64,000 nucleotides of DNA from a virus. Positions 1 through 64,000 of this stretch are shown one piece after another. The number at the start of each line of letters is the position of its first letter. Position 1 is the first letter of the stretch. Location of the stretch: the IMG/VR virus record IMGVR_UViG_3300031413_000569. One strand, written 5' to 3'. The notes below the pieces were generated by a model that did no database searches, had not been told where the DNA came from, and saw only the letters and a program-made list of their open reading frames with translations. Made by a program: the position numbers and the translations under genes.

Positions 1-2
1 AG

Positions 3-194
3 CGTCTTCGTACAGTGATGAACATGGTTCTTGACTATAAAGAACGCACTGTGATTGAACTCAAGTTCTTTGGTGGTTACAAAGATTACGAAATCTTGAA
101 AAAGATGAACCTCACACAGCATCAGCTCAATCAGATTGAGAAGAAAGCTTACGAGAAGCTGGCTCACAATCTGACTGATGAAGATTTCAACTAA
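3..194 (+). CDS. Sigma70-family sigma factor, C-terminal region 4 (5' truncated by window edge; not in ORF track)
   Basis: Frame 3 reads RLRTVMNMVLDYKERTVIELKFFGGYKDYEILKKMNLTQHQLNQIEKKAYEKLAHNLTDEDFN*, matching the region-4 pattern ER.VI.L.F....EI...M......QIE.KA..KL. Confidence 0.75.
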   Translation, partial: RLRTVMNMVLDYKERTVIELKFFGGYKDYEILKKMNLTQHQLNQIEKKAYEKLAHNLTDEDFN

Positions 195-1945
195 ATAGAA
201 TCAGCCAGCTCGGAAAGATACTGGAGAATGTATTCTTTCCATTCGTCTGAGTCTTTCTTGAAGTCTTCTGACCTCATTACATTCAGTTCAGCGAGGATGT
301 TCAATGCCTCTCCAAGCTGTTTGATGACTTCACTGATGTTGTCGTTGTTCTCTACTAAATCAGTAGTAGCATTTACAGAGTAGCAAGTCTCAGACTCTTC
401 ACCCATATCTTCCTCTTCTGCCACTTCCTCCTTGTAAGCAATGAACAGTGAATCTACAAAGTTTCTAATGAGAGGCTGTTTCTCGAATGCAATCATCATT
501 GACTCGTAACCCCATTTTTCTTCAATAATGGTGTGACCGAATCGATGCATCAAAGCACCAAATGGGCTGTAAACTTTGCCTTCAGTGTCTTCACCTTCAG
601 CTGATAAGTTCAAGAACTCATTGAAAACAAGGGGTTGAGTCAAAGTGATTCTTTTGAGGCCTTCTGTCAAAATCCACATGTCGGGTTCGTCATCATCGGA
701 CAAGTCGTGAACCATCATGGCCATAGCTAACATGTTGACTTCTCCGGGGGCGTCATCGCCTAAGACCTTAGCGAACATCTGAATTCTTTGAGCAATGAGC
801 AGGGCCAGAATAATTGCATATTCTCCTTTGCTCACATAATCTTCTTCAGTGACGTTAGAGTCATTCCAGTTACGGCTGTACAGCAAGTCAACATTGATTA
901 TGTTACTAAGCTTGAAAAGACCTCCAAGTAGAGGAATTGTGTTGGAATCTCTTGTCAAGTAATCAACACGTTCTTGGTGGCTTGACTCCTCTGTAATAGT
1001 CAAAGCCTGAGGATTCTCTTCATAATATTTATCCAGGACACCTTTGAAAAGCACATGCAAATCCATTCCTGCTTCTGCAATCAGATGCTGGAAACTGTTG
1101 ATGTCATCCACTTCGTTTTCGTCAACAATTTGAGTGACTAAAGAGTTTGGTGAGGTCTCCCTGTAAAGAGTAAGTAAGTACTCAAAAACAAGAAGAGCGT
1201 TTCTTTCGTCTGTGTTCAAAGGAGTGTTTTCCGCAATGGTCTTGGTCGCGGCATCCAGCTCTTCAGCATGCTCGTAAAGACTGATAAGAGCATCTTCATC
1301 CCCATTGATGAGAGAAATGATAATGTCGATTAGCTCTGCTCGGATTTCAGAAAGCTCTTCTTTGTGAACTGAAATTGACACTTTCGAAGCAAGATTTGTG
1401 AGCTGGTCAGAATCAACCTCCTGGAAGAAATCAATGTGGGAATGATTCAGTACCTGATTGAACTCAGTATTTTGTTCAGGGTCCTGGTCTTCAGGGAAGA
1501 ATAGTCGCAAAGTAACATCTTCGGAGAACAAAGCCGAAATTTGTTCAAGCGAGTTTTGTGCTTCGTATCCTTCCATTTCGGATTCAGTAAGGATAGAGAC
1601 AGCCGGTGCTTTCAATACAGAGTTGTACATCCGACCAACTTGAAGGTACTGACGAGGTACGTTGATTCGGTACACTTCGTCTAACAAATCAGAACCAAAC
1701 GTAACTGTGACCAAAGTTGAGTTGAAAGTCTCCAAGGAGAAAATCTCTAAGTCAAGTTTAGCTGGTCGTTCTTCCGCTTCGCTTGCTTCGAACTCAAGCA
1801 ATACAGCATCTTCTTCATAGAGAGGAGTGTTGTCAGGCAGAATCAGAAGCGGACACGGAAGAGTAATTCCTGTGGGTAGTAGCACTGAAGCTAAGTGAGC
1901 CCCAACGATTTCTAAGTTCACAGGTTGTGTCACGGTGGTCACCAT
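191..1945 (-). CDS. Large acidic hypothetical protein (584 aa)
   Basis: Long ORF; its stop overlaps the sigma stop; no motif recognised. Confidence 0.8.
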   Translation of the reverse strand: MVTTVTQPVNLEIVGAHLASVLLPTGITLPCPLLILPDNTPLYEEDAVLLEFEASEAEERPAKLDLEIFSLETFNSTLVTVTFGSDLLDEVYRINVPRQYLQVGRMYNSVLKAPAVSILTESEMEGYEAQNSLEQISALFSEDVTLRLFFPEDQDPEQNTEFNQVLNHSHIDFFQEVDSDQLTNLASKVSISVHKEELSEIRAELIDIIISLINGDEDALISLYEHAEELDAATKTIAENTPLNTDERNALLVFEYLLTLYRETSPNSLVTQIVDENEVDDINSFQHLIAEAGMDLHVLFKGVLDKYYEENPQALTITEESSHQERVDYLTRDSNTIPLLGGLFKLSNIINVDLLYSRNWNDSNVTEEDYVSKGEYAIILALLIAQRIQMFAKVLGDDAPGEVNMLAMAMMVHDLSDDDEPDMWILTEGLKRITLTQPLVFNEFLNLSAEGEDTEGKVYSPFGALMHRFGHTIIEEKWGYESMMIAFEKQPLIRNFVDSLFIAYKEEVAEEEDMGEESETCYSVNATTDLVENNDNISEVIKQLGEALNILAELNVMRSEDFKKDSDEWKEYILQYLSELADSI

Positions 1946-2009
1946 TCTTTCTTTAAGTGCAACTTCTAAAGTATAACATAGTTTGAAATTGCATTAGACC
2001 GAACGGAGT

Positions 2010-2378
2010 TTAGATACGGTCTTCAGAGTTTTTCTCAATGAATGGTTCTTTGACATCATCATCAGCGAACTGAGATTCCAATGTCAATTCATTATCAGTA
2101 TCCTGGTTTTCAAAGCTGAAAGCTGAACGAGTTTCTTTCATAGTAGCTTTAGTGATACCAGACTTATTGTAAATGATACGCTCTTTACGTTCGTCATCAG
2201 CTCGGAACTGTTTCTGAATTTGTTCAGCCAAGGAAGCTTCTCTGGGCAGTTCAGCTGCATCGGTGGCATCTTGTTTTGTCTGCCTTGAGTTCAGTAGCAG
2301 TAACGCGGCAAGAGCTAAACTTCCGATTCCGAAGATAGCGATAATGCCGTATAAAATGTATGGACCTATGGTAATCAT
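2010..2378 (-). CDS. Single-pass membrane protein
   Basis: N-terminal hydrophobic helix, acidic tail, coupled to upstream ORF. Confidence 0.7.
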   Translation of the reverse strand: MITIGPYILYGIIAIFGIGSLALAALLLLNSRQTKQDATDAAELPREASLAEQIQKQFRADDERKERIIYNKSGITKATMKETRSAFSFENQDTDNELTLESQFADDDVKEPFIEKNSEDRI

Positions 2379-2379
2379 A

Positions 2380-3009
2380 TTAGTTTAGCTTCCCTCCGAT
2401 GCCACCGCGTTGCTCATCATAATAAACAGTATCGGCTTCTGGCTCATTTGTGTCTTCTAAAGTACCCTCAGTGGATTGAGAGTATTCATCTTTTTCTTCA
2501 GCTTCAGCAATGTCTCTGGGGTCAGGAAAACCGTTTTTAGCCCATTCAATTTCCTGAGGGGAACGACGAGCTACAGCTAAGCATGTCAGAGCCAAACTGA
2601 TAAGAATTGCACCACCCACACCATAAGGGATGTAACTTCCTAAAGGAATGAAAACTACAGCATAAACACCCAACCAGATGAGAATTCTACGGATTCTTTG
2701 ACGGAAAGATAATCTTTCTCTCATGCTGAAAATGTTCCATTCACCTACTTTAGTTCGGTAAATGACACCCAATCCAATGAGGAAAAGGATGATTCCTGCA
2801 GGGGCCCCAATCAAAGCTGGAATCCAGCTGTTGAGAATCGCCAATGAATAAAGAACAGAAGATGCAGCAATAAGCACACCAGCGACGATGATACCCAAAA
2901 TAGTTAGGTTCTTCGCTTTTGATGGCGTAAAGCCATCCACCCTGTTTCGGTAGTTGACAAACAATTCATCAAACGGAATTGGTTCTGCTTCTTTTTTCTG
3001 CTTAGCCAT
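2380..3009 (-). CDS. Integral membrane protein (about 4 TM)
   Basis: Two hydrophobic hairpins separated by a basic loop. Confidence 0.75.
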   Translation of the reverse strand: MAKQKKEAEPIPFDELFVNYRNRVDGFTPSKAKNLTILGIIVAGVLIAASSVLYSLAILNSWIPALIGAPAGIILFLIGLGVIYRTKVGEWNIFSMRERLSFRQRIRRILIWLGVYAVVFIPLGSYIPYGVGGAILISLALTCLAVARRSPQEIEWAKNGFPDPRDIAEAEEKDEYSQSTEGTLEDTNEPEADTVYYDEQRGGIGGKLN

Positions 3010-3043
3010 ACAATTCTTCTCAAGTAACGGTTGATAGGTAGAC

Positions 3044-3049
3044 TATCGG
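3044..3049 (-). promoter_or_regulatory. CCGATA element (sigma28-like -10)
   Basis: GCCGATAG about 35 nt before start 3009. Confidence 0.55.
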
Positions 3050-3110
3050 CAAATAGGTTGCACCAGCGAAAAGGAAGCAAATACTAAAAACCCGTTATAC
3101 TTGAATAACG

Positions 3111-5399
3111 ATGAAATACGCTATCCAAGCTAACCCTGACCAGCACAATATCACAGTCTCTGGTAGCCCTCTGAACGCTTTTAGTGAGGTGCCTGGCAGT
3201 GTCCTCACTGATGACACTGCTATTCTTCCGTTCACCAAAGACACTGCTGATTTGTTGTACAAGTTCCTTCGTGGCGAGCAGTTTGAAATGTCATTGAAAA
3301 CTAAAACCATGCTCCGTCTTCTAAAGGATGAATCTTTCAAGCAGCACACTAACTGGCGTTGGACTTTGGACTTACCTGAGCTTCGTGAAACAGATTACGA
3401 TAGTCGTTCTAAAACTCTGCTTACCCACTGGAACTTGATTCACTACATGCCTTTACGCTATGTAGACAAGTCCAACCCGCAAAATATTACAGACCTTGAG
3501 CTTGACACATGGTGCGTAGTTATTGGTGAAATCAAAAGCATTCGCTATGTAGCCAGAGCTGACGCTACTATTGTGGAAATCAAAGACATTACAGGAGCAA
3601 CTCTTACCTCATGGTTCTTCCGTCAAAGATGGTTAGTGAGCAAATTCCATGAAAATGACACAGTAGTCCTTTCAGGGACTTATGTGCAGAAATTCAACAC
3701 CTACCATAACAAGATGGAGGAGCTTATTACCAACGCAACCATTGACGCTGTTGGTGACTACGAAAGCTCTCACAAGGTAGTACCTATTTACTCCGAAAAA
3801 GTTGGTAAGAAGAAAGGTGCAATTTCAAAAGCTGTCGAAAAAATGTTGGACAGCGTTGGATGGATTGAAGACCCAGTACCTGATGTCATTTTGAACAAAT
3901 ATGATTTGATGACCCGTAACGAAGCTTACCGTAAGATTCACTTCCCTGATTCATTACAGGAAGCCATCGACGCTCGACGCCGAATCGCTTTTGATGACTT
4001 TGTTCGTTTGCAGGTGTTCTTAGCTGCTAAGAAAGAAAGTCAGCAAGAACTCCGTAAAGGAAACGAGATGACTGATACCGAATGGACTGAGCAATTCATC
4101 AGTTCTCTTCCATTTACATTGACAGGTGCTCAAGACCGTGTAATTGGTGAAATTACAGCCGACATGTCTTCTAATAAGCCAATGCGACGGTTGCTTCACG
4201 GAGAAGTAGGTTCAGGTAAATCTGAAGTGTCTCTTGCTGCTGCTTTGGCAGCTGTGAAAAGCGGTAAACAGGTTGCTCTTCTTGCTCCTACCGGCATTTT
4301 GGCAGCTCAGCTACAAGAACGTTTCATCAACGACCTTACCCGAGCCAAGCTTGAAGAGTCTGTGAAAGTAGGGTTACTTCACACCGGATTGAAAGTTGGT
4401 CAGCGTAGAACTACTTTAGCTGACACTGAATCAGGAGATGTGGATATCCTCATCGGTACCCATTCTATTCTGAGTAAAGATGTAGTGTTTAAGGACTTAG
4501 GATTGATTGTCATTGACGAGCAGCATAAGTTTGGAACGAAGCATCGTCAGGCTTTACAGGATAATTTCATTATCAAATCAGAAGTTGTTCCTGACTTGCT
4601 GATGATGAGTGCAACACCCATTCCTCGAACCATGTCTCAGACTATCTACGGTGATATGGACTTGAGCGTTATCGATGAGCTTCCTGCTGCCCGTAAACCT
4701 GTAGTTACCTACTGGGACGAAGATGACTCTAATGCTTGGGAATCAATCCGTGAACAGGTGGCCGCTGGTCATCAAGCTTACGTTATTGCCTCTCTGGTTG
4801 ATGAGTCCGAATCTGAAAAAATGGAAAACGTTGAAAACGCAACTCAAACACATGCTTTTTTGCAGACTTCTATTTTCCCTGAATATCAAGTAGGTTTGGT
4901 TCACGGAAAGATGAAGCAGAATGAAAAGAACGAAGTGCTGGAGGGGTTCTACGCCAACGAAACTCAAATTCTTGTTTCAACAAGTGTCATCGAAGTGGGA
5001 GTGAACGTTCCAAATGCCACTGTGATGACTATTTTGAATGCTAACCGATTCGGTATTGCTTCTCTGCATCAGATTCGAGGTCGAGTTGGACGTGGTGGAG
5101 CTCAGGCTTATTGTTTCCTGATTGGTGATGCAACTAACCCTGATGCTGAAGAACGACTGAATGCTATGGTCGCTTCCAATGATGGTTTCTGGTTAGCTGA
5201 GAAAGACCTTGAGATTAGAGGTGAGGGTTCGCTTATGAAAGATACACAGCATGGTCAGAACGACATGATTGTAGCGAATCTTCGTGAGCATAGGAAAACA
5301 TTAGAAATTGCTCGTAGAGTCGCAAAGTCTGCCGCTAAGAGTGAGAAAATGCAGAGCGAAGTAGGCTTTTTGTTTGGGGATGGTTCAATCAGTTCATAA
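3111..5399 (+). CDS. recG: ATP-dependent DNA helicase RecG with N-terminal extension
   Basis: P.RY.D motif, OB wedge domain, LLHGEVGSGKS, LAPTGILAAQ, DEQHKFG, MSATPIPRT, HQIRGRVGRG, DGFWLAEKDLEIRGEG. Confidence 0.93.
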   Translation: MKYAIQANPDQHNITVSGSPLNAFSEVPGSVLTDDTAILPFTKDTADLLYKFLRGEQFEMSLKTKTMLRLLKDESFKQHTNWRWTLDLPELRETDYDSRSKTLLTHWNLIHYMPLRYVDKSNPQNITDLELDTWCVVIGEIKSIRYVARADATIVEIKDITGATLTSWFFRQRWLVSKFHENDTVVLSGTYVQKFNTYHNKMEELITNATIDAVGDYESSHKVVPIYSEKVGKKKGAISKAVEKMLDSVGWIEDPVPDVILNKYDLMTRNEAYRKIHFPDSLQEAIDARRRIAFDDFVRLQVFLAAKKESQQELRKGNEMTDTEWTEQFISSLPFTLTGAQDRVIGEITADMSSNKPMRRLLHGEVGSGKSEVSLAAALAAVKSGKQVALLAPTGILAAQLQERFINDLTRAKLEESVKVGLLHTGLKVGQRRTTLADTESGDVDILIGTHSILSKDVVFKDLGLIVIDEQHKFGTKHRQALQDNFIIKSEVVPDLLMMSATPIPRTMSQTIYGDMDLSVIDELPAARKPVVTYWDEDDSNAWESIREQVAAGHQAYVIASLVDESESEKMENVENATQTHAFLQTSIFPEYQVGLVHGKMKQNEKNEVLEGFYANETQILVSTSVIEVGVNVPNATVMTILNANRFGIASLHQIRGRVGRGGAQAYCFLIGDATNPDAEERLNAMVASNDGFWLAEKDLEIRGEGSLMKDTQHGQNDMIVANLREHRKTLEIARRVAKSAAKSEKMQSEVGFLFGDGSISS

Positions 5400-5420
5400 A
5401 CCTGATAGGTATATCAGACT

Positions 5421-5717
5421 ATGAACGAACCATTCCCACCTTACGGGCAGAATGAATTCCCTCCAATGGGCGAATTCCACCCTACCTATGTCCACGCTCC
5501 GCAACCTGATCTAGCGAGCCAACGTCCAACACAGTACAACATCGTCATCAAAAGAAACGATGCACTTTACCGAACTTTGAGTATCCTCAATTCTGTACTA
5601 TCCGTCATTGGCGTATTAGTAATTGTGGCTACATTCGTCACCGTATGCTATGGCGTAATGATGATTAGTGAAGTATTCGATACTGTAACTATCATCCAGA
5701 ATCAGCAAGTTCCTTGA
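5421..5717 (+). CDS. Small membrane protein, Pro-rich N-terminus
   Basis: One long hydrophobic segment; follows recG. Confidence 0.6.
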   Translation: MNEPFPPYGQNEFPPMGEFHPTYVHAPQPDLASQRPTQYNIVIKRNDALYRTLSILNSVLSVIGVLVIVATFVTVCYGVMMISEVFDTVTIIQNQQVP

Positions 5718-5719
5718 CT

Positions 5720-6544
5720 TTAGCTGTTACCTTGAGTGCGGTATCTCTGCTCGTTCTCCTGGTAGATGGCATCTCTTCTGTTAACACCGGTCAACAAGAT
5801 AGCTCCATCATCTCCTACAAGGGTGCGTAAACGGTCAAATGCTCGACCACCCATCCATTCACCTAAGCTATCTTTTCCTGTCTCAGCGAACCGCAGGTTA
5901 GTTGTAAGGACCAATGTCAGACGACGAGTGTACACGTGGTCAACCAGAGCGTACCAAACTTCTTCGCGGTGTTCTTTCTTGAAGAAGTAAGCTTGCCCTA
6001 CATCGTCAATGAAGAAGACTTTATTACTTGCCCGTGTCAAAGTAGGCATCTCTAAGCGACGCTCAAATCCAGAGTTAGCAATAGGTGACAAAGTGAATGA
6101 CTCTGTACCGTAGTAAACTTGTCCAGGTAAAACAATACCCATTTGAACAAGAGAGTTCAGGTAAGAGTAAGCGGCCCAGGTTTTACCTCTACCGAATTTG
6201 TCTCCGTGGAACAGAATAGAAGTTTTGTGAAGACCTTGCTTGGTACGCATTCTTTCAACGCGTTCTAAAACCTGAGGAATTTCAGCATGAGCTTTTGCGA
6301 AGGTTGCACCAACTTGGTCGGCCCAGTCCTTTGAATTTTTGATGTTCTTTTCAGTCTTCAACGCACCCAAGACACTCAAGTCTTTTTTGTTGGAAGCAGC
6401 CAGACGCTGAAGATACTCCTGAGGAGATACGTTCTTCTTCTGGTTAGTCTCTTCTCGCTTTGCTTCAGACATGCGGCGACGACGCTGAGCAGCTTCTAAG
6501 AGAGTCCTGCGTTCTTCTGGGGTGAGTCCTGTTTCGTCATTCAT
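5720..6544 (-). CDS. DnaC/IstB-like AAA+ ATPase (helicase-loader type)
   Basis: Walker A GRGKT, Walker B FFIDDVG, LVLTTN, and G.RAFDRL signature. Confidence 0.75.
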   Translation of the reverse strand: MNDETGLTPEERRTLLEAAQRRRRMSEAKREETNQKKNVSPQEYLQRLAASNKKDLSVLGALKTEKNIKNSKDWADQVGATFAKAHAEIPQVLERVERMRTKQGLHKTSILFHGDKFGRGKTWAAYSYLNSLVQMGIVLPGQVYYGTESFTLSPIANSGFERRLEMPTLTRASNKVFFIDDVGQAYFFKKEHREEVWYALVDHVYTRRLTLVLTTNLRFAETGKDSLGEWMGGRAFDRLRTLVGDDGAILLTGVNRRDAIYQENEQRYRTQGNS

Positions 6545-6569
6545 ACTTACACTATCGTATCATAGAAAC

Positions 6570-6611
6570 AAAAAATGGAAGGTCTCATTCACACGAGACC
6601 TTCCATTTTTT
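6570..6611. terminator. Intrinsic terminator
   Basis: aaaaaatggaaggtctc-8nt-gagaccttccatttttt after pncB. Confidence 0.85.
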
Positions 6612-6612
6612 G

Positions 6613-7890
6613 TTAGTGAATTTTCACTTCCACGTTTTTACCCTTAGGAAGCATGCGAATGTTGTTAGCATGCAGGTCACGGGCTTCTTCAATGGTGGGG
6701 AGTTTGATGGTCGAACCGTTAGCGATGAAAACTTCCTGGACAGCGGTCATGCCACTGATTTCCTGCTCTTCTGGAGCCTGAGTGAAGAGGTGTTCTTCGT
6801 TGATGTTCCAGTCATCATCAGTGTTACGATAAACAGTCTTACGTCCACCCACGCTGGACTTACCTGTTGCCTTCTTTGCTACAGGGTGCAGCTCGCCGTC
6901 ATCGTATTCCATTGCAACCAGCTTGTAGACAAATCCGCAGTTGGGGAAGCCGTCACCAGTAACAACAGCCGAACCAATACCGAAGCCGTCAACAGGAAGT
7001 CCTGCATCAGCAATTTCGGTTACGATGTCGTAGTCCAGGTCTCCTGAGAAGATGATACGGGTTTTTGTTGCACCCAGCTCATCCAGAAGAACACGAGCAG
7101 CAGGAATCTCAACCATAGGGTCACCCGAGTCAAGGCGGATGGCTCCCAGTTCAGTTCCAGCAACTTCAACAGCATTACGGATGCCCTGCTCAATGTCGTA
7201 GGTGTCAACCAAGAGTGTTGTGTCAACGCCCAAAGCTGCTACCTGTGCCTTAAAAGCATCCTTCTCGTACTGGTGGGCAAGGGTGAACGCATGAGCTGAA
7301 GTTCCGAAAACAGGGACTCCGTAACGCTCAGCGGCAAGCATGTTGGAGGTTCCGTTCCAGCCGGCAATTACTGCAGCTCTGGCTGCAGCGACAGCAGCAT
7401 CCTCGTTGACACGACGGGCACCGAGTTCCTGCAGAGGGATATCCTTGGCAGCAACGCGAAGACGTGAAGCCGCAGATGCCACGGCGCAGTCGTAGTTCAT
7501 GATGGAAAGAAGAATTGTCTCGAAGAGAACAGCTTCACCGAAGGTTGCTTCGATTGTCAGCACGGGGGAGTAAGGGAAGAAGAAATCACCTTCGTTGTAT
7601 CCGTAGACAGTTCCAGTGAATCGGAAGTTACGGAGATACTCGATGGTCTGCTCGTTGAGGTGACCTGACAGGAACTTGAGGTCCTGCTCGCTGAAATTGA
7701 AATCATTGATTGCTTCAATTGCTCGTGCGGTTCCTGCCACTACACCGTAGTTACGGCCAGCAGGAAGGCGGCGGTTGAAGAGTTCGAAAACTGCTTTTCG
7801 GTTTGCTACACCGGATTCCAGTGCGCTCTGCAGCATAGTGAACTCGTACTTGTCAGTCTTCAGAGCCGTAGTGCTCATTTTGTCCTTCAT
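6613..7890 (-). CDS. pncB: Nicotinate phosphoribosyltransferase (actinobacterial PncB type; start may be 7878)
   Basis: TDKYEFTM, YGVVAGT, ELGARR, GTSAHAF, LVDTYD, IRLDSGD, FGIGS, VYKLV. Confidence 0.93.
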   Translation of the reverse strand: MKDKMSTTALKTDKYEFTMLQSALESGVANRKAVFELFNRRLPAGRNYGVVAGTARAIEAINDFNFSEQDLKFLSGHLNEQTIEYLRNFRFTGTVYGYNEGDFFFPYSPVLTIEATFGEAVLFETILLSIMNYDCAVASAASRLRVAAKDIPLQELGARRVNEDAAVAAARAAVIAGWNGTSNMLAAERYGVPVFGTSAHAFTLAHQYEKDAFKAQVAALGVDTTLLVDTYDIEQGIRNAVEVAGTELGAIRLDSGDPMVEIPAARVLLDELGATKTRIIFSGDLDYDIVTEIADAGLPVDGFGIGSAVVTGDGFPNCGFVYKLVAMEYDDGELHPVAKKATGKSSVGGRKTVYRNTDDDWNINEEHLFTQAPEEQEISGMTAVQEVFIANGSTIKLPTIEEARDLHANNIRMLPKGKNVEVKIH

Positions 7891-7911
7891 TCTTTTTCGT
7901 CGTTGTGACTA

Positions 7912-7940
7912 ATATTACCACATAGATAGCTATCGGGCAA
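7912..7940 (-). promoter_or_regulatory. Housekeeping-sigma promoter for pncB overlapping a CCGATA element
   Basis: TTGCCC-17nt-TAATAT with TG extension; CCGATA at 7931-7936. Confidence 0.55.
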
Positions 7941-8086
7941 CATAGATTAGAAAACAGTTTTAAAATAAAACTGATCGTAGACGTCCAATCATATCCCACA
8001 AGCCACAGGATGCTATGTAACGATCTTCTAAGCTGTCACCCTCCTCGCACTTCACGCGAAGAGTATGTAGCGTTAGACAGGCATAT

Positions 8087-8120
8087 AAGTAAAGCCCCAC
8101 CAATTGGTGGGGCTTTACTT
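8087..8120. terminator. Intrinsic terminator
   Basis: aagtaaagccccacc-aatt-ggtggggctttactt. Confidence 0.85.
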
Positions 8121-8457
8121 ATTCAACAATCACACGGTTTCCGCTGGAGTCATATACATAATCTCCAGGTTTCAAATCGGTTAGTTTCATTACTGAAACT
8201 GTTTCAACTGGAGCTTCTTCAATAGGAGCTGATTCAGCTGCTTCTTCGAACTCTTCTGCTTCCACTTCTTCTTCTGGGACAGAGAAGATAAGATCAATGA
8301 TCCGGTTAGCAAAAGTTGGATCAGTTTCCAACACAAAGAGCATAGCTCGCATGACAACAGAAGCGTTGATGCTATTCTTCAATGCGAAGAGACGCACAAA
8401 GTTTCTCTGTTCCGCTTCTAAATCTAAAGAGAAGCGAACAATACGACGACCGCTCAT
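8119..8457 (-). CDS. Ribbon-helix-helix-like DNA-binding protein with acidic tail
   Basis: RIVRFSLDL strand followed by two helices (CopG/MetJ-like pattern). Confidence 0.5.
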   Translation of the reverse strand: MSGRRIVRFSLDLEAEQRNFVRLFALKNSINASVVMRAMLFVLETDPTFANRIIDLIFSVPEEEVEAEEFEEAAESAPIEEAPVETVSVMKLTDLKPGDYVYDSSGNRVIVE

Positions 8458-8490
8458 TACTACACACTTTCTAATAAGTTCTGCAGTAGC

Positions 8491-8496
8491 TATCGG
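8491..8496 (-). promoter_or_regulatory. CCGATA element
   Basis: GCCGATAG about 34 nt before start 8457. Confidence 0.55.
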
Positions 8497-8531
8497 CTAA
8501 AAGCTGTCTCAAAAAGACGAAAAACAAAAAG

Positions 8532-8948
8532 TTATGCGGCAATTCTCAAAACAGGAAGACGATTAGCAGTCTTAGTTTCCAAAGCGTGAGCTCGCTGGAA
8601 GCGAAGAGCTTCAGCCTGAGCTTTACGGTTTTCGAGTTCTCTAACATGGTCAGCATTGTCGCAAGTAGCAATCATTGCATCTAAATTACGGAGACCAGTC
8701 TTGGTTCCATCAATATCGCGTTGGTTATGGCGAACTTCTCTACGCAGATCATTTACTTTAATAACAAGCTTTTCTTCTGCTTTGCGAAGACGGGCGAAAC
8801 GAGCGAAATCTTGTGCACCTGCAGCATTTTTAGCTGCAGAGCGATTGGCTTCCAAGTCTTTCTCCGCTCTCGTTAAACGCTTAGTAAGACTCCGTGCAGT
8901 AGCATTAGAGTCTGACCAGCAACGAGGGCCAGGAGATATTTGGCACAT
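8532..8948 (-). CDS. Basic coiled-coil protein with N-terminal Cys motif (MCQISPGPRC)
   Basis: ORF with upstream CCGATA element; helical, Arg/Lys-rich. Confidence 0.7.
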   Translation of the reverse strand: MCQISPGPRCWSDSNATARSLTKRLTRAEKDLEANRSAAKNAAGAQDFARFARLRKAEEKLVIKVNDLRREVRHNQRDIDGTKTGLRNLDAMIATCDNADHVRELENRKAQAEALRFQRAHALETKTANRLPVLRIAA

Positions 8949-9002
8949 TTCTGATTAACCTTCCTTAAAAGACGAGTAGAGCCTGTTTCGTCTTTTTATG
9001 AC

Positions 9003-9008
9003 TATCGG
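9003..9008 (-). promoter_or_regulatory. CCGATA element
   Basis: CCCGATAG about 55 nt before start 8948. Confidence 0.5.
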
Positions 9009-9096
9009 GTGAAGACCAGGAAAAAGACCATTTTGTAAGGTTTCGAACAAAAAAACTCCATTTTCTTCCACTTTGCTCCACATCTGTAGATTAAAC

Positions 9097-9147
9097 CAAT
9101 TCGGGAGAGTAACCCCACTAATTTCTTAGGGCTACTCTCCCGAATTG
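9097..9147. terminator. Intrinsic terminator
   Basis: caattcgggagagta...tactctcccgaattg. Confidence 0.8.
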
Positions 9148-9171
9148 AGAGTGAACTAAATCACTAAATGA

Positions 9172-12105
9172 TTAGCTGATAAACTTACGACGACCAACTA
9201 ATACACCAGCACCAGCCAACAAAGCAAGTACAGCAATACCAGCTAAGCCAGCTACGTTTGTACCAGTGTAAGCCAAGTTATCTGGCTGAGTGTTAGCAGT
9301 TGCATCATTCTCACAGCCGATGCCGTCACCGTCACCATCAAGGTTACGGTCAGAAGTTTCGATGTTGAACTGACCTGCAGCAGCAGCTGCGTCACAGTTA
9401 GCATAAGTGGTACCGTTTACAACAAGACCACCGTTGTCAGCTGGAACAACTACTCCACCGCCGTCAACGTCGCCGTTGTCGCCGTCACCAGGAACAACTC
9501 CGCCGTTGTCGCCATCACCAGGAACTACTCCGCCGTCACCATCTCCATCACCAGGGGTGGTAGGTGGTACGTAAGTGTAGCTGTCAGGAAGTGTGGTGCT
9601 TCCGCCATCAGCACCAACAACAGTGATGTCAACAGTGTCTACACCAGAAGGAGCTGTTGCGGTGATTGTAGTGTCAGAAACAACAGTTACGTTAGTTCCA
9701 GGAGTACTTCCGAAGGATACCCCATCAGCACCAGTGAAACCAGTACCAATGATGGTAACAACAGTTCCACCAGCTTCAGGACCCTGGTTAGGAGTTACTG
9801 ATTCAATAGTTGGACCTGGGAGGTAAGTGAAGTTGCCTTCAGCTACAGCGTCACCGTTTACAGTACCTACGACTGTCAATGGAACAGACCCTGTTCCACC
9901 AGGTGAAGTCACTCTGATTTCATTGTCAGAAACAACAGTCAAATCGCTACCTGGAGCGTCACCGAACAAGACTTCAGTAGCACCAGTGAAACCGCCGCCA
10001 ATGATTGTTACTTCGGTTCCACCAACTTCAGGACCTCTTACAGGAGAGAACTCAACAACAACAGTTTCGTCATCAGCAATGTAAGTGAATACATCATCAG
10101 AAACAACGTCTCCATCATCAGTTCCTACAACAGTGAGGTTCACTGCACCTGTGCCGGCAGGAGAAACTGCAAGAATTTCGGTGTCAGAAACAACAGTTAC
10201 TTCAGTAGCAGAAGTATCACCAAACAGAACATCAGTAGCTTCGAGGAAGCCTGTACCTGTAATGGTTACTTCAGTTCCACCAACTTCAGGACCAACGATA
10301 GGTTCGAAGTCGAAGATTGCAGCTGGAACAACAGCTGGAATATAAGTAAATACTCCGTCAGAAACAGCATCACCGAACTGGGTTCCAGTAACTGTGAGGT
10401 TTACTGCACCTGTCCCAGCAGGAGCGACTGCAAGGATTTCGGTGTCAGAAACAACAGTTACTTCAGTAGCAGAAGTATCACCGAACAGAACGTCAGTAGC
10501 ACCAGTAAAGCCAGTACCTGTGATGGTTACTTCAGTTCCACCAGCTTCAGGACCTTCAATAGGAGTGAAGCCAGTTACAACAGTGTCAGGGTTTGCTGGG
10601 TCTGGACCTAATGCATTTGGTCCAACACTTGCCTGAGCAACATTCAGGCTCAGAACGTTACCTGCTACATCAGTAGCACCTAACAAGTTCACACGAAGAG
10701 CAGTCTCAGTGAATACACCATCAACTGCTTCTTGGTTGTTGACAGTCAAAGAAAGAACTGAGCTAAGTACATCGCTCAAGTCAGGGTAAATTGCACGGAC
10801 TGGAGCCAACAAAGGAGTAGCATCTAACTGTAACTCGTCAAGACCAGTAACAGCAGCTTGGACAGCTAAGTCAATTAAGTCTGCATCACCAGCAAGAACG
10901 TCGATTAATGTTGTTCCAGAAGCGATGTCAGCTAAAGTACCGTTGATGTTTACATTCAACAAGTCAGCATCTCCAGCAACAGGGTTAGCAACAACCAAGT
11001 TCACGTTCAGTACTGCAGCGTCAAGAGCAACAGCAACTGCTTCGTTTACTTCATCAACAAGACCTGTAACTAATTCATCCACTTCATCAGTAATGAGGTT
11101 CAAAACTTCAGCGGAAAGAAGTTCACTGTTAGCAGGAAGGTCGTTCAAGCTCTGACCATTAGCAGCTAACAATGCTTCAATGTCTACAGTGATGTTTCCT
11201 GTAGCAAGGTCAATAGTAACAGGACCTTCAGCACCGAGTACTTGGTTAGCAGCTAATACTGTGTCTACAGTACCAGCCAAGTCAACATCCAAAGATGCTT
11301 CACTGGTGGTAACAAGACCTGTGTCATCAACTAAGTCAGTCAGACCTGTCAAAAGTGAACCATCTGGTCCTACTACAGCATCAACCTGGTCGTTTAGAGG
11401 ACCAGTTGCAGCTGAAAGGTTGCCGCTCAAACCTGCTAAGGTTTGGCTGTTCAGTACCAGGTTAGCTCCTGCCAGCTGGTACTGACCAACTGCAGCTCCA
11501 TCTGCAGTTTCAGAAGCAGAAGCTGTTCCAGCGCCTACTTCAAGAGTAAGTCCTGCAAATTCGTCAGCGAATTCTGGACCGACTAAATCTGTCAAATCTA
11601 ATCTCAGTGGCCCTGGAGGGTTAGCTGAATCTGGAGCCAGTCCGATTGTGCCATCGCTGTTCACAGTTCCAACAATTGCACGTGAGTTGCCTTCAGGTGA
11701 TGCTTGAGCGTACTGCCCTAACACTCCTGCATCAGCTAACTCTAATGGGATTTGAACACCGTTAGGTGCCTGCAATGTGACAACATCACCCAAAACGCTA
11801 AGGTTTAGGTTATTGCTTTCTACAGTATCTTCCGAATCTCCAAATAGGGCTCGGGCTTGTGTTCCTTGTAGCTCAGCGACGTTATCCAGGGAAGTGCCTA
11901 ACAAGTTACCAGACAGGTAACGTGCTGAAGCTTGTGAATATCCTGGGTCAGCCAAAGCTGGTGAAGCGATTAGTAGCGTTCCTGAAACGCCAAGTGTTGC
12001 TGCAGTGAGACCTGCAAGTACACGGCTTGAGTTCTTCGCGTTGAAGATACCTCTCCGTGGTAAAGTGCTGCTTTTTGAGTCAGCGAACTTATTCTCAGTA
12101 GACAT
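9172..12105 (-). CDS. Cell-wall-anchored surface protein: signal peptide, choice-of-anchor-G-like N-domain, 4 IPT/TIG repeats, Gly/Asp repeats, excalibur Ca-binding domain, LAYTG sorting signal
   Basis: P..GP..GGT.VTI.G.GF repeated four times; YANC...NLDGDGDGIGCE; LAYTG + TM helix + basic tail. Confidence 0.88.
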   Translation of the reverse strand: MSTENKFADSKSSTLPRRGIFNAKNSSRVLAGLTAATLGVSGTLLIASPALADPGYSQASARYLSGNLLGTSLDNVAELQGTQARALFGDSEDTVESNNLNLSVLGDVVTLQAPNGVQIPLELADAGVLGQYAQASPEGNSRAIVGTVNSDGTIGLAPDSANPPGPLRLDLTDLVGPEFADEFAGLTLEVGAGTASASETADGAAVGQYQLAGANLVLNSQTLAGLSGNLSAATGPLNDQVDAVVGPDGSLLTGLTDLVDDTGLVTTSEASLDVDLAGTVDTVLAANQVLGAEGPVTIDLATGNITVDIEALLAANGQSLNDLPANSELLSAEVLNLITDEVDELVTGLVDEVNEAVAVALDAAVLNVNLVVANPVAGDADLLNVNINGTLADIASGTTLIDVLAGDADLIDLAVQAAVTGLDELQLDATPLLAPVRAIYPDLSDVLSSVLSLTVNNQEAVDGVFTETALRVNLLGATDVAGNVLSLNVAQASVGPNALGPDPANPDTVVTGFTPIEGPEAGGTEVTITGTGFTGATDVLFGDTSATEVTVVSDTEILAVAPAGTGAVNLTVTGTQFGDAVSDGVFTYIPAVVPAAIFDFEPIVGPEVGGTEVTITGTGFLEATDVLFGDTSATEVTVVSDTEILAVSPAGTGAVNLTVVGTDDGDVVSDDVFTYIADDETVVVEFSPVRGPEVGGTEVTIIGGGFTGATEVLFGDAPGSDLTVVSDNEIRVTSPGGTGSVPLTVVGTVNGDAVAEGNFTYLPGPTIESVTPNQGPEAGGTVVTIIGTGFTGADGVSFGSTPGTNVTVVSDTTITATAPSGVDTVDITVVGADGGSTTLPDSYTYVPPTTPGDGDGDGGVVPGDGDNGGVVPGDGDNGDVDGGGVVVPADNGGLVVNGTTYANCDAAAAAGQFNIETSDRNLDGDGDGIGCENDATANTQPDNLAYTGTNVAGLAGIAVLALLAGAGVLVGRRKFIS
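9571..10582 (-). repeat. Four tandem IPT/TIG coding repeats (about 260 bp each)
   Basis: Near-identical DNA blocks such as gaaacaacagttacttcagtagcagaagtatcacc at about 10.19 and 10.45 kb. Confidence 0.85.
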
Positions 12106-12203
12106 GTGTTACCCTTCGTTTAGTGCCCTTTAACGAGTTTGTTCATACTTTCTGATGTGCTATTTAGTTGTAAGACCTGCTTTCGTCTTAGTCTTGGGGT
12201 CGT

Positions 12204-12209
12204 TATCGG
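12204..12209 (-). promoter_or_regulatory. CCGATA element
   Basis: TCCGATAA about 99 nt before start 12105. Confidence 0.5.
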
Positions 12210-12290
12210 ATGTTAAACGTAAAAAACGCACATCCCGCAACATTTTTTAAAAAGATAAACATTTTGCGAACAACCTAGACGTTTGTACCT

Positions 12291-13082
12291 CTAAAGGGTT
12301 ACAAGAATTTTCGCTTTCATAATAGAGTGAGCATCGTCAACAGCCTGTTTTGCTTCTGCTGGTAGAAAATCAGCATAAGGTAAGCTACTGGCTTTATCAT
12401 CGGCAATCAAATACTCCATAATCTTCTGGAATACCTTTTCGGTTTCCGATTCAGGAAACTTGTGTCTGTTAGATCGAGTATAAATTTCCAATAACACTGC
12501 ATTGAAACGCGTCTCAAAAGAAGGCAAGACTAAATCGTTCCATGCTTTCTCTATTTTCTCCACCGTAACAAAATATGAAGCATAGTGTTGGTTGAAGAAC
12601 CGTACAGAAACACCTTGAGGCCCTGTTGCTTCTCTCAAATCAATGGTTTCTTCCCACGCCGTAATTCTATCTTTCCATTCAGTTTGGCTCATCTTTTGCA
12701 ACTGCGAGTCAGAACTATTCCAGTAGGAATAGTCTTCTACAACTCCTTCAATGTTAGCAAAACTACGAACGACTGAAACAGGCATGTTATAAAGAATCGC
12801 ATACGTCTCGTCACGAACATGGTTCCTAAAGAACACCACTTGTGATTTGAAGTAACGAACCAAGAAAGAATCTTTATCCTTTTGAGCATCTTTGATAACT
12901 TGATTCAAAATATCTCGAAAAGAGACATTCTCACTGATGTCATACTTTTTGAGAGCCTCAGCAACATAGTCCTCATAGATTACCTTGTTGAGCTCTGGAA
13001 CTAAGGCAATTCGCATTCGCTGAACAAACTCGAAAAAGTCATTGTTGTCAAGTTTGTAAGCAGGACTGATGTTTATGGACAT
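12291..13082 (-). CDS. Hypothetical protein (263 aa)
   Basis: Long ORF with DYSYWNSSD....S..EW..R...W motif; function unknown. Confidence 0.8.
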   Translation of the reverse strand: MSINISPAYKLDNNDFFEFVQRMRIALVPELNKVIYEDYVAEALKKYDISENVSFRDILNQVIKDAQKDKDSFLVRYFKSQVVFFRNHVRDETYAILYNMPVSVVRSFANIEGVVEDYSYWNSSDSQLQKMSQTEWKDRITAWEETIDLREATGPQGVSVRFFNQHYASYFVTVEKIEKAWNDLVLPSFETRFNAVLLEIYTRSNRHKFPESETEKVFQKIMEYLIADDKASSLPYADFLPAEAKQAVDDAHSIMKAKILVTL

Positions 13083-13129
13083 TCGTTTATTTTACCAGAG
13101 AGAAGGTAAACACCAAGTTTACCGTTACA

Positions 13130-13174
13130 AAGAGGAAGAGCCACCAAGTGTAATGCTTAGTGGCTCTTCCTCTT
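13130..13174. terminator. Intrinsic terminator after dnaE
   Basis: aagaggaagagccac...gtggctcttcctctt. Confidence 0.85.
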
Positions 13175-13179
13175 ATAGC

Positions 13180-16100
13180 TTAGCTGCTTTGTGTTCCAGC
13201 TCGGGCTCTCCAACGACCAATCGCTGTCATACCGAACAGCTCTCTAATCTCAGAAGTCAACAGAGTCGAAGGCTTTACCTTGATGGGTAACGTCTCTTCT
13301 TCTACCGAACCATCATAATTTCGAATGCTGACAATTACATCAGTTCCATCACTATTCTTACCTTCGTGAATTTGCATTCGAAGCAGAAGCTCCCCCTCGC
13401 CTTTATCCCATTGGTCTCGTGTTACTTTGACACGAACAGGCATGTTTCCTGAAGAAGCGAACTCCAATGGACGAATCATGTTGACGATGAAGGAGAAACC
13501 TTCACCCCGCTTCTGTGGATAACCAGACAGCGCATACAAACCATCAACTTTCATGAAAGAACCAAACTCCAAGAAAGTGTTCGAGAACATTACAAACTCG
13601 ATAACTCCAGTTCGGTCTTCAAGAGTTCCAGCTCCGAACATTTTGCCAGCTTTAGTCTGACGTGCAGCAAAGCTTGGAACAATACCAGCAATTGTGATGT
13701 TTGGTTCTTTACCCCGAGGAGCAAAACCTTCTACCGCTGGAACATTACCTATAAGGATTTCTCCAATTCTGGTAGAAGAAATAGACTCAAGATTCAACCC
13801 ATCAAGAGGATGACCTGAAACATACAATCCTAACATTTGACGTTCGAATTGCAGTTTTTCCATGTTAGGGAACTCTGGAGCAGGAACCAGGTCATATTTA
13901 GGCTTCAAGTCTTCTTCGAAGTCCATACCATCGAACAAGGAACCACCCATTGTTTCCTGTTTAGCTTTCAGCCGGTTTGCTTTTTGGTACTCTTTCAGAA
14001 CATTTTCCAGTGAATCAATGACAGATTTTCTGGTGTAGCCCATACGGTCAAAACCACCGCCATAACCTAAGGCTTCGAACACTCGTTTGTTGACAATAGT
14101 TCGAGGCAAACGGTTTAGTACATCTGAGAAGTCGGCAAAGGGACCAGCAACTTCACGCTCTTCAACAATCAAGTCAGAAACAGCATCAGAGATACCCTTG
14201 ATGGCTTTCAACCCGAAAAGAACTTCAGTGTCGTTCAATGGGAAGTAGTCACGCTGTGAGTTGTTGATGTCAGGTGGTAATACCTTCAAACCGTTATTCT
14301 TGGCATCTTCCAGGTAAAGAGCAGTCTTTTCTGTTGAGTCAGCAACGGAAGTGAGAAGAGCTGCCATGTACTCTGGAGTGAAGTTTGCTTTCAGGTAAGC
14401 AGTGATGTAGGACATGTAACCATAGCCGACACTGTGAGATTTGTTGAACGCATAGTCAGCGAATGGCAGTACAGTGTTCCAAAGTTCTTCGATAGCTGCT
14501 TTGCTGTATCCACGTTCGGTGGCTCCTTCATTGAAACGAGTCCACTGGAAGTCCATCTCAGCTTTTTTCTTCTTACCCATAGCACGACGCAGAAGGTCAG
14601 CTTCACCAAGAGAATAACCAGCGACCACCTGAGCAATTTTCATAATCTGCTCCTGATACACGATAAGCCCGTAAGTTTCCTCCAGGATAGGCTTCAAAGC
14701 AGTAGTCAAGTCTGGATGGATGTAGGACACATCCTGAAGTCCGTTTTTACGCAAAGCATAATCAGTGTGAGCATTCACACCCATAGGCCCTGGACGGTAC
14801 AACGCAAGCACAGCAGAGATGTCTTCGAAGCTTGTAGGCTTCATCAGTTTCAGCAGGTCACGCATTGGACCACCGTCAAGCTGAAAGATACCCAAAGTGT
14901 TACCTTTAGCCAGCATGGCAAAAGTAGTAGGGTCATCCATGTCGTTCTTCTTCAAAGCATCCATATCAATATCGATGCCTCGACGTTGCTTGATAAGAGC
15001 CAAGCAGTCAGCAACGATACCTAAGTTACGAAGACCTAAGAAGTCCATCTTAAGAAGACCAATATCTTCACAAGAAGGATACTCCCACTGAGCAATAAGA
15101 GTGTTGTCATTCTGACGCATTTCCAACGGCACAGTCAAAGTCAGAGGTTTACCTGAAATCAAAACAGCACAAGCATGGACACCAGTGGAACGGGTTCTAC
15201 CTTCAAGTTTCAAAGCAGAATCGATAACTCCTTGAGCTCCCAGTTCCTGAACCTTTTTACGGAAGCTGTCAGCCTCTTCGTAACGTTCTGACCCTGAATC
15301 ATAGATGTCGTGAAGCTTCATTGACTTACCGAAGATGTCTGGTGGATAAGCTTTGGTAAGTTCGTTACTTGTGGAGTAAGGGAATTCGTAAATTCGAGCT
15401 TCGTCTTTGATAGAGTTCTTACCCTTGATTCCACCGAAAGTAACAACCTGAGCAACCTGCTCGTAACCATATTTGTTCACAGCGTATTGGTACACCTGGT
15501 CGCGGTAACGGTCGTCAAAGTCGAGGTCAACGTCAGGAGGACTGTCACGCTCTGGGTTCAGGAATCGTTCGAACAAGAGACCGTGTTTGATAGGGTCAAC
15601 GTCAGTGATGAACATAGTGAACGCCAGGAATGAACCTCCAGCGGAACCACGACCGGAACCTACGGAAATACCATTGTTACGTGCCCAGATACACAAGTCA
15701 GCTGTAACTAAGAAGTAGTTTACGTAGTTCTTAGAAATGATGACGTTGAGTTCCAGCTCAAGCTGGTCAATGTATTTCTGGTCATCATACTTTTCAGGCA
15801 GACGCTCTTTGAACCCTTTGTAGGCAAGGTATCTGATGTATTCCATTTCATCTGCGACATCATCAGGAAGAGGGAAGTGTGGACGTAAGTCATCACGGTA
15901 AGCGATGCTGACATCACAACGTTCAGCAATGACTAAAGTGTTGGTGATGGCGTTTTTGAACTGTTCATCAGGGAACAGTCTTCGCATTTCTGCAGAAGAC
16001 TTGACATAGTAGTTAGCTCCTTCGAAGGCGAAACGCTTGCCTCCTCTGTGGTCTGGTAATTCTGACATCACTGAGTTAGTCTGAATTGCCAGCATCTCTT

Positions 16101-16809
16101 CATGAGAATCGCAGTCCTCTTTACGAGAGTAATGGATGTCGTTAGTCGCTACCAGTTCAAGCTGGAGGATGTCTGCAATTTTCAACAGGTCCTCACGCAC
16201 AGAACGTTCCAAGTCGATGGTCATGTCATGGTCCATGAGTTCAACATAGACATTTTCCCTGCCCATGATGTCTACAAGCTGAGCTGCGAAAGCCAAAGCC
16301 TGCTGGAACTGACCTAAACGTAGTCGAGTTTGAATTTCGCCAGAAGGACAACCGGTTGTAACGATGAGGCCCTCAGAATGGTCTGCAAGCATTTCCAGAC
16401 TCATTCGAGGTTTACGGAAGAACCCCTCTGTTGAAGCACGAAGGTTCAACTTGAAAAGGTTAGCCAGTCCTGTGTTATTCTCAGCAAGAATGGTCAAATG
16501 AGTATAAGCACCCTTACCAGCAATGTCTCCACGACCGCCATCACTGAAGAAAACAGCTTCTTTGGCGCCATGAGTTGTGGTGGAAGGAGTGAAGTAAGCT
16601 TCAATACCAGCAATGAATTTAATACCAGCAGCTTTGGCGGCTTGATATCCATTGTACAGACCTGTGAGCTTACCATGGTCAGTGAAAGCAATAGCCGGCT
16701 GGCCCAACCGTGCTGCTTCGCTGATTGTTTCTTTGGCCGTTCCGAAACCATCTAAAAGAGAGGCATCGGTATGAGTGTGCAAATGCACAAATTCATCAAT
16801 TGTAGTCAT
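13180..16809 (-). CDS. dnaE: DNA polymerase III alpha subunit (DnaE1-like, intact PHP domain, no intein)
   Basis: HLHTH..SLLDG, TDHG, TNDIHY, GRGSAGGS, RFLNPER.SPPDVDLDF, KMDFLGL, YAFNKSH, C-terminal OB fold. Confidence 0.97.
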   Translation of the reverse strand: MTTIDEFVHLHTHTDASLLDGFGTAKETISEAARLGQPAIAFTDHGKLTGLYNGYQAAKAAGIKFIAGIEAYFTPSTTTHGAKEAVFFSDGGRGDIAGKGAYTHLTILAENNTGLANLFKLNLRASTEGFFRKPRMSLEMLADHSEGLIVTTGCPSGEIQTRLRLGQFQQALAFAAQLVDIMGRENVYVELMDHDMTIDLERSVREDLLKIADILQLELVATNDIHYSRKEDCDSHEEMLAIQTNSVMSELPDHRGGKRFAFEGANYYVKSSAEMRRLFPDEQFKNAITNTLVIAERCDVSIAYRDDLRPHFPLPDDVADEMEYIRYLAYKGFKERLPEKYDDQKYIDQLELELNVIISKNYVNYFLVTADLCIWARNNGISVGSGRGSAGGSFLAFTMFITDVDPIKHGLLFERFLNPERDSPPDVDLDFDDRYRDQVYQYAVNKYGYEQVAQVVTFGGIKGKNSIKDEARIYEFPYSTSNELTKAYPPDIFGKSMKLHDIYDSGSERYEEADSFRKKVQELGAQGVIDSALKLEGRTRSTGVHACAVLISGKPLTLTVPLEMRQNDNTLIAQWEYPSCEDIGLLKMDFLGLRNLGIVADCLALIKQRRGIDIDMDALKKNDMDDPTTFAMLAKGNTLGIFQLDGGPMRDLLKLMKPTSFEDISAVLALYRPGPMGVNAHTDYALRKNGLQDVSYIHPDLTTALKPILEETYGLIVYQEQIMKIAQVVAGYSLGEADLLRRAMGKKKKAEMDFQWTRFNEGATERGYSKAAIEELWNTVLPFADYAFNKSHSVGYGYMSYITAYLKANFTPEYMAALLTSVADSTEKTALYLEDAKNNGLKVLPPDINNSQRDYFPLNDTEVLFGLKAIKGISDAVSDLIVEEREVAGPFADFSDVLNRLPRTIVNKRVFEALGYGGGFDRMGYTRKSVIDSLENVLKEYQKANRLKAKQETMGGSLFDGMDFEEDLKPKYDLVPAPEFPNMEKLQFERQMLGLYVSGHPLDGLNLESISSTRIGEILIGNVPAVEGFAPRGKEPNITIAGIVPSFAARQTKAGKMFGAGTLEDRTGVIEFVMFSNTFLEFGSFMKVDGLYALSGYPQKRGEGFSFIVNMIRPLEFASSGNMPVRVKVTRDQWDKGEGELLLRMQIHEGKNSDGTDVIVSIRNYDGSVEEETLPIKVKPSTLLTSEIRELFGMTAIGRWRARAGTQSS

Positions 16810-16819
16810 TTTTTCCTTT

Positions 16820-16882
16820 TGTGGAAACTAAGGAAGGGAATCTTCCTGTCTCGTTCCTGCGCTTCTCGCAGTCAGTTCCACA
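16820..16882 (-). ncRNA. Candidate structured 5' leader of dnaE (three-way junction)
   Basis: P1 UGUGGAACU/AGUUUCCACA, P2 CUGCG/CGCAG, P3 AGGAAG/CUUCCU, directly before the RBS. Confidence 0.45.
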
Positions 16883-16897
16883 TTGTTTGTAGTTTAT

Positions 16898-16906
16898 ATA
16901 GTACCA
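16898..16906 (-). promoter_or_regulatory. Extended -10 promoter for dnaE
   Basis: TG-G-TACTAT just upstream of the structured leader. Confidence 0.5.
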
Positions 16907-17015
16907 GTTTCTCGAAAGTTGCCAGAGAAACAAACAGCCGTCATAGGGGCGACTGCGGGAGTTAATATCAGCTTAAAATGTCCAAAAATGGGCTCAGAAA
17001 TCATCCATCTTTAAA

Positions 17016-17073
17016 AACATGTAGGGGTTTGTTTCACCATAGTTATATTTGGTGAAACAAACCCCTACATGTT
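17016..17073. terminator. Long perfect hairpin ending the Ter operon
   Basis: 24-bp perfect arms aacatgtaggggtttgtttcacca / tggtgaaacaaacccctacatgtt, 10-nt loop. Confidence 0.85.
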
Positions 17074-17082
17074 GTGTTCAGG

Positions 17083-17880
17083 TTATTTTTTGATAGTGTT
17101 TACGACAAAATCAAGCATCTCTTCAGAAGCGTCGATACCCTCTCGGGTGGTTCTGAACACATTCTTTTCAGCTGGCGGAACATCCCCGTGGATAGGGTTT
17201 AAGAAATAGTCCACTTCAGGAATCATAGTGAAATCAAGAAGCGAATCACCTGCTCCGAAAGTCATTGTTGAACCCCAACGAGTGATAAGTTCACGGACTG
17301 CTCGCCCTTTGCTGACAGTAGCAGGAACGAGGTAAGTTTTGCGTCCCTGCTTGGAACGAACAAATCCGGTGAGTTCTGCGATTTCTTTTGTAACTGCATC
17401 CACATAAGGTGAGTCTGAACTCTGAGCAACAACATAGTTGAATAACTGGTCAGCATCTCTTAGAGTTTTCACCTCATCGCAGCCTTCCAGCTTCTCCTGG
17501 AGAAGGTTCAGAACCTCCAGAGGAAGGTAATTGTGGGCGGCTACTCCCGCAGCAACCTCACGGCTCCAGTCCATGTCTTCTTTACCGTCAATGATGATTT
17601 GGGCACCATTGAGAACCACTGCAGCTTTGATATCTACTGCAGGGAAGAAAATTCGTTTGTACTGGTCGAAAGTTCTTGTGGTTGTCGGAACGAAATCAAA
17701 CAAGTTGCCAGCGTTTGTTGCTAACTGCTGCCAGGTTTCCAGTTTGACAAAACTCAGAGGCATATCCTGATATTCTTCCGCCACAAACCGTCCGGCAGAA
17801 GACTGTCCTCTTTTATGAAGCTGGCTCAACGAGTAAATCAGGGTTACATCAAGGTCTGAGAATAAAGCAGGTACACTCAT
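17083..17880 (-). CDS. HAD-superfamily hydrolase (Ter-associated)
   Basis: FSDLDVTL (DxD), PTTTRT, SKGRAV, GAGDSLLD. Confidence 0.88.
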   Translation of the reverse strand: MSVPALFSDLDVTLIYSLSQLHKRGQSSAGRFVAEEYQDMPLSFVKLETWQQLATNAGNLFDFVPTTTRTFDQYKRIFFPAVDIKAAVVLNGAQIIIDGKEDMDWSREVAAGVAAHNYLPLEVLNLLQEKLEGCDEVKTLRDADQLFNYVVAQSSDSPYVDAVTKEIAELTGFVRSKQGRKTYLVPATVSKGRAVRELITRWGSTMTFGAGDSLLDFTMIPEVDYFLNPIHGDVPPAEKNVFRTTREGIDASEEMLDFVVNTIKK

Positions 17881-20357
17881 CAGGCTTTACCTCCATCAAA
17901 GCCAACAGCACCTTTAGTGAAGTTGGGGTGAATCAGACCAATGCAGGCGTAAGGTAAATCAGCTCTTTCTTCTACCTCAACACCACGCTGTTCAGCCAAC
18001 AACAGGATGTGCTTCAAGCCAGCTTTGTCTTCAGGGCGAACAAGAATTCTCCAAGGAACACGACGAAGAAGAACTCGGGTTGTCTCACCAACACCAGGCT
18101 TTACCAAGTTGACGTTGTTAATACCGTATTCATCACTGACTTTAGATACCATCTTCCATCCAGACCAGTCTGGTTCTGCAACTACATGGCTGGAAGCAGC
18201 AACAGCACTTGCATTGAACAGCTCCTCAGTGAATTCAGCAGTGATAGCATCAATGAACTGATTCGACACATCATTGCCAGCGAACTCTTTGTAGAATTTC
18301 GCACCATGGAAGTCATTCTCGCCAATGAAGTCCTCATTGAGTACTGTCCGGGACACTAAACCAGAAACGGTGGAGTTTAGGCAAGCAGAAGGAATGAGAT
18401 AATCCTCACGAGTTCCGTAGATACGCACGCAAGAACCGGGGTCAGCCAAAACTGCCAGCTCAGAATCAAAATGAATACCTGTGCGAGTTTCGAACTCAGC
18501 AAGAGCATCACTGAGTTCTTTTGTGATAGCACCCTTACCTGTCCAACCATCGACAAACAGAACATCTTCTGGGTTGTGGTGAGCAGCAATATACTTCAAA
18601 GCATTGTAATCAATACCTTTACCTCGGACAATGCTCACAGCGTAATGAGGCACCTCATGGCGGTAGGCACTTTCAAGGTACCGCTTCATGAGAACTCCAA
18701 CAGGAGTTCCAGCACGGGCTAAGGAAACAAGAACAGGGTTACCTTTTTTCAAAGTGAAAGCCTGCTCGGAAACAAGACCAATTGCTTCCGCTAAACGCTT
18801 TTTGTTCTCCTGAAGAGACTCAAAGAACAGTTCCTGGTATTCAGCAGTAGGCATGTACTCTACAGGCAAAGACTCAGCATAGTGAGCTCCGCCTGACTGG
18901 ATGGCTTCTTCTCGCTCTTCAGTGGGAGCTTCCAATTCAGCATTGGACAAATCTTTCAACAGCCAAGAAACATCTTCTGCTTTGTAGGAACCAAAACCAG
19001 GTCCATGCAAAGGAGTAGGGAGGCCGTTAGTGTTCAGTTTTGCTTCAAGCAATTCAACAACTTTCGTTCGGGAGGTTAATGCATCGGTCAACTCATGGAT
19101 GCGAGCAGTGCTGGCTTTTCCATCAGTGATGATGATAATACGGTCGAAATCAGTACCAATGTTGTATGCAAAACGAGGGGCAACATCGTCAGCAACGTTG
19201 TACTTCACTCGGTCTTTGATTGCGTAACTTTCATCAGGGTAAGCCACAACAGGTGAGCGTGTTGCTGATGAGAAGTAAATCAAAGATGAATCAGTAACAG
19301 ACTTCTGCAGTTCATGACCGAACAGCAACGAGAAGTACATGTCTTCTTCGATGCCAAGGATGAGAACTTTTTCATTATTGACAGGAGCAGCGACAGAAAT
19401 AAGGGCTTGAGCCTGCTGCCTCATACGCCACAGAGTCATTTCTGAAACACCTAAGCTAAGAGCAGGTGCTGCTTTTTCATACTGGCGAACAAACACCTGT
19501 CCATGACGTGAACCAGAGAAATCTGATTCAGGTAAGGATTTGATTTTCTCAATGATGGGTTCAGCTTTTTCAACTGAATCGACAGGAACATGAAGCTCAG
19601 CTGAGATTAGAGAAACAACATGGACTTTGATACCCATTTCTTTTTCAAACTCGACAAACTTCTCAACAGATTCGTTCGTACGCAAATCAGTCAAAGTCGC
19701 AATGTAGTACTCATTGTGATGGGCGTGACTTTCAAACAAACGGATGGTGTTCATGACAGTGTTACCCGTTGTCAGTTCATCATCAACCAAGACAATTTTA
19801 CGGTTGGGGTTGTTCAGCAATTTCACATCAGCAGGCGTGATGTGGTGTGCTGTTGCATGAGAATGCTCTTCGTCAAATCCACCGTACTCAACAGAACCCG
19901 CGACTGGGTAACGTGTCGAGTGAATGTAGTCAGCTTCCAGGACTTCAGCAACAGAAGCACCCAAACTTGTTGCTGTCTCAGCATAACCAAACACTGTCAA
20001 GTTGTTCACGGAGAAGGAAAGCGTTGTTGGTGAATCAGGGTTCTCTTCAAGCCTTGTGTCACGACCATCCAGAATAGCAAGAAGCTTAGCCCTTGTGATT
20101 CGTCGGGTCACGTCTGCATCATAGCCTCTGTCAGCGTACATGTCGTGACGGTAAATCTGCTCTGCCAGCATGCGTGCTGCTGCCAAAATGACATGAGGAT
20201 GCTGAGGAATGTGCTTACCTAGAACAGTAGACACCAAAAGATGGGCTCGCTTTTTGTTTTTGCGTAGAGCAATGCCAAGAAGTTGCTCGAAACCTGACGC
20301 GTCAGGTGCTTCAATGTCGAGTTCTCGGGAAACAAATTCGCCGTTCCATACTGTCAT
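17880..20357 (-). CDS. Ter-associated fusion: phosphoribosyltransferase + TRSP + StiP-like/PELOTA-like domains
   Basis: RKNKKRAHLLVS.VLGKH, LVDDELTTGNT, SLARAGTP, FVDGWTGKG, DYLIPSACLNSTVSGLVSR, KPGVGETTRVLLRRVP. Confidence 0.88.
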   Translation of the reverse strand: MTVWNGEFVSRELDIEAPDASGFEQLLGIALRKNKKRAHLLVSTVLGKHIPQHPHVILAAARMLAEQIYRHDMYADRGYDADVTRRITRAKLLAILDGRDTRLEENPDSPTTLSFSVNNLTVFGYAETATSLGASVAEVLEADYIHSTRYPVAGSVEYGGFDEEHSHATAHHITPADVKLLNNPNRKIVLVDDELTTGNTVMNTIRLFESHAHHNEYYIATLTDLRTNESVEKFVEFEKEMGIKVHVVSLISAELHVPVDSVEKAEPIIEKIKSLPESDFSGSRHGQVFVRQYEKAAPALSLGVSEMTLWRMRQQAQALISVAAPVNNEKVLILGIEEDMYFSLLFGHELQKSVTDSSLIYFSSATRSPVVAYPDESYAIKDRVKYNVADDVAPRFAYNIGTDFDRIIIITDGKASTARIHELTDALTSRTKVVELLEAKLNTNGLPTPLHGPGFGSYKAEDVSWLLKDLSNAELEAPTEEREEAIQSGGAHYAESLPVEYMPTAEYQELFFESLQENKKRLAEAIGLVSEQAFTLKKGNPVLVSLARAGTPVGVLMKRYLESAYRHEVPHYAVSIVRGKGIDYNALKYIAAHHNPEDVLFVDGWTGKGAITKELSDALAEFETRTGIHFDSELAVLADPGSCVRIYGTREDYLIPSACLNSTVSGLVSRTVLNEDFIGENDFHGAKFYKEFAGNDVSNQFIDAITAEFTEELFNASAVAASSHVVAEPDWSGWKMVSKVSDEYGINNVNLVKPGVGETTRVLLRRVPWRILVRPEDKAGLKHILLLAEQRGVEVEERADLPYACIGLIHPNFTKGAVGFDGGKA

Positions 20358-21521
20358 TTAGAGTTCAAACCTTTCAAGGAAGTCAACAAAATCAATGTCT
20401 GCGTTGCTTACACCGAACATTCTTGCTCTGTTCAATGTTTTGCGAGCCCAAGCAGCATGCGGCTTCACTTCATTCATCTTGTTGCGGTACACGGAAGCGT
20501 AAGCTCCACCTCCACCGTTATCCTCTTTCAGAACATCAGTTGCGTCACTGTACTCTTCATGAGAAACGACCAGCATGGAATGAACCATGCTGATGTGGCT
20601 TGGGTGAATTACTGTCTTACCTGTAATGCCGTTAATCTTGTCCAGCTGGATTTCCTGCAGGAATTTGTCATAACCTTCTGTGAGAAGTTTTGCTCGGAGA
20701 GCTTTATCTTCAGAGAACAGGCTTTCGCGGAGCATAGGCTTGAAAGTTCGTTCAGCTGGGGCAAAGTGTTCCCACACTGCACCTGTAATAACGTATTCGT
20801 CATCAGCTCTACCAAGAACATTCACAATGTCAGCAATCGCAGATGCAACCACATGGACATCATACACAGTGAAGTCTCGTGAGCGTCGCAGACCGTAAGC
20901 AGAAGACATGTCTGTTGCACCGATTCGGACAGCTAACAAGTTGTCCCTGGAGCCGGCTAAGACGTTGGAGATACCTGAAAGAGTTGCTTTACGGGTTTCT
21001 CTATGAATAATAGAAGGGGATTCCAGGACTGGCATGTAGTAAAGGTTAGTGGATTCAATCTTGTTTACTTCCTGAAGTAACCCTACGAACTCTGCAGCTC
21101 TGTCAGTCAGACCATCAAACTTAGGGAACACAAAACCTGTCACAACGCCAAGCAGACCTGTGTTCTGTGAAGCAATTTTGTAGAAATGTTCAGGTGAGCG
21201 AGGGCGAACAAAAACAAGAGGAAGCTCGTCCATGTTGTCCAGTTTGTTTAACTCAGTAAGCAGGACATGCAACTTACCTTCTGCCTCTTCAACTCTTTCG
21301 TCAGGAATGGAGTCTTCCAAGCATACAACAACGCTGGTTGCATCACGTTTACGCATTTTCTGCAAATCTTTGAAAAGCTCAGGACGAGTTGCAGGAATGT
21401 ACAAAGTAGCACCTAAAGACGCACTCAGTAGACTCTTGTCACTGTTCTTGGTGAAAGAAATGGGTTCACGAAAGAATAACTCGGCAGCATCCTGCTGAGA
21501 AAGGAAATCAAAATGACGCAA
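20358..21521 (-). CDS. HpcH/HpaI aldolase / citrate-lyase-beta-like protein (Ter-associated)
   Basis: LGATLYIPA, CLEDS, MPVLES, RIGATD, GKTVIHPSH, NKMNEVKPH. Confidence 0.88.
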   Translation of the reverse strand: MRHFDFLSQQDAAELFFREPISFTKNSDKSLLSASLGATLYIPATRPELFKDLQKMRKRDATSVVVCLEDSIPDERVEEAEGKLHVLLTELNKLDNMDELPLVFVRPRSPEHFYKIASQNTGLLGVVTGFVFPKFDGLTDRAAEFVGLLQEVNKIESTNLYYMPVLESPSIIHRETRKATLSGISNVLAGSRDNLLAVRIGATDMSSAYGLRRSRDFTVYDVHVVASAIADIVNVLGRADDEYVITGAVWEHFAPAERTFKPMLRESLFSEDKALRAKLLTEGYDKFLQEIQLDKINGITGKTVIHPSHISMVHSMLVVSHEEYSDATDVLKEDNGGGGAYASVYRNKMNEVKPHAAWARKTLNRARMFGVSNADIDFVDFLERFEL

Positions 21522-21531
21522 AGTTAGCCTT

Positions 21532-22254
21532 CTATCTATTCTCTGAGAAGAAACTTCTCAAGCTGTTGTTACCCTGCACTGATGTAGTGGAAGGTGTGTA
21601 TGTTCCAATTCGGAACGTTTCGTGGATGTTGCCTCGGAACTTTTCTGCTCTAATCTCCAAGCAGGATTCGACCACCGACATATACATTACCTCATTAACA
21701 AGGTAAGGCAGAGTTACAGATGTTCCGTTGAGTGTTGCTGCTTCAATGTTCTTTCCTTCAAGAGGGACAGCAATGATGCGTTTGATAGTCTTTAGTGACC
21801 GAAGGCCAATTACAAGCATGCCTCTATGGAATTCTACCACAGGTCGGTTCTTGAACGAAGCAGGAACAATTTCAGGCAATGCAGGTCGAGTTTCACCTGT
21901 CTTGTAGTTCACAACATCTGCAGCGTTGCTCGGCATGGCAGTGGAGTACAGGAACCCTGTAGACCCATCCAGAAGCTCCCAGGCGACGTATGAGACGTTT
22001 GCAAGGGCAAGTGACCCGACTGCTGACTGACGACGGTTAAGTCGCACAGCAGGCTTCTGAGCAGTTAGTACAGTGTTCTCAGTAGCAGCAGGAACGGTAG
22101 GGAGTTTCACTTCCACAGGACCAGTCGGAGGGGTGAGGCTAAGAGAGTTCGTAGTCTGTGTCTCCACAGGACCAGTGGGAAGCTTCTCCCCTACCTTCAA
22201 CCGACGACGCAGATAAACAATATCTGGGCGAGGCTTAGTAAGGTTAGCGGTCAT
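21532..22254 (-). CDS. Ter-cluster hypothetical protein (possibly degenerate TerA-like)
   Basis: Coupled between the TerD-like and HpcH genes; VLTAQKPAVRLNRRQSAVGSL segment. Confidence 0.55.
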   Translation of the reverse strand: MTANLTKPRPDIVYLRRRLKVGEKLPTGPVETQTTNSLSLTPPTGPVEVKLPTVPAATENTVLTAQKPAVRLNRRQSAVGSLALANVSYVAWELLDGSTGFLYSTAMPSNAADVVNYKTGETRPALPEIVPASFKNRPVVEFHRGMLVIGLRSLKTIKRIIAVPLEGKNIEAATLNGTSVTLPYLVNEVMYMSVVESCLEIRAEKFRGNIHETFRIGTYTPSTTSVQGNNSLRSFFSENR

Positions 22255-22805
22255 TAGAGAGCCACCTTGTAAGCGTTAGCAACACCAGACAGACCATCCT
22301 TGAATCCCTGACCCAAAGCTCGGAACTTCCACTCATCACGGTGCTTGTAAATTTCACCAAAAATCATGGCATTGATGGAAAGGTCAGCGTTCGGCAGGTC
22401 GAAACGAGCAATCTCGTTGTTCTCTCGGTCAGCAACACGCATGTAAGCGTTCTTGACTGAACCGAAGTTGCCAGGCTTACGGACATCAGGGTCAACGTAA
22501 ACAATGAACACAATTTTCGCAACAGCTTCAGGAACCAAAGAAAGAGAAACCTCAATCTGCTCCGAGTCATCACCTTCGACGTATCGAACAGCATCATCAG
22601 GAGTTGCCAGCTGGTTGAAGAAAACAAAATGGTCATCACTGAGTGCAAGGTTGTTTGCATCCGTGATAATGGCGGAAGGAACCAGGTCAACCTGGGGTCC
22701 GTTGCTCTGGATGGTGTTCCAACCGAAACCAATGACAAGCTCATTCAGCAAGGGGTTACCCTTGGTGAGGCTGATGTTGGCACCTGCCTGGAGAGATGTA
22801 GACAT
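22254..22805 (-). CDS. terD: TerD-family protein
   Basis: GANISL, GFGW, FVFFNQL, DSEQI.V.L, EIYKHRDEWKFRALGQG. Confidence 0.88.
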   Translation of the reverse strand: MSTSLQAGANISLTKGNPLLNELVIGFGWNTIQSNGPQVDLVPSAIITDANNLALSDDHFVFFNQLATPDDAVRYVEGDDSEQIEVSLSLVPEAVAKIVFIVYVDPDVRKPGNFGSVKNAYMRVADRENNEIARFDLPNADLSINAMIFGEIYKHRDEWKFRALGQGFKDGLSGVANAYKVAL

Positions 22806-22890
22806 TTGTAAGAACCATTCCTAAGTCAAAGCGTTGTTAAGTATGAAGACAGCTTAGCACACTGCCTTGAGAGAATCAAGTCGCAAAGGA

Positions 22891-23376
22891 CTATGGCTGG
22901 TTATTGAAGCGGTTCTCGACAAAGATGGTCTGGCTTGCCAGGTTAGACTTCACTCGTTCATGCATTTCAGTGTTCAGTTTACGAACACTACGTTCGATGT
23001 TCTCACACTGGTCGAGGAGCATTACATCAGCTTCTCCGCCAGGAACCTGTTCATGTGAGGGAAGCTGATTGAAGATGTTCAATGCTGAAGGGATGTAATC
23101 AGTGACTGTAGACTTTAGGATGTACTCATCCTCAGGGCGAATGGGGTAGTCCTTGATGAAGCTATTTATATTCACCAGAAGGTCGCTAATAATTCGCAGA
23201 CGGGAGTAAACGGAAGCTGACAGGATGCCGGAGGATTCCCTCTCGTACCAGTTCAGTTCTTCAATCCATTCAGCTAACTGTTCAGGGAAAGGTGCTGGAG
23301 CAAGGGCTGTTGCGGCGGCTGCAGCAACAGGGTTGTTCTGGTTATCACGGCGACCGCCGAAGATGGACCAAACCAT
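22891..23376 (-). CDS. XpaC-like helical-domain protein (soluble)
   Basis: TVTDYIPSALNIFNQLP...LLDQCENIE...LASQTIFVENRF. Confidence 0.7.
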   Translation of the reverse strand: MVWSIFGGRRDNQNNPVAAAAATALAPAPFPEQLAEWIEELNWYERESSGILSASVYSRLRIISDLLVNINSFIKDYPIRPEDEYILKSTVTDYIPSALNIFNQLPSHEQVPGGEADVMLLDQCENIERSVRKLNTEMHERVKSNLASQTIFVENRFNNQP

Positions 23377-23387
23377 AGTATTACTCC

Positions 23388-23930
23388 TTAGTCATCTGTA
23401 TCAACCTGAGGCGGTTGATGCTTAATCTTACTTTCCCAGTAAAAATTCGTTACACCAATTTTGTGTTCATCTGAATATAGCAGAGCTTGGTTGATTTCGT
23501 CAAGTCGGCGGTTCATCAATTCATAGCTACTAATAACAGTGTGGCCGCTATCTGTAGCTTTTCTGCGAATGAAGAACTCATTTGCAGACATCAGGTAGTC
23601 AGTAAGTATTGCTTTGATGTCACTGGCAGCCTGAGCTGGAATCTTGCCGCTGCTGTACCTTTCTCCGATTGATTTGCTGGTGCTAATCAGGGAGAAGAAC
23701 AGCTTTTTGGCAGTTTCTGGAAACTCTTCCTTAGCCAAAGTACCATACGTTTCCAGAAGGTACAGTGTGTGGTTCAGGAGGTTGTCTCCTGTTAAAGCAT
23801 GAACGGAAACTGCTGACAGCGGTTTAGCTGTGTTCCCTTTAGTCACCTTCTTAGAGCGATGGTAGATGACCCAACCTGTTACCAAGATAACGAGGAGAAG
23901 AATAACTAAAGGTAGTACAAGCCTTGCCAC
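23388..23930 (-). CDS. Membrane-anchored degenerate XpaC-like protein
   Basis: N-terminal TM; ILTDYL...LDEINQAL...FYWESK. Confidence 0.6.
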   Translation of the reverse strand: MARLVLPLVILLLVILVTGWVIYHRSKKVTKGNTAKPLSAVSVHALTGDNLLNHTLYLLETYGTLAKEEFPETAKKLFFSLISTSKSIGERYSSGKIPAQAASDIKAILTDYLMSANEFFIRRKATDSGHTVISSYELMNRRLDEINQALLYSDEHKIGVTNFYWESKIKHQPPQVDTDD

Positions 23931-23961
23931 TGTCAGCAGTTTCCGTTTCTGTTACTATTAC

Positions 23962-25179
23962 TTATCGTCCGATAGCCTGGCGGCTTGTCTCAGATGCTTC
24001 CAATGCACGGGCACGGTCAAGCTGAGGACGGGCACGGTCCAGCTGAGCAGTCAGACCGTCGATGGTCTGAGCCATCGAGTCGTTAGCCTTCTGCTTGAAG
24101 ACATCAATCTCATCCATTGTAGCGAAGATGTTATCGAATGCCTTCTCCAGAGTTGCAACAGCAACACCAGAGTTGACAGCCTGCTCGTGGACACGACCTG
24201 TCTGCTGACGGAGCATGATGGAGGTCTGCTCGATGGTCTTGTTGGTTGCCTCGTTGACAGCATCAATCTGGTCAAGGACCAACTTCTGGGTGTCAAGAGC
24301 CTGAGCAACAACAATGGCTGTCTTCAGAGCGTAGATGGTTGTGGTACGGGCACGGTCAACACCCTTGATGAGTTCGACGTTGTTCTTACGAACAAGCTCC
24401 ATAGCCATGTAACCCTGGACAGAAACAGCAAGCTGTGTCATGAGGTCCTGACGACGCTGACGGATAGCGAACAGCATGTCGCTCTCCATTGTCTGAGAGG
24501 CTTCGATGTTACCAGCCTGCTTCAGACGAGCAACTTCGTTAGTCACTTCCTCGTCAAGCTTCTGAGCGAGGACACTGTACTCATTGAGTACACCCATGTT
24601 GTCCCAAAGTTCCTTCTTCTCCTGCTGGAGAGAAGCGTTGTCCTTCATCAGCTCATCCTGACCAGCAAGAAGAGACTTCACGATGTTGTCAAGCTGAACC
24701 TGAGCGGTCTCGTACTTCTGGAAGTACTTACGAATCTTGTTGCCACCAGGGATGAAGCCAAGAATCTTCTTCACACCTGTAAGGTCAGCAGCGTTGGGAG
24801 TGAGGTCCTCGACGGTGGAACGAAGGGTGGAAAGCGTTCCAGCAACCTTCACTGTAGCGTCACCGCCAGACTTCTTAGCACCACTGAGTGAGGAGGACTT
24901 TCGCTCCAGAAGTCGGCTTGTACCAACACCAGACTTGACAATCTCACTCTGAGCAAGAGTCTGAATGTCTGTCAGCTTCTGAGCGAACTCAGGGGAGTTA
25001 GGGTTGAAACGGGAAAGGTCCTTGACGAAGCTCTTAGCCTGCTGACCAATTTCCAGTTCGCGGTTCTTGTCCACTGACGGAATCATGGAAGGAGCTTTCT
25101 CCTCGGAGACAGTCTCGACAGGTGCAGGGGCACTGAGGACGAGAGCGGTCTCATCCGGGGGAGTAAGCATATCACTCAT
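23962..25179 (-). CDS. telA: Toxic anion resistance protein TelA/KlaA
   Basis: Coiled coil with KYETAQVQLDNI, RRQDL.TQLAV..QG...., KNN.ELIKGVDRA.TTT. Confidence 0.9.
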   Translation of the reverse strand: MSDMLTPPDETALVLSAPAPVETVSEEKAPSMIPSVDKNRELEIGQQAKSFVKDLSRFNPNSPEFAQKLTDIQTLAQSEIVKSGVGTSRLLERKSSSLSGAKKSGGDATVKVAGTLSTLRSTVEDLTPNAADLTGVKKILGFIPGGNKIRKYFQKYETAQVQLDNIVKSLLAGQDELMKDNASLQQEKKELWDNMGVLNEYSVLAQKLDEEVTNEVARLKQAGNIEASQTMESDMLFAIRQRRQDLMTQLAVSVQGYMAMELVRKNNVELIKGVDRARTTTIYALKTAIVVAQALDTQKLVLDQIDAVNEATNKTIEQTSIMLRQQTGRVHEQAVNSGVAVATLEKAFDNIFATMDEIDVFKQKANDSMAQTIDGLTAQLDRARPQLDRARALEASETSRQAIGR

Positions 25180-25281
25180 GGGTTAGTTTGCCTTTCTAAG
25201 CATAAACATTACAGGGAGAAACTGTTTCCCTTTGACGTAGATAATCGTACCACACATCTACGCCAAAGGCAAACACATTTT

Positions 25282-25869
25282 TTAGTCTTCGTCGTCTACG
25301 TTGATACCGAAGTCACGAGCAACGCCACCGAGACCCTGAGAGTAGCCCTGACCAACGGCACGGAACTTCCATTCACCGTTGTGACGGTAAACCTCAGCAA
25401 AGTTCAAAGCACGCTCGCTACCAGCGTCCTCAGAAAGGTCGTAACGAACAACTTCACGACCGGTGTCCTCGTTCACAAGGCGGATGTAAGCGTTCTGAAC
25501 CTGACCGAAGCTCTGGTGGCGGCTCTTACCCTTGAAGATAGAAACAGTGAAGACAATCTTCACAATGTCAGCAGGGATGCGAGTCAGGTCAATAACAATC
25601 TGCTCGTCATCACCATCACCCTCACCTGTTCGGTTGTCACCCTGGTGCTGGACGGAACCGATGGCATCAGCCATCTGACCGTAGAAGATGAAGTCAGCGT
25701 CAGAGCGGACTTTACCTGTGTCAGCCAACAGAATGGCCGAGGCGTCAAGGTCGAAATCTTCACCATCAGTGGAACGAACGTCCCAACCAAGACCAAGACG
25801 TGCAATGGTAAGGCTAGGGTCTTCCTTGTTCAGGGAGATGTTGGAACCTTTTTGGAGAGTAAGAGACAT
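25282..25869 (-). CDS. terD: TerD/TerE-family protein
   Basis: GLGWD, DLDASA, GDNRTGEGDGDDEQI, EVYRHNGEWKFRAVGQG. Confidence 0.93.
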   Translation of the reverse strand: MSLTLQKGSNISLNKEDPSLTIARLGLGWDVRSTDGEDFDLDASAILLADTGKVRSDADFIFYGQMADAIGSVQHQGDNRTGEGDGDDEQIVIDLTRIPADIVKIVFTVSIFKGKSRHQSFGQVQNAYIRLVNEDTGREVVRYDLSEDAGSERALNFAEVYRHNGEWKFRAVGQGYSQGLGGVARDFGINVDDED

Positions 25870-25926
25870 AGTGGTATTTTCTTCTTTCTAAGTTTGCTGA
25901 TTTGTTTACTGAATTTTGATTATAGC

Positions 25927-26511
25927 TTACAGGAAACTACGTGCAGGGTCAACCAGCTTGTTAGCGGTCCTGCCGTTGGTGAACTCACCGATAGCTGTGA
26001 ATGCCCAGCCAGAACCTTCGCGGGTAAGCTTGGCGATGATGTTGGCAGTGTTGTTCTTGGACTCAGCCAGGTTGTAACGAACAACTTCAGCGTTGTTTCC
26101 GCTGGAAGCGTCAAGAACGCGAGCGAAGACGTTAGCTACCTTGTCAAAAGTCTGACCAGAGTAGGAGTTGATGGTGAACACAATGCTCTGCACGTTGGCA
26201 GGAACGCTTGTCAGGTCAACGATAATCTGCTCATCGTCACCATCGCCGGCACCAGTAAGGTTGTCGCCTGTGTGACGGACAGAACCGTCGCTGGAGTTCA
26301 GCTTACCGAAGTAAACAATGTCAGTGTTCTTACCCTGAGCATCGAACAGAAGAGCCGAAGCGTCCAGGTCAATCTCGCCGCCGCCGATGGCACCGAAGAA
26401 TCCACCACGCTTAGCAGTGTCCCAACCAAGACCAAGAATTACTTTACTAAGAGCTGAGCCGTCGTTCTTTTTGAGTGAGAGCGAGTTGCCCTTGCTGAGA
26501 GAGAGTCCCAT
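25927..26511 (-). CDS. terZ: TerZ-like TerD-family protein
   Basis: GLGWDTAK.GGFFG insertion, IDLDASA, GDNLTGAGDGDDEQI, SYSGQTF. Confidence 0.8.
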   Translation of the reverse strand: MGLSLSKGNSLSLKKNDGSALSKVILGLGWDTAKRGGFFGAIGGGEIDLDASALLFDAQGKNTDIVYFGKLNSSDGSVRHTGDNLTGAGDGDDEQIIVDLTSVPANVQSIVFTINSYSGQTFDKVANVFARVLDASSGNNAEVVRYNLAESKNNTANIIAKLTREGSGWAFTAIGEFTNGRTANKLVDPARSFL

Positions 26512-26609
26512 GTGATAGTCAACCTTTCAAGTTGTTATTGGTATAACCTTATCACATTTTCAGCACGAGTCAAATCAGATTGGAGATTTTCATGATTCTT
26601 TCAGAAAAC

Positions 26610-27020
26610 TCATCGAGACAGAATGAGAGTTTCTTTGTCAGTAGGCTGAACTTTACCTGTTCGGACCAGATGCCAGACAGCATCCCGAGCAGTTTCTAAG
26701 TCCACTCCGAAGAAATCACGTGTCCATTCGAACACAACAACCCAGGGTAATTCACCGTACTTACTGATGAACTGAGTAACATTGGTAAGGTTCACTCGGT
26801 GGGAGTCAAAACCTGATTCAGGGAAGAAAGAGAACTCTGAAATAACATGGAATACAGGAGCCATACTTTCTAAAATTGTGCTGGTGACAGGTGTTTTTTC
26901 ACCAGTGATTAGCCACTCTCCAGAATCAGACTTTACCGCCGCTAACCCGTCGAAAAACACTACAGCTTCAGGAGGTAAACTCTCTAAAGCTGATGATGAT
27001 GATAATTGACGGTAGAACAT
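26610..27020 (-). CDS. Hypothetical protein, possible C-terminal winged helix
   Basis: Co-directional ORF filling the gap. Confidence 0.6.
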   Translation of the reverse strand: MFYRQLSSSSALESLPPEAVVFFDGLAAVKSDSGEWLITGEKTPVTSTILESMAPVFHVISEFSFFPESGFDSHRVNLTNVTQFISKYGELPWVVVFEWTRDFFGVDLETARDAVWHLVRTGKVQPTDKETLILSR

Positions 27021-27075
27021 GGTTTGTTCCTTTCCTAAACCTGACCAATATATAGGCCTGTAGCTAACAGAACAG

Positions 27076-27660
27076 TTATCTGAGTTTTAGCTGTTGGTCT
27101 TGGAGAAACTTTGCTCGCAAAAAATCGGTACTAATTTTCAACTCACGGACAGCATCTTCATTACGACCAGCTTTAATTTCTTCAGTTGCGTTCACAAGAA
27201 TATCTAATTGCTCTGCAATTTCTGCAACCACAGTATGCTCTTTTCGAGCTTTAGCAGTCAAAGTCTCATACAGTCTTACCGAAGATGCAAGCTGGTCTGC
27301 AATGAGAAGTAAGTTGTGGTTATCTTCCACCTCTACAGTGCTTGCAGAATAGATTTCTTCAAGACTAGTCAACAGAGTAGAACTCTTTGTTTTTAGATGT
27401 GCAGGAAAACTGGAGTTAGCTAACACTTGTCGAGCTTCACTGAGATTAGATACAAGTTGAGGTTGGAGTTTCTGTGTAGATAATTCAACCTGCTTTCCAG
27501 AAGGGTTCGACTCCAATTCAAATGATTGATTTTTGGCAGTGAACATACGAAGAGTTTTGGTCAGTCGAACACGCTCGCTTGCTGCACCAGTAAGTGTCCC
27601 TGCAGCCAAACCAGCAGACATCATTCCCATAAGGACCATCATTCCAATTAGGGGAGTCAT
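27076..27660 (-). CDS. Membrane-anchored XpaC-like protein
   Basis: TM; LASSVRLYETL...AEQLDIL...ELKISTDFLRAKF. Confidence 0.7.
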   Translation of the reverse strand: MTPLIGMMVLMGMMSAGLAAGTLTGAASERVRLTKTLRMFTAKNQSFELESNPSGKQVELSTQKLQPQLVSNLSEARQVLANSSFPAHLKTKSSTLLTSLEEIYSASTVEVEDNHNLLLIADQLASSVRLYETLTAKARKEHTVVAEIAEQLDILVNATEEIKAGRNEDAVRELKISTDFLRAKFLQDQQLKLR

Positions 27661-28211
27661 GAGATAGCTCGTTTCATTTTAGGAGAATTGCTTTTCAAGG
27701 CTTTGACTGCTTTTCTTTCACAGTCTTTTTTTAGATTCTGAGCCATGGTGCTTACCTCATACCTTCTATCATTCCAGATAGCTTGGCGGTAAGGTTCAGC
27801 ATCATGAGCAGGAGTGCTGTCAGACAAATCAGCGAAAGCGTCAAGGATCAAAAATACTTCTTCAACGAAGACCACACGAGGAACAGTAGAATAGTCTCGT
27901 TCTATACGAGTTGCTTCATGCAAATCTTCTAAAGTAGAATGCGAATAAATGTTAGCCTCTTCCAAAGCATTTAGCACTACAAAAATTTCTTCATACGAAA
28001 TCTTGTCATACCCAACACCCTGTCCAGAAACTTCTCTTCTAATAACAGCATTGATATTTGACACTAACGCAGCCCGAGGTTTACCACTAATGAGTTTACG
28101 CATTCTATCTCGGAAAGGAGTGTCGCTGTTCATCATATAATAATGAGTAGCAACACCTAAGCCGCTGCTTGTTACTATAGAGAAAATGAGATAAAAAAGT
28201 ACCATAGTCAA
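27657..28211 (-). CDS. Membrane-anchored helical protein (resembles 32508-33071)
   Basis: N-terminal TM; overlaps the start of the next gene. Confidence 0.7.
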   Translation of the reverse strand: MTMVLFYLIFSIVTSSGLGVATHYYMMNSDTPFRDRMRKLISGKPRAALVSNINAVIRREVSGQGVGYDKISYEEIFVVLNALEEANIYSHSTLEDLHEATRIERDYSTVPRVVFVEEVFLILDAFADLSDSTPAHDAEPYRQAIWNDRRYEVSTMAQNLKKDCERKAVKALKSNSPKMKRAIS

Positions 28212-28238
28212 AGTCTACAACATTTCTGAGAATGAAGG

Positions 28239-29156
28239 CTAAAGCTTCTCATCCCCACTACGGTTGTCGAAGTAAATCTTCTGAACATTCAAATTACGTT
28301 CCAAAATGTCAGCTATGTCTACCTCAAGCTTGCTTATATCCTGCTTTAGCCTTTTGAGAATTTCGAGCGTGTCAGAGTACCCTGCGGTCTTGTCATTCTT
28401 CAACCGTTTCAAATGCAAATACGAACGCACTACATCGAGCAACTCTGCCCTTGTATGCTCTACAACATATGCTTGCTCAATAGTCAACTGTTCAGAAAAC
28501 ACATTGATTTTCATAATCGATTGTTCAATCTCTTTGACCAAATTCAAGATTTCCGCTGGAATTTCATCAACCGCTGAAGTGTCAGGTAAAGCTTCTGGGG
28601 AATTAAGTCTCACCCCAAACACTTGGCCAACAGAGTTCTTTACTGTATCTTTCAGCAAATAGGCAGAAGACCTTTTCAAAAGTACAAGAGTGACTGACCC
28701 GTCAACTGCATTTCTCAACATGTAGGTGGATTTGTCTCTATCTGAAAAACGTAAAGTAGATGCTGGTTCATTATCCAAGCAAAACTTGGTAATCGTTTCG
28801 AAAACAGCAGACGTAACAGAAACACCGTATCTACGGAGTTCATCTCTAAGATTTTTCCTCACATCGCTTTTAGCAATGCTCCCTTTAGTCGCCAACACCC
28901 CTCTTGCTATTGAGGAAGTAGCGAATAATGTTGCTCCGACCCCGGCCACAACCACAGCTGCCAGCTCCAAACCGAAAGCCCCTAAAGTGAAGAACCCGCC
29001 TGCGGATGAAAGAAAAGAATACCCTGCGGTTGGGGTGAGCCAAGAAGATTTGTTTGAAGTCTCAATCAGAGCAATAGCTTGAGTTTTCTCTTGTGCAGGA
29101 AGAATCTCAACTCCTTCTCTGGAGTTACGTTCCAATTCGTCCAGGATAGAAATCAT
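28239..29156 (-). CDS. Two-TM protein with XpaC-like C-domain
   Basis: Gly/Ala-rich hairpin, LRDELRRYGV, EQAYVVEHT..EL..VVRSY, LNVQKIYFDNR. Confidence 0.75.
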   Translation of the reverse strand: MISILDELERNSREGVEILPAQEKTQAIALIETSNKSSWLTPTAGYSFLSSAGGFFTLGAFGLELAAVVVAGVGATLFATSSIARGVLATKGSIAKSDVRKNLRDELRRYGVSVTSAVFETITKFCLDNEPASTLRFSDRDKSTYMLRNAVDGSVTLVLLKRSSAYLLKDTVKNSVGQVFGVRLNSPEALPDTSAVDEIPAEILNLVKEIEQSIMKINVFSEQLTIEQAYVVEHTRAELLDVVRSYLHLKRLKNDKTAGYSDTLEILKRLKQDISKLEVDIADILERNLNVQKIYFDNRSGDEKL

Positions 29157-29157
29157 G

Positions 29158-30060
29158 TCAGCTGCCTCTGTTCAGTTGCAAAGCGTTAGTAGGGGCTTTG
29201 GTCTTCTCTTCAAGGAAATACATTTGACTTTGCATTTGACCCAAACGGTTCTTAGCATCTGTTTTCAAAATAGTATGCAAATGCTTTTCAATCAGGTCCA
29301 CCTGCTCTAACAGAATTTGCTCGGCTTTAGCTTGGAAATCAGCATCCATGTAACGGAAAGAGTTGTATAGAGTCAAAGCGTCAGGAAGGTAGGATGTTGC
29401 AACCTGTCCAAGGAAATACTCCTCTTCAGATAGCAGGCTACGGTTACTCTTTTTTGCTTCAGCCCAGAGGAGACCCACATGATTAATCCGAGCATCAACA
29501 TTTGCACTGTCCGTATGAAAATCAGGGAACTGGCCCACATCAGGGCTTATAAACTTAGGGGATAGATTAGCTGAAAAACTCAGTTGAGCCTGATGGATGG
29601 ATGAGAGTGTGTCATAGATAGAAGAGAACCTTTGCACCTCAGCAGTATTGGAGTAATTGCTCCATGCGTGAGGTACACTGTATTCTAAGTAGCGGGTAGT
29701 AAAACTTCGTAAAGCTGCTGGCATTCTTTCTGAAACTATAATAGAAACAGTTGCAGCATCTTCATCACTCAATAGATTTCTATCAATGTCCAAAAGCTCA
29801 TCCGCGATAAGACGAACTGTGTCAAGGTACCTTCTAAATCCTGTTTTAGACTCATCAGAGAGATGCTTGGGTTTAGCCACTAATGAGTTTGCTTTGTTCT
29901 TCCAGCCAGTAGCAATGTCATAAAAAACAGAGCGGGGAGAGGACTTCACCCAAATAACAGCTTGTTTAGTTTTGGCTTGTCTTCTAGCCTGTTCTTCCAG
30001 CTGCTCTATGTTGTGCTGCATAGTTACAAGCTGATTTTCCTTGCGAGCCATAAAGTACAT
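29158..30060 (-). CDS. Protein with two tandem XpaC-like domains
   Basis: IIVSERMPAALRSF and QVATSYLPDALTLY...LLEQVDLI...QSQMYFLEEK. Confidence 0.7.
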   Translation of the reverse strand: MYFMARKENQLVTMQHNIEQLEEQARRQAKTKQAVIWVKSSPRSVFYDIATGWKNKANSLVAKPKHLSDESKTGFRRYLDTVRLIADELLDIDRNLLSDEDAATVSIIVSERMPAALRSFTTRYLEYSVPHAWSNYSNTAEVQRFSSIYDTLSSIHQAQLSFSANLSPKFISPDVGQFPDFHTDSANVDARINHVGLLWAEAKKSNRSLLSEEEYFLGQVATSYLPDALTLYNSFRYMDADFQAKAEQILLEQVDLIEKHLHTILKTDAKNRLGQMQSQMYFLEEKTKAPTNALQLNRGS

Positions 30061-30106
30061 CCAATTCTAAATTATGTATTGTCGTTGTGTGACTGAGAAG
30101 AAAAAG

Positions 30107-31075
30107 CTATTTGAGATTCAATGAAGAGTTTTTCTTCTGCCGGCTGCCAATGTATTCATCCTGTGCAGCAATTTTTCTTTCGATGGAAGCCACCTCATCG
30201 ATGAACACCTGAGCCAGTTCGTCATTCAAATTATTCAAAGAACGCACTAAAGAAGCTCGCTCTTTGATAGGAGCGCCTAATGCAATGAGTTCAGAATTCA
30301 ACCTGGTAATTTCTGCCAAGTCATTCTTGGTTCGGTCAACAACATGCTGAGATTCAATAGAAAGCCTACGACCAGCAAGTTTAGTCAACTTGCTTTCAAT
30401 ATCATCAAGGACGCTTGCAGCTTTAGATAAAGTCCTACGATCCCCAACATTACGGAACACATTCAATGTTTCCACCAGTTTATTGGACTGGTCAACGGCA
30501 GTGGCTGCCAACATTTTCTTTTCATCCAACACATATGTTCCGCGTTCAGTACGCTTCAAAGCGAACTTGCGTCCATTGACATCTTCCACAGTCATCTTCT
30601 TAGGGAACGCATTCACTTCATCAAGTTTTGATGATAACGTGTCAATGTTGTACCGTGAATGCAGCCAGTCTTGCAAGTTATTCTGGTTTGTACGCTTAAT
30701 TTCAGCAATTTTCTGTTTTACCTGGTTTCGTTTTTGTACACCTACACCATAGATAATACCAGCTGCTGAAGGAAGTCCAACAGCTGTCAGCATGCCCACG
30801 AGAAGAATGTCCGCACCAGGGATACAGGTAGCGACTGCAGCTCCTAAGAACCCAGTCATAGCAGGAGCAAGGATAACAATAGCTCCGCCTCCATCAGACA
30901 TTAACTCACCAAAGTCAAACTTCTCTTCAAGCGAATTAAGCTTGGTTTTCACTTCAGCCAGTTCATCTTCACTGATGACAGGATGATATGAATCTGCAAT
31001 CTCAGAAGGAGATGCGTTAACAGTTACTAAACTATCTGATCTGGTCTGGACAAGTTCGTTGGACATAGCTCTCAT
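30107..31075 (-). CDS. Two-TM protein with XpaC-like C-domain
   Basis: LQDWLHSRYNI; ESQHVVDRTKNDL; LNDEL; AQDEYIGSR. Confidence 0.78.
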   Translation of the reverse strand: MRAMSNELVQTRSDSLVTVNASPSEIADSYHPVISEDELAEVKTKLNSLEEKFDFGELMSDGGGAIVILAPAMTGFLGAAVATCIPGADILLVGMLTAVGLPSAAGIIYGVGVQKRNQVKQKIAEIKRTNQNNLQDWLHSRYNIDTLSSKLDEVNAFPKKMTVEDVNGRKFALKRTERGTYVLDEKKMLAATAVDQSNKLVETLNVFRNVGDRRTLSKAASVLDDIESKLTKLAGRRLSIESQHVVDRTKNDLAEITRLNSELIALGAPIKERASLVRSLNNLNDELAQVFIDEVASIERKIAAQDEYIGSRQKKNSSLNLK

Positions 31076-31101
31076 TCTATCAAGGAAATGATTTTAAAAC
31101 A

Positions 31102-31137
31102 AGTAAGGGGAGCAACTTCACGGTTGCTCCCCTTACT
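31102..31137. terminator. Intrinsic terminator
   Basis: agtaaggggagcaac-ttcacg-gttgctccccttact. Confidence 0.85.
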
Positions 31138-31146
31138 CAGACGTTA

Positions 31147-31725
31147 TTAGCCAAGCTGAACGCCGAAGTCGCCAGCGATACCAGCAAGACCGGTACCGTA
31201 ACCCTGACCAACAGCACGGAACTTCCACTCGGCACCGTTACGGTAAACCTCAGCGAAGACCAGACCAGTCTCAACAGCGTAGTCCTCGGAGAGGTCGTAG
31301 CGGACAATCTCCTCGTTGGTGTCAGCGTTCACGATGCGAACGTAAGCGTTACGGACCTGACCGAAGCTCTGGCCACGCTCATCAGCCTGGTCGATGGTTG
31401 CAGTGATAACAACCTTGTCCACATCAGCAGCAACAGTGCTGAGGTTGATGGAAATGGTCTCGTCGTCACCATCGCCCTCACCAGTGCGGTTGTCACCGTT
31501 GTAAACAACGGAACCGTCAGCAGCAGCAGGCTGGTTGTAGAAGATGAAGTCTTCGCCGCTGCGGACCTTACCAGTGTCAGCAACAAGAAGGGCGGAAGCG
31601 TCGAGGTCGAAAGCCTGACCGTCAGTGGAACGAGCGTCCCAACCGAGTCCGACAGTAACGTTGGTCAGACCAGGGCTGGTCTTGGTGAGGGAAAGATTGG
31701 CACCCTTGGTGAGAGTAAGAGACAT
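31147..31725 (-). CDS. terD: TerD/TerE-family protein
   Basis: GLGWD, DLDASA, GDNRTGEGDGDDETI, EVYRNGAEWKFRAVGQGY. Confidence 0.95.
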   Translation of the reverse strand: MSLTLTKGANLSLTKTSPGLTNVTVGLGWDARSTDGQAFDLDASALLVADTGKVRSGEDFIFYNQPAAADGSVVYNGDNRTGEGDGDDETISINLSTVAADVDKVVITATIDQADERGQSFGQVRNAYVRIVNADTNEEIVRYDLSEDYAVETGLVFAEVYRNGAEWKFRAVGQGYGTGLAGIAGDFGVQLG

Positions 31726-31849
31726 GGTAGTTTATCCTAACTATAAGTTGATAAGTATGTTTCATTCGTTGCGAACAAATACAACCTTAGCATAAGTCAT
31801 CGGTTGAAACAAATCAAACAAGAAAAAAGTTTGAGCTTTCAGGAAACTA

Positions 31850-32506
31850 TCAGTTTGACTTGATTGTGGAAGTCAAACTGAGACGACCTGGATTGAACTT
31901 AGAAGCAAGATAAAGACGGTTCGTTTCCAGCTTCTTTTCTGCGTCTTTGATAATCGAATCATCCACACTGCCTACTGCAGCTTTCAAATTCTTCAACTGT
32001 TCCAAAACGCTCGCTGTTTGCTTGCTCTTCCTGAACCTACTGCCACCTAATGATCCAAACAGCTTCAAGGTTTCAGGCAGATGGGTGAACGCGATGGTTT
32101 GTAGGATGTGGTCTTGTTCCACAGACAAATCAGAATGTTTGCGAGATTCGATACTGAGCAAACTTTTCGTCAGATCAGTAGCAACTATTTTTACTTCACG
32201 AGGTAAAACTTCACTGGCCTGAATATACTGTTCCATCATGTTCACTTGGACCAAAAAACTATTGACCGGCGGTTCATCATTCGTAGACACACCAATCTGT
32301 TTTGATTTAGAGGCTCTCAAAGGTTTGCTGTCTGGAACTTCATCAGCAAGACCTCTCGCAAGTAACTTGAAGTATGAAGCATCCAGTTCTTTGAGTCGAT
32401 CCCCATAAGCGACGAAACTTCCTATAGCTATCCCTACAGGTGCAGCTATTATCATCCAAATAGGAAAAAATGCTGTCACCCAGTAAGGCAATATGATTTC
32501 AGACAT
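31850..32506 (-). CDS. Membrane-anchored XpaC-like protein
   Basis: TM; EQDHILQTIAFTHLPETLKLF...VLEQLKNL...TNRLYLASKF. Confidence 0.72.
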   Translation of the reverse strand: MSEIILPYWVTAFFPIWMIIAAPVGIAIGSFVAYGDRLKELDASYFKLLARGLADEVPDSKPLRASKSKQIGVSTNDEPPVNSFLVQVNMMEQYIQASEVLPREVKIVATDLTKSLLSIESRKHSDLSVEQDHILQTIAFTHLPETLKLFGSLGGSRFRKSKQTASVLEQLKNLKAAVGSVDDSIIKDAEKKLETNRLYLASKFNPGRLSLTSTIKSN

Positions 32507-32507
32507 A

Positions 32508-33071
32508 TCAGACTCCTCTTCCTTGACGTAACTGCAATGAGGTTTTCTTTGCTGCTACCTTGACAGTAGTTTTATGGTGTTTTCTTAGCTTATCCAACCA
32601 AGCGTCATAAGCTGGCCGCAGTGAATGCTTCAAATCAGATTTGACAACTTCTGGATGGTTAGATTCTTCGATTGTTTTCAAGTCGGCGCTGTAATCCACC
32701 AAGAAAACAAGTAGCACATCACAAAACAAACGGGCAAAATCTGGTCGGACAAAATCAGGATACGTACTTTTTTCTACTTCGAGCAAATTTTCTAACTTGT
32801 TCTCCAGGTTAGAATCAAGCTCCCAAGCTAAACCATATTCATCAGCAATGACCGTAAACGTTCTAAGATCATCATATGTCAACTGTGTCATATCAATCTG
32901 ACCAGAAGAGTATTTCATTCTTAGCTGCTGCATGATAGCTTGGTTTCTCAGGAAACGTTGTTTGATCCTCTTACCTTGTGGTGCAAAACGAGCATCAGTA
33001 AATTTAGACAGACAGAACGCTCCAGTTCCAACTAATAAAGCTGGCAAAAAAGCCACAATCATGTTCAGCAT
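32508..33071 (-). CDS. Membrane-anchored helical protein (resembles 27657-28211)
   Basis: N-terminal TM; coupled to the next gene. Confidence 0.7.
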   Translation of the reverse strand: MLNMIVAFLPALLVGTGAFCLSKFTDARFAPQGKRIKQRFLRNQAIMQQLRMKYSSGQIDMTQLTYDDLRTFTVIADEYGLAWELDSNLENKLENLLEVEKSTYPDFVRPDFARLFCDVLLVFLVDYSADLKTIEESNHPEVVKSDLKHSLRPAYDAWLDKLRKHHKTTVKVAAKKTSLQLRQGRGV

Positions 33072-33171
33072 AACGTTATTCGATCCTCAAATTATATAAT
33101 ATTCACATAAGTGTGCTACCAGTGTAACTCAGAATACTAACCAGATACTAAAAAAATATATAGTACGAATG

Positions 33172-34209
33172 TTAGGTTTCTAAAGTCAAGTCTGTTTTGC
33201 TTGTGCCAGACCTGCGAGCTTTATCCAGAAGGTACTCTCTTTGGATAATCAGTTCATTATGAGCATCATCAGTTTCAACAGCAAGAGTAGCTTTTAGTTG
33301 AGCGTTCAGAACCTGTAGCACTTCAACCAGCACTGCATCTGATGGTTGCTCATCATCATTCAAATCATTCAGACGCTGGAATGATGCAAGAGCCTGTTGC
33401 GTATCCCTACTAACTTGCTCAAGCTCATATTGGGATTCAATATTCAAGTTACATTTGCTGAGAATACTCATACGGAGTTCAATTTTCGATAACAGCGTTT
33501 TCACCTCATCAGAAAACACTAAAGCTGCTTTCTCGGGAGGGGCAATAGCTGCAGGTTTCATTACCTGACGCTGTGGGGACTCACTATGCAGATTTCTACT
33601 CTCAACAGGAGCCACAAACCATCCGATTGTGTTGGTCTCCTTTTTGAAATACCATTCATTGCCTTGTAAATCTTTGAATCTATTGGGGATATACACACCA
33701 GCTTCAAGGTCGTAACTACCTCCTCTATCTACAGCATCAGCCAAAGCATCTAAAGTTTTATCCCCGACAGTAATTTGGTACCTTGAGTTCAGCCACAAAG
33801 CTAACCCTTTCTTGTTAACTTGGTGGATTTGCGAAGCCAATTTTTCCCGGGCAAGGAACTTACCATTTGTCAACCAGCGTAAAATTCCATAAGTTGCTCC
33901 TCCTACAGCTGGAGTTCCCAAAAAGAAAACAGCTGCTGTACTAAGATAAGCTTCCGCTGGAGCAATCATAGCCCAGCCGGCAGAGACAAAAAAGACAGGC
34001 AGCGCTAGAGTGCCTGAGGCTAATGTAAGGGAACTGCGAAGCTCATCTGGTTTATGTAAATCACTGGAACCAACTACAGAAGAAAAAACTGCCTCACCTG
34101 TTCCAGTTTTCTGCAACCAACCCTGGACATCACTATTCACTACAACAGGACGTTTAGCGTCCAATACCAACTCTTTACTTGGTACTACTAAATCTTGTGA
34201 TTCACTCAT
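33172..34209 (-). CDS. Two-TM protein with XpaC-like C-domain
   Basis: LALWLNSRYQI; W.F......GWFV; ESQYELEQVSRDTQQAL; IQREYL. Confidence 0.8.
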   Translation of the reverse strand: MSESQDLVVPSKELVLDAKRPVVVNSDVQGWLQKTGTGEAVFSSVVGSSDLHKPDELRSSLTLASGTLALPVFFVSAGWAMIAPAEAYLSTAAVFFLGTPAVGGATYGILRWLTNGKFLAREKLASQIHQVNKKGLALWLNSRYQITVGDKTLDALADAVDRGGSYDLEAGVYIPNRFKDLQGNEWYFKKETNTIGWFVAPVESRNLHSESPQRQVMKPAAIAPPEKAALVFSDEVKTLLSKIELRMSILSKCNLNIESQYELEQVSRDTQQALASFQRLNDLNDDEQPSDAVLVEVLQVLNAQLKATLAVETDDAHNELIIQREYLLDKARRSGTSKTDLTLET

Positions 34210-34273
34210 AGTTATAACGTTACCATTTTCAATCCAGCTGACAGGTTAAAGCCAATGGTTTTTTGGAGGTTGA

Positions 34274-35068
34274 TTATTCCTTCTCAGATTCAGGTAGTGA
34301 TTTCAAGAAGGCCTCTAACGCAGCCCTCAAACTCTGAGCTGACTCAGCAGAGCTGACAGCAGAGTCATCTTCATCCAGAGTTCGACTTAAAGCTAAAGCA
34401 GCTTCATGCACTCTGGGCAGGGAAGAGTCAACTACTTCTCCTGTAGGTTCAGGTGTTACAACCTGGTACTCAAACGAACCATCATCTGTCAACCGAGCAA
34501 TACGGAAAGACTCCTGTGCTTTAAAGAACCATTGCAGACTGTTTGCTGCAGTGATATTTTTTCGAACCAAGTTCCATACATCATCCAAGTCAAATCCGTT
34601 TGGTAACACTTCAGACCAACGAGATTCATCAACCAACACAGAAAGTCCGTGTCCCCTGTCAAGCATTTCCCAAGGGAACCACAACACTCTACTGTCGGCA
34701 TTGTCAACAACAACTGCACTTGGGTGCATTCTGAAGATTGCACCGTAGGGATCAAATTCGCTGTAATTATTCCAAGGATGAGGCATCTTCCAGTAATTAG
34801 ACTCAAACGTGTGAGCAAAAGCCTTATCAGCTGGCGAATCAACCAAAGATTTTGCCCACGGAACATTGTCAGTCAAAACAGCAATATGATCGTTCTTAGA
34901 TTCCATGAAAACTTCAGCAGCAGCTGTGCGAAGCTTTTCAATGTCTTTACCTACGAAAAGAGTCAGCCCGTTAAAAAGATCAAGGTTGTCAACAGAGGTG
35001 GTTACGAAGCGGTAACCAAGAGGTTTATCTAATTTTTCAGTATGAGGTAATTTGAATGTCATACTCAC
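34274..35068 (-). CDS. Hypothetical protein, possibly a degenerate P-loop fold
   Basis: GLTLFVG and AVVVDNAD resemble Walker A/B strands but there is no GKT/S. Confidence 0.6.
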   Translation of the reverse strand: MSMTFKLPHTEKLDKPLGYRFVTTSVDNLDLFNGLTLFVGKDIEKLRTAAAEVFMESKNDHIAVLTDNVPWAKSLVDSPADKAFAHTFESNYWKMPHPWNNYSEFDPYGAIFRMHPSAVVVDNADSRVLWFPWEMLDRGHGLSVLVDESRWSEVLPNGFDLDDVWNLVRKNITAANSLQWFFKAQESFRIARLTDDGSFEYQVVTPEPTGEVVDSSLPRVHEAALALSRTLDEDDSAVSSAESAQSLRAALEAFLKSLPESEKE

Positions 35069-35113
35069 ATCCTACCCGAGAAGTAAAAACCTCTTCAAAA
35101 TGCGTACTTAAAC

Positions 35114-35149
35114 AAAAGGAGGGAAGGATGTTTAGCCTTCCCTCCTTTT
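35114..35149. terminator. Intrinsic terminator
   Basis: aaaaggagggaagg-8nt-ccttccctcctttt. Confidence 0.85.
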
Positions 35150-35150
35150 A

Positions 35151-35651
35151 TCACTCTGGGATTTTCCAGTAACCCCACAAAGCGGCATAACCACCTCGAA
35201 GGTCATCAATGTTATTAAACACCTGGAGTTGTTTGTTCATATCTCCAATAGCATCCACAAGAGGTCGAATCTCATTATACCTTGAATCATCTGAACCGAC
35301 CTTGGTGTCAGATACCATTACCTGGAAAGCCTCGACAGCTTCTACTCTGAGTTTTTCAATCTCCTGTCGAACAAACTCAGCATCTTCTTCATCAAAACCA
35401 ACATGGTCCAACGCTGCAGCAATAGCATGCTCTTCAGTGCCTCGTGTAGACCAGCCTTTCTGACGAACTTCTTCCTTACCAAGCTCAGACAGAGCAGCCC
35501 ATTCCTTTTCAGGCGAGTTGGTATACGGAATCTGGAACATGGCGACCATGGAGCGACTGTCCATTACGTAATACTCTTCAGCACCGCCACCCATACCAGT
35601 GATTTCTTTCACCACAACAGCTTTACTACCAGCTTTTACCAAAATATCCAT
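35151..35651 (-). CDS. Hypothetical protein (166 aa)
   Basis: ORF with GGAGG RBS and downstream terminator. Confidence 0.75.
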   Translation of the reverse strand: MDILVKAGSKAVVVKEITGMGGGAEEYYVMDSRSMVAMFQIPYTNSPEKEWAALSELGKEEVRQKGWSTRGTEEHAIAAALDHVGFDEEDAEFVRQEIEKLRVEAVEAFQVMVSDTKVGSDDSRYNEIRPLVDAIGDMNKQLQVFNNIDDLRGGYAALWGYWKIPE

Positions 35652-35711
35652 TTACAACCTCCAAGGTTTACATTCTTAGTGTACAGCATATGAACACAAA
35701 CTACAATTGTC

Positions 35712-36737
35712 TTACTTGTTAGACACTGAATCTGTCAAAGGTAAACTTACTTGCTGAGAAACACCAATAACAGGCTTCGTAGATTCGATCATCAAACCAG
35801 ACCCAGGCTTCAAACCACGAGAGCTAACCCATTCAGATTGGACCTTCAACTCTTTTCTTACTGAGTCTAACGCAACATCAATAACAGTCTGCACTTCAGA
35901 GTTCAAGTTCGACAAAGTAACCACAACCTCATCCACATCTAAAGACCCACCCAGACGCTGTAGTTGTTTCATGTTACGAACCAAACCTGCATAATCCTGC
36001 TGCACCCGTGAAATAATATGCTGCTCCTCTGCAGCTAATTCATTCAAAGATACAATCGCCATCTTCTTCACCAAAGCTTCTGACAAAATAACAGCTTCTC
36101 CCACAAAAACATCTGGTTCGGAAGCAACATCGATGTTAGCTATCTCAGTGGTAGAAGAGTGTGCAAGGTCCAAGCCAAGAACTCGGCCCAGATTTTTATC
36201 AGCAGAAGAGTGTGCGAACTCCAAGCCAAGAACCAAACCCAGATTCTCATCAGTTATATCAACCTTCAACACCAGGTCAGTACCATCTTTAGATTCCAAT
36301 ACCAAATGTACAGCATGCTGAGCAGAGATACTGTCGATACTATCCCACACTACCTTCTCCTGCTCTGATGACAGTTGTAAACTATAACGGGCAGCCAGCC
36401 AAGTTTTCAAAGCTTCAAAGTTCAACGAATTTGCTGCATGGAGTTTATCATCAAAACGAGCTCGCCTAACTCCAACAGCAGCCGCAAGGCTTACCGCTAT
36501 CGCAGTCGAGCTACCGATGATAATTTGAGCGGGTCCGTCCAAGCCAAGAAAAGCTGCAGTAATACCACCTACAGGAAAAGTAAGACCGCCAGAAAATAGT
36601 GGGAAAAAAGTGGCACCTGAACCCATGAAACTTGACCAAAAAGAAGTCTTCACCGGATTCACCACAGGATGAAAAGCTTCTAAAGCTGACGGAGCAGGAA
36701 CCAGCACTTTGTTCTTCAGTACAACAGTTTTACTCAT
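35712..36737 (-). CDS. Two-TM protein with XpaC-like C-domain and a 17-aa internal duplication
   Basis: LKTWLAARYSL; EEQHIISRVQQD; VQSEWVSSR. Confidence 0.8.
   Translation of the reverse strand: MSKTVVLKNKVLVPAPSALEAFHPVVNPVKTSFWSSFMGSGATFFPLFSGGLTFPVGGITAAFLGLDGPAQIIIGSSTAIAVSLAAAVGVRRARFDDKLHAANSLNFEALKTWLAARYSLQLSSEQEKVVWDSIDSISAQHAVHLVLESKDGTDLVLKVDITDENLGLVLGLEFAHSSADKNLGRVLGLDLAHSSTTEIANIDVASEPDVFVGEAVILSEALVKKMAIVSLNELAAEEQHIISRVQQDYAGLVRNMKQLQRLGGSLDVDEVVVTLSNLNSEVQTVIDVALDSVRKELKVQSEWVSSRGLKPGSGLMIESTKPVIGVSQQVSLPLTDSVSNK
36153..36248. repeat. Imperfect 51-bp tandem duplication
   Basis: agaagagtgtgc..ccaagccaagaac...cccagatt starting at 36153 and 36204. Confidence 0.8.
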
Positions 36738-36742
36738 GCAAA

Positions 36743-37846
36743 TTACCTAACCCTATTCTTCTCATATTCCGTGCCATCCACAGATACTGGTGCAACCTCA
36801 TCAACAATAACAGATGCTGGCAAAACCAAAGCAGAATCACTCACCAACTGGCGTGATTTCAGATAAGCATTCTGCGACCTAAAATCATTCGCTAACACAT
36901 CAGTTTCCTGCTGTAATAAGATACTCAATTCGTTGTTCAGAAGAGTTAGATTCTCTGCCAACAACGTAGCTGCAACCTCAACTTCACCAGCAGAAGAAAG
37001 CTTGCTAAACAAATTCAAACCCTGACGCAAATCTTGCTGAGAACGCAGCAATGCATGCTGAGACTCAGTAGATAACGACAAATCTTCCAACACGCGTTGC
37101 TTTGCTTTGAAGCTCTCCAACAGCACAACACATTCATTAGGTAACAGGTCGGTATCAACCAATAATTTAGCCTCAGCCAACTCCTGAGTCGCAACATTTT
37201 GAACCAATGCAGCAGGAGTCACTGTCGCTTCTTTCTCCGTTGCTGATTTGACTTCCTCAACAAACCAACCAGCTTTGACTGTATCGTAAGCAAAGTTCCA
37301 GAGTCTACCCACGTTGTTAGTGTCAACAAACTGAACAGGAGTCTCCCAGTAAAGATGGACAACCATATTACGCAAATCATCCTCAGGCACAGAAGACAGA
37401 CTGTAACGGCTCCTAAGCCACTCTTTCAGAAACTCAGTATTGTATTGATGGTTCTCTTCAACCAAAAACTTGGCTGTATCTGCTTTTTCACGCGTCACAT
37501 ATTTGAAAACTCTAAAAGAAGCGTAACCCAGTAAAGTGAAACCAGTCGCACAAGCTCCGAAAGCTGCAGTCGCTATACCAGGTCCTACTGTATCCAAGAT
37601 TTGAGAGCTAGGAAAAATTGAGACAAAAGCTCCACCTACAGAAGGAAGAATAAAGAATCGACCCTTACCACGGTCGTCTCTACCTTCGAAGCTTAACTCC
37701 ATCCTCGCTTTTGAATCCAATAAAGGAGTGAACAATTCAGAACCTGACTGCATCTTTGGCGCCCAAGTTTCAACCATAGCCTGGAAAGCATCAACATCAT
37801 AGCCGACGATCTTATCATTCTTCATCACCATAATATCAGATGACAT
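36743..37846 (-). CDS. Two-TM protein with XpaC-like C-domain
   Basis: LKEWLRSRYSL; WNFAYD...GWFVEE; ESQHALLRSQQDLRQ; SQNAYLKSR. Confidence 0.85.
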   Translation of the reverse strand: MSSDIMVMKNDKIVGYDVDAFQAMVETWAPKMQSGSELFTPLLDSKARMELSFEGRDDRGKGRFFILPSVGGAFVSIFPSSQILDTVGPGIATAAFGACATGFTLLGYASFRVFKYVTREKADTAKFLVEENHQYNTEFLKEWLRSRYSLSSVPEDDLRNMVVHLYWETPVQFVDTNNVGRLWNFAYDTVKAGWFVEEVKSATEKEATVTPAALVQNVATQELAEAKLLVDTDLLPNECVVLLESFKAKQRVLEDLSLSTESQHALLRSQQDLRQGLNLFSKLSSAGEVEVAATLLAENLTLLNNELSILLQQETDVLANDFRSQNAYLKSRQLVSDSALVLPASVIVDEVAPVSVDGTEYEKNRVR

Positions 37847-38921
37847 TCTGACCCTCCTTCATGTCGACAGTTTTAGTTTCCAACATCAACGCAGAAGAAG
37901 TAACACCCTCAACAAGTTGGCGTGAACGCAAATAGTCTTTCTGTACACGGAACTCATCATTCAGTCCAGCAGCAACAGCAGACACCATACCCCGAGCTTC
38001 CTCATTCAACACAGTCAACACTTCAGCCAAATGCTGCTCACCTTCCACAATGCTCTCCGCATCATCCAACTCAACCAGCTTCACATAAGTTGAAACAGCC
38101 TGACGAACATCCTCACCACGCCGCAAGAAAGCATGCTGGGACTCAGTAGGCAAATTCAGCTTAGCCAACTTGGCCTGCCAGTTCATGAAACTCTCCATCA
38201 ACAAAGCACACTCACCAGGCAAAGAAACTGTTTCAGACCTTGCTGCAGGTAAAGCTACAGAAGCTTCCTTAGCTTCAACAGTTTTAGCCTCTTCAACAAA
38301 CCAAGAGTTGTTTCCGCCGTAGCTGAACTTCCACAGACGGTCTGGATGTCCATCATCGGAGAACTCCACATCCTTAGAATCCTGACCTTTGTTCACAGCA
38401 CGAACACTATCCAACATCTTCGACACATAACGTGTTGACACAGTGGACAAACCATACCTGGAACTCAGCCACATCTGCAACGCATAATGCTCAAACTTAT
38501 CGAGCTTGCGAAGCAGACCACTGTACGTATCCTTCTCTTTCTGCCGGCCCCGTCGCACAAGAGTCCATAAAGTCACACCCACCGCAATTCCAGCAGCCAC
38601 ACCTCCACCAGAACCAAACAACAGTAAATTATTCATCACCAACTGGACAGGCTCACCCCCAGTTGTCGCTAAATAAACGATAGGAGTGAAAGCACCAGCC
38701 AAGCCCACCGTAGTCCCTGCAGCAGCACCTAAAGTACCACTTTCGTCATCAGCATATGCCAGCTTATACAGTAGCTCCTGCTCTTCAGAGTTCACCAAAG
38801 AAGAGAACAACTCACCCCCAGAACTCATCCTGTTCGTCCACTCAGTTGTACGAACATCAAGAACATTAGTGTCAATAGACTCTGGGTAATCCTTATGATA
38901 AATCACAATATCAGATGACAT
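37836..38921 (-). CDS. Two-TM protein with XpaC-like C-domain (start placed at MSSDI)
   Basis: LQMWLSSRYGL; WKFSY...SWFVEE; ESQHAFLRRGEDVRQ; VQKDYLRSR. Confidence 0.85.
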   Translation of the reverse strand: MSSDIVIYHKDYPESIDTNVLDVRTTEWTNRMSSGGELFSSLVNSEEQELLYKLAYADDESGTLGAAAGTTVGLAGAFTPIVYLATTGGEPVQLVMNNLLLFGSGGGVAAGIAVGVTLWTLVRRGRQKEKDTYSGLLRKLDKFEHYALQMWLSSRYGLSTVSTRYVSKMLDSVRAVNKGQDSKDVEFSDDGHPDRLWKFSYGGNNSWFVEEAKTVEAKEASVALPAARSETVSLPGECALLMESFMNWQAKLAKLNLPTESQHAFLRRGEDVRQAVSTYVKLVELDDAESIVEGEQHLAEVLTVLNEEARGMVSAVAAGLNDEFRVQKDYLRSRQLVEGVTSSALMLETKTVDMKEGQNVI

Positions 38922-40002
38922 TATTACCAACCACATCCTTCTTCTGAACCTCTAAAGCATCCAACACTAAACCAGGCTCCTGACCATAACCCAACTGACG
39001 GGACTTCAAATACGCATGCTGAGCTTGGAACTCATTGTCCAAAGACTCAAACTCCTGCTCCAGCAACACGTTCAGCTCCTCAATCAACAAACTCAAAGAC
39101 TCACCCAACCTCACCGCAGCAATATCAGATTTACCCACAGCAACCATCTTCGAGTACAAACTTAAAGCCTGACGCAAATCCTCCTGCGAACGACGAATAA
39201 CATGCTGAGCTTCAGTAGACAAAGACAACTCAGATAACGACAACTGACGAGACTGGAAACTCTCCAAAAGGACAGCACACTCACCAGGAAGCTTCTCAGC
39301 CTCAACCAGCTGCTCATCCTTCACACCCTTAGAAGCAACAAGGGAAACAGCAGAAGTCTTACCTGCAGTCAAAGCCAACCCAGCTTCCTTTTGAGCAACT
39401 GATTTCAGTTCCTCAACAAACCAGCCGTCTTTAATGGAATCATAAGCAAAATTCCACAACCTCTCCCCACTGTTTGCACTAAGGAATCGAGTCGACTCAC
39501 CACGATACATATTAGTTACCATTTTAGACAGAGTGTAATCCGTAACAGAAGACAAACCATACCTGGTGTCAAGCCAACGCTTCAAACCCTGTTTGTCGTG
39601 CTTGAAAGCTTCATTTAGAACAAACTCACTCTTAGTTTTTTCTTCACGAGTAACCTTACGAAAAATCTTGAAAGAACCAAAACCAGTCACCAAAGACGCT
39701 ACAACATTTGCTCCAAGAAAAGCAAAACTAAAAGCCATTGTTTCAGGTGAGGCAACAGCAAGCATCGGAACAGCTGAACCTGTAAAAATAACAAAACCTG
39801 GTAATAATCCGTATTTAGTCATTCCATAATCAGATTCATTTCTTTTCTTAGCAACAACCCGAGCTTGACCTGGTAACACTGGAACAAACAACTCAGAACC
39901 GGACTCCACAACAGCCTGCCAAGAATCCGCATGCTGTGCAAAAGTGTCAACACTGACACCCACAGGCTTATCCTTCTTATACACCACAATATCAGTAGAC
40001 AT
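38911..40002 (-). CDS. Two-TM protein with XpaC-like C-domain
   Basis: LKRWLDTRYGL; WNFAYD...GWFVEE; EAQHVIRRSQEDLRQ; AQHAYLKSR. Confidence 0.85.
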   Translation of the reverse strand: MSTDIVVYKKDKPVGVSVDTFAQHADSWQAVVESGSELFVPVLPGQARVVAKKRNESDYGMTKYGLLPGFVIFTGSAVPMLAVASPETMAFSFAFLGANVVASLVTGFGSFKIFRKVTREEKTKSEFVLNEAFKHDKQGLKRWLDTRYGLSSVTDYTLSKMVTNMYRGESTRFLSANSGERLWNFAYDSIKDGWFVEELKSVAQKEAGLALTAGKTSAVSLVASKGVKDEQLVEAEKLPGECAVLLESFQSRQLSLSELSLSTEAQHVIRRSQEDLRQALSLYSKMVAVGKSDIAAVRLGESLSLLIEELNVLLEQEFESLDNEFQAQHAYLKSRQLGYGQEPGLVLDALEVQKKDVVGNNVI

Positions 40003-41060
40003 TACTCAACCACATCCTTCTTCGAAACATCAACAGCAGAAACACCAGGAGCCAGAACCAATGCATCTGCAGAAGTCCTCGACCGCAAATACTCACGCTG
40101 AACCCTGAAATCATTCGCCAACACAGAAGACTTAGCAGTTACCAACATCCGAGCCTCATCATTCAACAAACCCAGAACCTCAGACAAAGCCCTACCAGCC
40201 TCAACAACACCATCAGGGTCACCAAGCTTCATCAACTTCTGATACGTGAACAGAGCCTGCTGAGCATCCTGCTGCATGCGAGAAACCTGATGAGAAACCT
40301 GATGAGAAACCTCAACATCAGAACCAACAGTCTTCAACCGGCTCAACCGACCCAGCAAAGAAACCAACAAAGCGTCAACACTCTCAGGCAAAGCAACCTC
40401 AGGGTCAGAAACAACCTCAGGAAGCTCCAGAACGCTCTCTGCTGCCCTCTCACCCGCAACAACAGCTTCCCGCTGCTCCACAAGATAATAAGCCTGCTCA
40501 GTGGCTCCAGCCTCACTTTCAGAAGACTTCAACTGATAAGGTCGACCAGATTCAGCAACAAAAATTTCAGACGGAACTTCATTCACAATGATAGCTTCAG
40601 CCATCAAACGAACATCCTCATCAGAAAAAGACTCACCATAAACATCTTCCAGCCAAACCTCAACCAAGCTGACAGTAACAGTAACCATCTTGCTAACAAC
40701 AACAGCGTTCCTGGAAAATCGGGTCCTATGCCACAAACCCAGAGGTACTGCAGTCACAACAGCAGTACCCAGAAAAGCCAAGAAACTAACCATGGGACTC
40801 CCGCTGTCACCAAGCAAAGCTATTGGAAGTATGCCAAGAAAACCAGGACCAAAGCACAAAGGTGCAGTCAATTCAGCAGCAGTGTTGTCCCGCACACGAG
40901 TCGCCCACGCAGAATCAAAAATAGAAACAAACTTACCAGCAAATCTTGCCCCATCAGACACAGAAGAACGAGGAGCTAAAAACACATCCTCCTTCACAGC
41001 CTTCAACTGAGAACCAAAACTAAGACTCTCAACATCCGTTTTTACAAGATCACTACCCAT
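40002..41060 (-). CDS. Two-TM protein with XpaC-like C-domain (start placed at MGSDL, RBS aggggt)
   Basis: VEVWLEDVYG; RMQQDAQQALFTY; VQREYLRSR; the longer ORF call to 41126 runs into a terminator. Confidence 0.8.
   Translation of the reverse strand: MGSDLVKTDVESLSFGSQLKAVKEDVFLAPRSSVSDGARFAGKFVSIFDSAWATRVRDNTAAELTAPLCFGPGFLGILPIALLGDSGSPMVSFLAFLGTAVVTAVPLGLWHRTRFSRNAVVVSKMVTVTVSLVEVWLEDVYGESFSDEDVRLMAEAIIVNEVPSEIFVAESGRPYQLKSSESEAGATEQAYYLVEQREAVVAGERAAESVLELPEVVSDPEVALPESVDALLVSLLGRLSRLKTVGSDVEVSHQVSHQVSRMQQDAQQALFTYQKLMKLGDPDGVVEAGRALSEVLGLLNDEARMLVTAKSSVLANDFRVQREYLRSRTSADALVLAPGVSAVDVSKKDVVE
40280..40312. repeat. 12-bp tandem repeat, 2.75 copies (VSHQ VSHQ VS)
   Basis: gagaaacctgat gagaaacctgat gagaaacct. 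Confidence 0.9.
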
Positions 41061-41121
41061 GAACAAACCCCTAACAAAATATACTCCCCACACTACCACA
41101 CCACAACCCAGAAAACAACTG

Positions 41122-41175
41122 CACACAACACAAAAAGGGGAGGATGTCAGTTCCGAAAAACCATCACCCTCCCCT
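41122..41175. terminator. Terminator-containing direct repeat, copy 1
   Basis: cacacaacacaaaa-aggggaggatgtcagttccgaaaaaccatcaccctcccct. Confidence 0.8.
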
Positions 41176-41191
41176 CACAAACAACTTTCAG

Positions 41192-41635
41192 CTATTCGCT
41201 TTCTCGTCCATTAGAAGAATCAGTTATCCTCAGAAGAACATAACCATTATATGATTCATCCCAAATCTGGATACTGACAACCCCAACAAAACATCTAGTC
41301 TGCGTTTCACTTAGTGTCTCACACTGATCGGGGGTCAATGCTTTTGCCCTCTCAGTAAGAATGCTAAATGCTTCATCCCCTTCTATTCCAGCCTGGAAAA
41401 ACGACGGAGAAAACACTCCATCCCCATGGTCGTACCGTGCAGTAAGAACTTCACCAGCTTCTGAATAACCCAAATTATCCCGTACATCATTAACACGACT
41501 GTAACGCTGTTCATCCGGCAAAGGCGTAAATTGCTCGACTGCATTAGACCACCCGCAACCACTCAGGGTAAAAGCCCCTACCAGCCCCAAAGTGACCATT
41601 ACAAATGTTTTCTTATGTCCGACTGAACTACTCAC
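41192..41635 (-). CDS. Lipoprotein
   Basis: Signal peptide with LSGC lipobox. Confidence 0.75.
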   Translation of the reverse strand: MSSSVGHKKTFVMVTLGLVGAFTLSGCGWSNAVEQFTPLPDEQRYSRVNDVRDNLGYSEAGEVLTARYDHGDGVFSPSFFQAGIEGDEAFSILTERAKALTPDQCETLSETQTRCFVGVVSIQIWDESYNGYVLLRITDSSNGRESE

Positions 41636-41713
41636 TAAAGCTCCTATTCCTGATTCCCCCGCATAGCCAACGCCACACTCCTCAACGTTATCAGCTCCCT
41701 AACCCAAAACCCC

Positions 41714-41770
41714 CACACAACACAAAAGAAAGGGGAGGATGTCAGTTCCGAAGAACCAACACCCTCCCCT
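41714..41770. terminator. Terminator-containing direct repeat, copy 2
   Basis: cacacaacacaaaagaa-aggggaggatgtcagttccgaagaaccaacaccctcccct. Confidence 0.8.
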
Positions 41771-41787
41771 TCAAGAGAAGCTAAAGA

Positions 41788-42924
41788 CTACTCACCAGCG
41801 TTAGCAGAAGTTGTAGCAGGCACCTCATCATGCGCACCCACAGTCTCAACCTCACCACCAGCAGCCTTCACACGCTTGTTACGCACCACCGAAGAAACCA
41901 GAGCCGCGATAATCAGCACAATACCAATCAAACCAGTCACAATCTCAGGAATCGGAATCGCAATCGACACAATCAACAGACCAGCCAACGCACCAATCGC
42001 CCAGTGAGCACCATGGTCCAAGTACACATACTCATTCAGAGTACCCTTACGGACCAAGAAGATGGTAATGCTACGAACAAACATAGCACCAATCAAACCA
42101 AGACCCAGAGCGATGATAATCGGGTCAGTCGTGATAGCCAAAGCACCAATCACACCATCGAACGAGAACGAAGCATCAATGACCTCAAGGTACAAGAAGC
42201 TGAAGAACGCAGCCTTACCAACAAGCTTAGTAACACCAGCAACACGAGTACGCTCCTCATCCTCCTCCAAACGGTTCTCAAAGTACGAACCCAAAGCGTT
42301 CACAAGAAGGTAAGTAATCATACCAGCAACACCAGAAGTCATCACAGTCACAGCATGGTCGCCAGCCTCAGCAGCAATCACAAGCAAAGCACCAGCAGCC
42401 ACAATCACAGCAGCATAGTCAACCTTGCCAATCTTCGACAAAGGAGCCTCCAACCAACGCAGCCACTTAATGTCACGGTCCTCAAAAATGAAGTCCAAGA
42501 ACAGCATCAGCAAGAAGATACCACCAAAAGCAGCAATCTGAGGATGAGCATCATGCAGAATGTGAGCATAAGTACCAGGCTCATCAATGCTACCACCAGC
42601 AAGAGCAAGGTTCCACGCCTCAACAGGGTTCAAACCAGTAGTCGCACCCACAATCACAAGAGGGAACGCGATACGCATACCGAAGACTGCGATAATGATG
42701 CCCACTGTGAGGAACATCTTTTGCCAAAAATCAGACATCTTTTCGAGGATTCGGGCGTTGACAACAGCGTTATCAAAACTTAAACTCACTTCGAACGCAC
42801 CGAGCAACAGTACGAGCAAAAGAGCCTCCCAGCTACCATAAAGGTAGCCGGCGATGAGTGCCACAATCGACACGATGATGGACCCGGCGAAAATACGCAG
42901 CGGGTGGTGGGCGTTTGAAGCCAT
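41788..42924 (-). CDS. terC: TerC-family (DUF475-type) integral membrane protein
   Basis: EVSLSFDNAVVNA, AVFGMRIAFP, YLEVIDASFSFDGVIGA, YLDHGAHWAIG. Confidence 0.92.
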   Translation of the reverse strand: MASNAHHPLRIFAGSIIVSIVALIAGYLYGSWEALLLVLLLGAFEVSLSFDNAVVNARILEKMSDFWQKMFLTVGIIIAVFGMRIAFPLVIVGATTGLNPVEAWNLALAGGSIDEPGTYAHILHDAHPQIAAFGGIFLLMLFLDFIFEDRDIKWLRWLEAPLSKIGKVDYAAVIVAAGALLVIAAEAGDHAVTVMTSGVAGMITYLLVNALGSYFENRLEEDEERTRVAGVTKLVGKAAFFSFLYLEVIDASFSFDGVIGALAITTDPIIIALGLGLIGAMFVRSITIFLVRKGTLNEYVYLDHGAHWAIGALAGLLIVSIAIPIPEIVTGLIGIVLIIAALVSSVVRNKRVKAAGGEVETVGAHDEVPATTSANAGE

Positions 42925-43033
42925 GTGTAGGGTTTTCCTTTTCTCTAAGAAACGTTATGAGAGTAACTGTAGCGCATCTAAATTATCTGTGCAACTCGCA
43001 ATCGTAGCGGGTGCTTCAACTGCATATGCACTT

Positions 43034-43062
43034 ACTATACTGCATCTGTCTTACCTTGTCAA
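43034..43062 (-). promoter_or_regulatory. Consensus housekeeping-sigma promoter for terC
   Basis: TTGACA-17nt-TATAGT. Confidence 0.75.
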
Positions 43063-43067
43063 ATATC

Positions 43068-44504
43068 TCACGAGTTTAGCTTTCCAAGCCAACTATAAAC
43101 CGCCTGGCGTAGCTCAGATGAATCTTTTTGTTGTAACCAATGAAGCTGAAGCAGATGTGGGTGGGATAAGTTTATAAAGTCCAAAGTAGCGTTTTTTCGA
43201 GCTTCTCGAATACGGACAACAAGATAACCTGCTTCCAATAAAGCTTGAGTCTTTTCAGTGTCTCGCAGTAAAGGAGTTGTTGCATCTTGTTTTCTTTGCC
43301 CAGAATGCCAGTACCAGCCATCGTATTCTATAACTATAGATTTATCTATGTACATGCCCAGAATGTCTACTTTAATTTGTTTCCGGTTCCGCCAGGGTAC
43401 AGAGATAGCTGAATTGTATTCTTGTCTGACTTGGGTGACAACTGAATCTAGAGTAAAAGCTTCGCGGAGTTTGGCTTCAACAGAACTTGTATTACTTTGT
43501 GCACAAATTGGACATCCTCTGGCTTGCCAAGCATCAGTTCTTCCTGCTATCGCCGCTTCCCACTCATGTTTTTTGTCGCACATCCACCAAGCTTTCATCC
43601 CTGATGCACTCATCACATCATTCGGTTCGACCGTACCATTCTTGGTAGGATGCCATTGCTTTGCAATGTCTGGCTTGACGACAGCTAAAGATTTTTCAGC
43701 TAAGACACATCGATTGCAACCATAACCCATCCGACGCATGACTGGTCTCATTTCATAATCTGGATGTCCTGATTTGTCGCACGTCCATAAAACTTTCTTT
43801 TTACTACCAGCAGAAATAACCTCAGGAGAATCAACGTTCTGGTCGCTCCACTGAGACATTAGGTAAGGAAGTACTTCGGCTACAGTCTTACCAACTAAAG
43901 TCCGACCCTTGCAGCTCGGGCAGCCTTTATCGTTTTCTACTCGGTAACTAACTCTTGTTGACCATTCATGCTGGCAAACATCACATTCCCATGTAACAGG
44001 AGTTATCGCTTTTGCATATACCTGCTCAGGTTGTAGACTATTTTTGCTGCTCCACTGAGATACTAAGTGTGGGGCGATTGCAGCAAAAGACTTTTCGAAA
44101 GGAGGGGTCTTGCATAGGGGACATCCAACATTGGACAGTCGGCGGTTTGCAATGGCAGCTAAATATTCTGGGTGTTCGTCTACAGTACATGACCACCAGA
44201 CTCTTACTCGTGATCCAGGTTTGTGGCCATCAGGAGTTGTCTCATTCTGAGAACCCCATTCTGCAGCCAGTTCAGGGTTCGCCGTTGTCAGAATCTTTTT
44301 ACTGCAAGCAGGACAATTAGAGCTACCTGACAAACGATGTGAGATTCGAGAAGACCATTCGTAGGAACATTTAGAACAGGTCCAAAGAAACTTTTGCTGG
44401 CTACCTTTAGTGATTAAACTCATAGGCGAAACATTGTTGCTACTGTATTCATTTGCGATATTGGAATCAATAAAATTCAGGTGAACGAAATTTAATGATT
44501 CCAT
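43068..44504 (-). CDS. Five zinc-ribbon (DUF4379-like) repeats + C-terminal PD-(D/E)xK/Vsr-like nuclease
   Basis: W.C...H/EW...I..R...GCP.C five times; VDIL...IEYDGWYWH; TG-C-TACAAT 6 nt before ATG 44504 suggests a leaderless start. Confidence 0.8.
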   Translation of the reverse strand: MESLNFVHLNFIDSNIANEYSSNNVSPMSLITKGSQQKFLWTCSKCSYEWSSRISHRLSGSSNCPACSKKILTTANPELAAEWGSQNETTPDGHKPGSRVRVWWSCTVDEHPEYLAAIANRRLSNVGCPLCKTPPFEKSFAAIAPHLVSQWSSKNSLQPEQVYAKAITPVTWECDVCQHEWSTRVSYRVENDKGCPSCKGRTLVGKTVAEVLPYLMSQWSDQNVDSPEVISAGSKKKVLWTCDKSGHPDYEMRPVMRRMGYGCNRCVLAEKSLAVVKPDIAKQWHPTKNGTVEPNDVMSASGMKAWWMCDKKHEWEAAIAGRTDAWQARGCPICAQSNTSSVEAKLREAFTLDSVVTQVRQEYNSAISVPWRNRKQIKVDILGMYIDKSIVIEYDGWYWHSGQRKQDATTPLLRDTEKTQALLEAGYLVVRIREARKNATLDFINLSHPHLLQLHWLQQKDSSELRQAVYSWLGKLNS

Positions 44505-44571
44505 ATCGTCATTGTAGCATAAAAAATAGTTTGATTGAGCAGATAGATACTTTATCTTAGTTAGGGACCAA

Positions 44572-47500
44572 ATGAAACATTTTTCACATCTTATGCGTGA
44601 TTTGAAGAACCAATCCAAAAATAGTACAGAGAAAGGAGACCTTTTCGAAAAAATCTCTGCTACTTATTTACTGAAATCTCCTGAATTTCATTTTGACAAC
44701 ATCACTATCGAAAAATTTGAAAAATGGAGCCGGAAGCATGGAGCTTGGTCGGGTCAATACATAGATTTAGGCATAGACCTTGTAATTACTAATTTAGAAA
44801 CTGACGAACATATAGCTATTCAATGTAAATATAGAGACGAAGAATTTCAAAACAATTTACAATATGAAGCAGTCTCTAATTTTATCAATCAAGCTAAAGG
44901 AGATAATGGAGTTAAATTCAAAAGATTAATTCTTATAACAAATTTACAAGATGCTTCCAAAAATCTGCATTCAAGTTTGAATTTGCACAATATTAGTTTT
45001 TATGGAGCTCATTGGTTTAACGAAACAAATCTTTTTCTAAAAACACAATATGGGTTTGTTCCTGAAAAAATTACCGATTTATCTCAACTTTCTGCCAAAC
45101 CAAGTTTGAACAATGTATTTACGGCTAGACCTCATCAACAATCAATTATAAACTCTGTTGAAAAGGCTCTAACTTATGCTGATAAAACTACAATTAATGC
45201 AGCCTGTGGAATTGGTAAAAGTTTTATATCCCTCAAATTGATTGCAAACAGTGCAGATACAAACAGCACTAATATTATCTTTGTACCTACACTCATGTTA
45301 GCTCAGCAGTTTATTCAGTTTATACATACTCAAAAAACATCAAAGCAATCTTTTGAAACGATTGCAGTTTGTTCTGATGAATCGGTAGTAGAGGCAAACC
45401 TATATAATTTAGACTTCAATACATCCGAAATCACAACTTTAATAGCACGAGAAGCGGATGACATTACTCAATTTATCACAAACAACAAGAACAGTAAAAG
45501 CCATAAAATAATTATAGCAACATATCATTCTGCTTACAAAATAAAACAGTCTCAAATTGCAGCTGGTTGGAGAGCGAATTTCGCAATTTTTGATGAGGCT
45601 CATAAAACAACTACGATGAGGGGACAATCTGCCTTATTTATAGACGCGGCTAAACAAATTTTCATGACAGCTACTCCCAGAATAATCAAAACTTCAAAAC
45701 ATAATTCATTCAAAGAATTTTCTTCTATGGACAACACAGATGTGTATGGAAAAATAGATACCACATATTCTTTCCGACAAGCTATCGATGAAGATGTGCT
45801 TACATCTTACAAAATAGAAATCTTGTTAACAGAAGACAAATATGTAGATTACGTGAACAATCCCCAAAAAACATATAATCCAGAGACAAAAAGTGAGATA
45901 CATACACAATTATTGACAATTGGTAAGATTGGGCTGGAACTTCAAAAGGAAAAAAAGATAGGCATTGCCTACTTTAATTCAGTAAAAGCCTCTAAACTTT
46001 TTGTAAAAGTAGCAAATAGTTTAGCCAAAGATAGAGGTTTAATCCACCAAATAGCTTGGCATATAGACGGAAGCATGACCAGCTCTCAACGAAAGCTGGT
46101 CATAGAAGAAGCAAGTCTATCAGGCGGTCTGATTTCAAACGTTTCAGTTCTTACTGAAGGTATCGATTTGCCAGAGTTAGAAGCTGTAATTTTTGCAGAA
46201 GCTCGCTCTTCTCAAATCGATATTGTTCAAGCTATTGGCCGCGTTATGCGTAAGTCAATGTCTAATCCGCAAAAAGTAGGTAGAATCATACTACCTCTTG
46301 CTGCAACTGCAGAAGCAGATGCTACTAAAGCGTTTTTGAATAACAATCAGATGACAGCGATAAAAAATGTGCTGATATCTCTTGTTGAATATGACAATGT
46401 TCTCTACGATGCATTTATCCAAGCTGTATCAGTCGACCGAAAAAATTATAGTAATAGCGATGAAAAATTCAAATATTTGAATAATTTTATCAATATTTTT
46501 GATTTTTTACCTAAAATGACTCAGGCAGAAGTATCTCATTTTTTAGATAGTCTTAAGTTTCAAATTTTAACAATTCCTACCTTGAACTGGTGGCGTAGTT
46601 ATTCAGAATACAAAAATTTTTATCAAAAAAACAACAAAAATCCTATCTATGCAAAGAATAAGAATCTTACACCAAATCAAGAACAAGATAGGCTTGCTTT
46701 GTGGGGTCAGACTCAAAAAGCTCTTTATAACAAAAATACTTTGGATTCACGTAAGGTGGAAGCTCTAGAACAATTACCTTCATGGTATTGGTCTCCATCC
46801 ATATCGATAGAATGGGAAAAAAATTTACAGCTGTTGCATGACTTTATGCAAACAAATTCCTCTTTACCCAGTACTTATGCCAAAAAAAGTGCAGAAGAAA
46901 GAAAGATTGCTAATTGGGTTGCAATACAAAAACGGAAATATAGAAAAAACGCATTGACCTTCGAACAAAGAAAAAAAATAGAGCATGCTCTTGGATTAAG
47001 TGTTGAGTCTCACCCCAGGACAAGAACTCATTGGGAAGAAGTTTATGAAGAACTAACAAATTTCATTCATAAAAATAATAGGTTGCCCTTTGCAACTTCT
47101 ATTGATTTGCATGAAAAAAAATTAGGAGTATGGAGAAATTCCCAAAAGCAAGCTTATATGGGAACTACTGTAAAAGCTTTATCTAACGACCAAAAAGAAA
47201 AATTATCCGCTCTACCCTTGTGGGATTGGGGTAAAAAAAATATCAGTTGGGATGATGCTTTTGAAGAAGTTCAAATTTTCATCGAAAAGAATAAAAGATA
47301 CCCTATACCTTCCAAAACTGAAGAAGCAATGCTAGGGTTGTGGGTCAATAAACAAAAAACTAAGCATCAAAATACCCAAGAGTATTTGAAAGCCAAAAAT
47401 ATAAAACCACTATCAGAGATTCAAAAAACAAAGTTGTCATCTTTACCCAATTGGTATGCTTCAAAAGAAGACAGTTGGCTTGATATGTGTTCCCAACTAG

Positions 47501-48372
47501 AACAATGGTTTGCTATGAATCCTAATAATTTTATTGTAGATATTGAATTTGATATACTCAAATTATGGACATCAAAACAACAAGCTTATTATAAAGCTGG
47601 TACTCTTGCACAAGAGTATGTTTTCTTGTTGGAAGAGCTTCCAAATTGGGAATGGAAAAAAACTATAAATGCAGCATGGGCAAAAAATTTTAGACAGGCT
47701 CTTACCTGGTTTGAATCATATCCATTACATAGCAATCTTAACATACCTAGTGACATTAAGGCTTTTCTCAAAAAACAGCATACTAACTACCACCAACTTT
47801 CTATCTTGCAGAAAAAAATGCTCATAGAAGTGCCAACATGGATAACAATAAAACTTGAACAAGAAAAAGCGAAAAACGCTTTGCCCAGCTCAGTAACTAT
47901 GTCTAAGCCATGGAATATGCCACGACAAATCGTAGAAACTATCAACAGCAAAGCAATTACATCAATAGTGCAACAGCTACTTGTAGAAAAACAAATACCG
48001 CTTCATTGGTCTAACCAATATTTATCAGTGGTCAACTATCGAGAAAATTATGCAATAGAGCTTTGGGAGTACCTACCAAATGAACTACTAAAATGGCTTG
48101 CTCAGCAAAAAACTGCATATAAAAGACAAACGCTTAGCCCGTTACAATTAGAGCTCTTGCAAAAAATTGATTTGAATCCAGATGTACGATTTATTTCTAG
48201 TTCTTGGCTATCTAAATATCAAGTAGCACAACAGTGGAAAGATAATAATAAACAAGCGAACATATTTGAACATCCTGATTTGGAAATATCTAGTTGGGTT
48301 GGCGCTCAACTTGCCAGGAAAAATTCTCTTTCAGAAAAACAGCGGCAGTTACTCTACTTGCTTATTGGATGA
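44572..48372 (+). CDS. Mrr-like restriction-endonuclease domain + SF2 helicase + about 8 helicase-associated (HA) repeats
   Basis: KGDLFE..D.GIDLV..AIQCK; AACGIGKS; FDEAH; MTATP; LTEGIDLP; DIVQAIGRVMR; W...Y..L..F.....P....L..W...Q repeats. Confidence 0.85.
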   Translation: MKHFSHLMRDLKNQSKNSTEKGDLFEKISATYLLKSPEFHFDNITIEKFEKWSRKHGAWSGQYIDLGIDLVITNLETDEHIAIQCKYRDEEFQNNLQYEAVSNFINQAKGDNGVKFKRLILITNLQDASKNLHSSLNLHNISFYGAHWFNETNLFLKTQYGFVPEKITDLSQLSAKPSLNNVFTARPHQQSIINSVEKALTYADKTTINAACGIGKSFISLKLIANSADTNSTNIIFVPTLMLAQQFIQFIHTQKTSKQSFETIAVCSDESVVEANLYNLDFNTSEITTLIAREADDITQFITNNKNSKSHKIIIATYHSAYKIKQSQIAAGWRANFAIFDEAHKTTTMRGQSALFIDAAKQIFMTATPRIIKTSKHNSFKEFSSMDNTDVYGKIDTTYSFRQAIDEDVLTSYKIEILLTEDKYVDYVNNPQKTYNPETKSEIHTQLLTIGKIGLELQKEKKIGIAYFNSVKASKLFVKVANSLAKDRGLIHQIAWHIDGSMTSSQRKLVIEEASLSGGLISNVSVLTEGIDLPELEAVIFAEARSSQIDIVQAIGRVMRKSMSNPQKVGRIILPLAATAEADATKAFLNNNQMTAIKNVLISLVEYDNVLYDAFIQAVSVDRKNYSNSDEKFKYLNNFINIFDFLPKMTQAEVSHFLDSLKFQILTIPTLNWWRSYSEYKNFYQKNNKNPIYAKNKNLTPNQEQDRLALWGQTQKALYNKNTLDSRKVEALEQLPSWYWSPSISIEWEKNLQLLHDFMQTNSSLPSTYAKKSAEERKIANWVAIQKRKYRKNALTFEQRKKIEHALGLSVESHPRTRTHWEEVYEELTNFIHKNNRLPFATSIDLHEKKLGVWRNSQKQAYMGTTVKALSNDQKEKLSALPLWDWGKKNISWDDAFEEVQIFIEKNKRYPIPSKTEEAMLGLWVNKQKTKHQNTQEYLKAKNIKPLSEIQKTKLSSLPNWYASKEDSWLDMCSQLEQWFAMNPNNFIVDIEFDILKLWTSKQQAYYKAGTLAQEYVFLLEELPNWEWKKTINAAWAKNFRQALTWFESYPLHSNLNIPSDIKAFLKKQHTNYHQLSILQKKMLIEVPTWITIKLEQEKAKNALPSSVTMSKPWNMPRQIVETINSKAITSIVQQLLVEKQIPLHWSNQYLSVVNYRENYAIELWEYLPNELLKWLAQQKTAYKRQTLSPLQLELLQKIDLNPDVRFISSSWLSKYQVAQQWKDNNKQANIFEHPDLEISSWVGAQLARKNSLSEKQRQLLYLLIG

Positions 48373-49211
48373 TGTGTCCGTATCTGCTCTTCACTGAACG
48401 TTGCAGTGGGTTGTAGGTCTGCAGGTAGTGGTGTGGTGTTGTAGCCGTTCCCTGTGATGCTTTCTTTGAGCATGTAGGTTTGTGATTTGGTGAGGAGTGG
48501 TGTTTTCATTGTCCATTCTGTTATCTGTGCGAGAGCATTGTGGAACAGAATGGGTGCTGGGAATGTGAGCATTGGTTTACCGAGTACGCGTGTGATGCGT
48601 TTTACGGCTGTGGAGAGCGGCAGCTGTTCAGCTCCAACGATTGGGACTGTTTGGCGGCTGAGGCGCCCTTCTGCGGCTGCTGTGATGATGTTTATGAGGT
48701 CTTCGATGGCTACAGGTTGGATAAGGGGTTCTTTGTAGCCGAGGGTTGCGAAGAGTGGGATGGTGTTTGCCGTGTTGACTATGTGGGTGATGAGGTGGTC
48801 ATTTTTGCCGTAGACGATTCCTGGTTTGAGGATGGTGTAGTCAAGTCCTGAGTTGCGTATTTTCTGTTCTGCTTTCCATTTGGATTGATGGTAAGCAGAT
48901 TTGGTTCCGGGTCTTGCTTTGAGGAAGCTGAGGTAGATGATTTTGTTGACACCTGCTGCTTTGGCTGCGTCGATGATGTTCTGTGTTCCTCGTACATGGA
49001 TGTTGAGGTAGGTTTGGTCCCCTTTTTCACGGTTGATGCCGGCGGAGTGGACTACGGTGTCGCATCCTTGGAAGGCTTGGGTGAGGTTTTGGACATCGTT
49101 GATGTTGTGTCCGTTGGTGCGGGAGATGATGACAGTGTTTTCTGGTGGGAGTGTGTCGATGTAGTGTTTGCCGATGAACCCTGTTCCACCGGTGACTGCG
49201 ATTTTCCCCAT
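48354..49211 (-). CDS. NAD(P)-binding atypical SDR / epimerase (NDUFA9-like)
   Basis: IAVTGGTGFIG, VVHSAG, YHQSKWKAE, YTILKPGIVYG. Confidence 0.85.
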   Translation of the reverse strand: MGKIAVTGGTGFIGKHYIDTLPPENTVIISRTNGHNINDVQNLTQAFQGCDTVVHSAGINREKGDQTYLNIHVRGTQNIIDAAKAAGVNKIIYLSFLKARPGTKSAYHQSKWKAEQKIRNSGLDYTILKPGIVYGKNDHLITHIVNTANTIPLFATLGYKEPLIQPVAIEDLINIITAAAEGRLSRQTVPIVGAEQLPLSTAVKRITRVLGKPMLTFPAPILFHNALAQITEWTMKTPLLTKSQTYMLKESITGNGYNTTPLPADLQPTATFSEEQIRTHHPISK

Positions 49212-49243
49212 ACTGTTTCCTTTTGTCCTGGTTACAGTGTAGG

Positions 49244-49249
49244 TATCGG
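49244..49249 (-). promoter_or_regulatory. CCGATA element
   Basis: ACCGATAC about 33 nt before start 49211. Confidence 0.55.
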
Positions 49250-49325
49250 TTTTTGGGGTGGAGGTTTGTGGACAGTTTTGAGCTGTTGGAACACATGCTG
49301 ATAAACTGATCTGTGTAGCTATCTA

Positions 49326-49604
49326 TTGAAAGGGACTGTTGTTATGGTGATGCCGAAAGATTTGCGTGCTGGTTGGGATGATTTGGATCATGAGCAGGGT
49401 GTTGCTCATTTGGAGAGAGTCCAGGAGCATGTTCAGACGGAGGGGGATAGAATCCTGAAGCGTATCCAGGAGCTGGATTTGCCTGAGGGTGATCCTTTGC
49501 ATAATGAGGTGGCAAGTGTGTTGGGTTTGGCGGTTCAGGGTTTGGGTTCTGCTGTTGATTCGCTTGTGTATCCTCCGAGGAGCCGCAGGAAAGCTGGGTT
49601 CTGA
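49326..49604 (+). CDS. Small helical hypothetical protein
   Basis: Short ORF after a CTGATA element. Confidence 0.5.
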   Translation: MKGTVVMVMPKDLRAGWDDLDHEQGVAHLERVQEHVQTEGDRILKRIQELDLPEGDPLHNEVASVLGLAVQGLGSAVDSLVYPPRSRRKAGF

Positions 49605-49675
49605 TTCTTTGAACTGGAAACAGCTAACGCCACAGTCTGCATGTCGGGACTGTGGCGTTAGCTGTATTGTGGGTG

Positions 49676-50317
49676 TTAGTAGAGGATGCCTGCACCGTGG
49701 ACGGCAAAGGTGGCGAATGCTCCTCCTGTTATCCAGATTCCCCATGACCAGATTCGGTTGGCGAGGATGAGCTTCCAAGCTCCTGTGCGGGTGACGAATG
49801 CATGGCGTTCTGCTGTTCGGAGTTGGTTGTTGTAGATGAGTCCAGTGTTGATGATGATGCTGTAGTAACTTCCTGCAACTGCAAGTGTTCCGAGTCCCCA
49901 GAGGGCAATGTCTGGCCAGTCTGCGTCAACATTGTTGACTTGGGTGATGATGTAAATGACCAGGCTGGCGATTCCTACGGCGGTGAGTAGGAAGTTGTGG
50001 GCGAAGGTTCTGGTTTGGGCTTTGGCGTTGAACCAGTACGCTGGGTGTTGGGTGTGTTGCCATTCATCTGCAGGGATTTGAGTTTTGGCTTCTGCAATCA
50101 CTTTGCGGTGTTTGTAGATGGAGATGATGGCAACTGTGATGACGTAGAGTGGAGCGACGAGGATTAGTGGGATGAGGAGAGCTCCTGCAAGGAAGGCTCC
50201 TCCACCTGCACCGAGGACACCAAGGATGACGTAGATTACAGCGTAGAGTGCTACCAGACCAAGAATGCCTTGTCGGATTGGGGCTTGGGCCTGTTCGTTG
50301 CTTTGCAGAGTGTCCAT
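49676..50317 (-). CDS. Integral membrane protein (about 5 TM)
   Basis: Several hydrophobic helices; RBS and CCGATA element upstream. Confidence 0.75.
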   Translation of the reverse strand: MDTLQSNEQAQAPIRQGILGLVALYAVIYVILGVLGAGGGAFLAGALLIPLILVAPLYVITVAIISIYKHRKVIAEAKTQIPADEWQHTQHPAYWFNAKAQTRTFAHNFLLTAVGIASLVIYIITQVNNVDADWPDIALWGLGTLAVAGSYYSIIINTGLIYNNQLRTAERHAFVTRTGAWKLILANRIWSWGIWITGGAFATFAVHGAGILY

Positions 50318-50360
50318 GTGTTTAGTTTACCAGGTTTGGGAGGGTTTGTGGTGCAAATGT

Positions 50361-50366
50361 TATCGG
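50361..50366 (-). promoter_or_regulatory. CCGATA element
   Basis: ACCGATAA about 44 nt before start 50317. Confidence 0.55.
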
Positions 50367-50416
50367 TTTGGGGTTTTGATGATATTCTGGATGAAAATTT
50401 AGGTTAGGTTTGCAAT

Positions 50417-50707
50417 ATGTACTCTTTTGTTGTCACTGTGCCGTCTTCGTTGAAAACTGTTGAAGAGGCTAAAGGTTTGCTGCTGGATGTGCCAGCAGAT
50501 TCCACGGATGTGATTCTGAACTGCCAGCATGCTAAAAAGCTGAGCGAAGAAGTGTGTGATGTTCTGGTGAAAGGTTTCACAGTTGATTTAGGGTTCAAGC
50601 TGAACGTGTTGGAAGCTAAAGCTTTGACTCGCATGAACATGACTTCATCTGTTGTGAAGTTTGATGTCAAAGATGAAGTGGTGTTCAACCAGTTCGTTTA
50701 TGCATGA
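50417..50707 (+). CDS. STAS-like (DUF4325-like) small protein
   Basis: DVILNCQHAKKLSEEVCDVLVKGF resembles the STAS pattern. Confidence 0.45.
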   Translation: MYSFVVTVPSSLKTVEEAKGLLLDVPADSTDVILNCQHAKKLSEEVCDVLVKGFTVDLGFKLNVLEAKALTRMNMTSSVVKFDVKDEVVFNQFVYA

Positions 50708-50761
50708 TAGTGTTGGTTTCATGAAACCTTCAGCTGGCAATGACATTGTTAGAAATAAAGT

Positions 50762-51130
50762 ATGACTACTTCAACTAAATGTCGGGCTAAGAACCCTTCA
50801 GCTTGCACTGACCCAAACTGTCCCAGCCGGAAAGGTTCGGCTGCTTCTCAAGTAGCTAAGACTGAGGCTAAGGCTTTGCTGCGGAGAAACAAGCAGAAAG
50901 ATTTTGGGTCCATCAGCACTGAGGGTTACTGGCATCTTGAGCGGATGACAGTGAACCTCAGGGAACTTACTCAACCAGTTGTGAGTGCTGAAGCGAAGCA
51001 GGAAGCCCGAAAGATTGTTCGGGTTGAAGATTCTGCAAAAATTGATTTAGGTGCAGTCACGAACAACGTTTATGAGTATGCTGAGCAGTTGTCTAAAAGC
51101 ATCCGAGCTATATTAGCAGCAGAGAAGTAA
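50762..51130 (+). CDS. Protein with N-terminal CRAKNPSAC motif
   Basis: TKCRAKNPSACTDPNCP. Confidence 0.7.
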   Translation: MTTSTKCRAKNPSACTDPNCPSRKGSAASQVAKTEAKALLRRNKQKDFGSISTEGYWHLERMTVNLRELTQPVVSAEAKQEARKIVRVEDSAKIDLGAVTNNVYEYAEQLSKSIRAILAAEK

Positions 51131-51167
51131 TAAGAAGCCTGTTGTTTGCGGTGCAAACGTACTTGGT

Positions 51168-51215
51168 TAGAGTAAAAAGGAACCCCTCCAACTGGAGGGG
51201 TTCCTTTTTACTCTA
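51168..51215. terminator. Bidirectional terminator
   Basis: tagagtaaaaaggaacccctcc-aact-ggaggggttcctttttactcta between convergent genes. Confidence 0.9.
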
Positions 51216-51226
51216 AAACTTAGGTT

Positions 51227-51943
51227 TTAGTGAACTGCACGAGGGTTTCTTTCCAAGGCTTTCTTGTAAGTGTTGTAGATTGACCAGCAACCAATAAGCT
51301 GTTCATCATATTCTTCATCACCGTAGCTGTACTGTCTGAAGTTTTCATGCTTCATGAGTGATTCATGCATGACAATAGCTGTTTCTTCTTCACGCAAACC
51401 CAGCTTCTCAGCTTCTTGACCGTACTGGTAGATGGTGTGAACATTTGCTGGTGTGAAACCCCAGTCGTCTTCGATGTGGGGCGTGTTGCCTGCGGTTCGG
51501 ATTACGTCACCTTGTGCGAACTGGGAGATGCCGCCTCCGTATTCGACAGCGTTGTAAGCAACAACCATTTGTTCGTTTCTACGGCTGTGAGTGTTACCTG
51601 AGTAGAGTCTGTCGACTTCTTTGTTCAGAGTGTCTGCAAGGGTCTTGTTTTCTTCTTTCTGAATGTCGAAAGAGTCGTCTTTTGTTTCAGTTTGCCCTGT
51701 CTGTGCGTTAGGTACGTTCTGAAGGAACATGAAACGGTAAGTTTTATTGTCACCTAAGTCACTGATGGAGACAAGGTGACGATTGTCCTGGGTGACTCGT
51801 TCGACGGTGACTTTCTCGAAAACTACCTGTGGTTCAGTGTTTGAGTCATGGAACGGTTTAGCGTATTCTTCGTATTTGCGACTGAAACGGCCATGGTAGC
51901 GGCAGACTGACGGGTTGGCTGCACGGCAGGTTGTGTTTGGCAT
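51227..51943 (-). CDS. Protein with N-terminal CRAANPSVCRYHG motif (start placed at MPNTT)
   Basis: TTCRAANPSVCRYHG. Confidence 0.7.
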   Translation of the reverse strand: MPNTTCRAANPSVCRYHGRFSRKYEEYAKPFHDSNTEPQVVFEKVTVERVTQDNRHLVSISDLGDNKTYRFMFLQNVPNAQTGQTETKDDSFDIQKEENKTLADTLNKEVDRLYSGNTHSRRNEQMVVAYNAVEYGGGISQFAQGDVIRTAGNTPHIEDDWGFTPANVHTIYQYGQEAEKLGLREEETAIVMHESLMKHENFRQYSYGDEEYDEQLIGCWSIYNTYKKALERNPRAVH

Positions 51944-52091
51944 GGAGTAAGCTTTCTGTTGTTGATGAGATATCTCTAACTGGGTGAGCAACCTCATTAT
52001 GCGTGTGGTACAAGTCTACTACATTTCAGGAGCTTTCAGTAGCTGATGAAGGCTCTCATGACATCAAGTTTCTTCAAGATGGAGAATTGTG

Positions 52092-52655
52092 CTATTCAAG
52101 TTCGATGGCAATGCTGTTTCTTAGTTCATCAACCATTAGTCGTCTGTCTGCAGGTAAGTATGACCAAGGCGTTTCTTCTATTGTGTTGACTTCATATTCT
52201 CTACCGAAAGCGTCTTCCAGCATAAAAAGTCCTGTTTGTTCATCAATGCCACCTTTGAATGCATCTTCAAACCGTCTCATAGACTCTGTTCCTAAATCTA
52301 CTCGGGAAGGCTTCATTTGGAGTACATATTCTCCTAAACTTTCCAAGTCATCCACGTCATAGTATTCATCGTTACTTCGATTCTTTTCGAAGACCCTGAA
52401 TGCTTTCTTTAGACCGAAAGGAACCCGTCGAACGCTGAACTCATTCAAAGGAGCTTCTCCTGCTTCTGATGTGTCTACATCTACATCACCGCGTTCTACA
52501 AGTTCGATTAGGGTCAGGAACGCTGCAACTTGATTGTGCACACGGTCTTCAAAAGGGAAAGAATGTTTTTGACTTGTGCCGTTCTGTACGTGAACAAAAT
52601 GAGCATATGTGTGTGGGAGTTGTAATAGTTTTGTCATGACATCAAATTTCTTCAA
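52092..52655 (-). CDS. Acidic hypothetical protein
   Basis: ORF coupled to the upstream gene. Confidence 0.65.
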   Translation of the reverse strand: MKKFDVMTKLLQLPHTYAHFVHVQNGTSQKHSFPFEDRVHNQVAAFLTLIELVERGDVDVDTSEAGEAPLNEFSVRRVPFGLKKAFRVFEKNRSNDEYYDVDDLESLGEYVLQMKPSRVDLGTESMRRFEDAFKGGIDEQTGLFMLEDAFGREYEVNTIEETPWSYLPADRRLMVDELRNSIAIELE

Positions 52656-53013
52656 GATGGAGGAGGAACTTCAGGTTCTCTAAACGGTATGCTGTTACTC
52701 GGACTCGATCCGAAGATACATCCAGTATGAAGTCAGGTCCTATAGTAGGGGCAGAAAATTCGACTTGTCTACTGGGTACAGATATCACATGCTGCACAAG
52801 CATTGGATGATTTGTAACGAGAGGTTCGTTGAAATAAATATCTGCATCTACGTCAAAGATGTCACAATCTTCTACTCCTAAGTAGACACCATGTTCACCC
52901 AAGTAGTAGCGAATGTTATCTTCGTCTTGCCAAATATTTTCATCTAATACGTGTGGATCGGCGATTATAAACTGACCGAAATACCAGTACAGTTTTTGAA
53001 TGTAAACAGTCAT
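52642..53013 (-). CDS. Small acidic beta-rich protein, weakly resembling polymorphic-toxin immunity proteins
   Basis: YFGQFIIAD...LGV.D.D..DV...I; family not assignable by eye. Confidence 0.55.
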   Translation of the reverse strand: MTVYIQKLYWYFGQFIIADPHVLDENIWQDEDNIRYYLGEHGVYLGVEDCDIFDVDADIYFNEPLVTNHPMLVQHVISVPSRQVEFSAPTIGPDFILDVSSDRVRVTAYRLENLKFLLHLEEI

Positions 53014-53041
53014 ATCAAACCTTCTTTTCTCTTATATAAAG

Positions 53042-53047
53042 TATCGG
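53042..53047 (-). promoter_or_regulatory. CCGATA element
   Basis: ACCGATAC about 29 nt before start 53013. Confidence 0.55.
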
Positions 53048-53137
53048 TTTTGTTCGACTGTATGCATGCTTGCAGCAATACTATTGTTCTGGTAAACTGT
53101 GTTCATATTTGTTGGCAGATAGAAAGACTACTGGTTT

Positions 53138-53656
53138 ATGCAGCGACTTGTGACGCGTCAGGGTTATGTGAAGTTTTGGCGTTTGGGTCCTATCGAGTTT
53201 GGTGAGCAGTCCCGTTGGAGTCGAGCTCCTCGCAGTCGTGGTCTGTGGGCTTTCCCGTACCCTTTCTACGATTTGTTCTTCACCTGGCACAAGTACATGG
53301 ATTTGATTCCTAAGAACCTCCGACCTGAGCATAACCCTGATTTGGAGATGGGTGAGCAGGAGGAGTGGGTGAATAAGGTTGGGCGCAAAGTGTTGCCTAT
53401 CCGCGAGTTCTGGTACAAAGGTGACCTGTTCACACACTTCACTCCTGCTGGTGAGGTTGGTGACCCTGGTTTGATGGGTGATGAGACTCATTGGTCTGTG
53501 ATGGACGCTACCAGGTTTGCTCGTTGCATTGCCAGCACTGGTGCTAACAAGTCCTTCTACCGCAATAAGGACACTCTTGAGCGTATCGATACGTCTGTTG
53601 ACCACATGGAGGTTTTCATTACCCCTAACATGGGGAAGATTCGAGACCGTCTGTGA
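53138..53656 (+). CDS. Aromatic-rich hypothetical protein
   Basis: RAPRSRGLWAFPYPFYDLFF; coding-like composition. Confidence 0.7.
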   Translation: MQRLVTRQGYVKFWRLGPIEFGEQSRWSRAPRSRGLWAFPYPFYDLFFTWHKYMDLIPKNLRPEHNPDLEMGEQEEWVNKVGRKVLPIREFWYKGDLFTHFTPAGEVGDPGLMGDETHWSVMDATRFARCIASTGANKSFYRNKDTLERIDTSVDHMEVFITPNMGKIRDRL

Positions 53657-54884
53657 TGCGTTTGAGAGGAATTTTATCGACTATTTCAAGCCACATGTCA
53701 TCTGAAATAAGGACTGTCGTAACAAAATATCCAAATTCTTTTGAATATAACCTTATTTCTTTGTTGTTGGCAAAAAAAGACCAAACAAAGATATTGTCAG
53801 TAGTTTTGTGGGGGAGATTCAACAAACTAGCAACAAAAGCTAAAACTTTTTTGAGTAGAGCCACATCCACAATATAAGGGTAATCATCAGCCAAGTTAAT
53901 TCTATCTACTATTTCTTGGAGATTAGAGTGTTTGAAATCCTTAAAAAAATGAGAGACTTGCTCAACCGTATAAGTAGTTGTTTTTTTACCCTTATTTGAA
54001 AAGTCGTAGTTTGAATACTCGTTAAGAAGTGCTTTATGCTTATTTATACTATAATCCATGTATATGGAATATGGATTCATAGGCTTTCTCAATAAGGTGA
54101 TACTTTGGTCGTTATGAAACTGTTTTGTTTTTTCTTCTGACTCATGTAGGGCGTTGGCTATTATTGGTATTTTTTTCGCAATTTGTTTAGTATCTATTTG
54201 ATTTTTTACCTCATCGAAAAGTTCTGACAAGGGTTGAGGAACCATTATGCTTTGGATAAGGGAAGGAAGAGAAGGTAAGAATGACCTATCGCATCGATCT
54301 GAACGTCTGTGACTTTTGCAATCTGCTTTAGTTTGTTCTAGGACAATCTCATAAATAGTAAAATAATTCGACAAAGAGGCTAAGAGGTAAGGATTCATAA
54401 GTTGGACCAAACTACTTTTATAGTTATCCAAAGGTTTTACAAAAACATGCTGGTCATGATTTCGGATACGCCTAATCAAGTCTAGATTTTGGTAAAAGGG
54501 ATTGTTTAATCCGTATCTTAGTTGTCCAAATAAGCCTGTAGATAATAGCGGATAGTAGTGCGTTTCTTTATTATCCTGCATTTTATGCTTGTCTGGTCCT
54601 AAAAATATAGATTCGTAATTTGGATGCTCAGAAAATTTATTCAAACAAGCTGACAGAGTATACCTGTGACCATTATCAGTATCTTCTATAAAGCAATTTG
54701 GTTGATTCAACATGGTGTCTGTTATCCAAAGAGAATCCCAAGCTTTGTGAATATAAGACAGACTCTTGAGAGTATCTCTTGACCTTAAATCAGAATAATT
54801 TTGAAAAGCGTCAATTAATTCTTGCGTAGAAGAGTATAAATATTGACATGGGGTTTCAGAATTTTTAGTGTTAGGCTTTCTCAT
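53625..54884 (-). CDS. AT-rich protein with a HEPN-type RNxxxH motif
   Basis: LIRRIRNHDQH in a helical region; low-GC cassette. Confidence 0.6.
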   Translation of the reverse strand: MRKPNTKNSETPCQYLYSSTQELIDAFQNYSDLRSRDTLKSLSYIHKAWDSLWITDTMLNQPNCFIEDTDNGHRYTLSACLNKFSEHPNYESIFLGPDKHKMQDNKETHYYPLLSTGLFGQLRYGLNNPFYQNLDLIRRIRNHDQHVFVKPLDNYKSSLVQLMNPYLLASLSNYFTIYEIVLEQTKADCKSHRRSDRCDRSFLPSLPSLIQSIMVPQPLSELFDEVKNQIDTKQIAKKIPIIANALHESEEKTKQFHNDQSITLLRKPMNPYSIYMDYSINKHKALLNEYSNYDFSNKGKKTTTYTVEQVSHFFKDFKHSNLQEIVDRINLADDYPYIVDVALLKKVLAFVASLLNLPHKTTDNIFVWSFFANNKEIRLYSKEFGYFVTTVLISDDMWLEIVDKIPLKRITDGLESSPC

Positions 54885-54893
54885 TTTACTCGG

Positions 54894-55451
54894 TCACTCT
54901 TTCACGTATAAACTGATATCCAAAGATTTTATATATAAATCGTAAGCTTCTGCTATTTGTTCATCAGATGGCTTGTCTTTGTATTCTTCTATTGGAATTT
55001 CAGATATTAGCTTTTTTCTAAGCCAAGATTCTTTCCATCGATACACATTAGGATGTTTTGGAATTCTAATTTTTTCATCTTCTGGCTTCGGGGCTAAAGG
55101 ATAATATGTGTTAGCCAAGGGACCTCCTGGTCCATAGCGTCGATGTCCAGGAAAAATTAGCCATTCTCCTGATGCTTTTATTTTTATCATACTACGTTTA
55201 ACTGTTGCAGAAGAAAGTCCCGCAGACGCTGCAATTTGTTCCAGATTTGGATGAGCCAGCTGGGAATCGGTATTCCAGTAAGGAGCAATGCTGGCTGCAA
55301 CGAATTTGGGGGTACCGCTTAATGTTGAATGTCTAAGTGTCCATTGAGATAATCTGAAAGAATTGATTGGGGGTCTAAAATCTCCAATTGCATTCTGAAG
55401 TGAAAAATATGTTTTACTAATAGCAAATATACTTAAATTATTGTTAGCCAT
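54894..55451 (-). CDS. Winged-helix (HTH_36-like) DNA-binding protein
   Basis: HPNLEQIAASAGLSSATVKRSMIKIKASGEW...NTYY. Confidence 0.7.
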   Translation of the reverse strand: MANNNLSIFAISKTYFSLQNAIGDFRPPINSFRLSQWTLRHSTLSGTPKFVAASIAPYWNTDSQLAHPNLEQIAASAGLSSATVKRSMIKIKASGEWLIFPGHRRYGPGGPLANTYYPLAPKPEDEKIRIPKHPNVYRWKESWLRKKLISEIPIEEYKDKPSDEQIAEAYDLYIKSLDISLYVKE

Positions 55452-55466
55452 TGTTCCTTTTATCTA

Positions 55467-55502
55467 CATAATGATACTTGAGCACCTTGCATAATGATAC
55501 TT
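55467..55502. repeat. Two perfect 13-bp direct repeats, 23-bp period (operator/iteron-like)
   Basis: cataatgatactt at 55467-55479 and 55490-55502. Confidence 0.8.
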
Positions 55503-55506
55503 CACC

Positions 55507-55512
55507 TATCGG
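55507..55512 (-). promoter_or_regulatory. CCGATA element
   Basis: GCCGATAG about 56 nt before start 55451, next to the direct repeats. Confidence 0.5.
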
Positions 55513-55650
55513 CATTATGAGCCACCAACAATAAATAAACATCTAAGCCAATTTATAGAATGGTCGAGCTTTGCTTGAGCCTCGACCCCCTTCCACTGGA
55601 ATCTACACCAAACAGGGGCGAAAATTGGAGCCAATATGTACTCTAAATAT

Positions 55651-55950
55651 TCAGTACCTTGGAAGTTCGAGTAGGCTGTCTGTTACGCCTTCTTTTGGCT
55701 CGCTTTTGAGGTATCTTCCTCGAATACGGTCTTCAGTTATTTGAACTTCAGTGTCACTGCTGCCAACGTATACAAAGATAGCTTGTGGGAATCTTGCCAT
55801 GAGGTCTAACCAGAAGATGAGATGAGATTTCTCCTGGAGTATCCCGTTAGCGTAATAGTGAGTGATGTAGGACTCTTCTTTTGGTGATTCAGAGTGTAAT
55901 CTGATTCCCATAATTCTTATTGTCTTCACTGCTCTTAGCATTTTGAACAT
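55651..55950 (-). CDS. DUF3892-like small protein
   Basis: ITHY...FVYV....V.I......YLKSEP....DSLLELP. Confidence 0.55.
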   Translation of the reverse strand: MFKMLRAVKTIRIMGIRLHSESPKEESYITHYYANGILQEKSHLIFWLDLMARFPQAIFVYVGSSDTEVQITEDRIRGRYLKSEPKEGVTDSLLELPRY

Positions 55951-56004
55951 CCTTAGGTTGGGTTATACCTTTGGTTATCTGCCTTCAACCTGTGTGGATG
56001 CTGT

Positions 56005-57915
56005 TTGAAAGCTTGTTGTAGAAATTACCTTCTTGCATTTTATTCAGCTATGGGATACGATGGGAGCATTATGACAAACAGAGAAGGTACTCACATGCGA
56101 AAGTCTCTCATGACAGCGGTTGGCGTTCTTGCCATTGCTGGTCTGTTCCTCACCGGCTGCACTTCAGAGTCAGCTGTCCCTAACGGTGGCACTTCCGCTG
56201 CTGATACTTCGTTCGAGAATGATGGTTGTACTCACATCACGGTTGCTACTTCTTCTGAGAAGGTGAACCTGATGGATAAGATGGCTGGCGAGTTCAAGGA
56301 TTCAGCTGAGGCTAAGGCTTTGGACAAGTGTGTCACAGTGAAGCCCATCAACGTCACTTCTGGTGATGGTACGAAAATTCTCTCCTCCGCTCCTTCTGAG
56401 TGGCCTTTGGAGAATGAGGAGTCCTGGCCTACTCTCTGGTCTCCTGCTTCCACAGTGTGGACTGACCGTGTTGCGGCTGCTGGTAACAGTGGTGTGCTGT
56501 CTGATGTGAAGAGCTTCACTCACACTCCTGTGGTGTTCGGCATGCCTGAGTCGATGGCTAAGGCTCTGGGTTACCCTGACAAGCCTGTTAGCATGGCTGA
56601 TTTGAACAACCTGATTACTGACCCTGATGGTTGGGGTAGTGTTGGTAAGCCTCTGTGGGGTTCTTTCAAGATTTCGAAAACTAACCCGAACACTTCGACA
56701 ACTGGTTTGTCTGCAATTCTAATGCAGTCTTATGCTGCTGCTGGCAAGCAGGCTGATTTGACTTCTGATGATGTCACTGCTGCAGCTGACTTTTCTCGTG
56801 AGTTTGAATCTGGTGCTATCCATTACGGCGACACAACAGGTAAGGTTCTGAGCACTCTGTACAACGAAACCCAGAATGGTGCTGAGAACACAGGTTACGT
56901 GTCAGCTATTGCTCTGGAGGAGACTTCTCTCATCAACTACAACATGGGTAACCCTGACTCTCACACTGTTCAGCCTGGTGAGACTCTGACTCCTCCTAAG
57001 GAGAAGCTTGTTGCTGTGTACCCTTCTGAGGGTTCCATGTGGTCTGACAACCCTGTTGCTGTTCTGAACTCACCTTGGGTTTCAGCTGAGAAGAAGGCTG
57101 CTGGTGCAGCTTTTGCTCAGTTCCTGCAGTCTGAGACTGCCCAGAATGTTCTGCCTGAGTTCGGTTTCCGCCCTCTGACTGATGGTGTTGACCTGGGCAA
57201 GCTTTTCACTGCTGAGTATGGTGTTGACCCGTCGCAGCCTGGTGTGACTCTGCCTTTGCCTTCCGCTGGGGTTGTGTCTACCGCTATTGACCAGTGGGAG
57301 CAGATTCGTAAGCCTTCTGCTGTGCTTGAACTTGTCGACATTTCGAACTCCATGAACGAAGGCATCGGTGATGGTCGTAGCCGTCTTGATGGTGCTATCA
57401 CTGGTGTGCAGTCAACTGTTGGTCATTTCCGTGGAACTGATGAGGTTGGTGTGTGGGCGTTCACAACAGGTATCAAGTCTGACCTTGGTGAGAGTGTTGT
57501 TCCTGTTCGTGAGTTTAGTGAGCTGGGTGCTGGTAAGGAGACTCTGCAGGATTCTGTGGAGGATTTGAAGAACGCTAACAAGGGTGGTACTCCTCTGTAT
57601 GACGCTATCAGCACTTCTTATGACTACATGCAGGACCATGCTGAGATTGGTCGCATCAACGCTATTGTGGTATTGACTGATGGTGATGACACTGACTCTC
57701 GTACTTCCCTGGAGTCTCTGCTGGTGAAGCTGAACAGCTCCAAGAGTGAAAGTAACGAGGCTCCTCAGGTGCGTATCTTCCCTATCGCTTACGGTGCGGA
57801 AGCTAACAAGGATGTTCTGACTCAGATTGCGAAAGCTTCTGGTGGTCAGATGTTCGACGCTTCAGATGCTTCGAAGATTGACACTGTGTTCGCATCAGTT
57901 ATCAACAACTTCTGA
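56005..57915 (+). CDS. Lipoprotein: substrate-binding-protein domain + vWA domain (likely start near 56095)
   Basis: LTGC lipobox; SSEK, WSPAS, KTNP..STTG, YPSEG..WSDNP; MIDAS DISNS, GGTPLYDA, VLTDGDD. Confidence 0.88.
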   Translation: MKACCRNYLLAFYSAMGYDGSIMTNREGTHMRKSLMTAVGVLAIAGLFLTGCTSESAVPNGGTSAADTSFENDGCTHITVATSSEKVNLMDKMAGEFKDSAEAKALDKCVTVKPINVTSGDGTKILSSAPSEWPLENEESWPTLWSPASTVWTDRVAAAGNSGVLSDVKSFTHTPVVFGMPESMAKALGYPDKPVSMADLNNLITDPDGWGSVGKPLWGSFKISKTNPNTSTTGLSAILMQSYAAAGKQADLTSDDVTAAADFSREFESGAIHYGDTTGKVLSTLYNETQNGAENTGYVSAIALEETSLINYNMGNPDSHTVQPGETLTPPKEKLVAVYPSEGSMWSDNPVAVLNSPWVSAEKKAAGAAFAQFLQSETAQNVLPEFGFRPLTDGVDLGKLFTAEYGVDPSQPGVTLPLPSAGVVSTAIDQWEQIRKPSAVLELVDISNSMNEGIGDGRSRLDGAITGVQSTVGHFRGTDEVGVWAFTTGIKSDLGESVVPVREFSELGAGKETLQDSVEDLKNANKGGTPLYDAISTSYDYMQDHAEIGRINAIVVLTDGDDTDSRTSLESLLVKLNSSKSESNEAPQVRIFPIAYGAEANKDVLTQIAKASGGQMFDASDASKIDTVFASVINNF

Positions 57916-57928
57916 TTCGTACACTTTG

Positions 57929-57971
57929 AGTGAAGGCTCACAACCTGAATGTTGGGTTGTGAGCCTTCACT
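57929..57971. terminator. Intrinsic terminator
   Basis: agtgaaggctcacaacc...ggttgtgagccttcact. Confidence 0.8.
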
Positions 57972-57992
57972 GTTTGTAGTTGTTATTGACTT

Positions 57993-59099
57993 TTGGCGGA
58001 TTTGAAGTATACTGAGAGCATGAATATTTTCGTGAGAGTCACCAAATGGTCTGGTGTTGCTGTTCTGGCGCTGTTCTCGTCTCTGGTTTTCAGTTCAGCT
58101 GCTTTCGCTGCTGCTGAGTCAGGCTATGTAGGGGACGCTGTTGCTGGGCTTGGTTCAAGTCCTATCTATGTAGACTCTGATGCCACTCTGACTGACAGTG
58201 CAGCCATTGCTGCAGGACTGAACGGGTCAGATGTGAACGTTGTCGCTTTCCCTTCTGTTTCTATCTCCACATACAGCCCTACTGATTTGGCTGGCATGAT
58301 TCGACAGGAGACAGGTAAGGACACTGTGGTCGTTGTTGTTGACAACGCTGGTCGTGACCAGGTTGGTGTCTCTTCTGAATCTAACGCCACTGAAATTGCT
58401 ACTGTGGTGAACGAGGCTATGACTTCCACTAACGGTGATGCTGGTGCTGCGTTGGCTTCTACTGTGGAGCAGGTTGCTTCTTTGTCTGCGGATGAGACAG
58501 TAGCGGCTGAGGGCGATATTTTCGGTCCTACTAACTTGGTTTTTGTGATTCTTGTGGGTCTTATTGGTGCTGCAGCAGCTGTGGTGGCGTTCAATGCCCT
58601 CAAACGGGCTCGACGTAACCGTAGTCAGGCTGCTCTTCCTGTGGGTGTGAACCTTATTGCAGTGGAGTCAGGTTTGTCTGATGAGCAGCGTCTTATCGAG
58701 AACTCCATCACCACTCTTCAGCAGCAGCTGCGTGCCCGTCAGAGTGATTTCCCTGAGAAGATTAGCGCCAGCGTGAACGGAATCCTTGCAACTCTGCAGG
58801 AGCTTCTTCCTCAGTGGAAGCAGATGGATTCATATGCGGACCAGAAGTTCACCATCAACCGCATCATCACGGACTACCTGCCTAACATGCTGAACACGTA
58901 CCTTGAACTTCCTAAGTCTTACCTTGCTCGTACGAAGAAGGACACTGAAGGTAAAATCATGGACCAGCTTCGCATTCTGCAGGATGCTGTGAATGAGATT
59001 CAGGACAGCGTATATGAGGGTGTTGAGCAGAAGATTGAAGAGCAGGGTCATTTCTTGGCTACTCGTTTCCAGACTGATAACACTCTCCGCCTGAAGTAA
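57993..59099 (+). CDS. Exported domain + TM + cytoplasmic XpaC-like domain
   Basis: Signal peptide; TM; IITDYLPNMLNTYLELP...MDQLRIL...EQGHFLATRF. Confidence 0.8.
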   Translation: MADLKYTESMNIFVRVTKWSGVAVLALFSSLVFSSAAFAAAESGYVGDAVAGLGSSPIYVDSDATLTDSAAIAAGLNGSDVNVVAFPSVSISTYSPTDLAGMIRQETGKDTVVVVVDNAGRDQVGVSSESNATEIATVVNEAMTSTNGDAGAALASTVEQVASLSADETVAAEGDIFGPTNLVFVILVGLIGAAAAVVAFNALKRARRNRSQAALPVGVNLIAVESGLSDEQRLIENSITTLQQQLRARQSDFPEKISASVNGILATLQELLPQWKQMDSYADQKFTINRIITDYLPNMLNTYLELPKSYLARTKKDTEGKIMDQLRILQDAVNEIQDSVYEGVEQKIEEQGHFLATRFQTDNTLRLK

Positions 59100-59134
59100 G
59101 CTTTACTTTCCCTGATTACTGAAATGAGTTTTGT

Positions 59135-59758
59135 ATGACTTTGAACACTGTTGGTTACATCAAAGGTGTAATCGATTGGAAAGACTTCCATTATTGGGTG
59201 AATGCTAATCTGCTGAAAGCTCCGAATGCTGAGTTCACTTACAAGGAAGCCGGCTTGACGTATGACGAGTGGAATGGGCTTCAGGTTGCTGAACGGTCAT
59301 CTTTGGATAACCGTGGCGGTCAGGGGTTTGCGGCTTGGTTCATGTTGTCTTGGTCTGACACTCCTTACCAGGATGATGACTGGGAGCAGGATGTTGTCCG
59401 TGAGTACTATGACTCTGATGAGGAGTTTGAAGATGCATGGTCCAGGAGTTTAGCCAGGCAGCATGCATTGGGTGATTTCTACGGTGAGTTCTCATTTGAT
59501 ACTGCTTACGGCTATAAAGATGAAAACGGTTTGGATTGCAGTGGTTTGCATGCTTCTTACCTTGTACGCATCTACCGTGAATATTTGGAACCTCGTGGGG
59601 TTAACATGGTGTGGATGAATGAATACACCAGTGAACGGTTCACGAATTTGGACGGTCTCGCTACTTTGCTTGGTTCTGGTGACAAAGCTGGTGATTGGTT
59701 TGAGAATACGGTGAAACCGCGTCTGGGTAAAACACTTGGAATTGATTTGAACGAGTAA
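59135..59758 (+). CDS. Acidic aromatic-rich hypothetical protein
   Basis: ORF followed by a terminator. Confidence 0.75.
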   Translation: MTLNTVGYIKGVIDWKDFHYWVNANLLKAPNAEFTYKEAGLTYDEWNGLQVAERSSLDNRGGQGFAAWFMLSWSDTPYQDDDWEQDVVREYYDSDEEFEDAWSRSLARQHALGDFYGEFSFDTAYGYKDENGLDCSGLHASYLVRIYREYLEPRGVNMVWMNEYTSERFTNLDGLATLLGSGDKAGDWFENTVKPRLGKTLGIDLNE

Positions 59759-59766
59759 TTGAATGC

Positions 59767-59804
59767 AAGAAAGCCCTCACGTACTATCACGTGAGGGCTT
59801 TCTT
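59767..59804. terminator. Bidirectional terminator
   Basis: aagaaagccctcacgt-actatc-acgtgagggctttctt. Confidence 0.88.
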
Positions 59805-59814
59805 ATGTTTGTGG

Positions 59815-60777
59815 TTATCTATCTTTTACTACCACTGAAATGTTCTTCATTTCATAATTGTCTGGAGTGTAAGTGCTTGTGTTTTGAAAATAGAATTTGA
59901 CGTATTTGGCATCAGCTGGAAATTCTGCTGCTGAACCTGCTGCGCCGAATCCACCAAAGCCGCCACGATACCATTCGTTAGCTTTGTCCGCTGGAACAAT
60001 CATTGACGCACCATTGCTTTTGTAACCAGAGGAGTTAGCTACTAATGTTTTACCATCTGCAGCGTAGTAGTAAGCACCAATCACTGCTCTTTTCTGGTCA
60101 CCACTGATGTAGGGCAGTTTTACATCAGCGTACACTGTATACTGCTTGCCTTCACCAATTTCCATTAGTGGCAGGGTAACAATGTCAGTATTTTTGTTGA
60201 ACTTGACAATACCTGTCTGAAGGTCGACATTTGTTGTTCCTCCAGCTACCCACTCTGATACGGCAGGAGTGTTGGCTTGACCAACTGAATCTTCAGCGTT
60301 AGATGGCCAGCTACAGTCTGTAGGGTAGTTAGCTGGTCGAGCAGGAAGAGTGGTGAAAGATTTTGCGGCTGGAGCTTTGGAAGTCACATAATACTGTGTT
60401 CCTGTTGGGGACTTAGTAAATGCTGCGTAACAGTCTGCACCAGCGAAGATGCTTACTTGACCTTTTTCATCAGGGAGGAGGTCTTTGATGTGGCTGGAGA
60501 AATGACCATCGAGACCATATTTTGCACTTTCAGCTGTATGAACAGCTAATAGCGAGTTCTTTGAAGCATTGTTCTGGGCCCATGGAATAACCGCGAAGAC
60601 TGTGGCAGCTACAACGCTACCGATGAGACCGATTACGATTACACCAACTATGATAGATGCCAGATCAACAGCTGCTTTTTCGTTTCTGAATGACTGACGT
60701 ATCTGATTTAGGCTTGAGTGTATGTGTTTATTACGATTCATTGGGTTCCTGTATGCGAGGTTAGTTTGAGACATCAA
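59815..60777 (-). CDS. Type IV pilin-like N-domain + carbohydrate-binding-like C-domain
   Basis: EKA|AVDLASIIVGVIVIGLIGSVVAATVFAVIPWAQ; C-terminal beta-sandwich-like region. Confidence 0.7.
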   Translation of the reverse strand: MMSQTNLAYRNPMNRNKHIHSSLNQIRQSFRNEKAAVDLASIIVGVIVIGLIGSVVAATVFAVIPWAQNNASKNSLLAVHTAESAKYGLDGHFSSHIKDLLPDEKGQVSIFAGADCYAAFTKSPTGTQYYVTSKAPAAKSFTTLPARPANYPTDCSWPSNAEDSVGQANTPAVSEWVAGGTTNVDLQTGIVKFNKNTDIVTLPLMEIGEGKQYTVYADVKLPYISGDQKRAVIGAYYYAADGKTLVANSSGYKSNGASMIVPADKANEWYRGGFGGFGAAGSAAEFPADAKYVKFYFQNTSTYTPDNYEMKNISVVVKDR

Positions 60778-60784
60778 TAAACTT

Positions 60785-60790
60785 TATCGG
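60785..60790 (-). promoter_or_regulatory. CCGATA element
   Basis: ACCGATAA just before the pilin-like gene start. Confidence 0.5.
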
Positions 60791-60946
60791 TAAAATGTCC
60801 TCCTAACAGGGGACATAATATTTTTCTCAGTTATATCTAAGCATCAGGTGTTCTTAGGGAACCACGCATAACAAGAATGAGGGTTTGTGTTCTGGTTCGA
60901 TTGATGATATGATGAAAGTATTCATTGTCCGAGAGAAAGATGATAC

Positions 60947-61303
60947 ATGTACTCCACCGATAAGCACCGCAAGATTGTTGGCTCTGAACTGTTCCATGCT
61001 TACCTGAATGGTTTGCTGAGTGGGGTGTTGAAGGACGCTAAGCTGAAGAAGCTCACCAGTAGCGATGTGATGACTCGGGTTGAGTACACTGATGATGAGC
61101 GTAACTACCGCATCATCACAGTGATGTGGGAGACAGCAGAAGGTACAGGCAGAACTGATGAGATTGTTCTGGCAACATCCGCTAACATCGGTTTCGACCA
61201 CAACCCTTTCGGGACTATCGTGGGTAAGGAAATTGCCGCTGCTATCGACCCGAGTGTCAACATCCTGAAGACTGCTTCCAAGTTCGACCGGTACAAGAAG
61301 TAA
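60947..61303 (+). CDS. Hypothetical protein (118 aa)
   Basis: ORF with RBS and terminator. Confidence 0.7.
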   Translation: MYSTDKHRKIVGSELFHAYLNGLLSGVLKDAKLKKLTSSDVMTRVEYTDDERNYRIITVMWETAEGTGRTDEIVLATSANIGFDHNPFGTIVGKEIAAAIDPSVNILKTASKFDRYKK

Positions 61304-61312
61304 CTTTTTCAC

Positions 61313-61347
61313 AAAGCAGCTGCCTACATTTAGTAGGCAGCTGCTTT
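61313..61347. terminator. Intrinsic terminator
   Basis: aaagcagctgcctac-attta-gtaggcagctgcttt. Confidence 0.88.
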
Positions 61348-61543
61348 TGTTTTGCCTGGTTGAGGCAGGGATGCTGATAGGAGACCCTGTAGGCTGTTCT
61401 GACGAGGTTTGGGTATTATTTGATGCAGCTGGTGGGTTGATTCAAACAGAAGCGTTACAGAGCGTTTTAGCGGGTCAGCTGTCTTATCCGAACTGGCTTT
61501 TTAAGCAATTATTTGATATAATAGTAGTATCGTTAATTAGAGA

Positions 61544-61870
61544 TTGAAGACAATTATGCCAGTTACCCGAGTTCCGTATCAGACACACAACGGAGAGAAA
61601 ACTTTAGCCAGCTATATCAGCCGGCACCAACGCGATGAATCATTTGACTGGGAGCCTAACTCTCCTTTCTATGCAGAAATGGAAATTACTTCTCAGTATG
61701 AAAACCGTGTTCAGCTGATGGATACTTTGTCTGGAACTGTTTATTCAATGTTCGTACATCGTCTTGTTGCTTTGGTCCAGGAAGGTCGGGTCCAGGGTGC
61801 TATTATCAAAGGTGAATGGAACGTCCATAAGCAGGGTAACGCGTACGCGGTGAAAATGGTTCATCAGTAA
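61544..61870 (+). CDS. Hypothetical protein (108 aa)
   Basis: DWEPNSPF.A.M...KQGNAYAVK; terminator follows. Confidence 0.7.
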   Translation: MKTIMPVTRVPYQTHNGEKTLASYISRHQRDESFDWEPNSPFYAEMEITSQYENRVQLMDTLSGTVYSMFVHRLVALVQEGRVQGAIIKGEWNVHKQGNAYAVKMVHQ

Positions 61871-61876
61871 GACAAA

Positions 61877-61914
61877 AGAAGAAGGCAACCCTAACATTAG
61901 GGTTGCCTTCTTCT
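61877..61914. terminator. Bidirectional terminator
   Basis: agaagaaggcaacccta-acat-tagggttgccttcttct. Confidence 0.88.
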
Positions 61915-61921
61915 CATTTAA

Positions 61922-62161
61922 TCAGAAATCTTGCATCGCTCGTTGTTTTAGCTGACCTTGTATTGTTTCGGGCCAGTTGAACTGATGTGTTTCTTTGTTG
62001 CCGCAGTTGACACAGTTCAAGGTGTAGTTTCCTGGAACTAACTTTCGAGCTCGTTGAGGCAGTGGGGTGCTGGTGTTTGTGTCAGTAATTTTCACTCCAC
62101 CGTTTGAACCACCTGAGTAGTTCATGGCTTTCCTACCGCATTGTTTACATGTATACGACAT
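61922..62161 (-). CDS. Small CxxC...CxxC zinc-finger protein
   Basis: CKQC and CVNC. Confidence 0.7.
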   Translation of the reverse strand: MSYTCKQCGRKAMNYSGGSNGGVKITDTNTSTPLPQRARKLVPGNYTLNCVNCGNKETHQFNWPETIQGQLKQRAMQDF

Positions 62162-62254
62162 TGTATTCTCCTTTGTTGAAGGTATCTAACAGTATCTGCA
62201 TTTTGCAACTTTACATGCTGTGAATAGGTTCCGAGCTTATGCATGAATACCAGG

Positions 62255-63841
62255 TTATGGGATTAGCTTGATTTGAACAGCTTTCTTCACTACACCTGAT
62301 ACTGTTGTACCATCTCCCAGATAATGAGTTTGATACTGATATCCAGATACATAAAGGTTTCCTGATTTGGTCATGAAGTAACTCAAATCAGTAGTACTTG
62401 TTGACATTGCAATGTCAACAATTTCTTCCCCAGGAATAGTGATTTGTACAGGGGTAGTAGAGCTGGGAATATCATTTCCATAGGCTCCGTAGCTGTTAGT
62501 ACCTGTCGCATAAGCTTTACCATCTTGACCTATTAATAATGTAGTGTAATGGCTTGGAATTATTTTTGCTGCTTTGAAACCTATAAACGGAGCATATTCA
62601 GTTGGGGTATAAGTTTGGCTACCACCTGGAACGGTTCCCCAGATAAAGATTTTACCTTCAGTGTTGATAGCAAAAGTTGTAATATACTTGGTAACTAAGT
62701 GAGTCACTGTTCCTAATTGAGGGTTTGTTGCAGTAAGGTTTGTAGGTTGTTTTACCGGCGTTGTGGTTGTGTATCCCAGTTCATTGTTCACAGACCTTCC
62801 CCACACCCAAACAGTGCCATCATCTTTTAGAGCCATGCTGCGTAACCCTGTTGCTTGGATGTCTTTCACCCCTGTGAAACCTGGAATAAGCTGCGGCACT
62901 GTTGATAGTCCAGCAAAAGTAGGGTTCACACCAACCTGACCTTGAGAATTCTTACCCCAAGCATAAACTGAGCCATCAGCAGTTAAAGCCATAGCATGCT
63001 CTGCACCTACTGCAATTTTTACAATGTTGGAAATACCTGGTATTTTAGTGGGTTCGTTGGGAGTGTAAGACCATGTATCAACTCTGCCCCATTCGTAGAG
63101 TTCACCAGAAGTGGATAACGCCAGACCGTACCAGTTGTTGTTGCTGACTTGAGAGAAAGAGCCTTCTGTCACTACGGTTGGAGTGCTAAACGCTGTTTTT
63201 GCCGAAGTTCCGTCAATTTGGCTGTATCGGTTATCTCCCCAGCCCCAAATTTTGTTATCATAGATAGCGAGAACTGTTCCACTACTACCATCAGTTATTG
63301 CTGTTGGCTTGAAATCAATTGGGTTGACAGGAACGTTAGGAGACGTTGGAATTGGAGCAGGCGTAGATACCCCTCCAGTTACAGGGCCAAGGCAAGTCTG
63401 GACTGGAGCTTCAACAGTGCCTTGAACTTGGATTGGAGTTTTGTTGCTGTTCTTGGCTGTGAACACTTTGCCCGATGCTGACTTGACATATGCATCATAG
63501 TCTTTACCATCAGAAGTAGCTACTACGCAGTAAGAAGAATCAGGACTTACTGCAAGAAGGTTGTTGGCAGCTAAACCATCTGAATGAGCGAATGTGTTTC
63601 GCCCGACACCACCTTGGAGTGCCTGAGAGGGGTCTGAAGATAAGCCAAACATAGCGTTCTCTGCTGTGTGGATGGATTCCAGTTGTTGTTTAGCCGCTTT
63701 ATCTTGAGACCATGGAATGACCGCAAAAACGGTAGCAGCAATAACACCACCAATCAAACCAATGATGATGACACCAACCATAATGGATGCCAAGTCAATA
63801 GCAGCACGGGAGGATTTTAGGACAGGGTAGAGCTTAAGCAT
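62255..63841 (-). CDS. Type IV pilin-like N-domain + Pro linker + RCC1/BLIP-II beta-propeller
   Basis: SRA|AIDLASIMVGVIIIGLIGGVIAATVFAVIPWSQ; IAVGAEHAMAL..DG.V..WG.N..GQ repeats. Confidence 0.8.
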   Translation of the reverse strand: MLKLYPVLKSSRAAIDLASIMVGVIIIGLIGGVIAATVFAVIPWSQDKAAKQQLESIHTAENAMFGLSSDPSQALQGGVGRNTFAHSDGLAANNLLAVSPDSSYCVVATSDGKDYDAYVKSASGKVFTAKNSNKTPIQVQGTVEAPVQTCLGPVTGGVSTPAPIPTSPNVPVNPIDFKPTAITDGSSGTVLAIYDNKIWGWGDNRYSQIDGTSAKTAFSTPTVVTEGSFSQVSNNNWYGLALSTSGELYEWGRVDTWSYTPNEPTKIPGISNIVKIAVGAEHAMALTADGSVYAWGKNSQGQVGVNPTFAGLSTVPQLIPGFTGVKDIQATGLRSMALKDDGTVWVWGRSVNNELGYTTTTPVKQPTNLTATNPQLGTVTHLVTKYITTFAINTEGKIFIWGTVPGGSQTYTPTEYAPFIGFKAAKIIPSHYTTLLIGQDGKAYATGTNSYGAYGNDIPSSTTPVQITIPGEEIVDIAMSTSTTDLSYFMTKSGNLYVSGYQYQTHYLGDGTTVSGVVKKAVQIKLIP

Positions 63842-63895
63842 AAGGAATATAGACTTTCAGGGGATGAAAATATTTTTCGTAGAATTGGATGTGGT

Positions 63896-64000
63896 TTATG
63901 GAATGGAAACTTCTACTGGGATACTTGGACCACTTCCTGGAATACCCAAACGGCCATTGGCATTAGAACCCCAAGCATATAGTTTTCCTTCTTCTGTCAA
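63896..64000 (-). CDS. C-terminus of another RCC1-repeat protein (5' truncated; not in ORF track)
   Basis: LTEEGKLYAWGSNANGRLGIPGSGPSIPVEVSIP*. Confidence 0.75.
   Translation of the reverse strand: MTEEGKLYAWGSNANGRLGIPGSGPSIPVEVSIP

What the first reader, a model, noticed from the sequence alone, without database searches (positions are those of the whole stretch)
17083..42924. 26-kb Ter/TelA super-locus with a large expansion of XpaC-like partner proteins (top candidate for an undescribed system)
Seen: every credible gene from terC down to the HAD gene is on the minus strand. Around one telA and four dispersed terD/terZ genes lie at least 13 ORFs (22891, 23388, 27076, 28239, 29158, 30107, 31850, 33172, 35712, 36743, 37836, 38911, 40002). 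They all end in a related helical domain: E.(Q/E)(H/Y)....  then (TDYLP or R..D)..L..Y..L ... L..L...... Q..YL..(R/K). Their N-termini differ (none, one TM, two TM, duplicated domain). Known: TelA homologues pair with a single XpaC-type protein (B. subtilis xpaC-yaaN, envelope-stress regulon), and Ter loci confer phage, colicin and tellurite resistance by unclear means. Inference: one TelA scaffold served by a diversified repertoire of membrane sensor/adaptor subunits, i.e. a modular envelope-surveillance or superinfection-exclusion system.
Basis: partly seen in the sequence, partly recalled or inferred. Interest (0 to 1): 0.9.

Follow-up and report, generated by a model that had tools for sequence, protein, structure and literature searches.

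The report
Expanded TelA-partner gene array
A stress-resistance (Ter/TelA) gene cluster on a giant uncultured leaf-surface replicon holds at least 13 diversified copies of a protein that ordinary bacteria keep as a single gene beside telA. This gives a natural handle on what the long-mysterious TelA protein responds to.

Summary
From terC (41788-42924) to the HAD-like gene (17083-17880), 29 co-directional minus-strand genes form a Ter cluster: TerC/DUF475, four TerD, one TelA, a C-C lyase and a PRTase-TRSP-StiP-PELOTA fusion.

Iterative HMM searches show that 12 of the 13 named ORFs share one C-terminal domain of about 100 aa. 23388 is only borderline. A 14th copy lies outside the locus at 57993-59099.

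The domain has no Pfam, NCBIfam or PADLOC model. In 78 of 79 telA loci of named Micrococcales and Bacillus genomes it occurs exactly once, just downstream of telA. In 401 sampled Actinomycetota genomes it never exceeds one copy. So it is a TelA-partner domain, and arrays are not routine.

Profile-profile comparison links it to XpaC at 88% probability for one subclass. Other subclasses are weaker and controls stay under 1%.

Related low-GC metagenome contigs carry similar arrays, up to 13 copies in 21 kb. A tree shows an old expansion plus local tandem bursts.

Binding to TelA is inferred, not shown; the one complex prediction gave no verdict. This scan has noted smaller expansions of the same domain on other DNA (three and seven copies). 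I rate it a new variant of the XpaC-TelA pair, of moderate to high interest.

The parts
41788..42924 (-). TerC-family membrane protein (DUF475 type). A strong terminator-like hairpin follows at 41772-41729.
   Evidence: Pfam PF04332 at E 2e-121 and PF03741; terminator scan.
41192..41635 (-). 147-aa lipoprotein-like protein, conserved beside the arrays of related contigs.
   Evidence: phmmer hits in L114 (4e-32) and L004 (1e-27); one N-terminal hydrophobic segment.
40002..41060 (-). Long-class paralogue: TM hairpin, WLxxRY alpha/beta domain, TelA-partner domain. The database gene call is 352 aa.
38911..40002 (-). Long-class paralogue (363 aa), modelled by AF2. The partner domain is a three-helix bundle at residues 240-339.
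   Evidence: model with pLDDT 82.
37836..38936 (-). Long-class paralogue (366 aa), part of the recent tandem burst.
36743..37846 (-). Long-class paralogue (367 aa), 43% identical to 38911.
35712..36737 (-). Long-class paralogue (341 aa).
34274..35651 (-). Two ORFs (264 and 166 aa) of unknown family inside the array. Neither is a family member.
   Evidence: No Pfam or NCBIfam hit and no profile hit.
33172..34209 (-). Long-class paralogue (345 aa).
32508..33071 (-). 187-aa single-TM protein immediately upstream of 31850. Family unknown.
31850..32506 (-). XpaC-like architecture (218 aa): N-terminal TM helix plus a TelA-partner domain with the YLP-type motif and an LxL tail.
   Evidence: (hhalign to XpaC 88%).
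31147..31725 (-). TerD.
   Evidence: Pfam PF02342 at 1e-79.
30107..31075 (-). Long-class paralogue (322 aa).
29158..30060 (-). Soluble 300-aa member. The C-terminal partner domain is clear; a possible degenerate second copy in the N-terminal half is not significant.
28239..29156 (-). Divergent long-class member (305 aa).
   Evidence: Round-1 E 4e-7.
27657..28211 (-). 184-aa single-TM protein overlapping the start of 27076. Family unknown.
27076..27660 (-). 194-aa member with one N-terminal TM.
25282..26511 (-). Two TerD genes (25282-25869 and 25927-26511).
   Evidence: Pfam.
23962..25179 (-). TelA, the only copy in the window. It is 55-64% identical to Micrococcales TelA.
   Evidence: Pfam PF05816 at 3e-75.
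23388..23930 (-). 180-aa single-TM protein directly downstream of telA. A doubtful, degenerate family member.
   Evidence: E 0.4 and i-E 3.3.
22891..23376 (-). 161-aa soluble member, the counterpart of the single telA-downstream partner of Micrococcales.
   Evidence: BLAST at 1e-11 to 5e-23 against those proteins.
17083..22805 (-). TerD (22254), unknown 240-aa ORF (21532), C-C lyase (20358), PRTase_2-TRSP-StiP-PELOTA (17880) and a HAD-like gene (17083).
   Evidence: Pfam.
56005..59099 (+). Distal module: an exported SBP_bac_11-vWA protein (56005-57915), then a 368-aa protein (57993-59099) with a signal or anchor segment, an outside domain, a TM helix and a cytoplasmic TelA-partner domain.
   Evidence: the same pairing occurs in L119 and L120.

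Best explanation
This is a complete Ter/TelA membrane-stress gene cluster. Its single TelA-partner gene has been multiplied into an array of at least 12 diversified paralogues, with one more elsewhere on the replicon.

Shown:
- All members end in one homologous domain of about 100 aa, predicted to be an antiparallel three-helix bundle followed by a short conserved LxL tail.
- In ordinary genomes this domain is encoded once, right after telA.
- It is probably the same domain as the cytoplasmic part of XpaC, the membrane partner of TelA in Bacillota.
- Different N-terminal modules are attached to it here: none; one TM helix; a TM hairpin plus a small alpha/beta domain; or an exported domain plus a TM helix, encoded next to a secreted SBP-vWA protein.

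Inferred:
- The C-terminal domain docks onto cytoplasmic TelA at the membrane.
- Each N-terminal module places or gates that contact in response to a different membrane or envelope cue. Many inputs would then converge on one TelA and on the TerC/TerD machinery encoded around it. This is comparable in logic to the membrane anchors that recruit PspA or LiaH.
- Published genetics in E. faecium fit a regulator-effector relation: loss of xpaC matters only when telA is intact.
For: - Homology of the 12+1 C-domains: iterative HMM search; hhalign of the long class against the ~200-aa class gives 97.7%, E 1.6e-12.
- Tie to TelA: exactly one member lies just downstream of telA in 78 of 79 loci of named Micrococcales and B. 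cereus-group genomes. In Bacillus it is the C-terminus of a DUF3974 protein (hhalign 96.8%).
- XpaC link: hhalign 88%, E 3e-6 over 81 co-linear columns, with matching YLPxxL..Y..L and HLPxxv.L..kY..L motifs. Reversed, shuffled and TelA controls give E >= 0.14.
- Real genes: dN/dS is 0.08-0.32 against a variant contig, and the C-domain is the best conserved part (31% against about 21% pairwise identity).
- Fold: the AF2 models have pLDDT 82 and 80, with a C-terminal helical bundle.
- LxL tail: present in 78 of 144 family representatives, against a mean of 24 and a maximum of 35 in shuffles.
- Rarity of arrays: never more than one copy in 401 sampled Actinomycetota genomes. Arrays recur only on related low-GC contigs.
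- Sensor-like pairing with SBP-vWA proteins recurs in L119 and L120.
- The xpaC phenotype depends on telA (PMC6811118). xpaC-yaaN appears in a paper on the sigma-W regulon (PMC3498285, listed, text not read).
Against: - No direct evidence of binding. The one complex prediction (TelA + 22891) gave no verdict (score 0.15).
- XpaC homology is strong for only one subclass. It is 48%, 28% and 15% for other subsets, and not significant for the Micrococcales partners alone.
- No PF10112 hit, and XpaC did not appear in the Foldseek Swiss-Prot lists.
- The fold is a generic helical bundle (Z <= 10.6, below what is telling for helical proteins).
- Most array members lie 3-16 kb from telA, so their tie to TelA rests on domain homology and operon-like packing.
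- The nature of the replicon is unknown, which leaves the biological purpose open.
Confidence: 0.6

Rival explanations
1. The paralogues are autonomous membrane proteins that share a helical oligomerisation domain. They assemble with each other into homo- or hetero-oligomeric membrane scaffolds or channels. Their link to TelA is co-regulation in one stress regulon, not physical contact.
For: The domain is a generic three-helix bundle with coiled-coil-like matches. Most members are kilobases from telA. The complex prediction gave no verdict. Overlapping starts and stops suggest stoichiometric co-production.
Against: The one-to-one, immediately adjacent telA pairing in 78 of 79 loci across two phyla is hard to explain by co-regulation alone. 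Soluble members (22891, 29158) have no membrane part to assemble.
Confidence: 0.2
2. The replicon is an invading mobile element or giant virus of leaf-surface Actinomycetota. The array would be a set of partner mimics that capture, retarget or silence the host cell's own TelA/Ter response (counter-defence), or that exclude competing elements.
For: The Ter genes are most similar to those of Micrococcales, yet sit in DNA about 20-30 GC points lower. The window is rich in ORFans and carries its own DnaE, RecG and helicase-nuclease genes. The paralogues are fast-diverging and interleave between elements. Habitat is phyllosphere, plant and straw metagenomes.
Against: The element carries a full Ter set of its own, including telA, so its partners have a cognate target on the same DNA. 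There was no match in IMG/VR, the phage collection or the plasmid collection. A relative lies on an 880-kb contig, larger than any phage I know of (my own knowledge, not checked here). No host link was established.
Confidence: 0.12
3. The resemblance to XpaC is convergent: similar amphipathic helices next to a membrane. On this reading the family is a separate, unnamed TelA-neighbour family with no common origin with XpaC.
For: No PF10112 hit at E <= 10. HMM-to-sequence scores are marginal. hhalign is weak for most subsets. Foldseek did not return XpaC. The partner gene lies downstream of telA here; in B. subtilis xpaC lies upstream of yaaN (my own knowledge, not checked here).
Against: hhalign 88% with co-linear motif matches, and controls below 1%. 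The two share an architecture (N-terminal TM plus cytoplasmic helical domain) and the same genomic partner.
Confidence: 0.25

Closest known systems
XpaC-TelA (YaaN) gene pair of Bacillota (B. subtilis xpaC-yaaN, Listeria lmo1966-lmo1967, E. faecium xpaC-telA)
   Same: A small protein with N-terminal TM helices and a cytoplasmic helical domain, encoded next to telA. Profile-profile similarity over the cytoplasmic domain is 88% for the ~200-aa class. The setting is envelope stress (PMC12791056, PMC6811118).
   Different: No match to Pfam PF10112. The gene lies downstream of telA, not upstream. There are 13-14 copies instead of one. Architectures unknown for XpaC occur here: soluble forms, a TM hairpin plus alpha/beta domain, and an exported domain. 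The array is embedded in a full TerC/TerD/biosynthetic cluster.
Single telA-downstream partner of Micrococcales and the DUF3974 protein of the B. cereus group (not in Pfam, NCBIfam or PADLOC)
   Same: The same domain by HMM and hhalign, including the YLP motif and LxL tail. 22891 is its positional counterpart.
   Different: Those genomes hold one soluble copy. Here the domain is multiplied and fused to membrane and sensor-like modules.
Ter stress-response clusters (TerC, TerD, TelA with a PRTase, C-C lyase, HAD and StiP metabolite module), as surveyed by Anantharaman, Iyer and Aravind 2012 (cited from memory; paper not held)
   Same: All these Pfam families are present in one co-directional cluster.
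   Different: 12-13 partner-domain genes are interleaved. No TerB or ATP-grasp gene was recognised among the ORFs scanned.
PspA-PspB/C and LiaH-LiaI membrane-anchor/effector pairs
   Same: The proposed logic is the same: a small membrane protein recruits or restrains a soluble helical stress protein at the membrane.
   Different: No sequence or fold relation was shown. This is an analogy only.
Smaller expansions of the same domain noted earlier in this scan (Kineococcus, three copies; a Gracilibacteria-type genome, seven copies)
   Same: Tandem TelA-partner-domain membrane genes next to a telA-like gene (AI notes e1-2755720 and e1-3858606, not re-tested here).
   Different: This is the largest array so far. 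It has four architectures, sits inside a full Ter cluster, and recurs on several giant low-GC contigs.

Membership tests
XpaC / Halogen_Hydrol (Pfam PF10112) | Match to the PF10112 profile above its gathering score | tested here: not met
   No PF10112 hit for any full-length ORF at E <= 0.01, nor for the 13 C-domains at E <= 10.
XpaC / Halogen_Hydrol (Pfam PF10112) | Remote homology of the cytoplasmic helical domain by profile-profile comparison | tested here: inconclusive
   hhalign against 17 XpaC sequences gives 88% (E 3e-6) for the ~200-aa class, 48% for the small class, 28% for the YLP-type domain set, 15% for all C-domains, and no significance for the Micrococcales partners alone. Controls give 0.1-0.8%.
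XpaC / Halogen_Hydrol (Pfam PF10112) | N-terminal TM helices followed by a cytoplasmic helical domain | tested here: met
   Hydropathy and AF2 agree for 27076, 31850 and the eight long-class proteins. Not met for the soluble 22891 and 29158.
XpaC / Halogen_Hydrol (Pfam PF10112) | Encoded next to telA | tested here: met
   23388 and 22891 follow telA with gaps of 31 and 11 nt. The others lie in the same co-directional cluster.
TelA-downstream partner domain (uncurated family) | Significant match to the family profile | tested here: met
   12 locus ORFs plus 57993 match. 572 representative clusters match in 1.84 billion proteins. 23388 is not significant.
TelA-downstream partner domain (uncurated family) | Single copy immediately downstream of telA | tested here: not met
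   This is the norm in 78 of 79 named loci and in 401 sampled genomes. Here there are 13-14 copies spread over 18 kb.
Ter stress-response cluster | TerC, TerD and TelA together with the PRTase, C-C lyase, HAD and StiP module | tested here: met
   Pfam. The HAD match is just under the cut-off. TerB and ATP-grasp were not found among the ORFs scanned.
Known anti-phage defence systems (PADLOC-DB) | Match of any array protein or TelA to a PADLOC model | tested here: not met
   No hit at E <= 0.01 for ten proteins.
TelA-binding adaptor (functional class) | Physical contact between the C-domain and TelA | tested here: inconclusive
   The one complex prediction scored 0.15 against a mark of 0.32. That is no verdict either way. 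An experiment is needed.

The most novel reading that the evidence does not exclude
A giant mobile replicon of leaf-surface Actinomycetota runs a many-to-one surveillance system. More than a dozen diversified membrane and extracytoplasmic sensor modules each use the same three-helix domain and LxL tail to switch a single TelA effector. The array would act as a repertoire that recognises different envelope insults, such as phage or bacteriocin attack, or competing elements, and triggers the Ter response. That would reveal TelA's long-sought mode of activation.
Probability: 0.25. Interest if true: 0.85.

Novelty: new variant of a known kind. Interest (0 to 1): 0.6.

Why it matters
By my own knowledge, TelA and the Ter genes have been linked to tellurite, phage, colicin and cell-wall antibiotic resistance for decades without a mechanism.

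This locus shows that TelA's neighbour is a portable docking-type domain. It can be soluble, membrane-anchored, or coupled to outside-facing modules, and one lineage has multiplied it more than tenfold. That points to a partner-controlled effector.

It also supplies a ready panel of natural variants, a conserved motif (YLPxxL..Y..L) and a conserved LxL tail for binding and mutagenesis tests.

Finally, it documents a group of unplaced giant low-GC replicons (at least 318 kb, with a relative on an 880-kb contig). The one in this window was found in plant-surface metagenomes, and the group as a whole invests heavily in this system.

Tried and rejected
- Pfam, NCBIfam and PADLOC scans of the array proteins and C-domains gave nothing relevant. 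A PDB sequence profile search gave nothing.
- Foldseek (PDB, Swiss-Prot AFDB), VIA-align wide and Atlas searches with two confident models returned only generic helical bundles. XpaC was not listed. ESM Atlas look-alikes gave unnamed actinobacterial clusters.
- Complex prediction of TelA + 22891 gave no verdict. It is not evidence either way.
- The window DNA has no match in the phage or plasmid collections. 38911 has no relative in IMG/VR.
- No whole genome is held for the window, and the metagenome contigs could not be searched for rRNA. The nature of the replicon stays open. A Saccharibacteria-type small genome and a giant plasmid or virus were both considered; neither could be tested.
- The 1-TM proteins 27657 and 32508 were tested as a second family that pairs with members. 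No significant similarity to each other or to the partner domain was found.
- TelA itself as a relative of the domain was rejected (hhalign 0.1%).
- The Anantharaman 2012 paper could not be read.

Full report
**What is in the sequence**

Between 42924 and 17083 there are 29 open reading frames, all on the minus strand. Gaps between them run from -26 to +152 nt. Pfam identifies:
- a TerC-family protein of the DUF475 type (41788-42924);
- four TerD proteins (22254, 25282, 25927, 31147);
- one TelA (23962-25179);
- a C-C bond lyase (20358);
- a PRTase_2-TRSP-StiP-PELOTA fusion (17880);
- a HAD-like protein just under the Pfam cut-off (17083).

phmmer finds no second telA in the window. A 20-bp-stem terminator-like hairpin follows terC at 41772-41729. 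No comparably strong one lies inside the array.

**Is the shared domain real?**

BLAST links seven proteins of 322-374 aa along their full length, and separately links 22891, 29158, 31850 and 27076. I built a profile from the last ~115 residues of the seven and searched all 295 six-frame ORFs of the window.
- Round 1 found 28239 (4e-7), 27076 (6e-5), 31850 (3e-4), 29158 (1e-2) and 22891 (7e-2).
- By round 3 all of these scored 1e-23 or better, while unrelated ORFs stayed at E 0.06 or worse.
- 23388 has the TDYL motif in the right place but never reaches significance (E 0.4; i-E 3.3 with a subfamily profile).
- Profile-profile comparison of the long class with the ~200-aa class gives 97.7%, E 1.6e-12.

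**Architectures**

Hydropathy and two AF2 models (pLDDT 82 and 80) give four classes:
- soluble: 22891 and 29158;
- one N-terminal TM helix: 27076 and 31850;
- a TM hairpin running into a long helix with an invariant W and Y (WLxxRY), then a small alpha/beta domain, a variable linker and the C-domain: eight proteins from 28239 to 40002;
- in 57993, an N-terminal hydrophobic segment, an outside domain of about 140 aa, a TM helix and the C-domain.

The C-domain is modelled as an antiparallel three-helix bundle. It is followed by a short LxL tail. That tail occurs in 78 of 144 family representatives, against a mean of 24 and a maximum of 35 in shuffled tails.

Among the seven long paralogues that BLAST links full-length (28239 not included), the C-domain is the best conserved part: 31% mean pairwise identity against about 21% for the rest. 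Against a variant contig (L118), four genes give dN/dS of 0.08-0.32. The fastest change is in the N-terminal and TM part of 38911. These are real, constrained genes.

**What the domain is**

No Pfam, NCBIfam or PADLOC model matches it, and no PDB sequence does. A profile search of 1.84 billion representative proteins finds 572 clusters at E <= 1e-3 and 73 at E <= 1e-10. Of the top 150, 70 share the whole long-class architecture.

The decisive result comes from genome context. I fetched 79 telA loci from named genomes: 75 Micrococcales or other Actinomycetota, and 4 from the B. cereus group. My profile finds exactly one member in 78 of them, always starting a few tens of bases after telA.
- In Micrococcales it is a soluble protein of roughly 170 aa (open frames 170-195 codons) with the same YLP motif and LxL tail. 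22891 matches these proteins at 1e-11 to 5e-23.
- In Bacillus it is the C-terminal part of a DUF3974 protein (hhalign 96.8%).
- On a Curtobacterium megaplasmid one gene intervenes between telA and the partner.

The domain is therefore a conserved TelA partner. In 401 sampled Actinomycetota genomes, 6 have a match and none has more than one. TelA itself passes its cut-off in 23 of them. Arrays are not routine.

**Is it XpaC-like?**

I collected 17 XpaC (PF10112) proteins from Bacilli. The hhalign results were:

| Query set | Probability | E-value |
|---|---|---|
| ~200-aa TM class (31850, 27076 and 25 representatives) | 88% | 3e-6 |
| Small soluble class | 48% | 1.8e-4 |
| YLP-type domain set | 28% | 6e-4 |
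| All C-domains | 15% | 1.8e-3 |
| Micrococcales partners alone | 0.6% | 0.096 (not significant) |
| Controls: reversed or column-shuffled XpaC, and TelA | 0.1-0.8% | >= 0.067 |

The 88% match covers 81 co-linear columns. The family motif YLPxxL..Y..L aligns with XpaC's HL(P/D)xxv.L..kY..L.

Foldseek did not list XpaC among Swiss-Prot models, and the fold matches are generic helical bundles. I put remote homology with XpaC at about 0.7. Formal membership of PF10112 is not met.

**Where it comes from**

The window is part of a 318-kb JGI metagenome contig. A second sample holds the same array. More distant relatives also carry arrays:
- an 880-kb contig, with 13 members in 21 kb;
- an 85-kb contig, with 4 members, again after DUF4379 and terC genes;
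- a 4.6-kb contig, with 4 consecutive members.

All have GC of 0.43-0.47, whereas the Micrococcales loci with the most similar TelA have 0.61-0.74. DnaE is about 44-46% identical to actinobacterial and actinophage DnaE.

The DNA is found in phyllosphere, plant and straw metagenomes from 17 studies. It has no match in the phage, plasmid or IMG/VR collections. I could not decide whether it is a chromosome, a plasmid or a virus.

A maximum-likelihood tree of 29 long-class proteins shows paralogues of different contigs interleaved: the window's eight need 5-6 label changes, no fewer than shuffled labels. There are also local bursts, namely 36743/38911/37836 here and a five-gene clade on the 880-kb contig. 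The expansion is old, and it continues.

**How it most likely works**

Shown: one homologous domain; its strict one-to-one pairing with telA elsewhere; its fusion here to four kinds of N-terminal module; purifying selection.

Also shown: the pairing of a partner-domain membrane protein with an exported SBP-vWA protein. This occurs in the window (56005 and 57993) and on two unrelated contigs.

Inferred: the domain and its tail contact TelA at the cytoplasmic face of the membrane. The N-terminal modules decide where or when that happens, so that many inputs feed one TelA and the surrounding TerC/TerD system. The E. faecium observation that deleting xpaC matters only when telA is present (PMC6811118) fits a regulator-effector pair.

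**Rivals**
- Autonomous membrane assemblies that are merely co-regulated with TelA.
- Partner mimics used by a mobile element against a host's Ter system.
- Convergence rather than homology with XpaC.

**Novelty and score**

The XpaC-TelA pair and Ter clusters are known. New here are three things: the recognition that the uncurated telA-downstream protein of Actinomycetota and Bacillus carries the same domain; the four architectures; and above all a 13-14-fold expansion that recurs on giant unplaced replicons.

Earlier notes of this scan report the same domain tripled in Kineococcus and sevenfold in a Gracilibacteria-type genome, plus a TelA operon with a vWA lipoprotein. This is therefore the largest and most varied case, not the first sighting.

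I class it as a new variant of a known kind, with interest 0.6.

Noticed in passing
window 56005-59758 (+); L119, L120: An exported SBP_bac_11-vWA protein is followed directly by a membrane protein with a cytoplasmic TelA-partner domain. The same two-gene pairing, with overlapping stop and start, occurs on two unrelated metagenome contigs. It suggests an outside-ligand to TelA-partner relay.
   Followed up: partly
window 41729-41772 (-): A 20-bp-stem hairpin with a T-rich tail sits right after terC. It probably ends a separate terC transcript, so the array would start its own unit at about 41.7 kb.
   Followed up: no
window 41192-41635 (-); L114 9382-9834; L004 17570-18043: A 147-aa lipoprotein-like protein is conserved (1e-27 to 4e-32) beside the arrays of three divergent contigs. 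Function unknown.
   Followed up: partly
window 43068-44618 (-); L114 5259-6527: A multi-repeat DUF4379 treble-clef zinc-finger protein sits immediately upstream of terC, both in the window and on a distant relative.
   Followed up: no
window 27657-28211 and 32508-33071 (-): Two single-TM proteins of about 185 aa each lie directly upstream of (touching or overlapping) a one-TM partner-domain gene (27076, 31850). 23388 stands in the same position before 22891. No sequence similarity among them could be shown.
   Followed up: partly
window 36737-41060 (-): Long-class genes overlap by 1-26 nt, and several products here and on related contigs end in a VVGN-like tail that overlaps the next gene's start. 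This looks like translational coupling copied along with each duplication.
   Followed up: no
window 44001-48000: A GC dip to 0.35 coincides with a 1266-aa Mrr_cat_2-ResIII-helicase protein with four HA (helicase-associated) domains. It is probably a separately acquired restriction or defence gene. GC skew also flips sign around here.
   Followed up: no
L006 (Curtobacterium plasmid D40, 607 kb): A high-GC Curtobacterium megaplasmid carries DUF475, TerD, TelA and the partner, beside NAPRTase, NADAR, Thg1, dNMP kinase and ligase genes. This gene mix resembles parts of the window.
   Followed up: no
L007, L083-L086 (Bacillus cereus group): The Pfam DUF3974 protein encoded just after a telA paralogue carries the TelA-partner domain at its C-terminus. 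These genomes lack a full PF10112 XpaC match.
   Followed up: partly

Follow-up and report, generated by a model that had tools for sequence, protein, structure and literature searches.

Results

The plus strand of the DNA described here turns from strongly A/C-rich to strongly G/T-rich across 43-48.4 kb, which raises the question of what kind of site lies at the turn. The window, as we call the whole stretch of 64,000 nucleotides, had been described in a sequence-only reading as holding a candidate bidirectional replication origin in or beside the AT-rich island between these two sides. The features of the region are as follows.

35712-42924, minus strand: left arm, made up of five ~365-aa paralogues in tandem, the gene of a 147-aa lipoprotein, and terC; G/T-rich on the minus (coding) strand
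~41130-41175: near-copy of the terC terminator hairpin, 3' of the lipoprotein gene
41729-41772, minus strand: strong intrinsic-terminator hairpin, 3' of terC
41788-42924, minus strand: terC-type membrane protein gene (DUF475/TerC; Pfam DUF475 at 2e-121), first gene of the left arm
42925-43067: terC leader and promoter region, the left border of the flip; between-strain homology stops at ~42975-42994
43068-44618, minus strand: zinc-ribbon (DUF4379 x5) endonuclease-like gene (Pfam DUF4379 at 1e-61); unskewed, with 4-fold composition at baseline
44572-48372, plus strand: strain-specific cargo gene of 1266 aa with an Mrr-like nuclease, ResIII/helicase and four HA domains (Pfam)
48354-49211, minus strand: NAD-dependent epimerase/SDR-family gene (Pfam); the right arm begins at its 3' end (48372), where the island has its fixed right border
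48372-51130, plus strand: strong part of the right arm; the plus strand is G/T-rich over genes of both directions
51131-60000, plus strand: weak tail of the right arm; cassettes of low GC and no skew interrupt it at 52.0-53.0 and 53.6-55.5 kb

Keto skew (G+T minus A+C, plus strand) was calculated in windows of 1 kb and 500 nt. It ranged from -0.2 to -0.36 over 35.7-42.9 kb and from +0.23 to +0.35 over 48.4-50.7 kb, and the extremes in 500-nt windows were -0.36 in the left arm and +0.35 in the right. In 1-kb windows, the GC skew of the plus strand was -0.19 to -0.38 and the AT skew +0.13 to +0.37 at 35-43 kb, and these were +0.25 to +0.31 and -0.09 to -0.25, respectively, at 48-51 kb. Since the background at 0-27 kb has a mean keto skew of -0.016 with an SD of 0.044 (maximum 0.114), the arms lie ~8 SD out, and the extreme skew with a change of sign that had been claimed for this region is real. 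The cumulative keto, GC and TA curves of the window each reach their minimum at the switch, within 48.23-48.35 kb. On both sides, the strand heading 5'->3' away from the flip is the G/T-rich one and the skew peaks beside the flip. The two sides had been assigned correctly before, but the left arm stops sharply at 35.7 kb, with baseline regained by 35.65 kb, and the strong skew of the right arm gives way at ~51.1 kb to a weaker tail that runs to ~60 kb; the strong skew is thus gone within 3-7 kb of the flip. In the tail, 4-fold keto skew stays ~0.3 above the orientation-matched baseline, and 4-fold GC skew is positive in genes of either direction.

The skew was greatest at third codon positions. 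At 4-fold sites, the plus strand of the left arm had a keto skew of -0.47 to -0.76 and a GC skew of -0.42 to -0.68 (minus strand: A.03-.20, C.03-.09, G.18-.27, T.54-.70). The strong part of the right arm had a 4-fold keto skew of +0.42 to +0.84 over two minus-strand genes (the SDR gene and that of a 213-aa membrane protein) and three plus-strand genes (49344-49604 and 50417-50707 among them), with plus-strand A.03-.17, C.04-.09, G.35-.44 and T.37-.57. The favoured strand therefore holds only 3-20% A and 3-9% C regardless of gene direction, compared with T.50, A.23, C.16 and G.12 on the baseline coding strand. Coding bias as the cause was rejected because right-arm genes of both orientations share one plus-strand 4-fold composition, which agrees with the earlier view that coding direction is not responsible. 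The contrast that had been drawn between terC, with G/T-ending codons, and the SDR gene, with A/C-ending codons (coding strand C.44, A.38, T.10, G.08), both on the minus strand, was also confirmed. Intergenic DNA carried the sign of its arm (-0.21 left, +0.28 right), the G/T-rich intergenic tracts noted before are present, and every gene at 0-43 kb points leftward, away from the switch, as had been stated.

The flip coincides with fixed borders of the island, which lie at the promoter of terC on the left and at the SDR 3' end on the right. Alignments between strains break off at 42973-42994 on the left, and every one of them stops at 48371-48373 on the right. The best sigma-70-like site of the region lies in the terC promoter (minus strand 43062-43034, TTGACA-17-TATAGT, 11/12 match); no rightward promoter was found near 48.4 kb. 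The AT-rich island (44.5-48 kb, 31-37% GC) has no skew and is made up of two genes, with the unskewed cargo gene, itself of 31-37% GC, forming most of it. In five other near-identical strains, the cargo slot holds a 193-, 256-, 294- or 436-aa gene, or none. The suggestion that the island is an origin or unwinding region was thus not borne out, and no non-coding AT-rich unwinding element was found in the window. The endonuclease-like gene also matched PHROG families annotated 'HNH endonuclease' (1e-29) and 'endonuclease' (1e-21). Within this clade it is a conserved neighbour of terC, with diverged alleles in L102, L154, L155, L158, L167 and L104-L106; in L167, only 53 nt separate it from terC. 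This gene together with the cargo hotspot at the flip points towards recombination. A repeat-cluster search found no repeats at the flip borders of the window, and no initiator gene was found at its flip, the right-arm proteins being without a family match.

The 4-fold keto skew of the terC coding strand was +0.75 in the window and +0.52 to +0.61 in relatives with the flip at terC, compared with +0.02 to +0.09 in relatives without it. The skew therefore belongs to the place and not to the gene, as only the clade with the flip next to terC has a skewed terC. It was kept although ~40% of 4-fold sites had turned over between the window and L104. Neutral divergence in the arms was not elevated. 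Cargo inserted within and between the arms is unskewed, which indicates that the skew depends on time. In strain comparisons, per synonymous site on the G/T-rich strand, C>T exceeded G>A 1.7-fold and A>G exceeded T>C 1.8-fold (each p=0.03), an asymmetry with the skew-building sign in both arms. Recent substitutions nevertheless erode the skew in net terms (104 away from G/T vs 45 towards, p=1.5e-6), and the equilibrium G/(G+A) that they imply is 0.48 vs 0.75 observed. Present-day mutation is too weak to account for the skew. Prolonged single-strandedness, which had been suggested, fits the mild excess of C>T and A>G, but at 4-fold sites the gain of G is larger than the loss of C, so plain cytosine deamination of single-stranded DNA is insufficient.

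A distant IMG/VR relative of 344,889 bp (G001) and a 189-kb contig (G002) allowed the same question to be asked at another locus. In G001, |keto| was >0.3 only at 20.25-27.75 and 30.5-34.75 kb (remainder SD 0.059, maximum 0.25): the whole sequence has exactly one skew domain, at a locus different from that of the window, and G002 has the same single domain. The flip of G001 is at 30.4 kb, where the sign changes within ~40 nt. Beside it lies a 1.5-kb unskewed non-coding patch with conservation above its surroundings. The repeats at this flip centre are clustered 8-mers that lie in the patch, with five copies of GTGTTCAT in 480 nt (vs ~0.06 expected from shuffles) and four copies of TGTAAACA in 290 nt (vs ~0.04 expected), both motifs having been found after looking. 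The gene next to the patch encodes a 666-aa protein with a weak Replic_Relax match (E=0.0036, 17.8 bits, where the cut-off is 25.3 bits); a genome-wide scan of G001 gave no Replic_Relax match, and a Bac_DnaA search found no DnaA gene in it.

Neither credible genes nor a good leftward promoter were found in the 12-kb left arm of G001, which is apparently dead DNA. It holds a 75-nt inverted copy of a right-arm gene, the only arm-to-arm similarity. The first right-arm genes are transcribed rightward, and a rightward fork from the flip would face 290 kb of head-on genes. The global cumulative skew is monotonic with its minimum at ~337-339 kb. G001 encodes rIIA-like, topoisomerase II and homing-endonuclease proteins. 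Its DUF4379 homologues (103-104 and 118-120 kb) and a homing-endonuclease gene (150-152 kb) show no comparable multi-kb sign-flipping skew, with at most one 1-kb window (150.25-151.25 kb) >|keto| 0.2. No endonuclease gene or variable island was found at the G001 flip, and the G001/G002 alignment runs straight through. The ends of G001 carry a 55-nt inverted repeat, and G002 spans both the flip and the two joined ends of G001, which are 30 kb away from the flip. No 7- or 8-mer was over-represented in or common to the four arms of the two loci.

GRINS are defined by mean |GC skew| and |TA skew| >0.15 over >500 bp in 150-nt windows and by a duplicated region of >500 bp with >80% DNA identity to a nearby region, and are 0.3-1.4 kb long (PMC8256042). 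The mean |GC skew| and |TA skew| were 0.28-0.30 and 0.24 in the window arms and 0.26-0.36 and 0.25-0.26 in the G001 arms, with 0.09-0.13 in the background. GC and TA skews were correlated over the window domain (r=0.65) and the G001 domain (r=0.83; background 0.11-0.23), with r=0.00 in the left arm of the window alone. No GRINS-type duplication was found: the longest internal DNA match was 76 nt at 78%, the best matches at 27-43 kb were this one and 71 nt at 80%, and no DNA repeat of >76 nt (78-80% identity) is common to the five left-arm paralogues.

Discussion

The locus is best described as a domain, anchored at one point, in which a giant actinobacterial phage-like element has undergone strand-asymmetric substitution. 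As a 345-kb relative has exactly one domain of this kind, it resembles a scar left by DNA synthesis starting over and over at the same place. A local initiation zone or phage origin for DNA synthesis is therefore the leading reading, an unproven candidate to which we give a little less than even weight. We infer that a DNA transaction starts repeatedly at a single fixed site, with the promoter of terC on one side and the SDR 3' end on the other, and would proceed outward from there in both directions. Over the first few kilobases, the displaced outward strand may remain single-stranded or its copying may be biased, and over time the outward 5'->3' strand would lose A and C and gain G and T at all unconstrained positions. 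If bulk replication begins elsewhere or in random directions, no genome-wide replichores would form. T4-type phages use a few origins early and recombination-primed replication later. Replication of this type would explain a local footprint without replichores, and G001 has rIIA-like and topoisomerase II genes. Local initiation is favoured by the mirror-image polarity, the indifference to gene direction and terminators, the single domain of G001 and G002, the features of the G001 flip, the dependence on place and time, and the sign of the ongoing substitution asymmetry. Against it stand the lack of replichore-wide skew, the net erosion by recent substitutions, the unraised neutral divergence of the arms, the excess of G gain over C loss, the head-on genes that a rightward fork would face in G001, the search for DnaA in G001 that found none, and the flip of the window itself, where neither repeats nor an initiator gene were found.

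The main rival, which we consider rather unlikely, is that double-strand breaks or recombination recur at a hotspot, after which the ends are resected and the outward 5'->3' strand is synthesized anew with a bias, as a single-copy form of the GRINS process. The strand resected on each side of a break is the one running 5'->3' away from it, so fill-in favouring G.T mispairs might make it G/T-rich on both sides. The window suits this idea, as its flip is a strain-variable cargo slot with fixed borders beside a conserved, unskewed endonuclease-like gene, and its skew is above the GRINS thresholds with correlated GC and TA skews. GRINS are linked to gene conversion and frequent in Actinobacteria, where 15% of them overlap endonucleases (PMC8256042). 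A gain of G exceeding the loss of C suits a polymerase or repair bias more than deamination, and the 75-nt inverted copy in the G001 left arm is also in its favour. However, the G001 flip has neither an endonuclease gene nor a variable island, the DUF4379 and homing-endonuclease loci of G001 lack a comparable domain, a general repair process would hardly be expected to leave a single domain in 345 kb, and at 7-12 kb the arms are longer than resection tracts tend to be.

Strong transcription running both ways out of the centre, in which R-loops would leave the non-template strand of each arm exposed, agrees with the polarity, with the near-consensus leftward promoter in front of uniformly leftward left-arm genes, and with the rightward first right-arm genes of G001. 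We find transcription-associated mutation improbable, because the plus-strand composition of the right arm is the same in both gene directions and no rightward promoter was found near its start. The skew is also equal upstream and downstream of the strong terminators at 41.77 and 41.17 kb, which argues against one transcript producing the left arm; the left arm of G001 is skewed although no credible genes or good leftward promoter were found in it, and highly biased genes elsewhere, such as the TerD genes, show ordinary codon bias unlike the arm pattern. For the classical chromosome-type origin dividing two replichores that had been proposed, the expected C/A-rich to G/T-rich switch is present at the cumulative minimum of the window, and left-side genes are co-oriented with a leftward fork. 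Replichore-wide skew is nevertheless absent in the window and in G001: the arms fade to baseline within 3-12 kb, and beyond them 4-fold GC skew does not differ in sign between 0-27 and 52-64 kb. The minimum of G001, far from its flip, counts against such an origin by the test that the sequence-only reading had itself named; with no DnaA gene in G001 and coding, strain-variable cargo in place of the AT-rich element, we regard it as very improbable. Selection for strand composition or for polar motifs guiding a DNA motor (packaging, translocation or recombination signals) would be in keeping with recent substitutions opposing the skew, as if selection or biased conversion held it above mutational equilibrium, and with its maintenance across a diverged clade. 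This is likewise very doubtful, as the arms share no over-represented 7- or 8-mer, all unconstrained sites are affected, including the apparently dead DNA of G001, and young inserts are unskewed. An assembly artefact, joined genome ends or a local inversion might be suspected from the contigs that break within terC and from the inverted repeat at the G001 ends, yet we judge this extremely unlikely. Five contigs, which come from three metagenome datasets or more, span SDR, island and terC, and this excludes joined ends and misassembly; G002 likewise reads over both the flip and the ends of G001. An inversion would leave the weakest skew at its breakpoint, whereas at each of two unrelated loci both arms are most skewed right next to the flip.

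The domain shares features with several known systems. Like the asymmetry at bacterial origins, where the leading strand is G/T-richer, the locus shows the switch polarity, silent-site skew independent of gene direction and an excess of C>T and A>G; unlike it, the skew is several times stronger (4-fold 0.5-0.9), local and without a matching terminus switch, and no DnaA gene or dnaA-dnaN context was found. Strand displacement in vertebrate mitochondrial DNA likewise gives C>T and A>G on the exposed strand, distance grading and extreme silent-site bias. Here, however, the genome is phage-like, double-stranded and 350 kb in size, two mirror-image arms leave a single point in it, the gradient declines away from the start, and we know of no such replication mode in these elements. 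At T4 oriF/oriG and in ColE1, R-loop-primed local initiation occurs beside a promoter and displaces the non-template strand. The site here is also promoter-adjacent, and the recombination-primed later replication of T4 would leave no replichores; to our knowledge, a skew footprint has not been reported at T4 oriF/oriG or ColE1 origins. The likeness to GRINS lies in intense, positively correlated GC and TA skews, a third-codon-position peak, abrupt sign changes, amino-acid use pushed to Gly/Val/Cys/Trp or Pro/Thr/His/Gln, and the actinobacterial setting. The domain differs from GRINS in lacking repeated DNA, in its length of 10-24 kb, in covering non-coding DNA and in occurring once per genome, with a single sign change, fixed polarity, an anchor at one site and fading with distance.

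Strand skew is the chief sequence-only clue to replication origins and usually fails in phages. A sharp, once-per-genome footprint of 10-24 kb would directly mark a cis-acting site in uncultured giant phages, and their origins or initiation zones might then be readable from sequence alone. We tentatively propose that one mirror-image, site-anchored 'skew butterfly' per giant actinobacterial phage genome marks the initiation of DNA synthesis, and that it is written by an as yet undescribed process of strand-specific substitution, for the most part A>G and C>T in the outward strand, that may also lie behind the GRINS of Streptomyces. The domain offers a single-copy, site-anchored counterpart to GRINS, the mechanism of which has been open since 2021, and if the proposal is true, their cause could be tested in a compact system with a natural strain series. 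As the bias reshapes protein composition and seemingly erased 12 kb of genes in G001, it acts as a local evolutionary force. The A/C-rich strand of the domain also holds long false ORFs, such as one of 317 aa antisense to terC, and assemblies are prone to breaks in the domain, with several contigs ending within terC.

Results

The skew of the window changes sign between two arms. In 1-kb windows of the plus strand, the left arm (35-43 kb) showed a GC skew of -0.19 to -0.38 and an AT skew of +0.13 to +0.37, and the right arm (48-51 kb) showed a GC skew of +0.25 to +0.31 and an AT skew of -0.09 to -0.25. The keto skew, (G+T) minus (A+C), reached extremes of -0.36 and +0.35 in 500-nt windows, about 8 SD outside the background of the first 27 kb (mean -0.016, SD 0.044). 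The cumulative GC, TA and keto skews all had their minimum at 48.23-48.35 kb. Neither arm is an inverted duplicate of the other.

The skew was highest at third codon positions. At the 4-fold sites of two minus-strand and three plus-strand genes of the right arm, the plus strand had A.03-.17, C.04-.09, G.35-.44 and T.37-.57, while the minus strand of the left arm had A.03-.20, C.03-.09, G.18-.27 and T.54-.70, against a coding-strand baseline of T.50, A.23, C.16 and G.12. This skew was the same whichever way the genes pointed, and the intergenic DNA of the arms had the same sign as the genes. The sequence-only reading, which had proposed a strong sign flip beyond the effect of coding direction, was thus confirmed by the windowed profiles and the 4-fold sites, and it had correctly described the codon endings of terC and the SDR (NAD-dependent epimerase) gene, the G/T-rich tracts and the AT-rich island. 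The arms it had outlined are real, with two corrections to their limits: the left arm ends abruptly at 35.7 kb, and strong skew in the right arm reaches no further than 51.1 kb. Beyond this point a weaker tail extends to about 60 kb (excess about 0.3), interrupted by low-GC cassettes without skew. GC at the 4-fold sites of the arms rose from.28 to.36-.52, with more G gained than C lost, indicating that plain cytosine deamination is insufficient.

An origin had been suggested in or beside the AT-rich island at the flip. The island was found to consist of two genes, one of which is swapped between strains; it is cargo and not an origin.

Genes of the island
43068-44618, minus strand, zinc-ribbon (DUF4379 x5) endonuclease-like gene
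44572-48372, plus strand, Mrr-nuclease/helicase/HA gene, 1266 aa

All near-identical strain contigs (SDR arm about 96-97% identical) kept the order SDR gene, island, terC, and strain alignments placed the island borders constantly at 48371-48373 and about 42975-42994. Between the SDR stop codon and the DUF4379 gene lies a cargo slot with fixed borders (window 43068-48372; contig stretches L102, L154, L155, L158 and L167). Six strains carried six kinds of content in it: the 1266-aa gene, a 193-, 256-, 294- or 436-aa gene, or nothing. The DUF4379 gene was beside terC in every strain compared, as diverged and unskewed alleles.

Eight metagenome contigs (L154, L155, L158, L167 and L168-L171) ended or began inside terC, at residues 58-148 or 321-349, which suggests strain-level mosaicism or assembly trouble. 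In the left arm, a 147-aa lipoprotein gene (41192-41635) is enclosed by two near-identical 45-nt terminator hairpins (window 41130-41772). Its skew is far below that of its neighbours (4-fold keto skew -0.26 vs -0.75), and it looks as if it had been inserted later as a cassette; in L170, another insert, 4.3 kb long, occupies this position.

The comparison of terC across loci separated the effect of place from that of the gene. The 4-fold keto skew of terC was +0.75 in the window and +0.52 to +0.61 in L103-L106 (77-88% identical to the window terC), where the skew also flips at the terC start. It was +0.02 to +0.09 in G001, the 345-kb relative described below, and in L107 (75% identity), and -0.07 in L110 (68%). 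Only 59% of the 4-fold sites shared by the window and L104 were identical, with 40% expected by chance, so the skew has been kept despite heavy silent-site turnover. DNA inserted within or between the arms was without skew. Taken together, these data point to a process that is bound to position and cumulative, not to selection acting on individual genes.

The genes of the window include a Ter-type stress cluster (StiP, PRTase, C-C lyase, TelA and TerD genes, and terC/DUF475) and those for DnaE, a RecG-like helicase and NAPRTase. Its DnaE shared only about 45% identity with the DnaE of actinobacteria and actinophages, and a search of IMG/VR with it found no relatives. A 39-mer of the window likewise had no exact match in IMG/VR. 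The genome contig search gave terC matches from bacteria only, none above 66% identity. The closest public relative was IMG/VR contig 3300045988_179014 (344,889 bp; G001), whose terC is 75% identical to that of the window in a syntenic Ter cluster. Both the C-C lyase alignment and a 43-mer taken from the flip of G001 matched only G001 and G002, a 189-kb contig 91-98% identical to G001. G002 is labelled as a provirus in IMG/VR, yet it aligns with G001 over almost its whole length. The phage status of G001 is based on the IMG/VR call and on PHROG matches to rIIA-like, topoisomerase II, homing-endonuclease and tape-measure-like proteins; the Terminase_6N, Terminase_6C, HK97 capsid and DnaA models gave no match in G001. 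On this sequence evidence, the window and G001 elements are treated as putative giant phage-like genomes of Actinobacteria. Neither the window nor the G001 flip contained a tRNA or a match to an Rfam family.

G001 harbors a single skew domain. Its keto skew lay between about -0.3 and -0.5 from 19 to 30.4 kb, stood at about +0.45 at 30.5 kb and fell to 0 by about 43 kb; the sign switched within about 40 nt (30,400-30,440). No 1-kb window in the rest of the 345 kb exceeded 0.252, and terC lies away from the domain, at 273 kb. G002 carries this same domain, and only this one. The 12 kb of the G001 left arm (18.5-30.4 kb) contain no credible ORF, whereas 76% of the rest of the genome is coding, and none of the stop-codon reassignments tried opened ORFs there; 3-periodicity was a weak coding guide, as known genes were also low in 3-kb windows. 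The arm may consist of genes eroded by the skewing process, or it may encode a long non-coding transcript. Between G001 and G002, divergence was about neutral with many indels in the non-coding left arm, and it was not raised in the coding right arm.

Adjoining the G001 flip is a non-coding, unskewed 1.5-kb patch with 96-100% conservation, compared with 85-93% around it. It contains five copies of GTGTTCAT in 480 nt and four copies of TGTAAACA in 290 nt, which we regard as a lead because the motifs were picked out after looking. The 750 nt to the right of the patch are G/T-rich and non-coding; the genes that follow encode a 666-aa protein, a VirB11/T2SSE-type ATPase and an NAD-dependent ligase. 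The 666-aa protein had a Replic_Relax match below threshold. A 75-nt piece of its gene (32,060-32,134) has an inverted copy with 95% identity in the non-coding left arm (25,384-25,458), whose orientation relative to the skew is unchanged. Just outside the left arm, at 14.6-18.5 kb, are five small paralogues with a C-terminal 'PSINFVELVDW' motif.

About 290 kb of G001 genes (40-330 kb) are nearly all on one strand, and the part with mixed orientation, from 330 kb across the ends to 40 kb, houses the skew domain. G002 links the two ends of G001 through 5 kb of extra genes (G002 5.9-10.9 kb, reverse complement), and the inverted terminal repeat listed for G001 in IMG/VR is exactly 55 nt and lies within coding sequence. 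G001 thus does not physically end there, and a linear genome with inverted terminal repeats was dropped.

Strains were aligned over both arms, and singleton differences were polarised by majority rule only; the counts are small. At synonymous third positions of the G/T-rich strand, C>T (25 of 159 sites at risk) exceeded G>A (65 of 692) 1.7-fold (p=0.03), and A>G (20 of 233) exceeded T>C (39 of 830) 1.8-fold (p=0.03). The sign was equal in both arms. Since the G/T-rich strand is coding on the left and mostly template on the right, an asymmetry of the right sign is at work at present, independently of sense transcription. Among the polarised singletons, 104 changes were away from G/T vs 45 towards it (p=1.5e-6), and the implied equilibrium G/(G+A) was 0.48 vs 0.75 observed. 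The present asymmetry is too weak to explain the observed skew. This would be explained by an episodic process, by selection or biased conversion upholding the skew, or by singletons rich in variants due for loss. Dinucleotide contexts showed no TC or CC depletion and no sign of an APOBEC-like deaminase.

Discussion

We tentatively favour, at slightly below an even chance, that the skew domain is a local initiation zone for DNA synthesis, since each genome has a single domain, its anchor is fixed, the arms are symmetrical and the skew is independent of transcription units; the repeats and conserved patch of G001 are a further reason. At a start site of DNA synthesis or transcription, the displaced outward strand, running 5' to 3' away from the flip, would be exposed, giving the polarity seen. 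Divergent transcription could expose the same strand, but it appears improbable because the right arm has genes of both directions and the left arm contains terminators. A bidirectional chromosome-type origin, as the sequence-only reading had proposed, would form replichores; the whole-genome skew profile of G001 contradicts this, and we consider it very improbable. The replication mode of T4 could, with T4-like gene content, explain the absence of replichores.

The same polarity might also be reached by resection at a recurrent break followed by biased re-synthesis of the outward strand. Such GRINS-like break and repair synthesis is rather unlikely in our judgement: GRINS (repeated skewed regions linked to gene conversion and frequent in Actinobacteria; PMC8256042) provide a precedent, and the window's flip has an endonuclease-like gene and a cargo hotspot, but the G001 flip has neither, and the other endonuclease genes of G001 lie in DNA without a comparable skew domain. 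Deamination of the 3' tail that survives resection was rejected, as it would turn the outward strand A-rich, the opposite polarity. Selection on a motif or on composition could uphold a skew, but no 7- or 8-mer was over-represented or common to the four arms, and we give this little credence, as little as the replichore-forming origin. An artefact or inversion is hardly credible. The SDR gene, island and terC are read through by five contigs, which come from at least three metagenome datasets, and this excludes misassembly and the joined genome ends that had also been suggested.

The domain passes the GRINS thresholds for skew intensity and GC/TA correlation but lacks the repeats that define these regions, and thus it is not a GRINS. 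Its polarity is like that of origin-linked skew, whose genome-wide extent is absent here. New here are the one domain per 345 kb, the place-not-gene test with terC, the strain-level spectrum and the fixed-border cargo slot at the flip.

In the window, the motif TATCGGTT (CCGATA on the other strand) occurs at 49244, 50361, 53042 and 63225, 35-50 nt upstream of minus-strand gene starts, and may be a promoter or leader motif specific to this element. Long open frames of 151-317 aa also occur on the A/C-rich strand, antisense to or beside real genes, because stop codons are scarce there. These false frames would be a trap for gene callers.

False open frames in the window
40290-40979, plus strand, false open frame
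41830-42783, plus strand, false open frame
49323-49778, minus strand, false open frame
53081-53605, minus strand, false open frame
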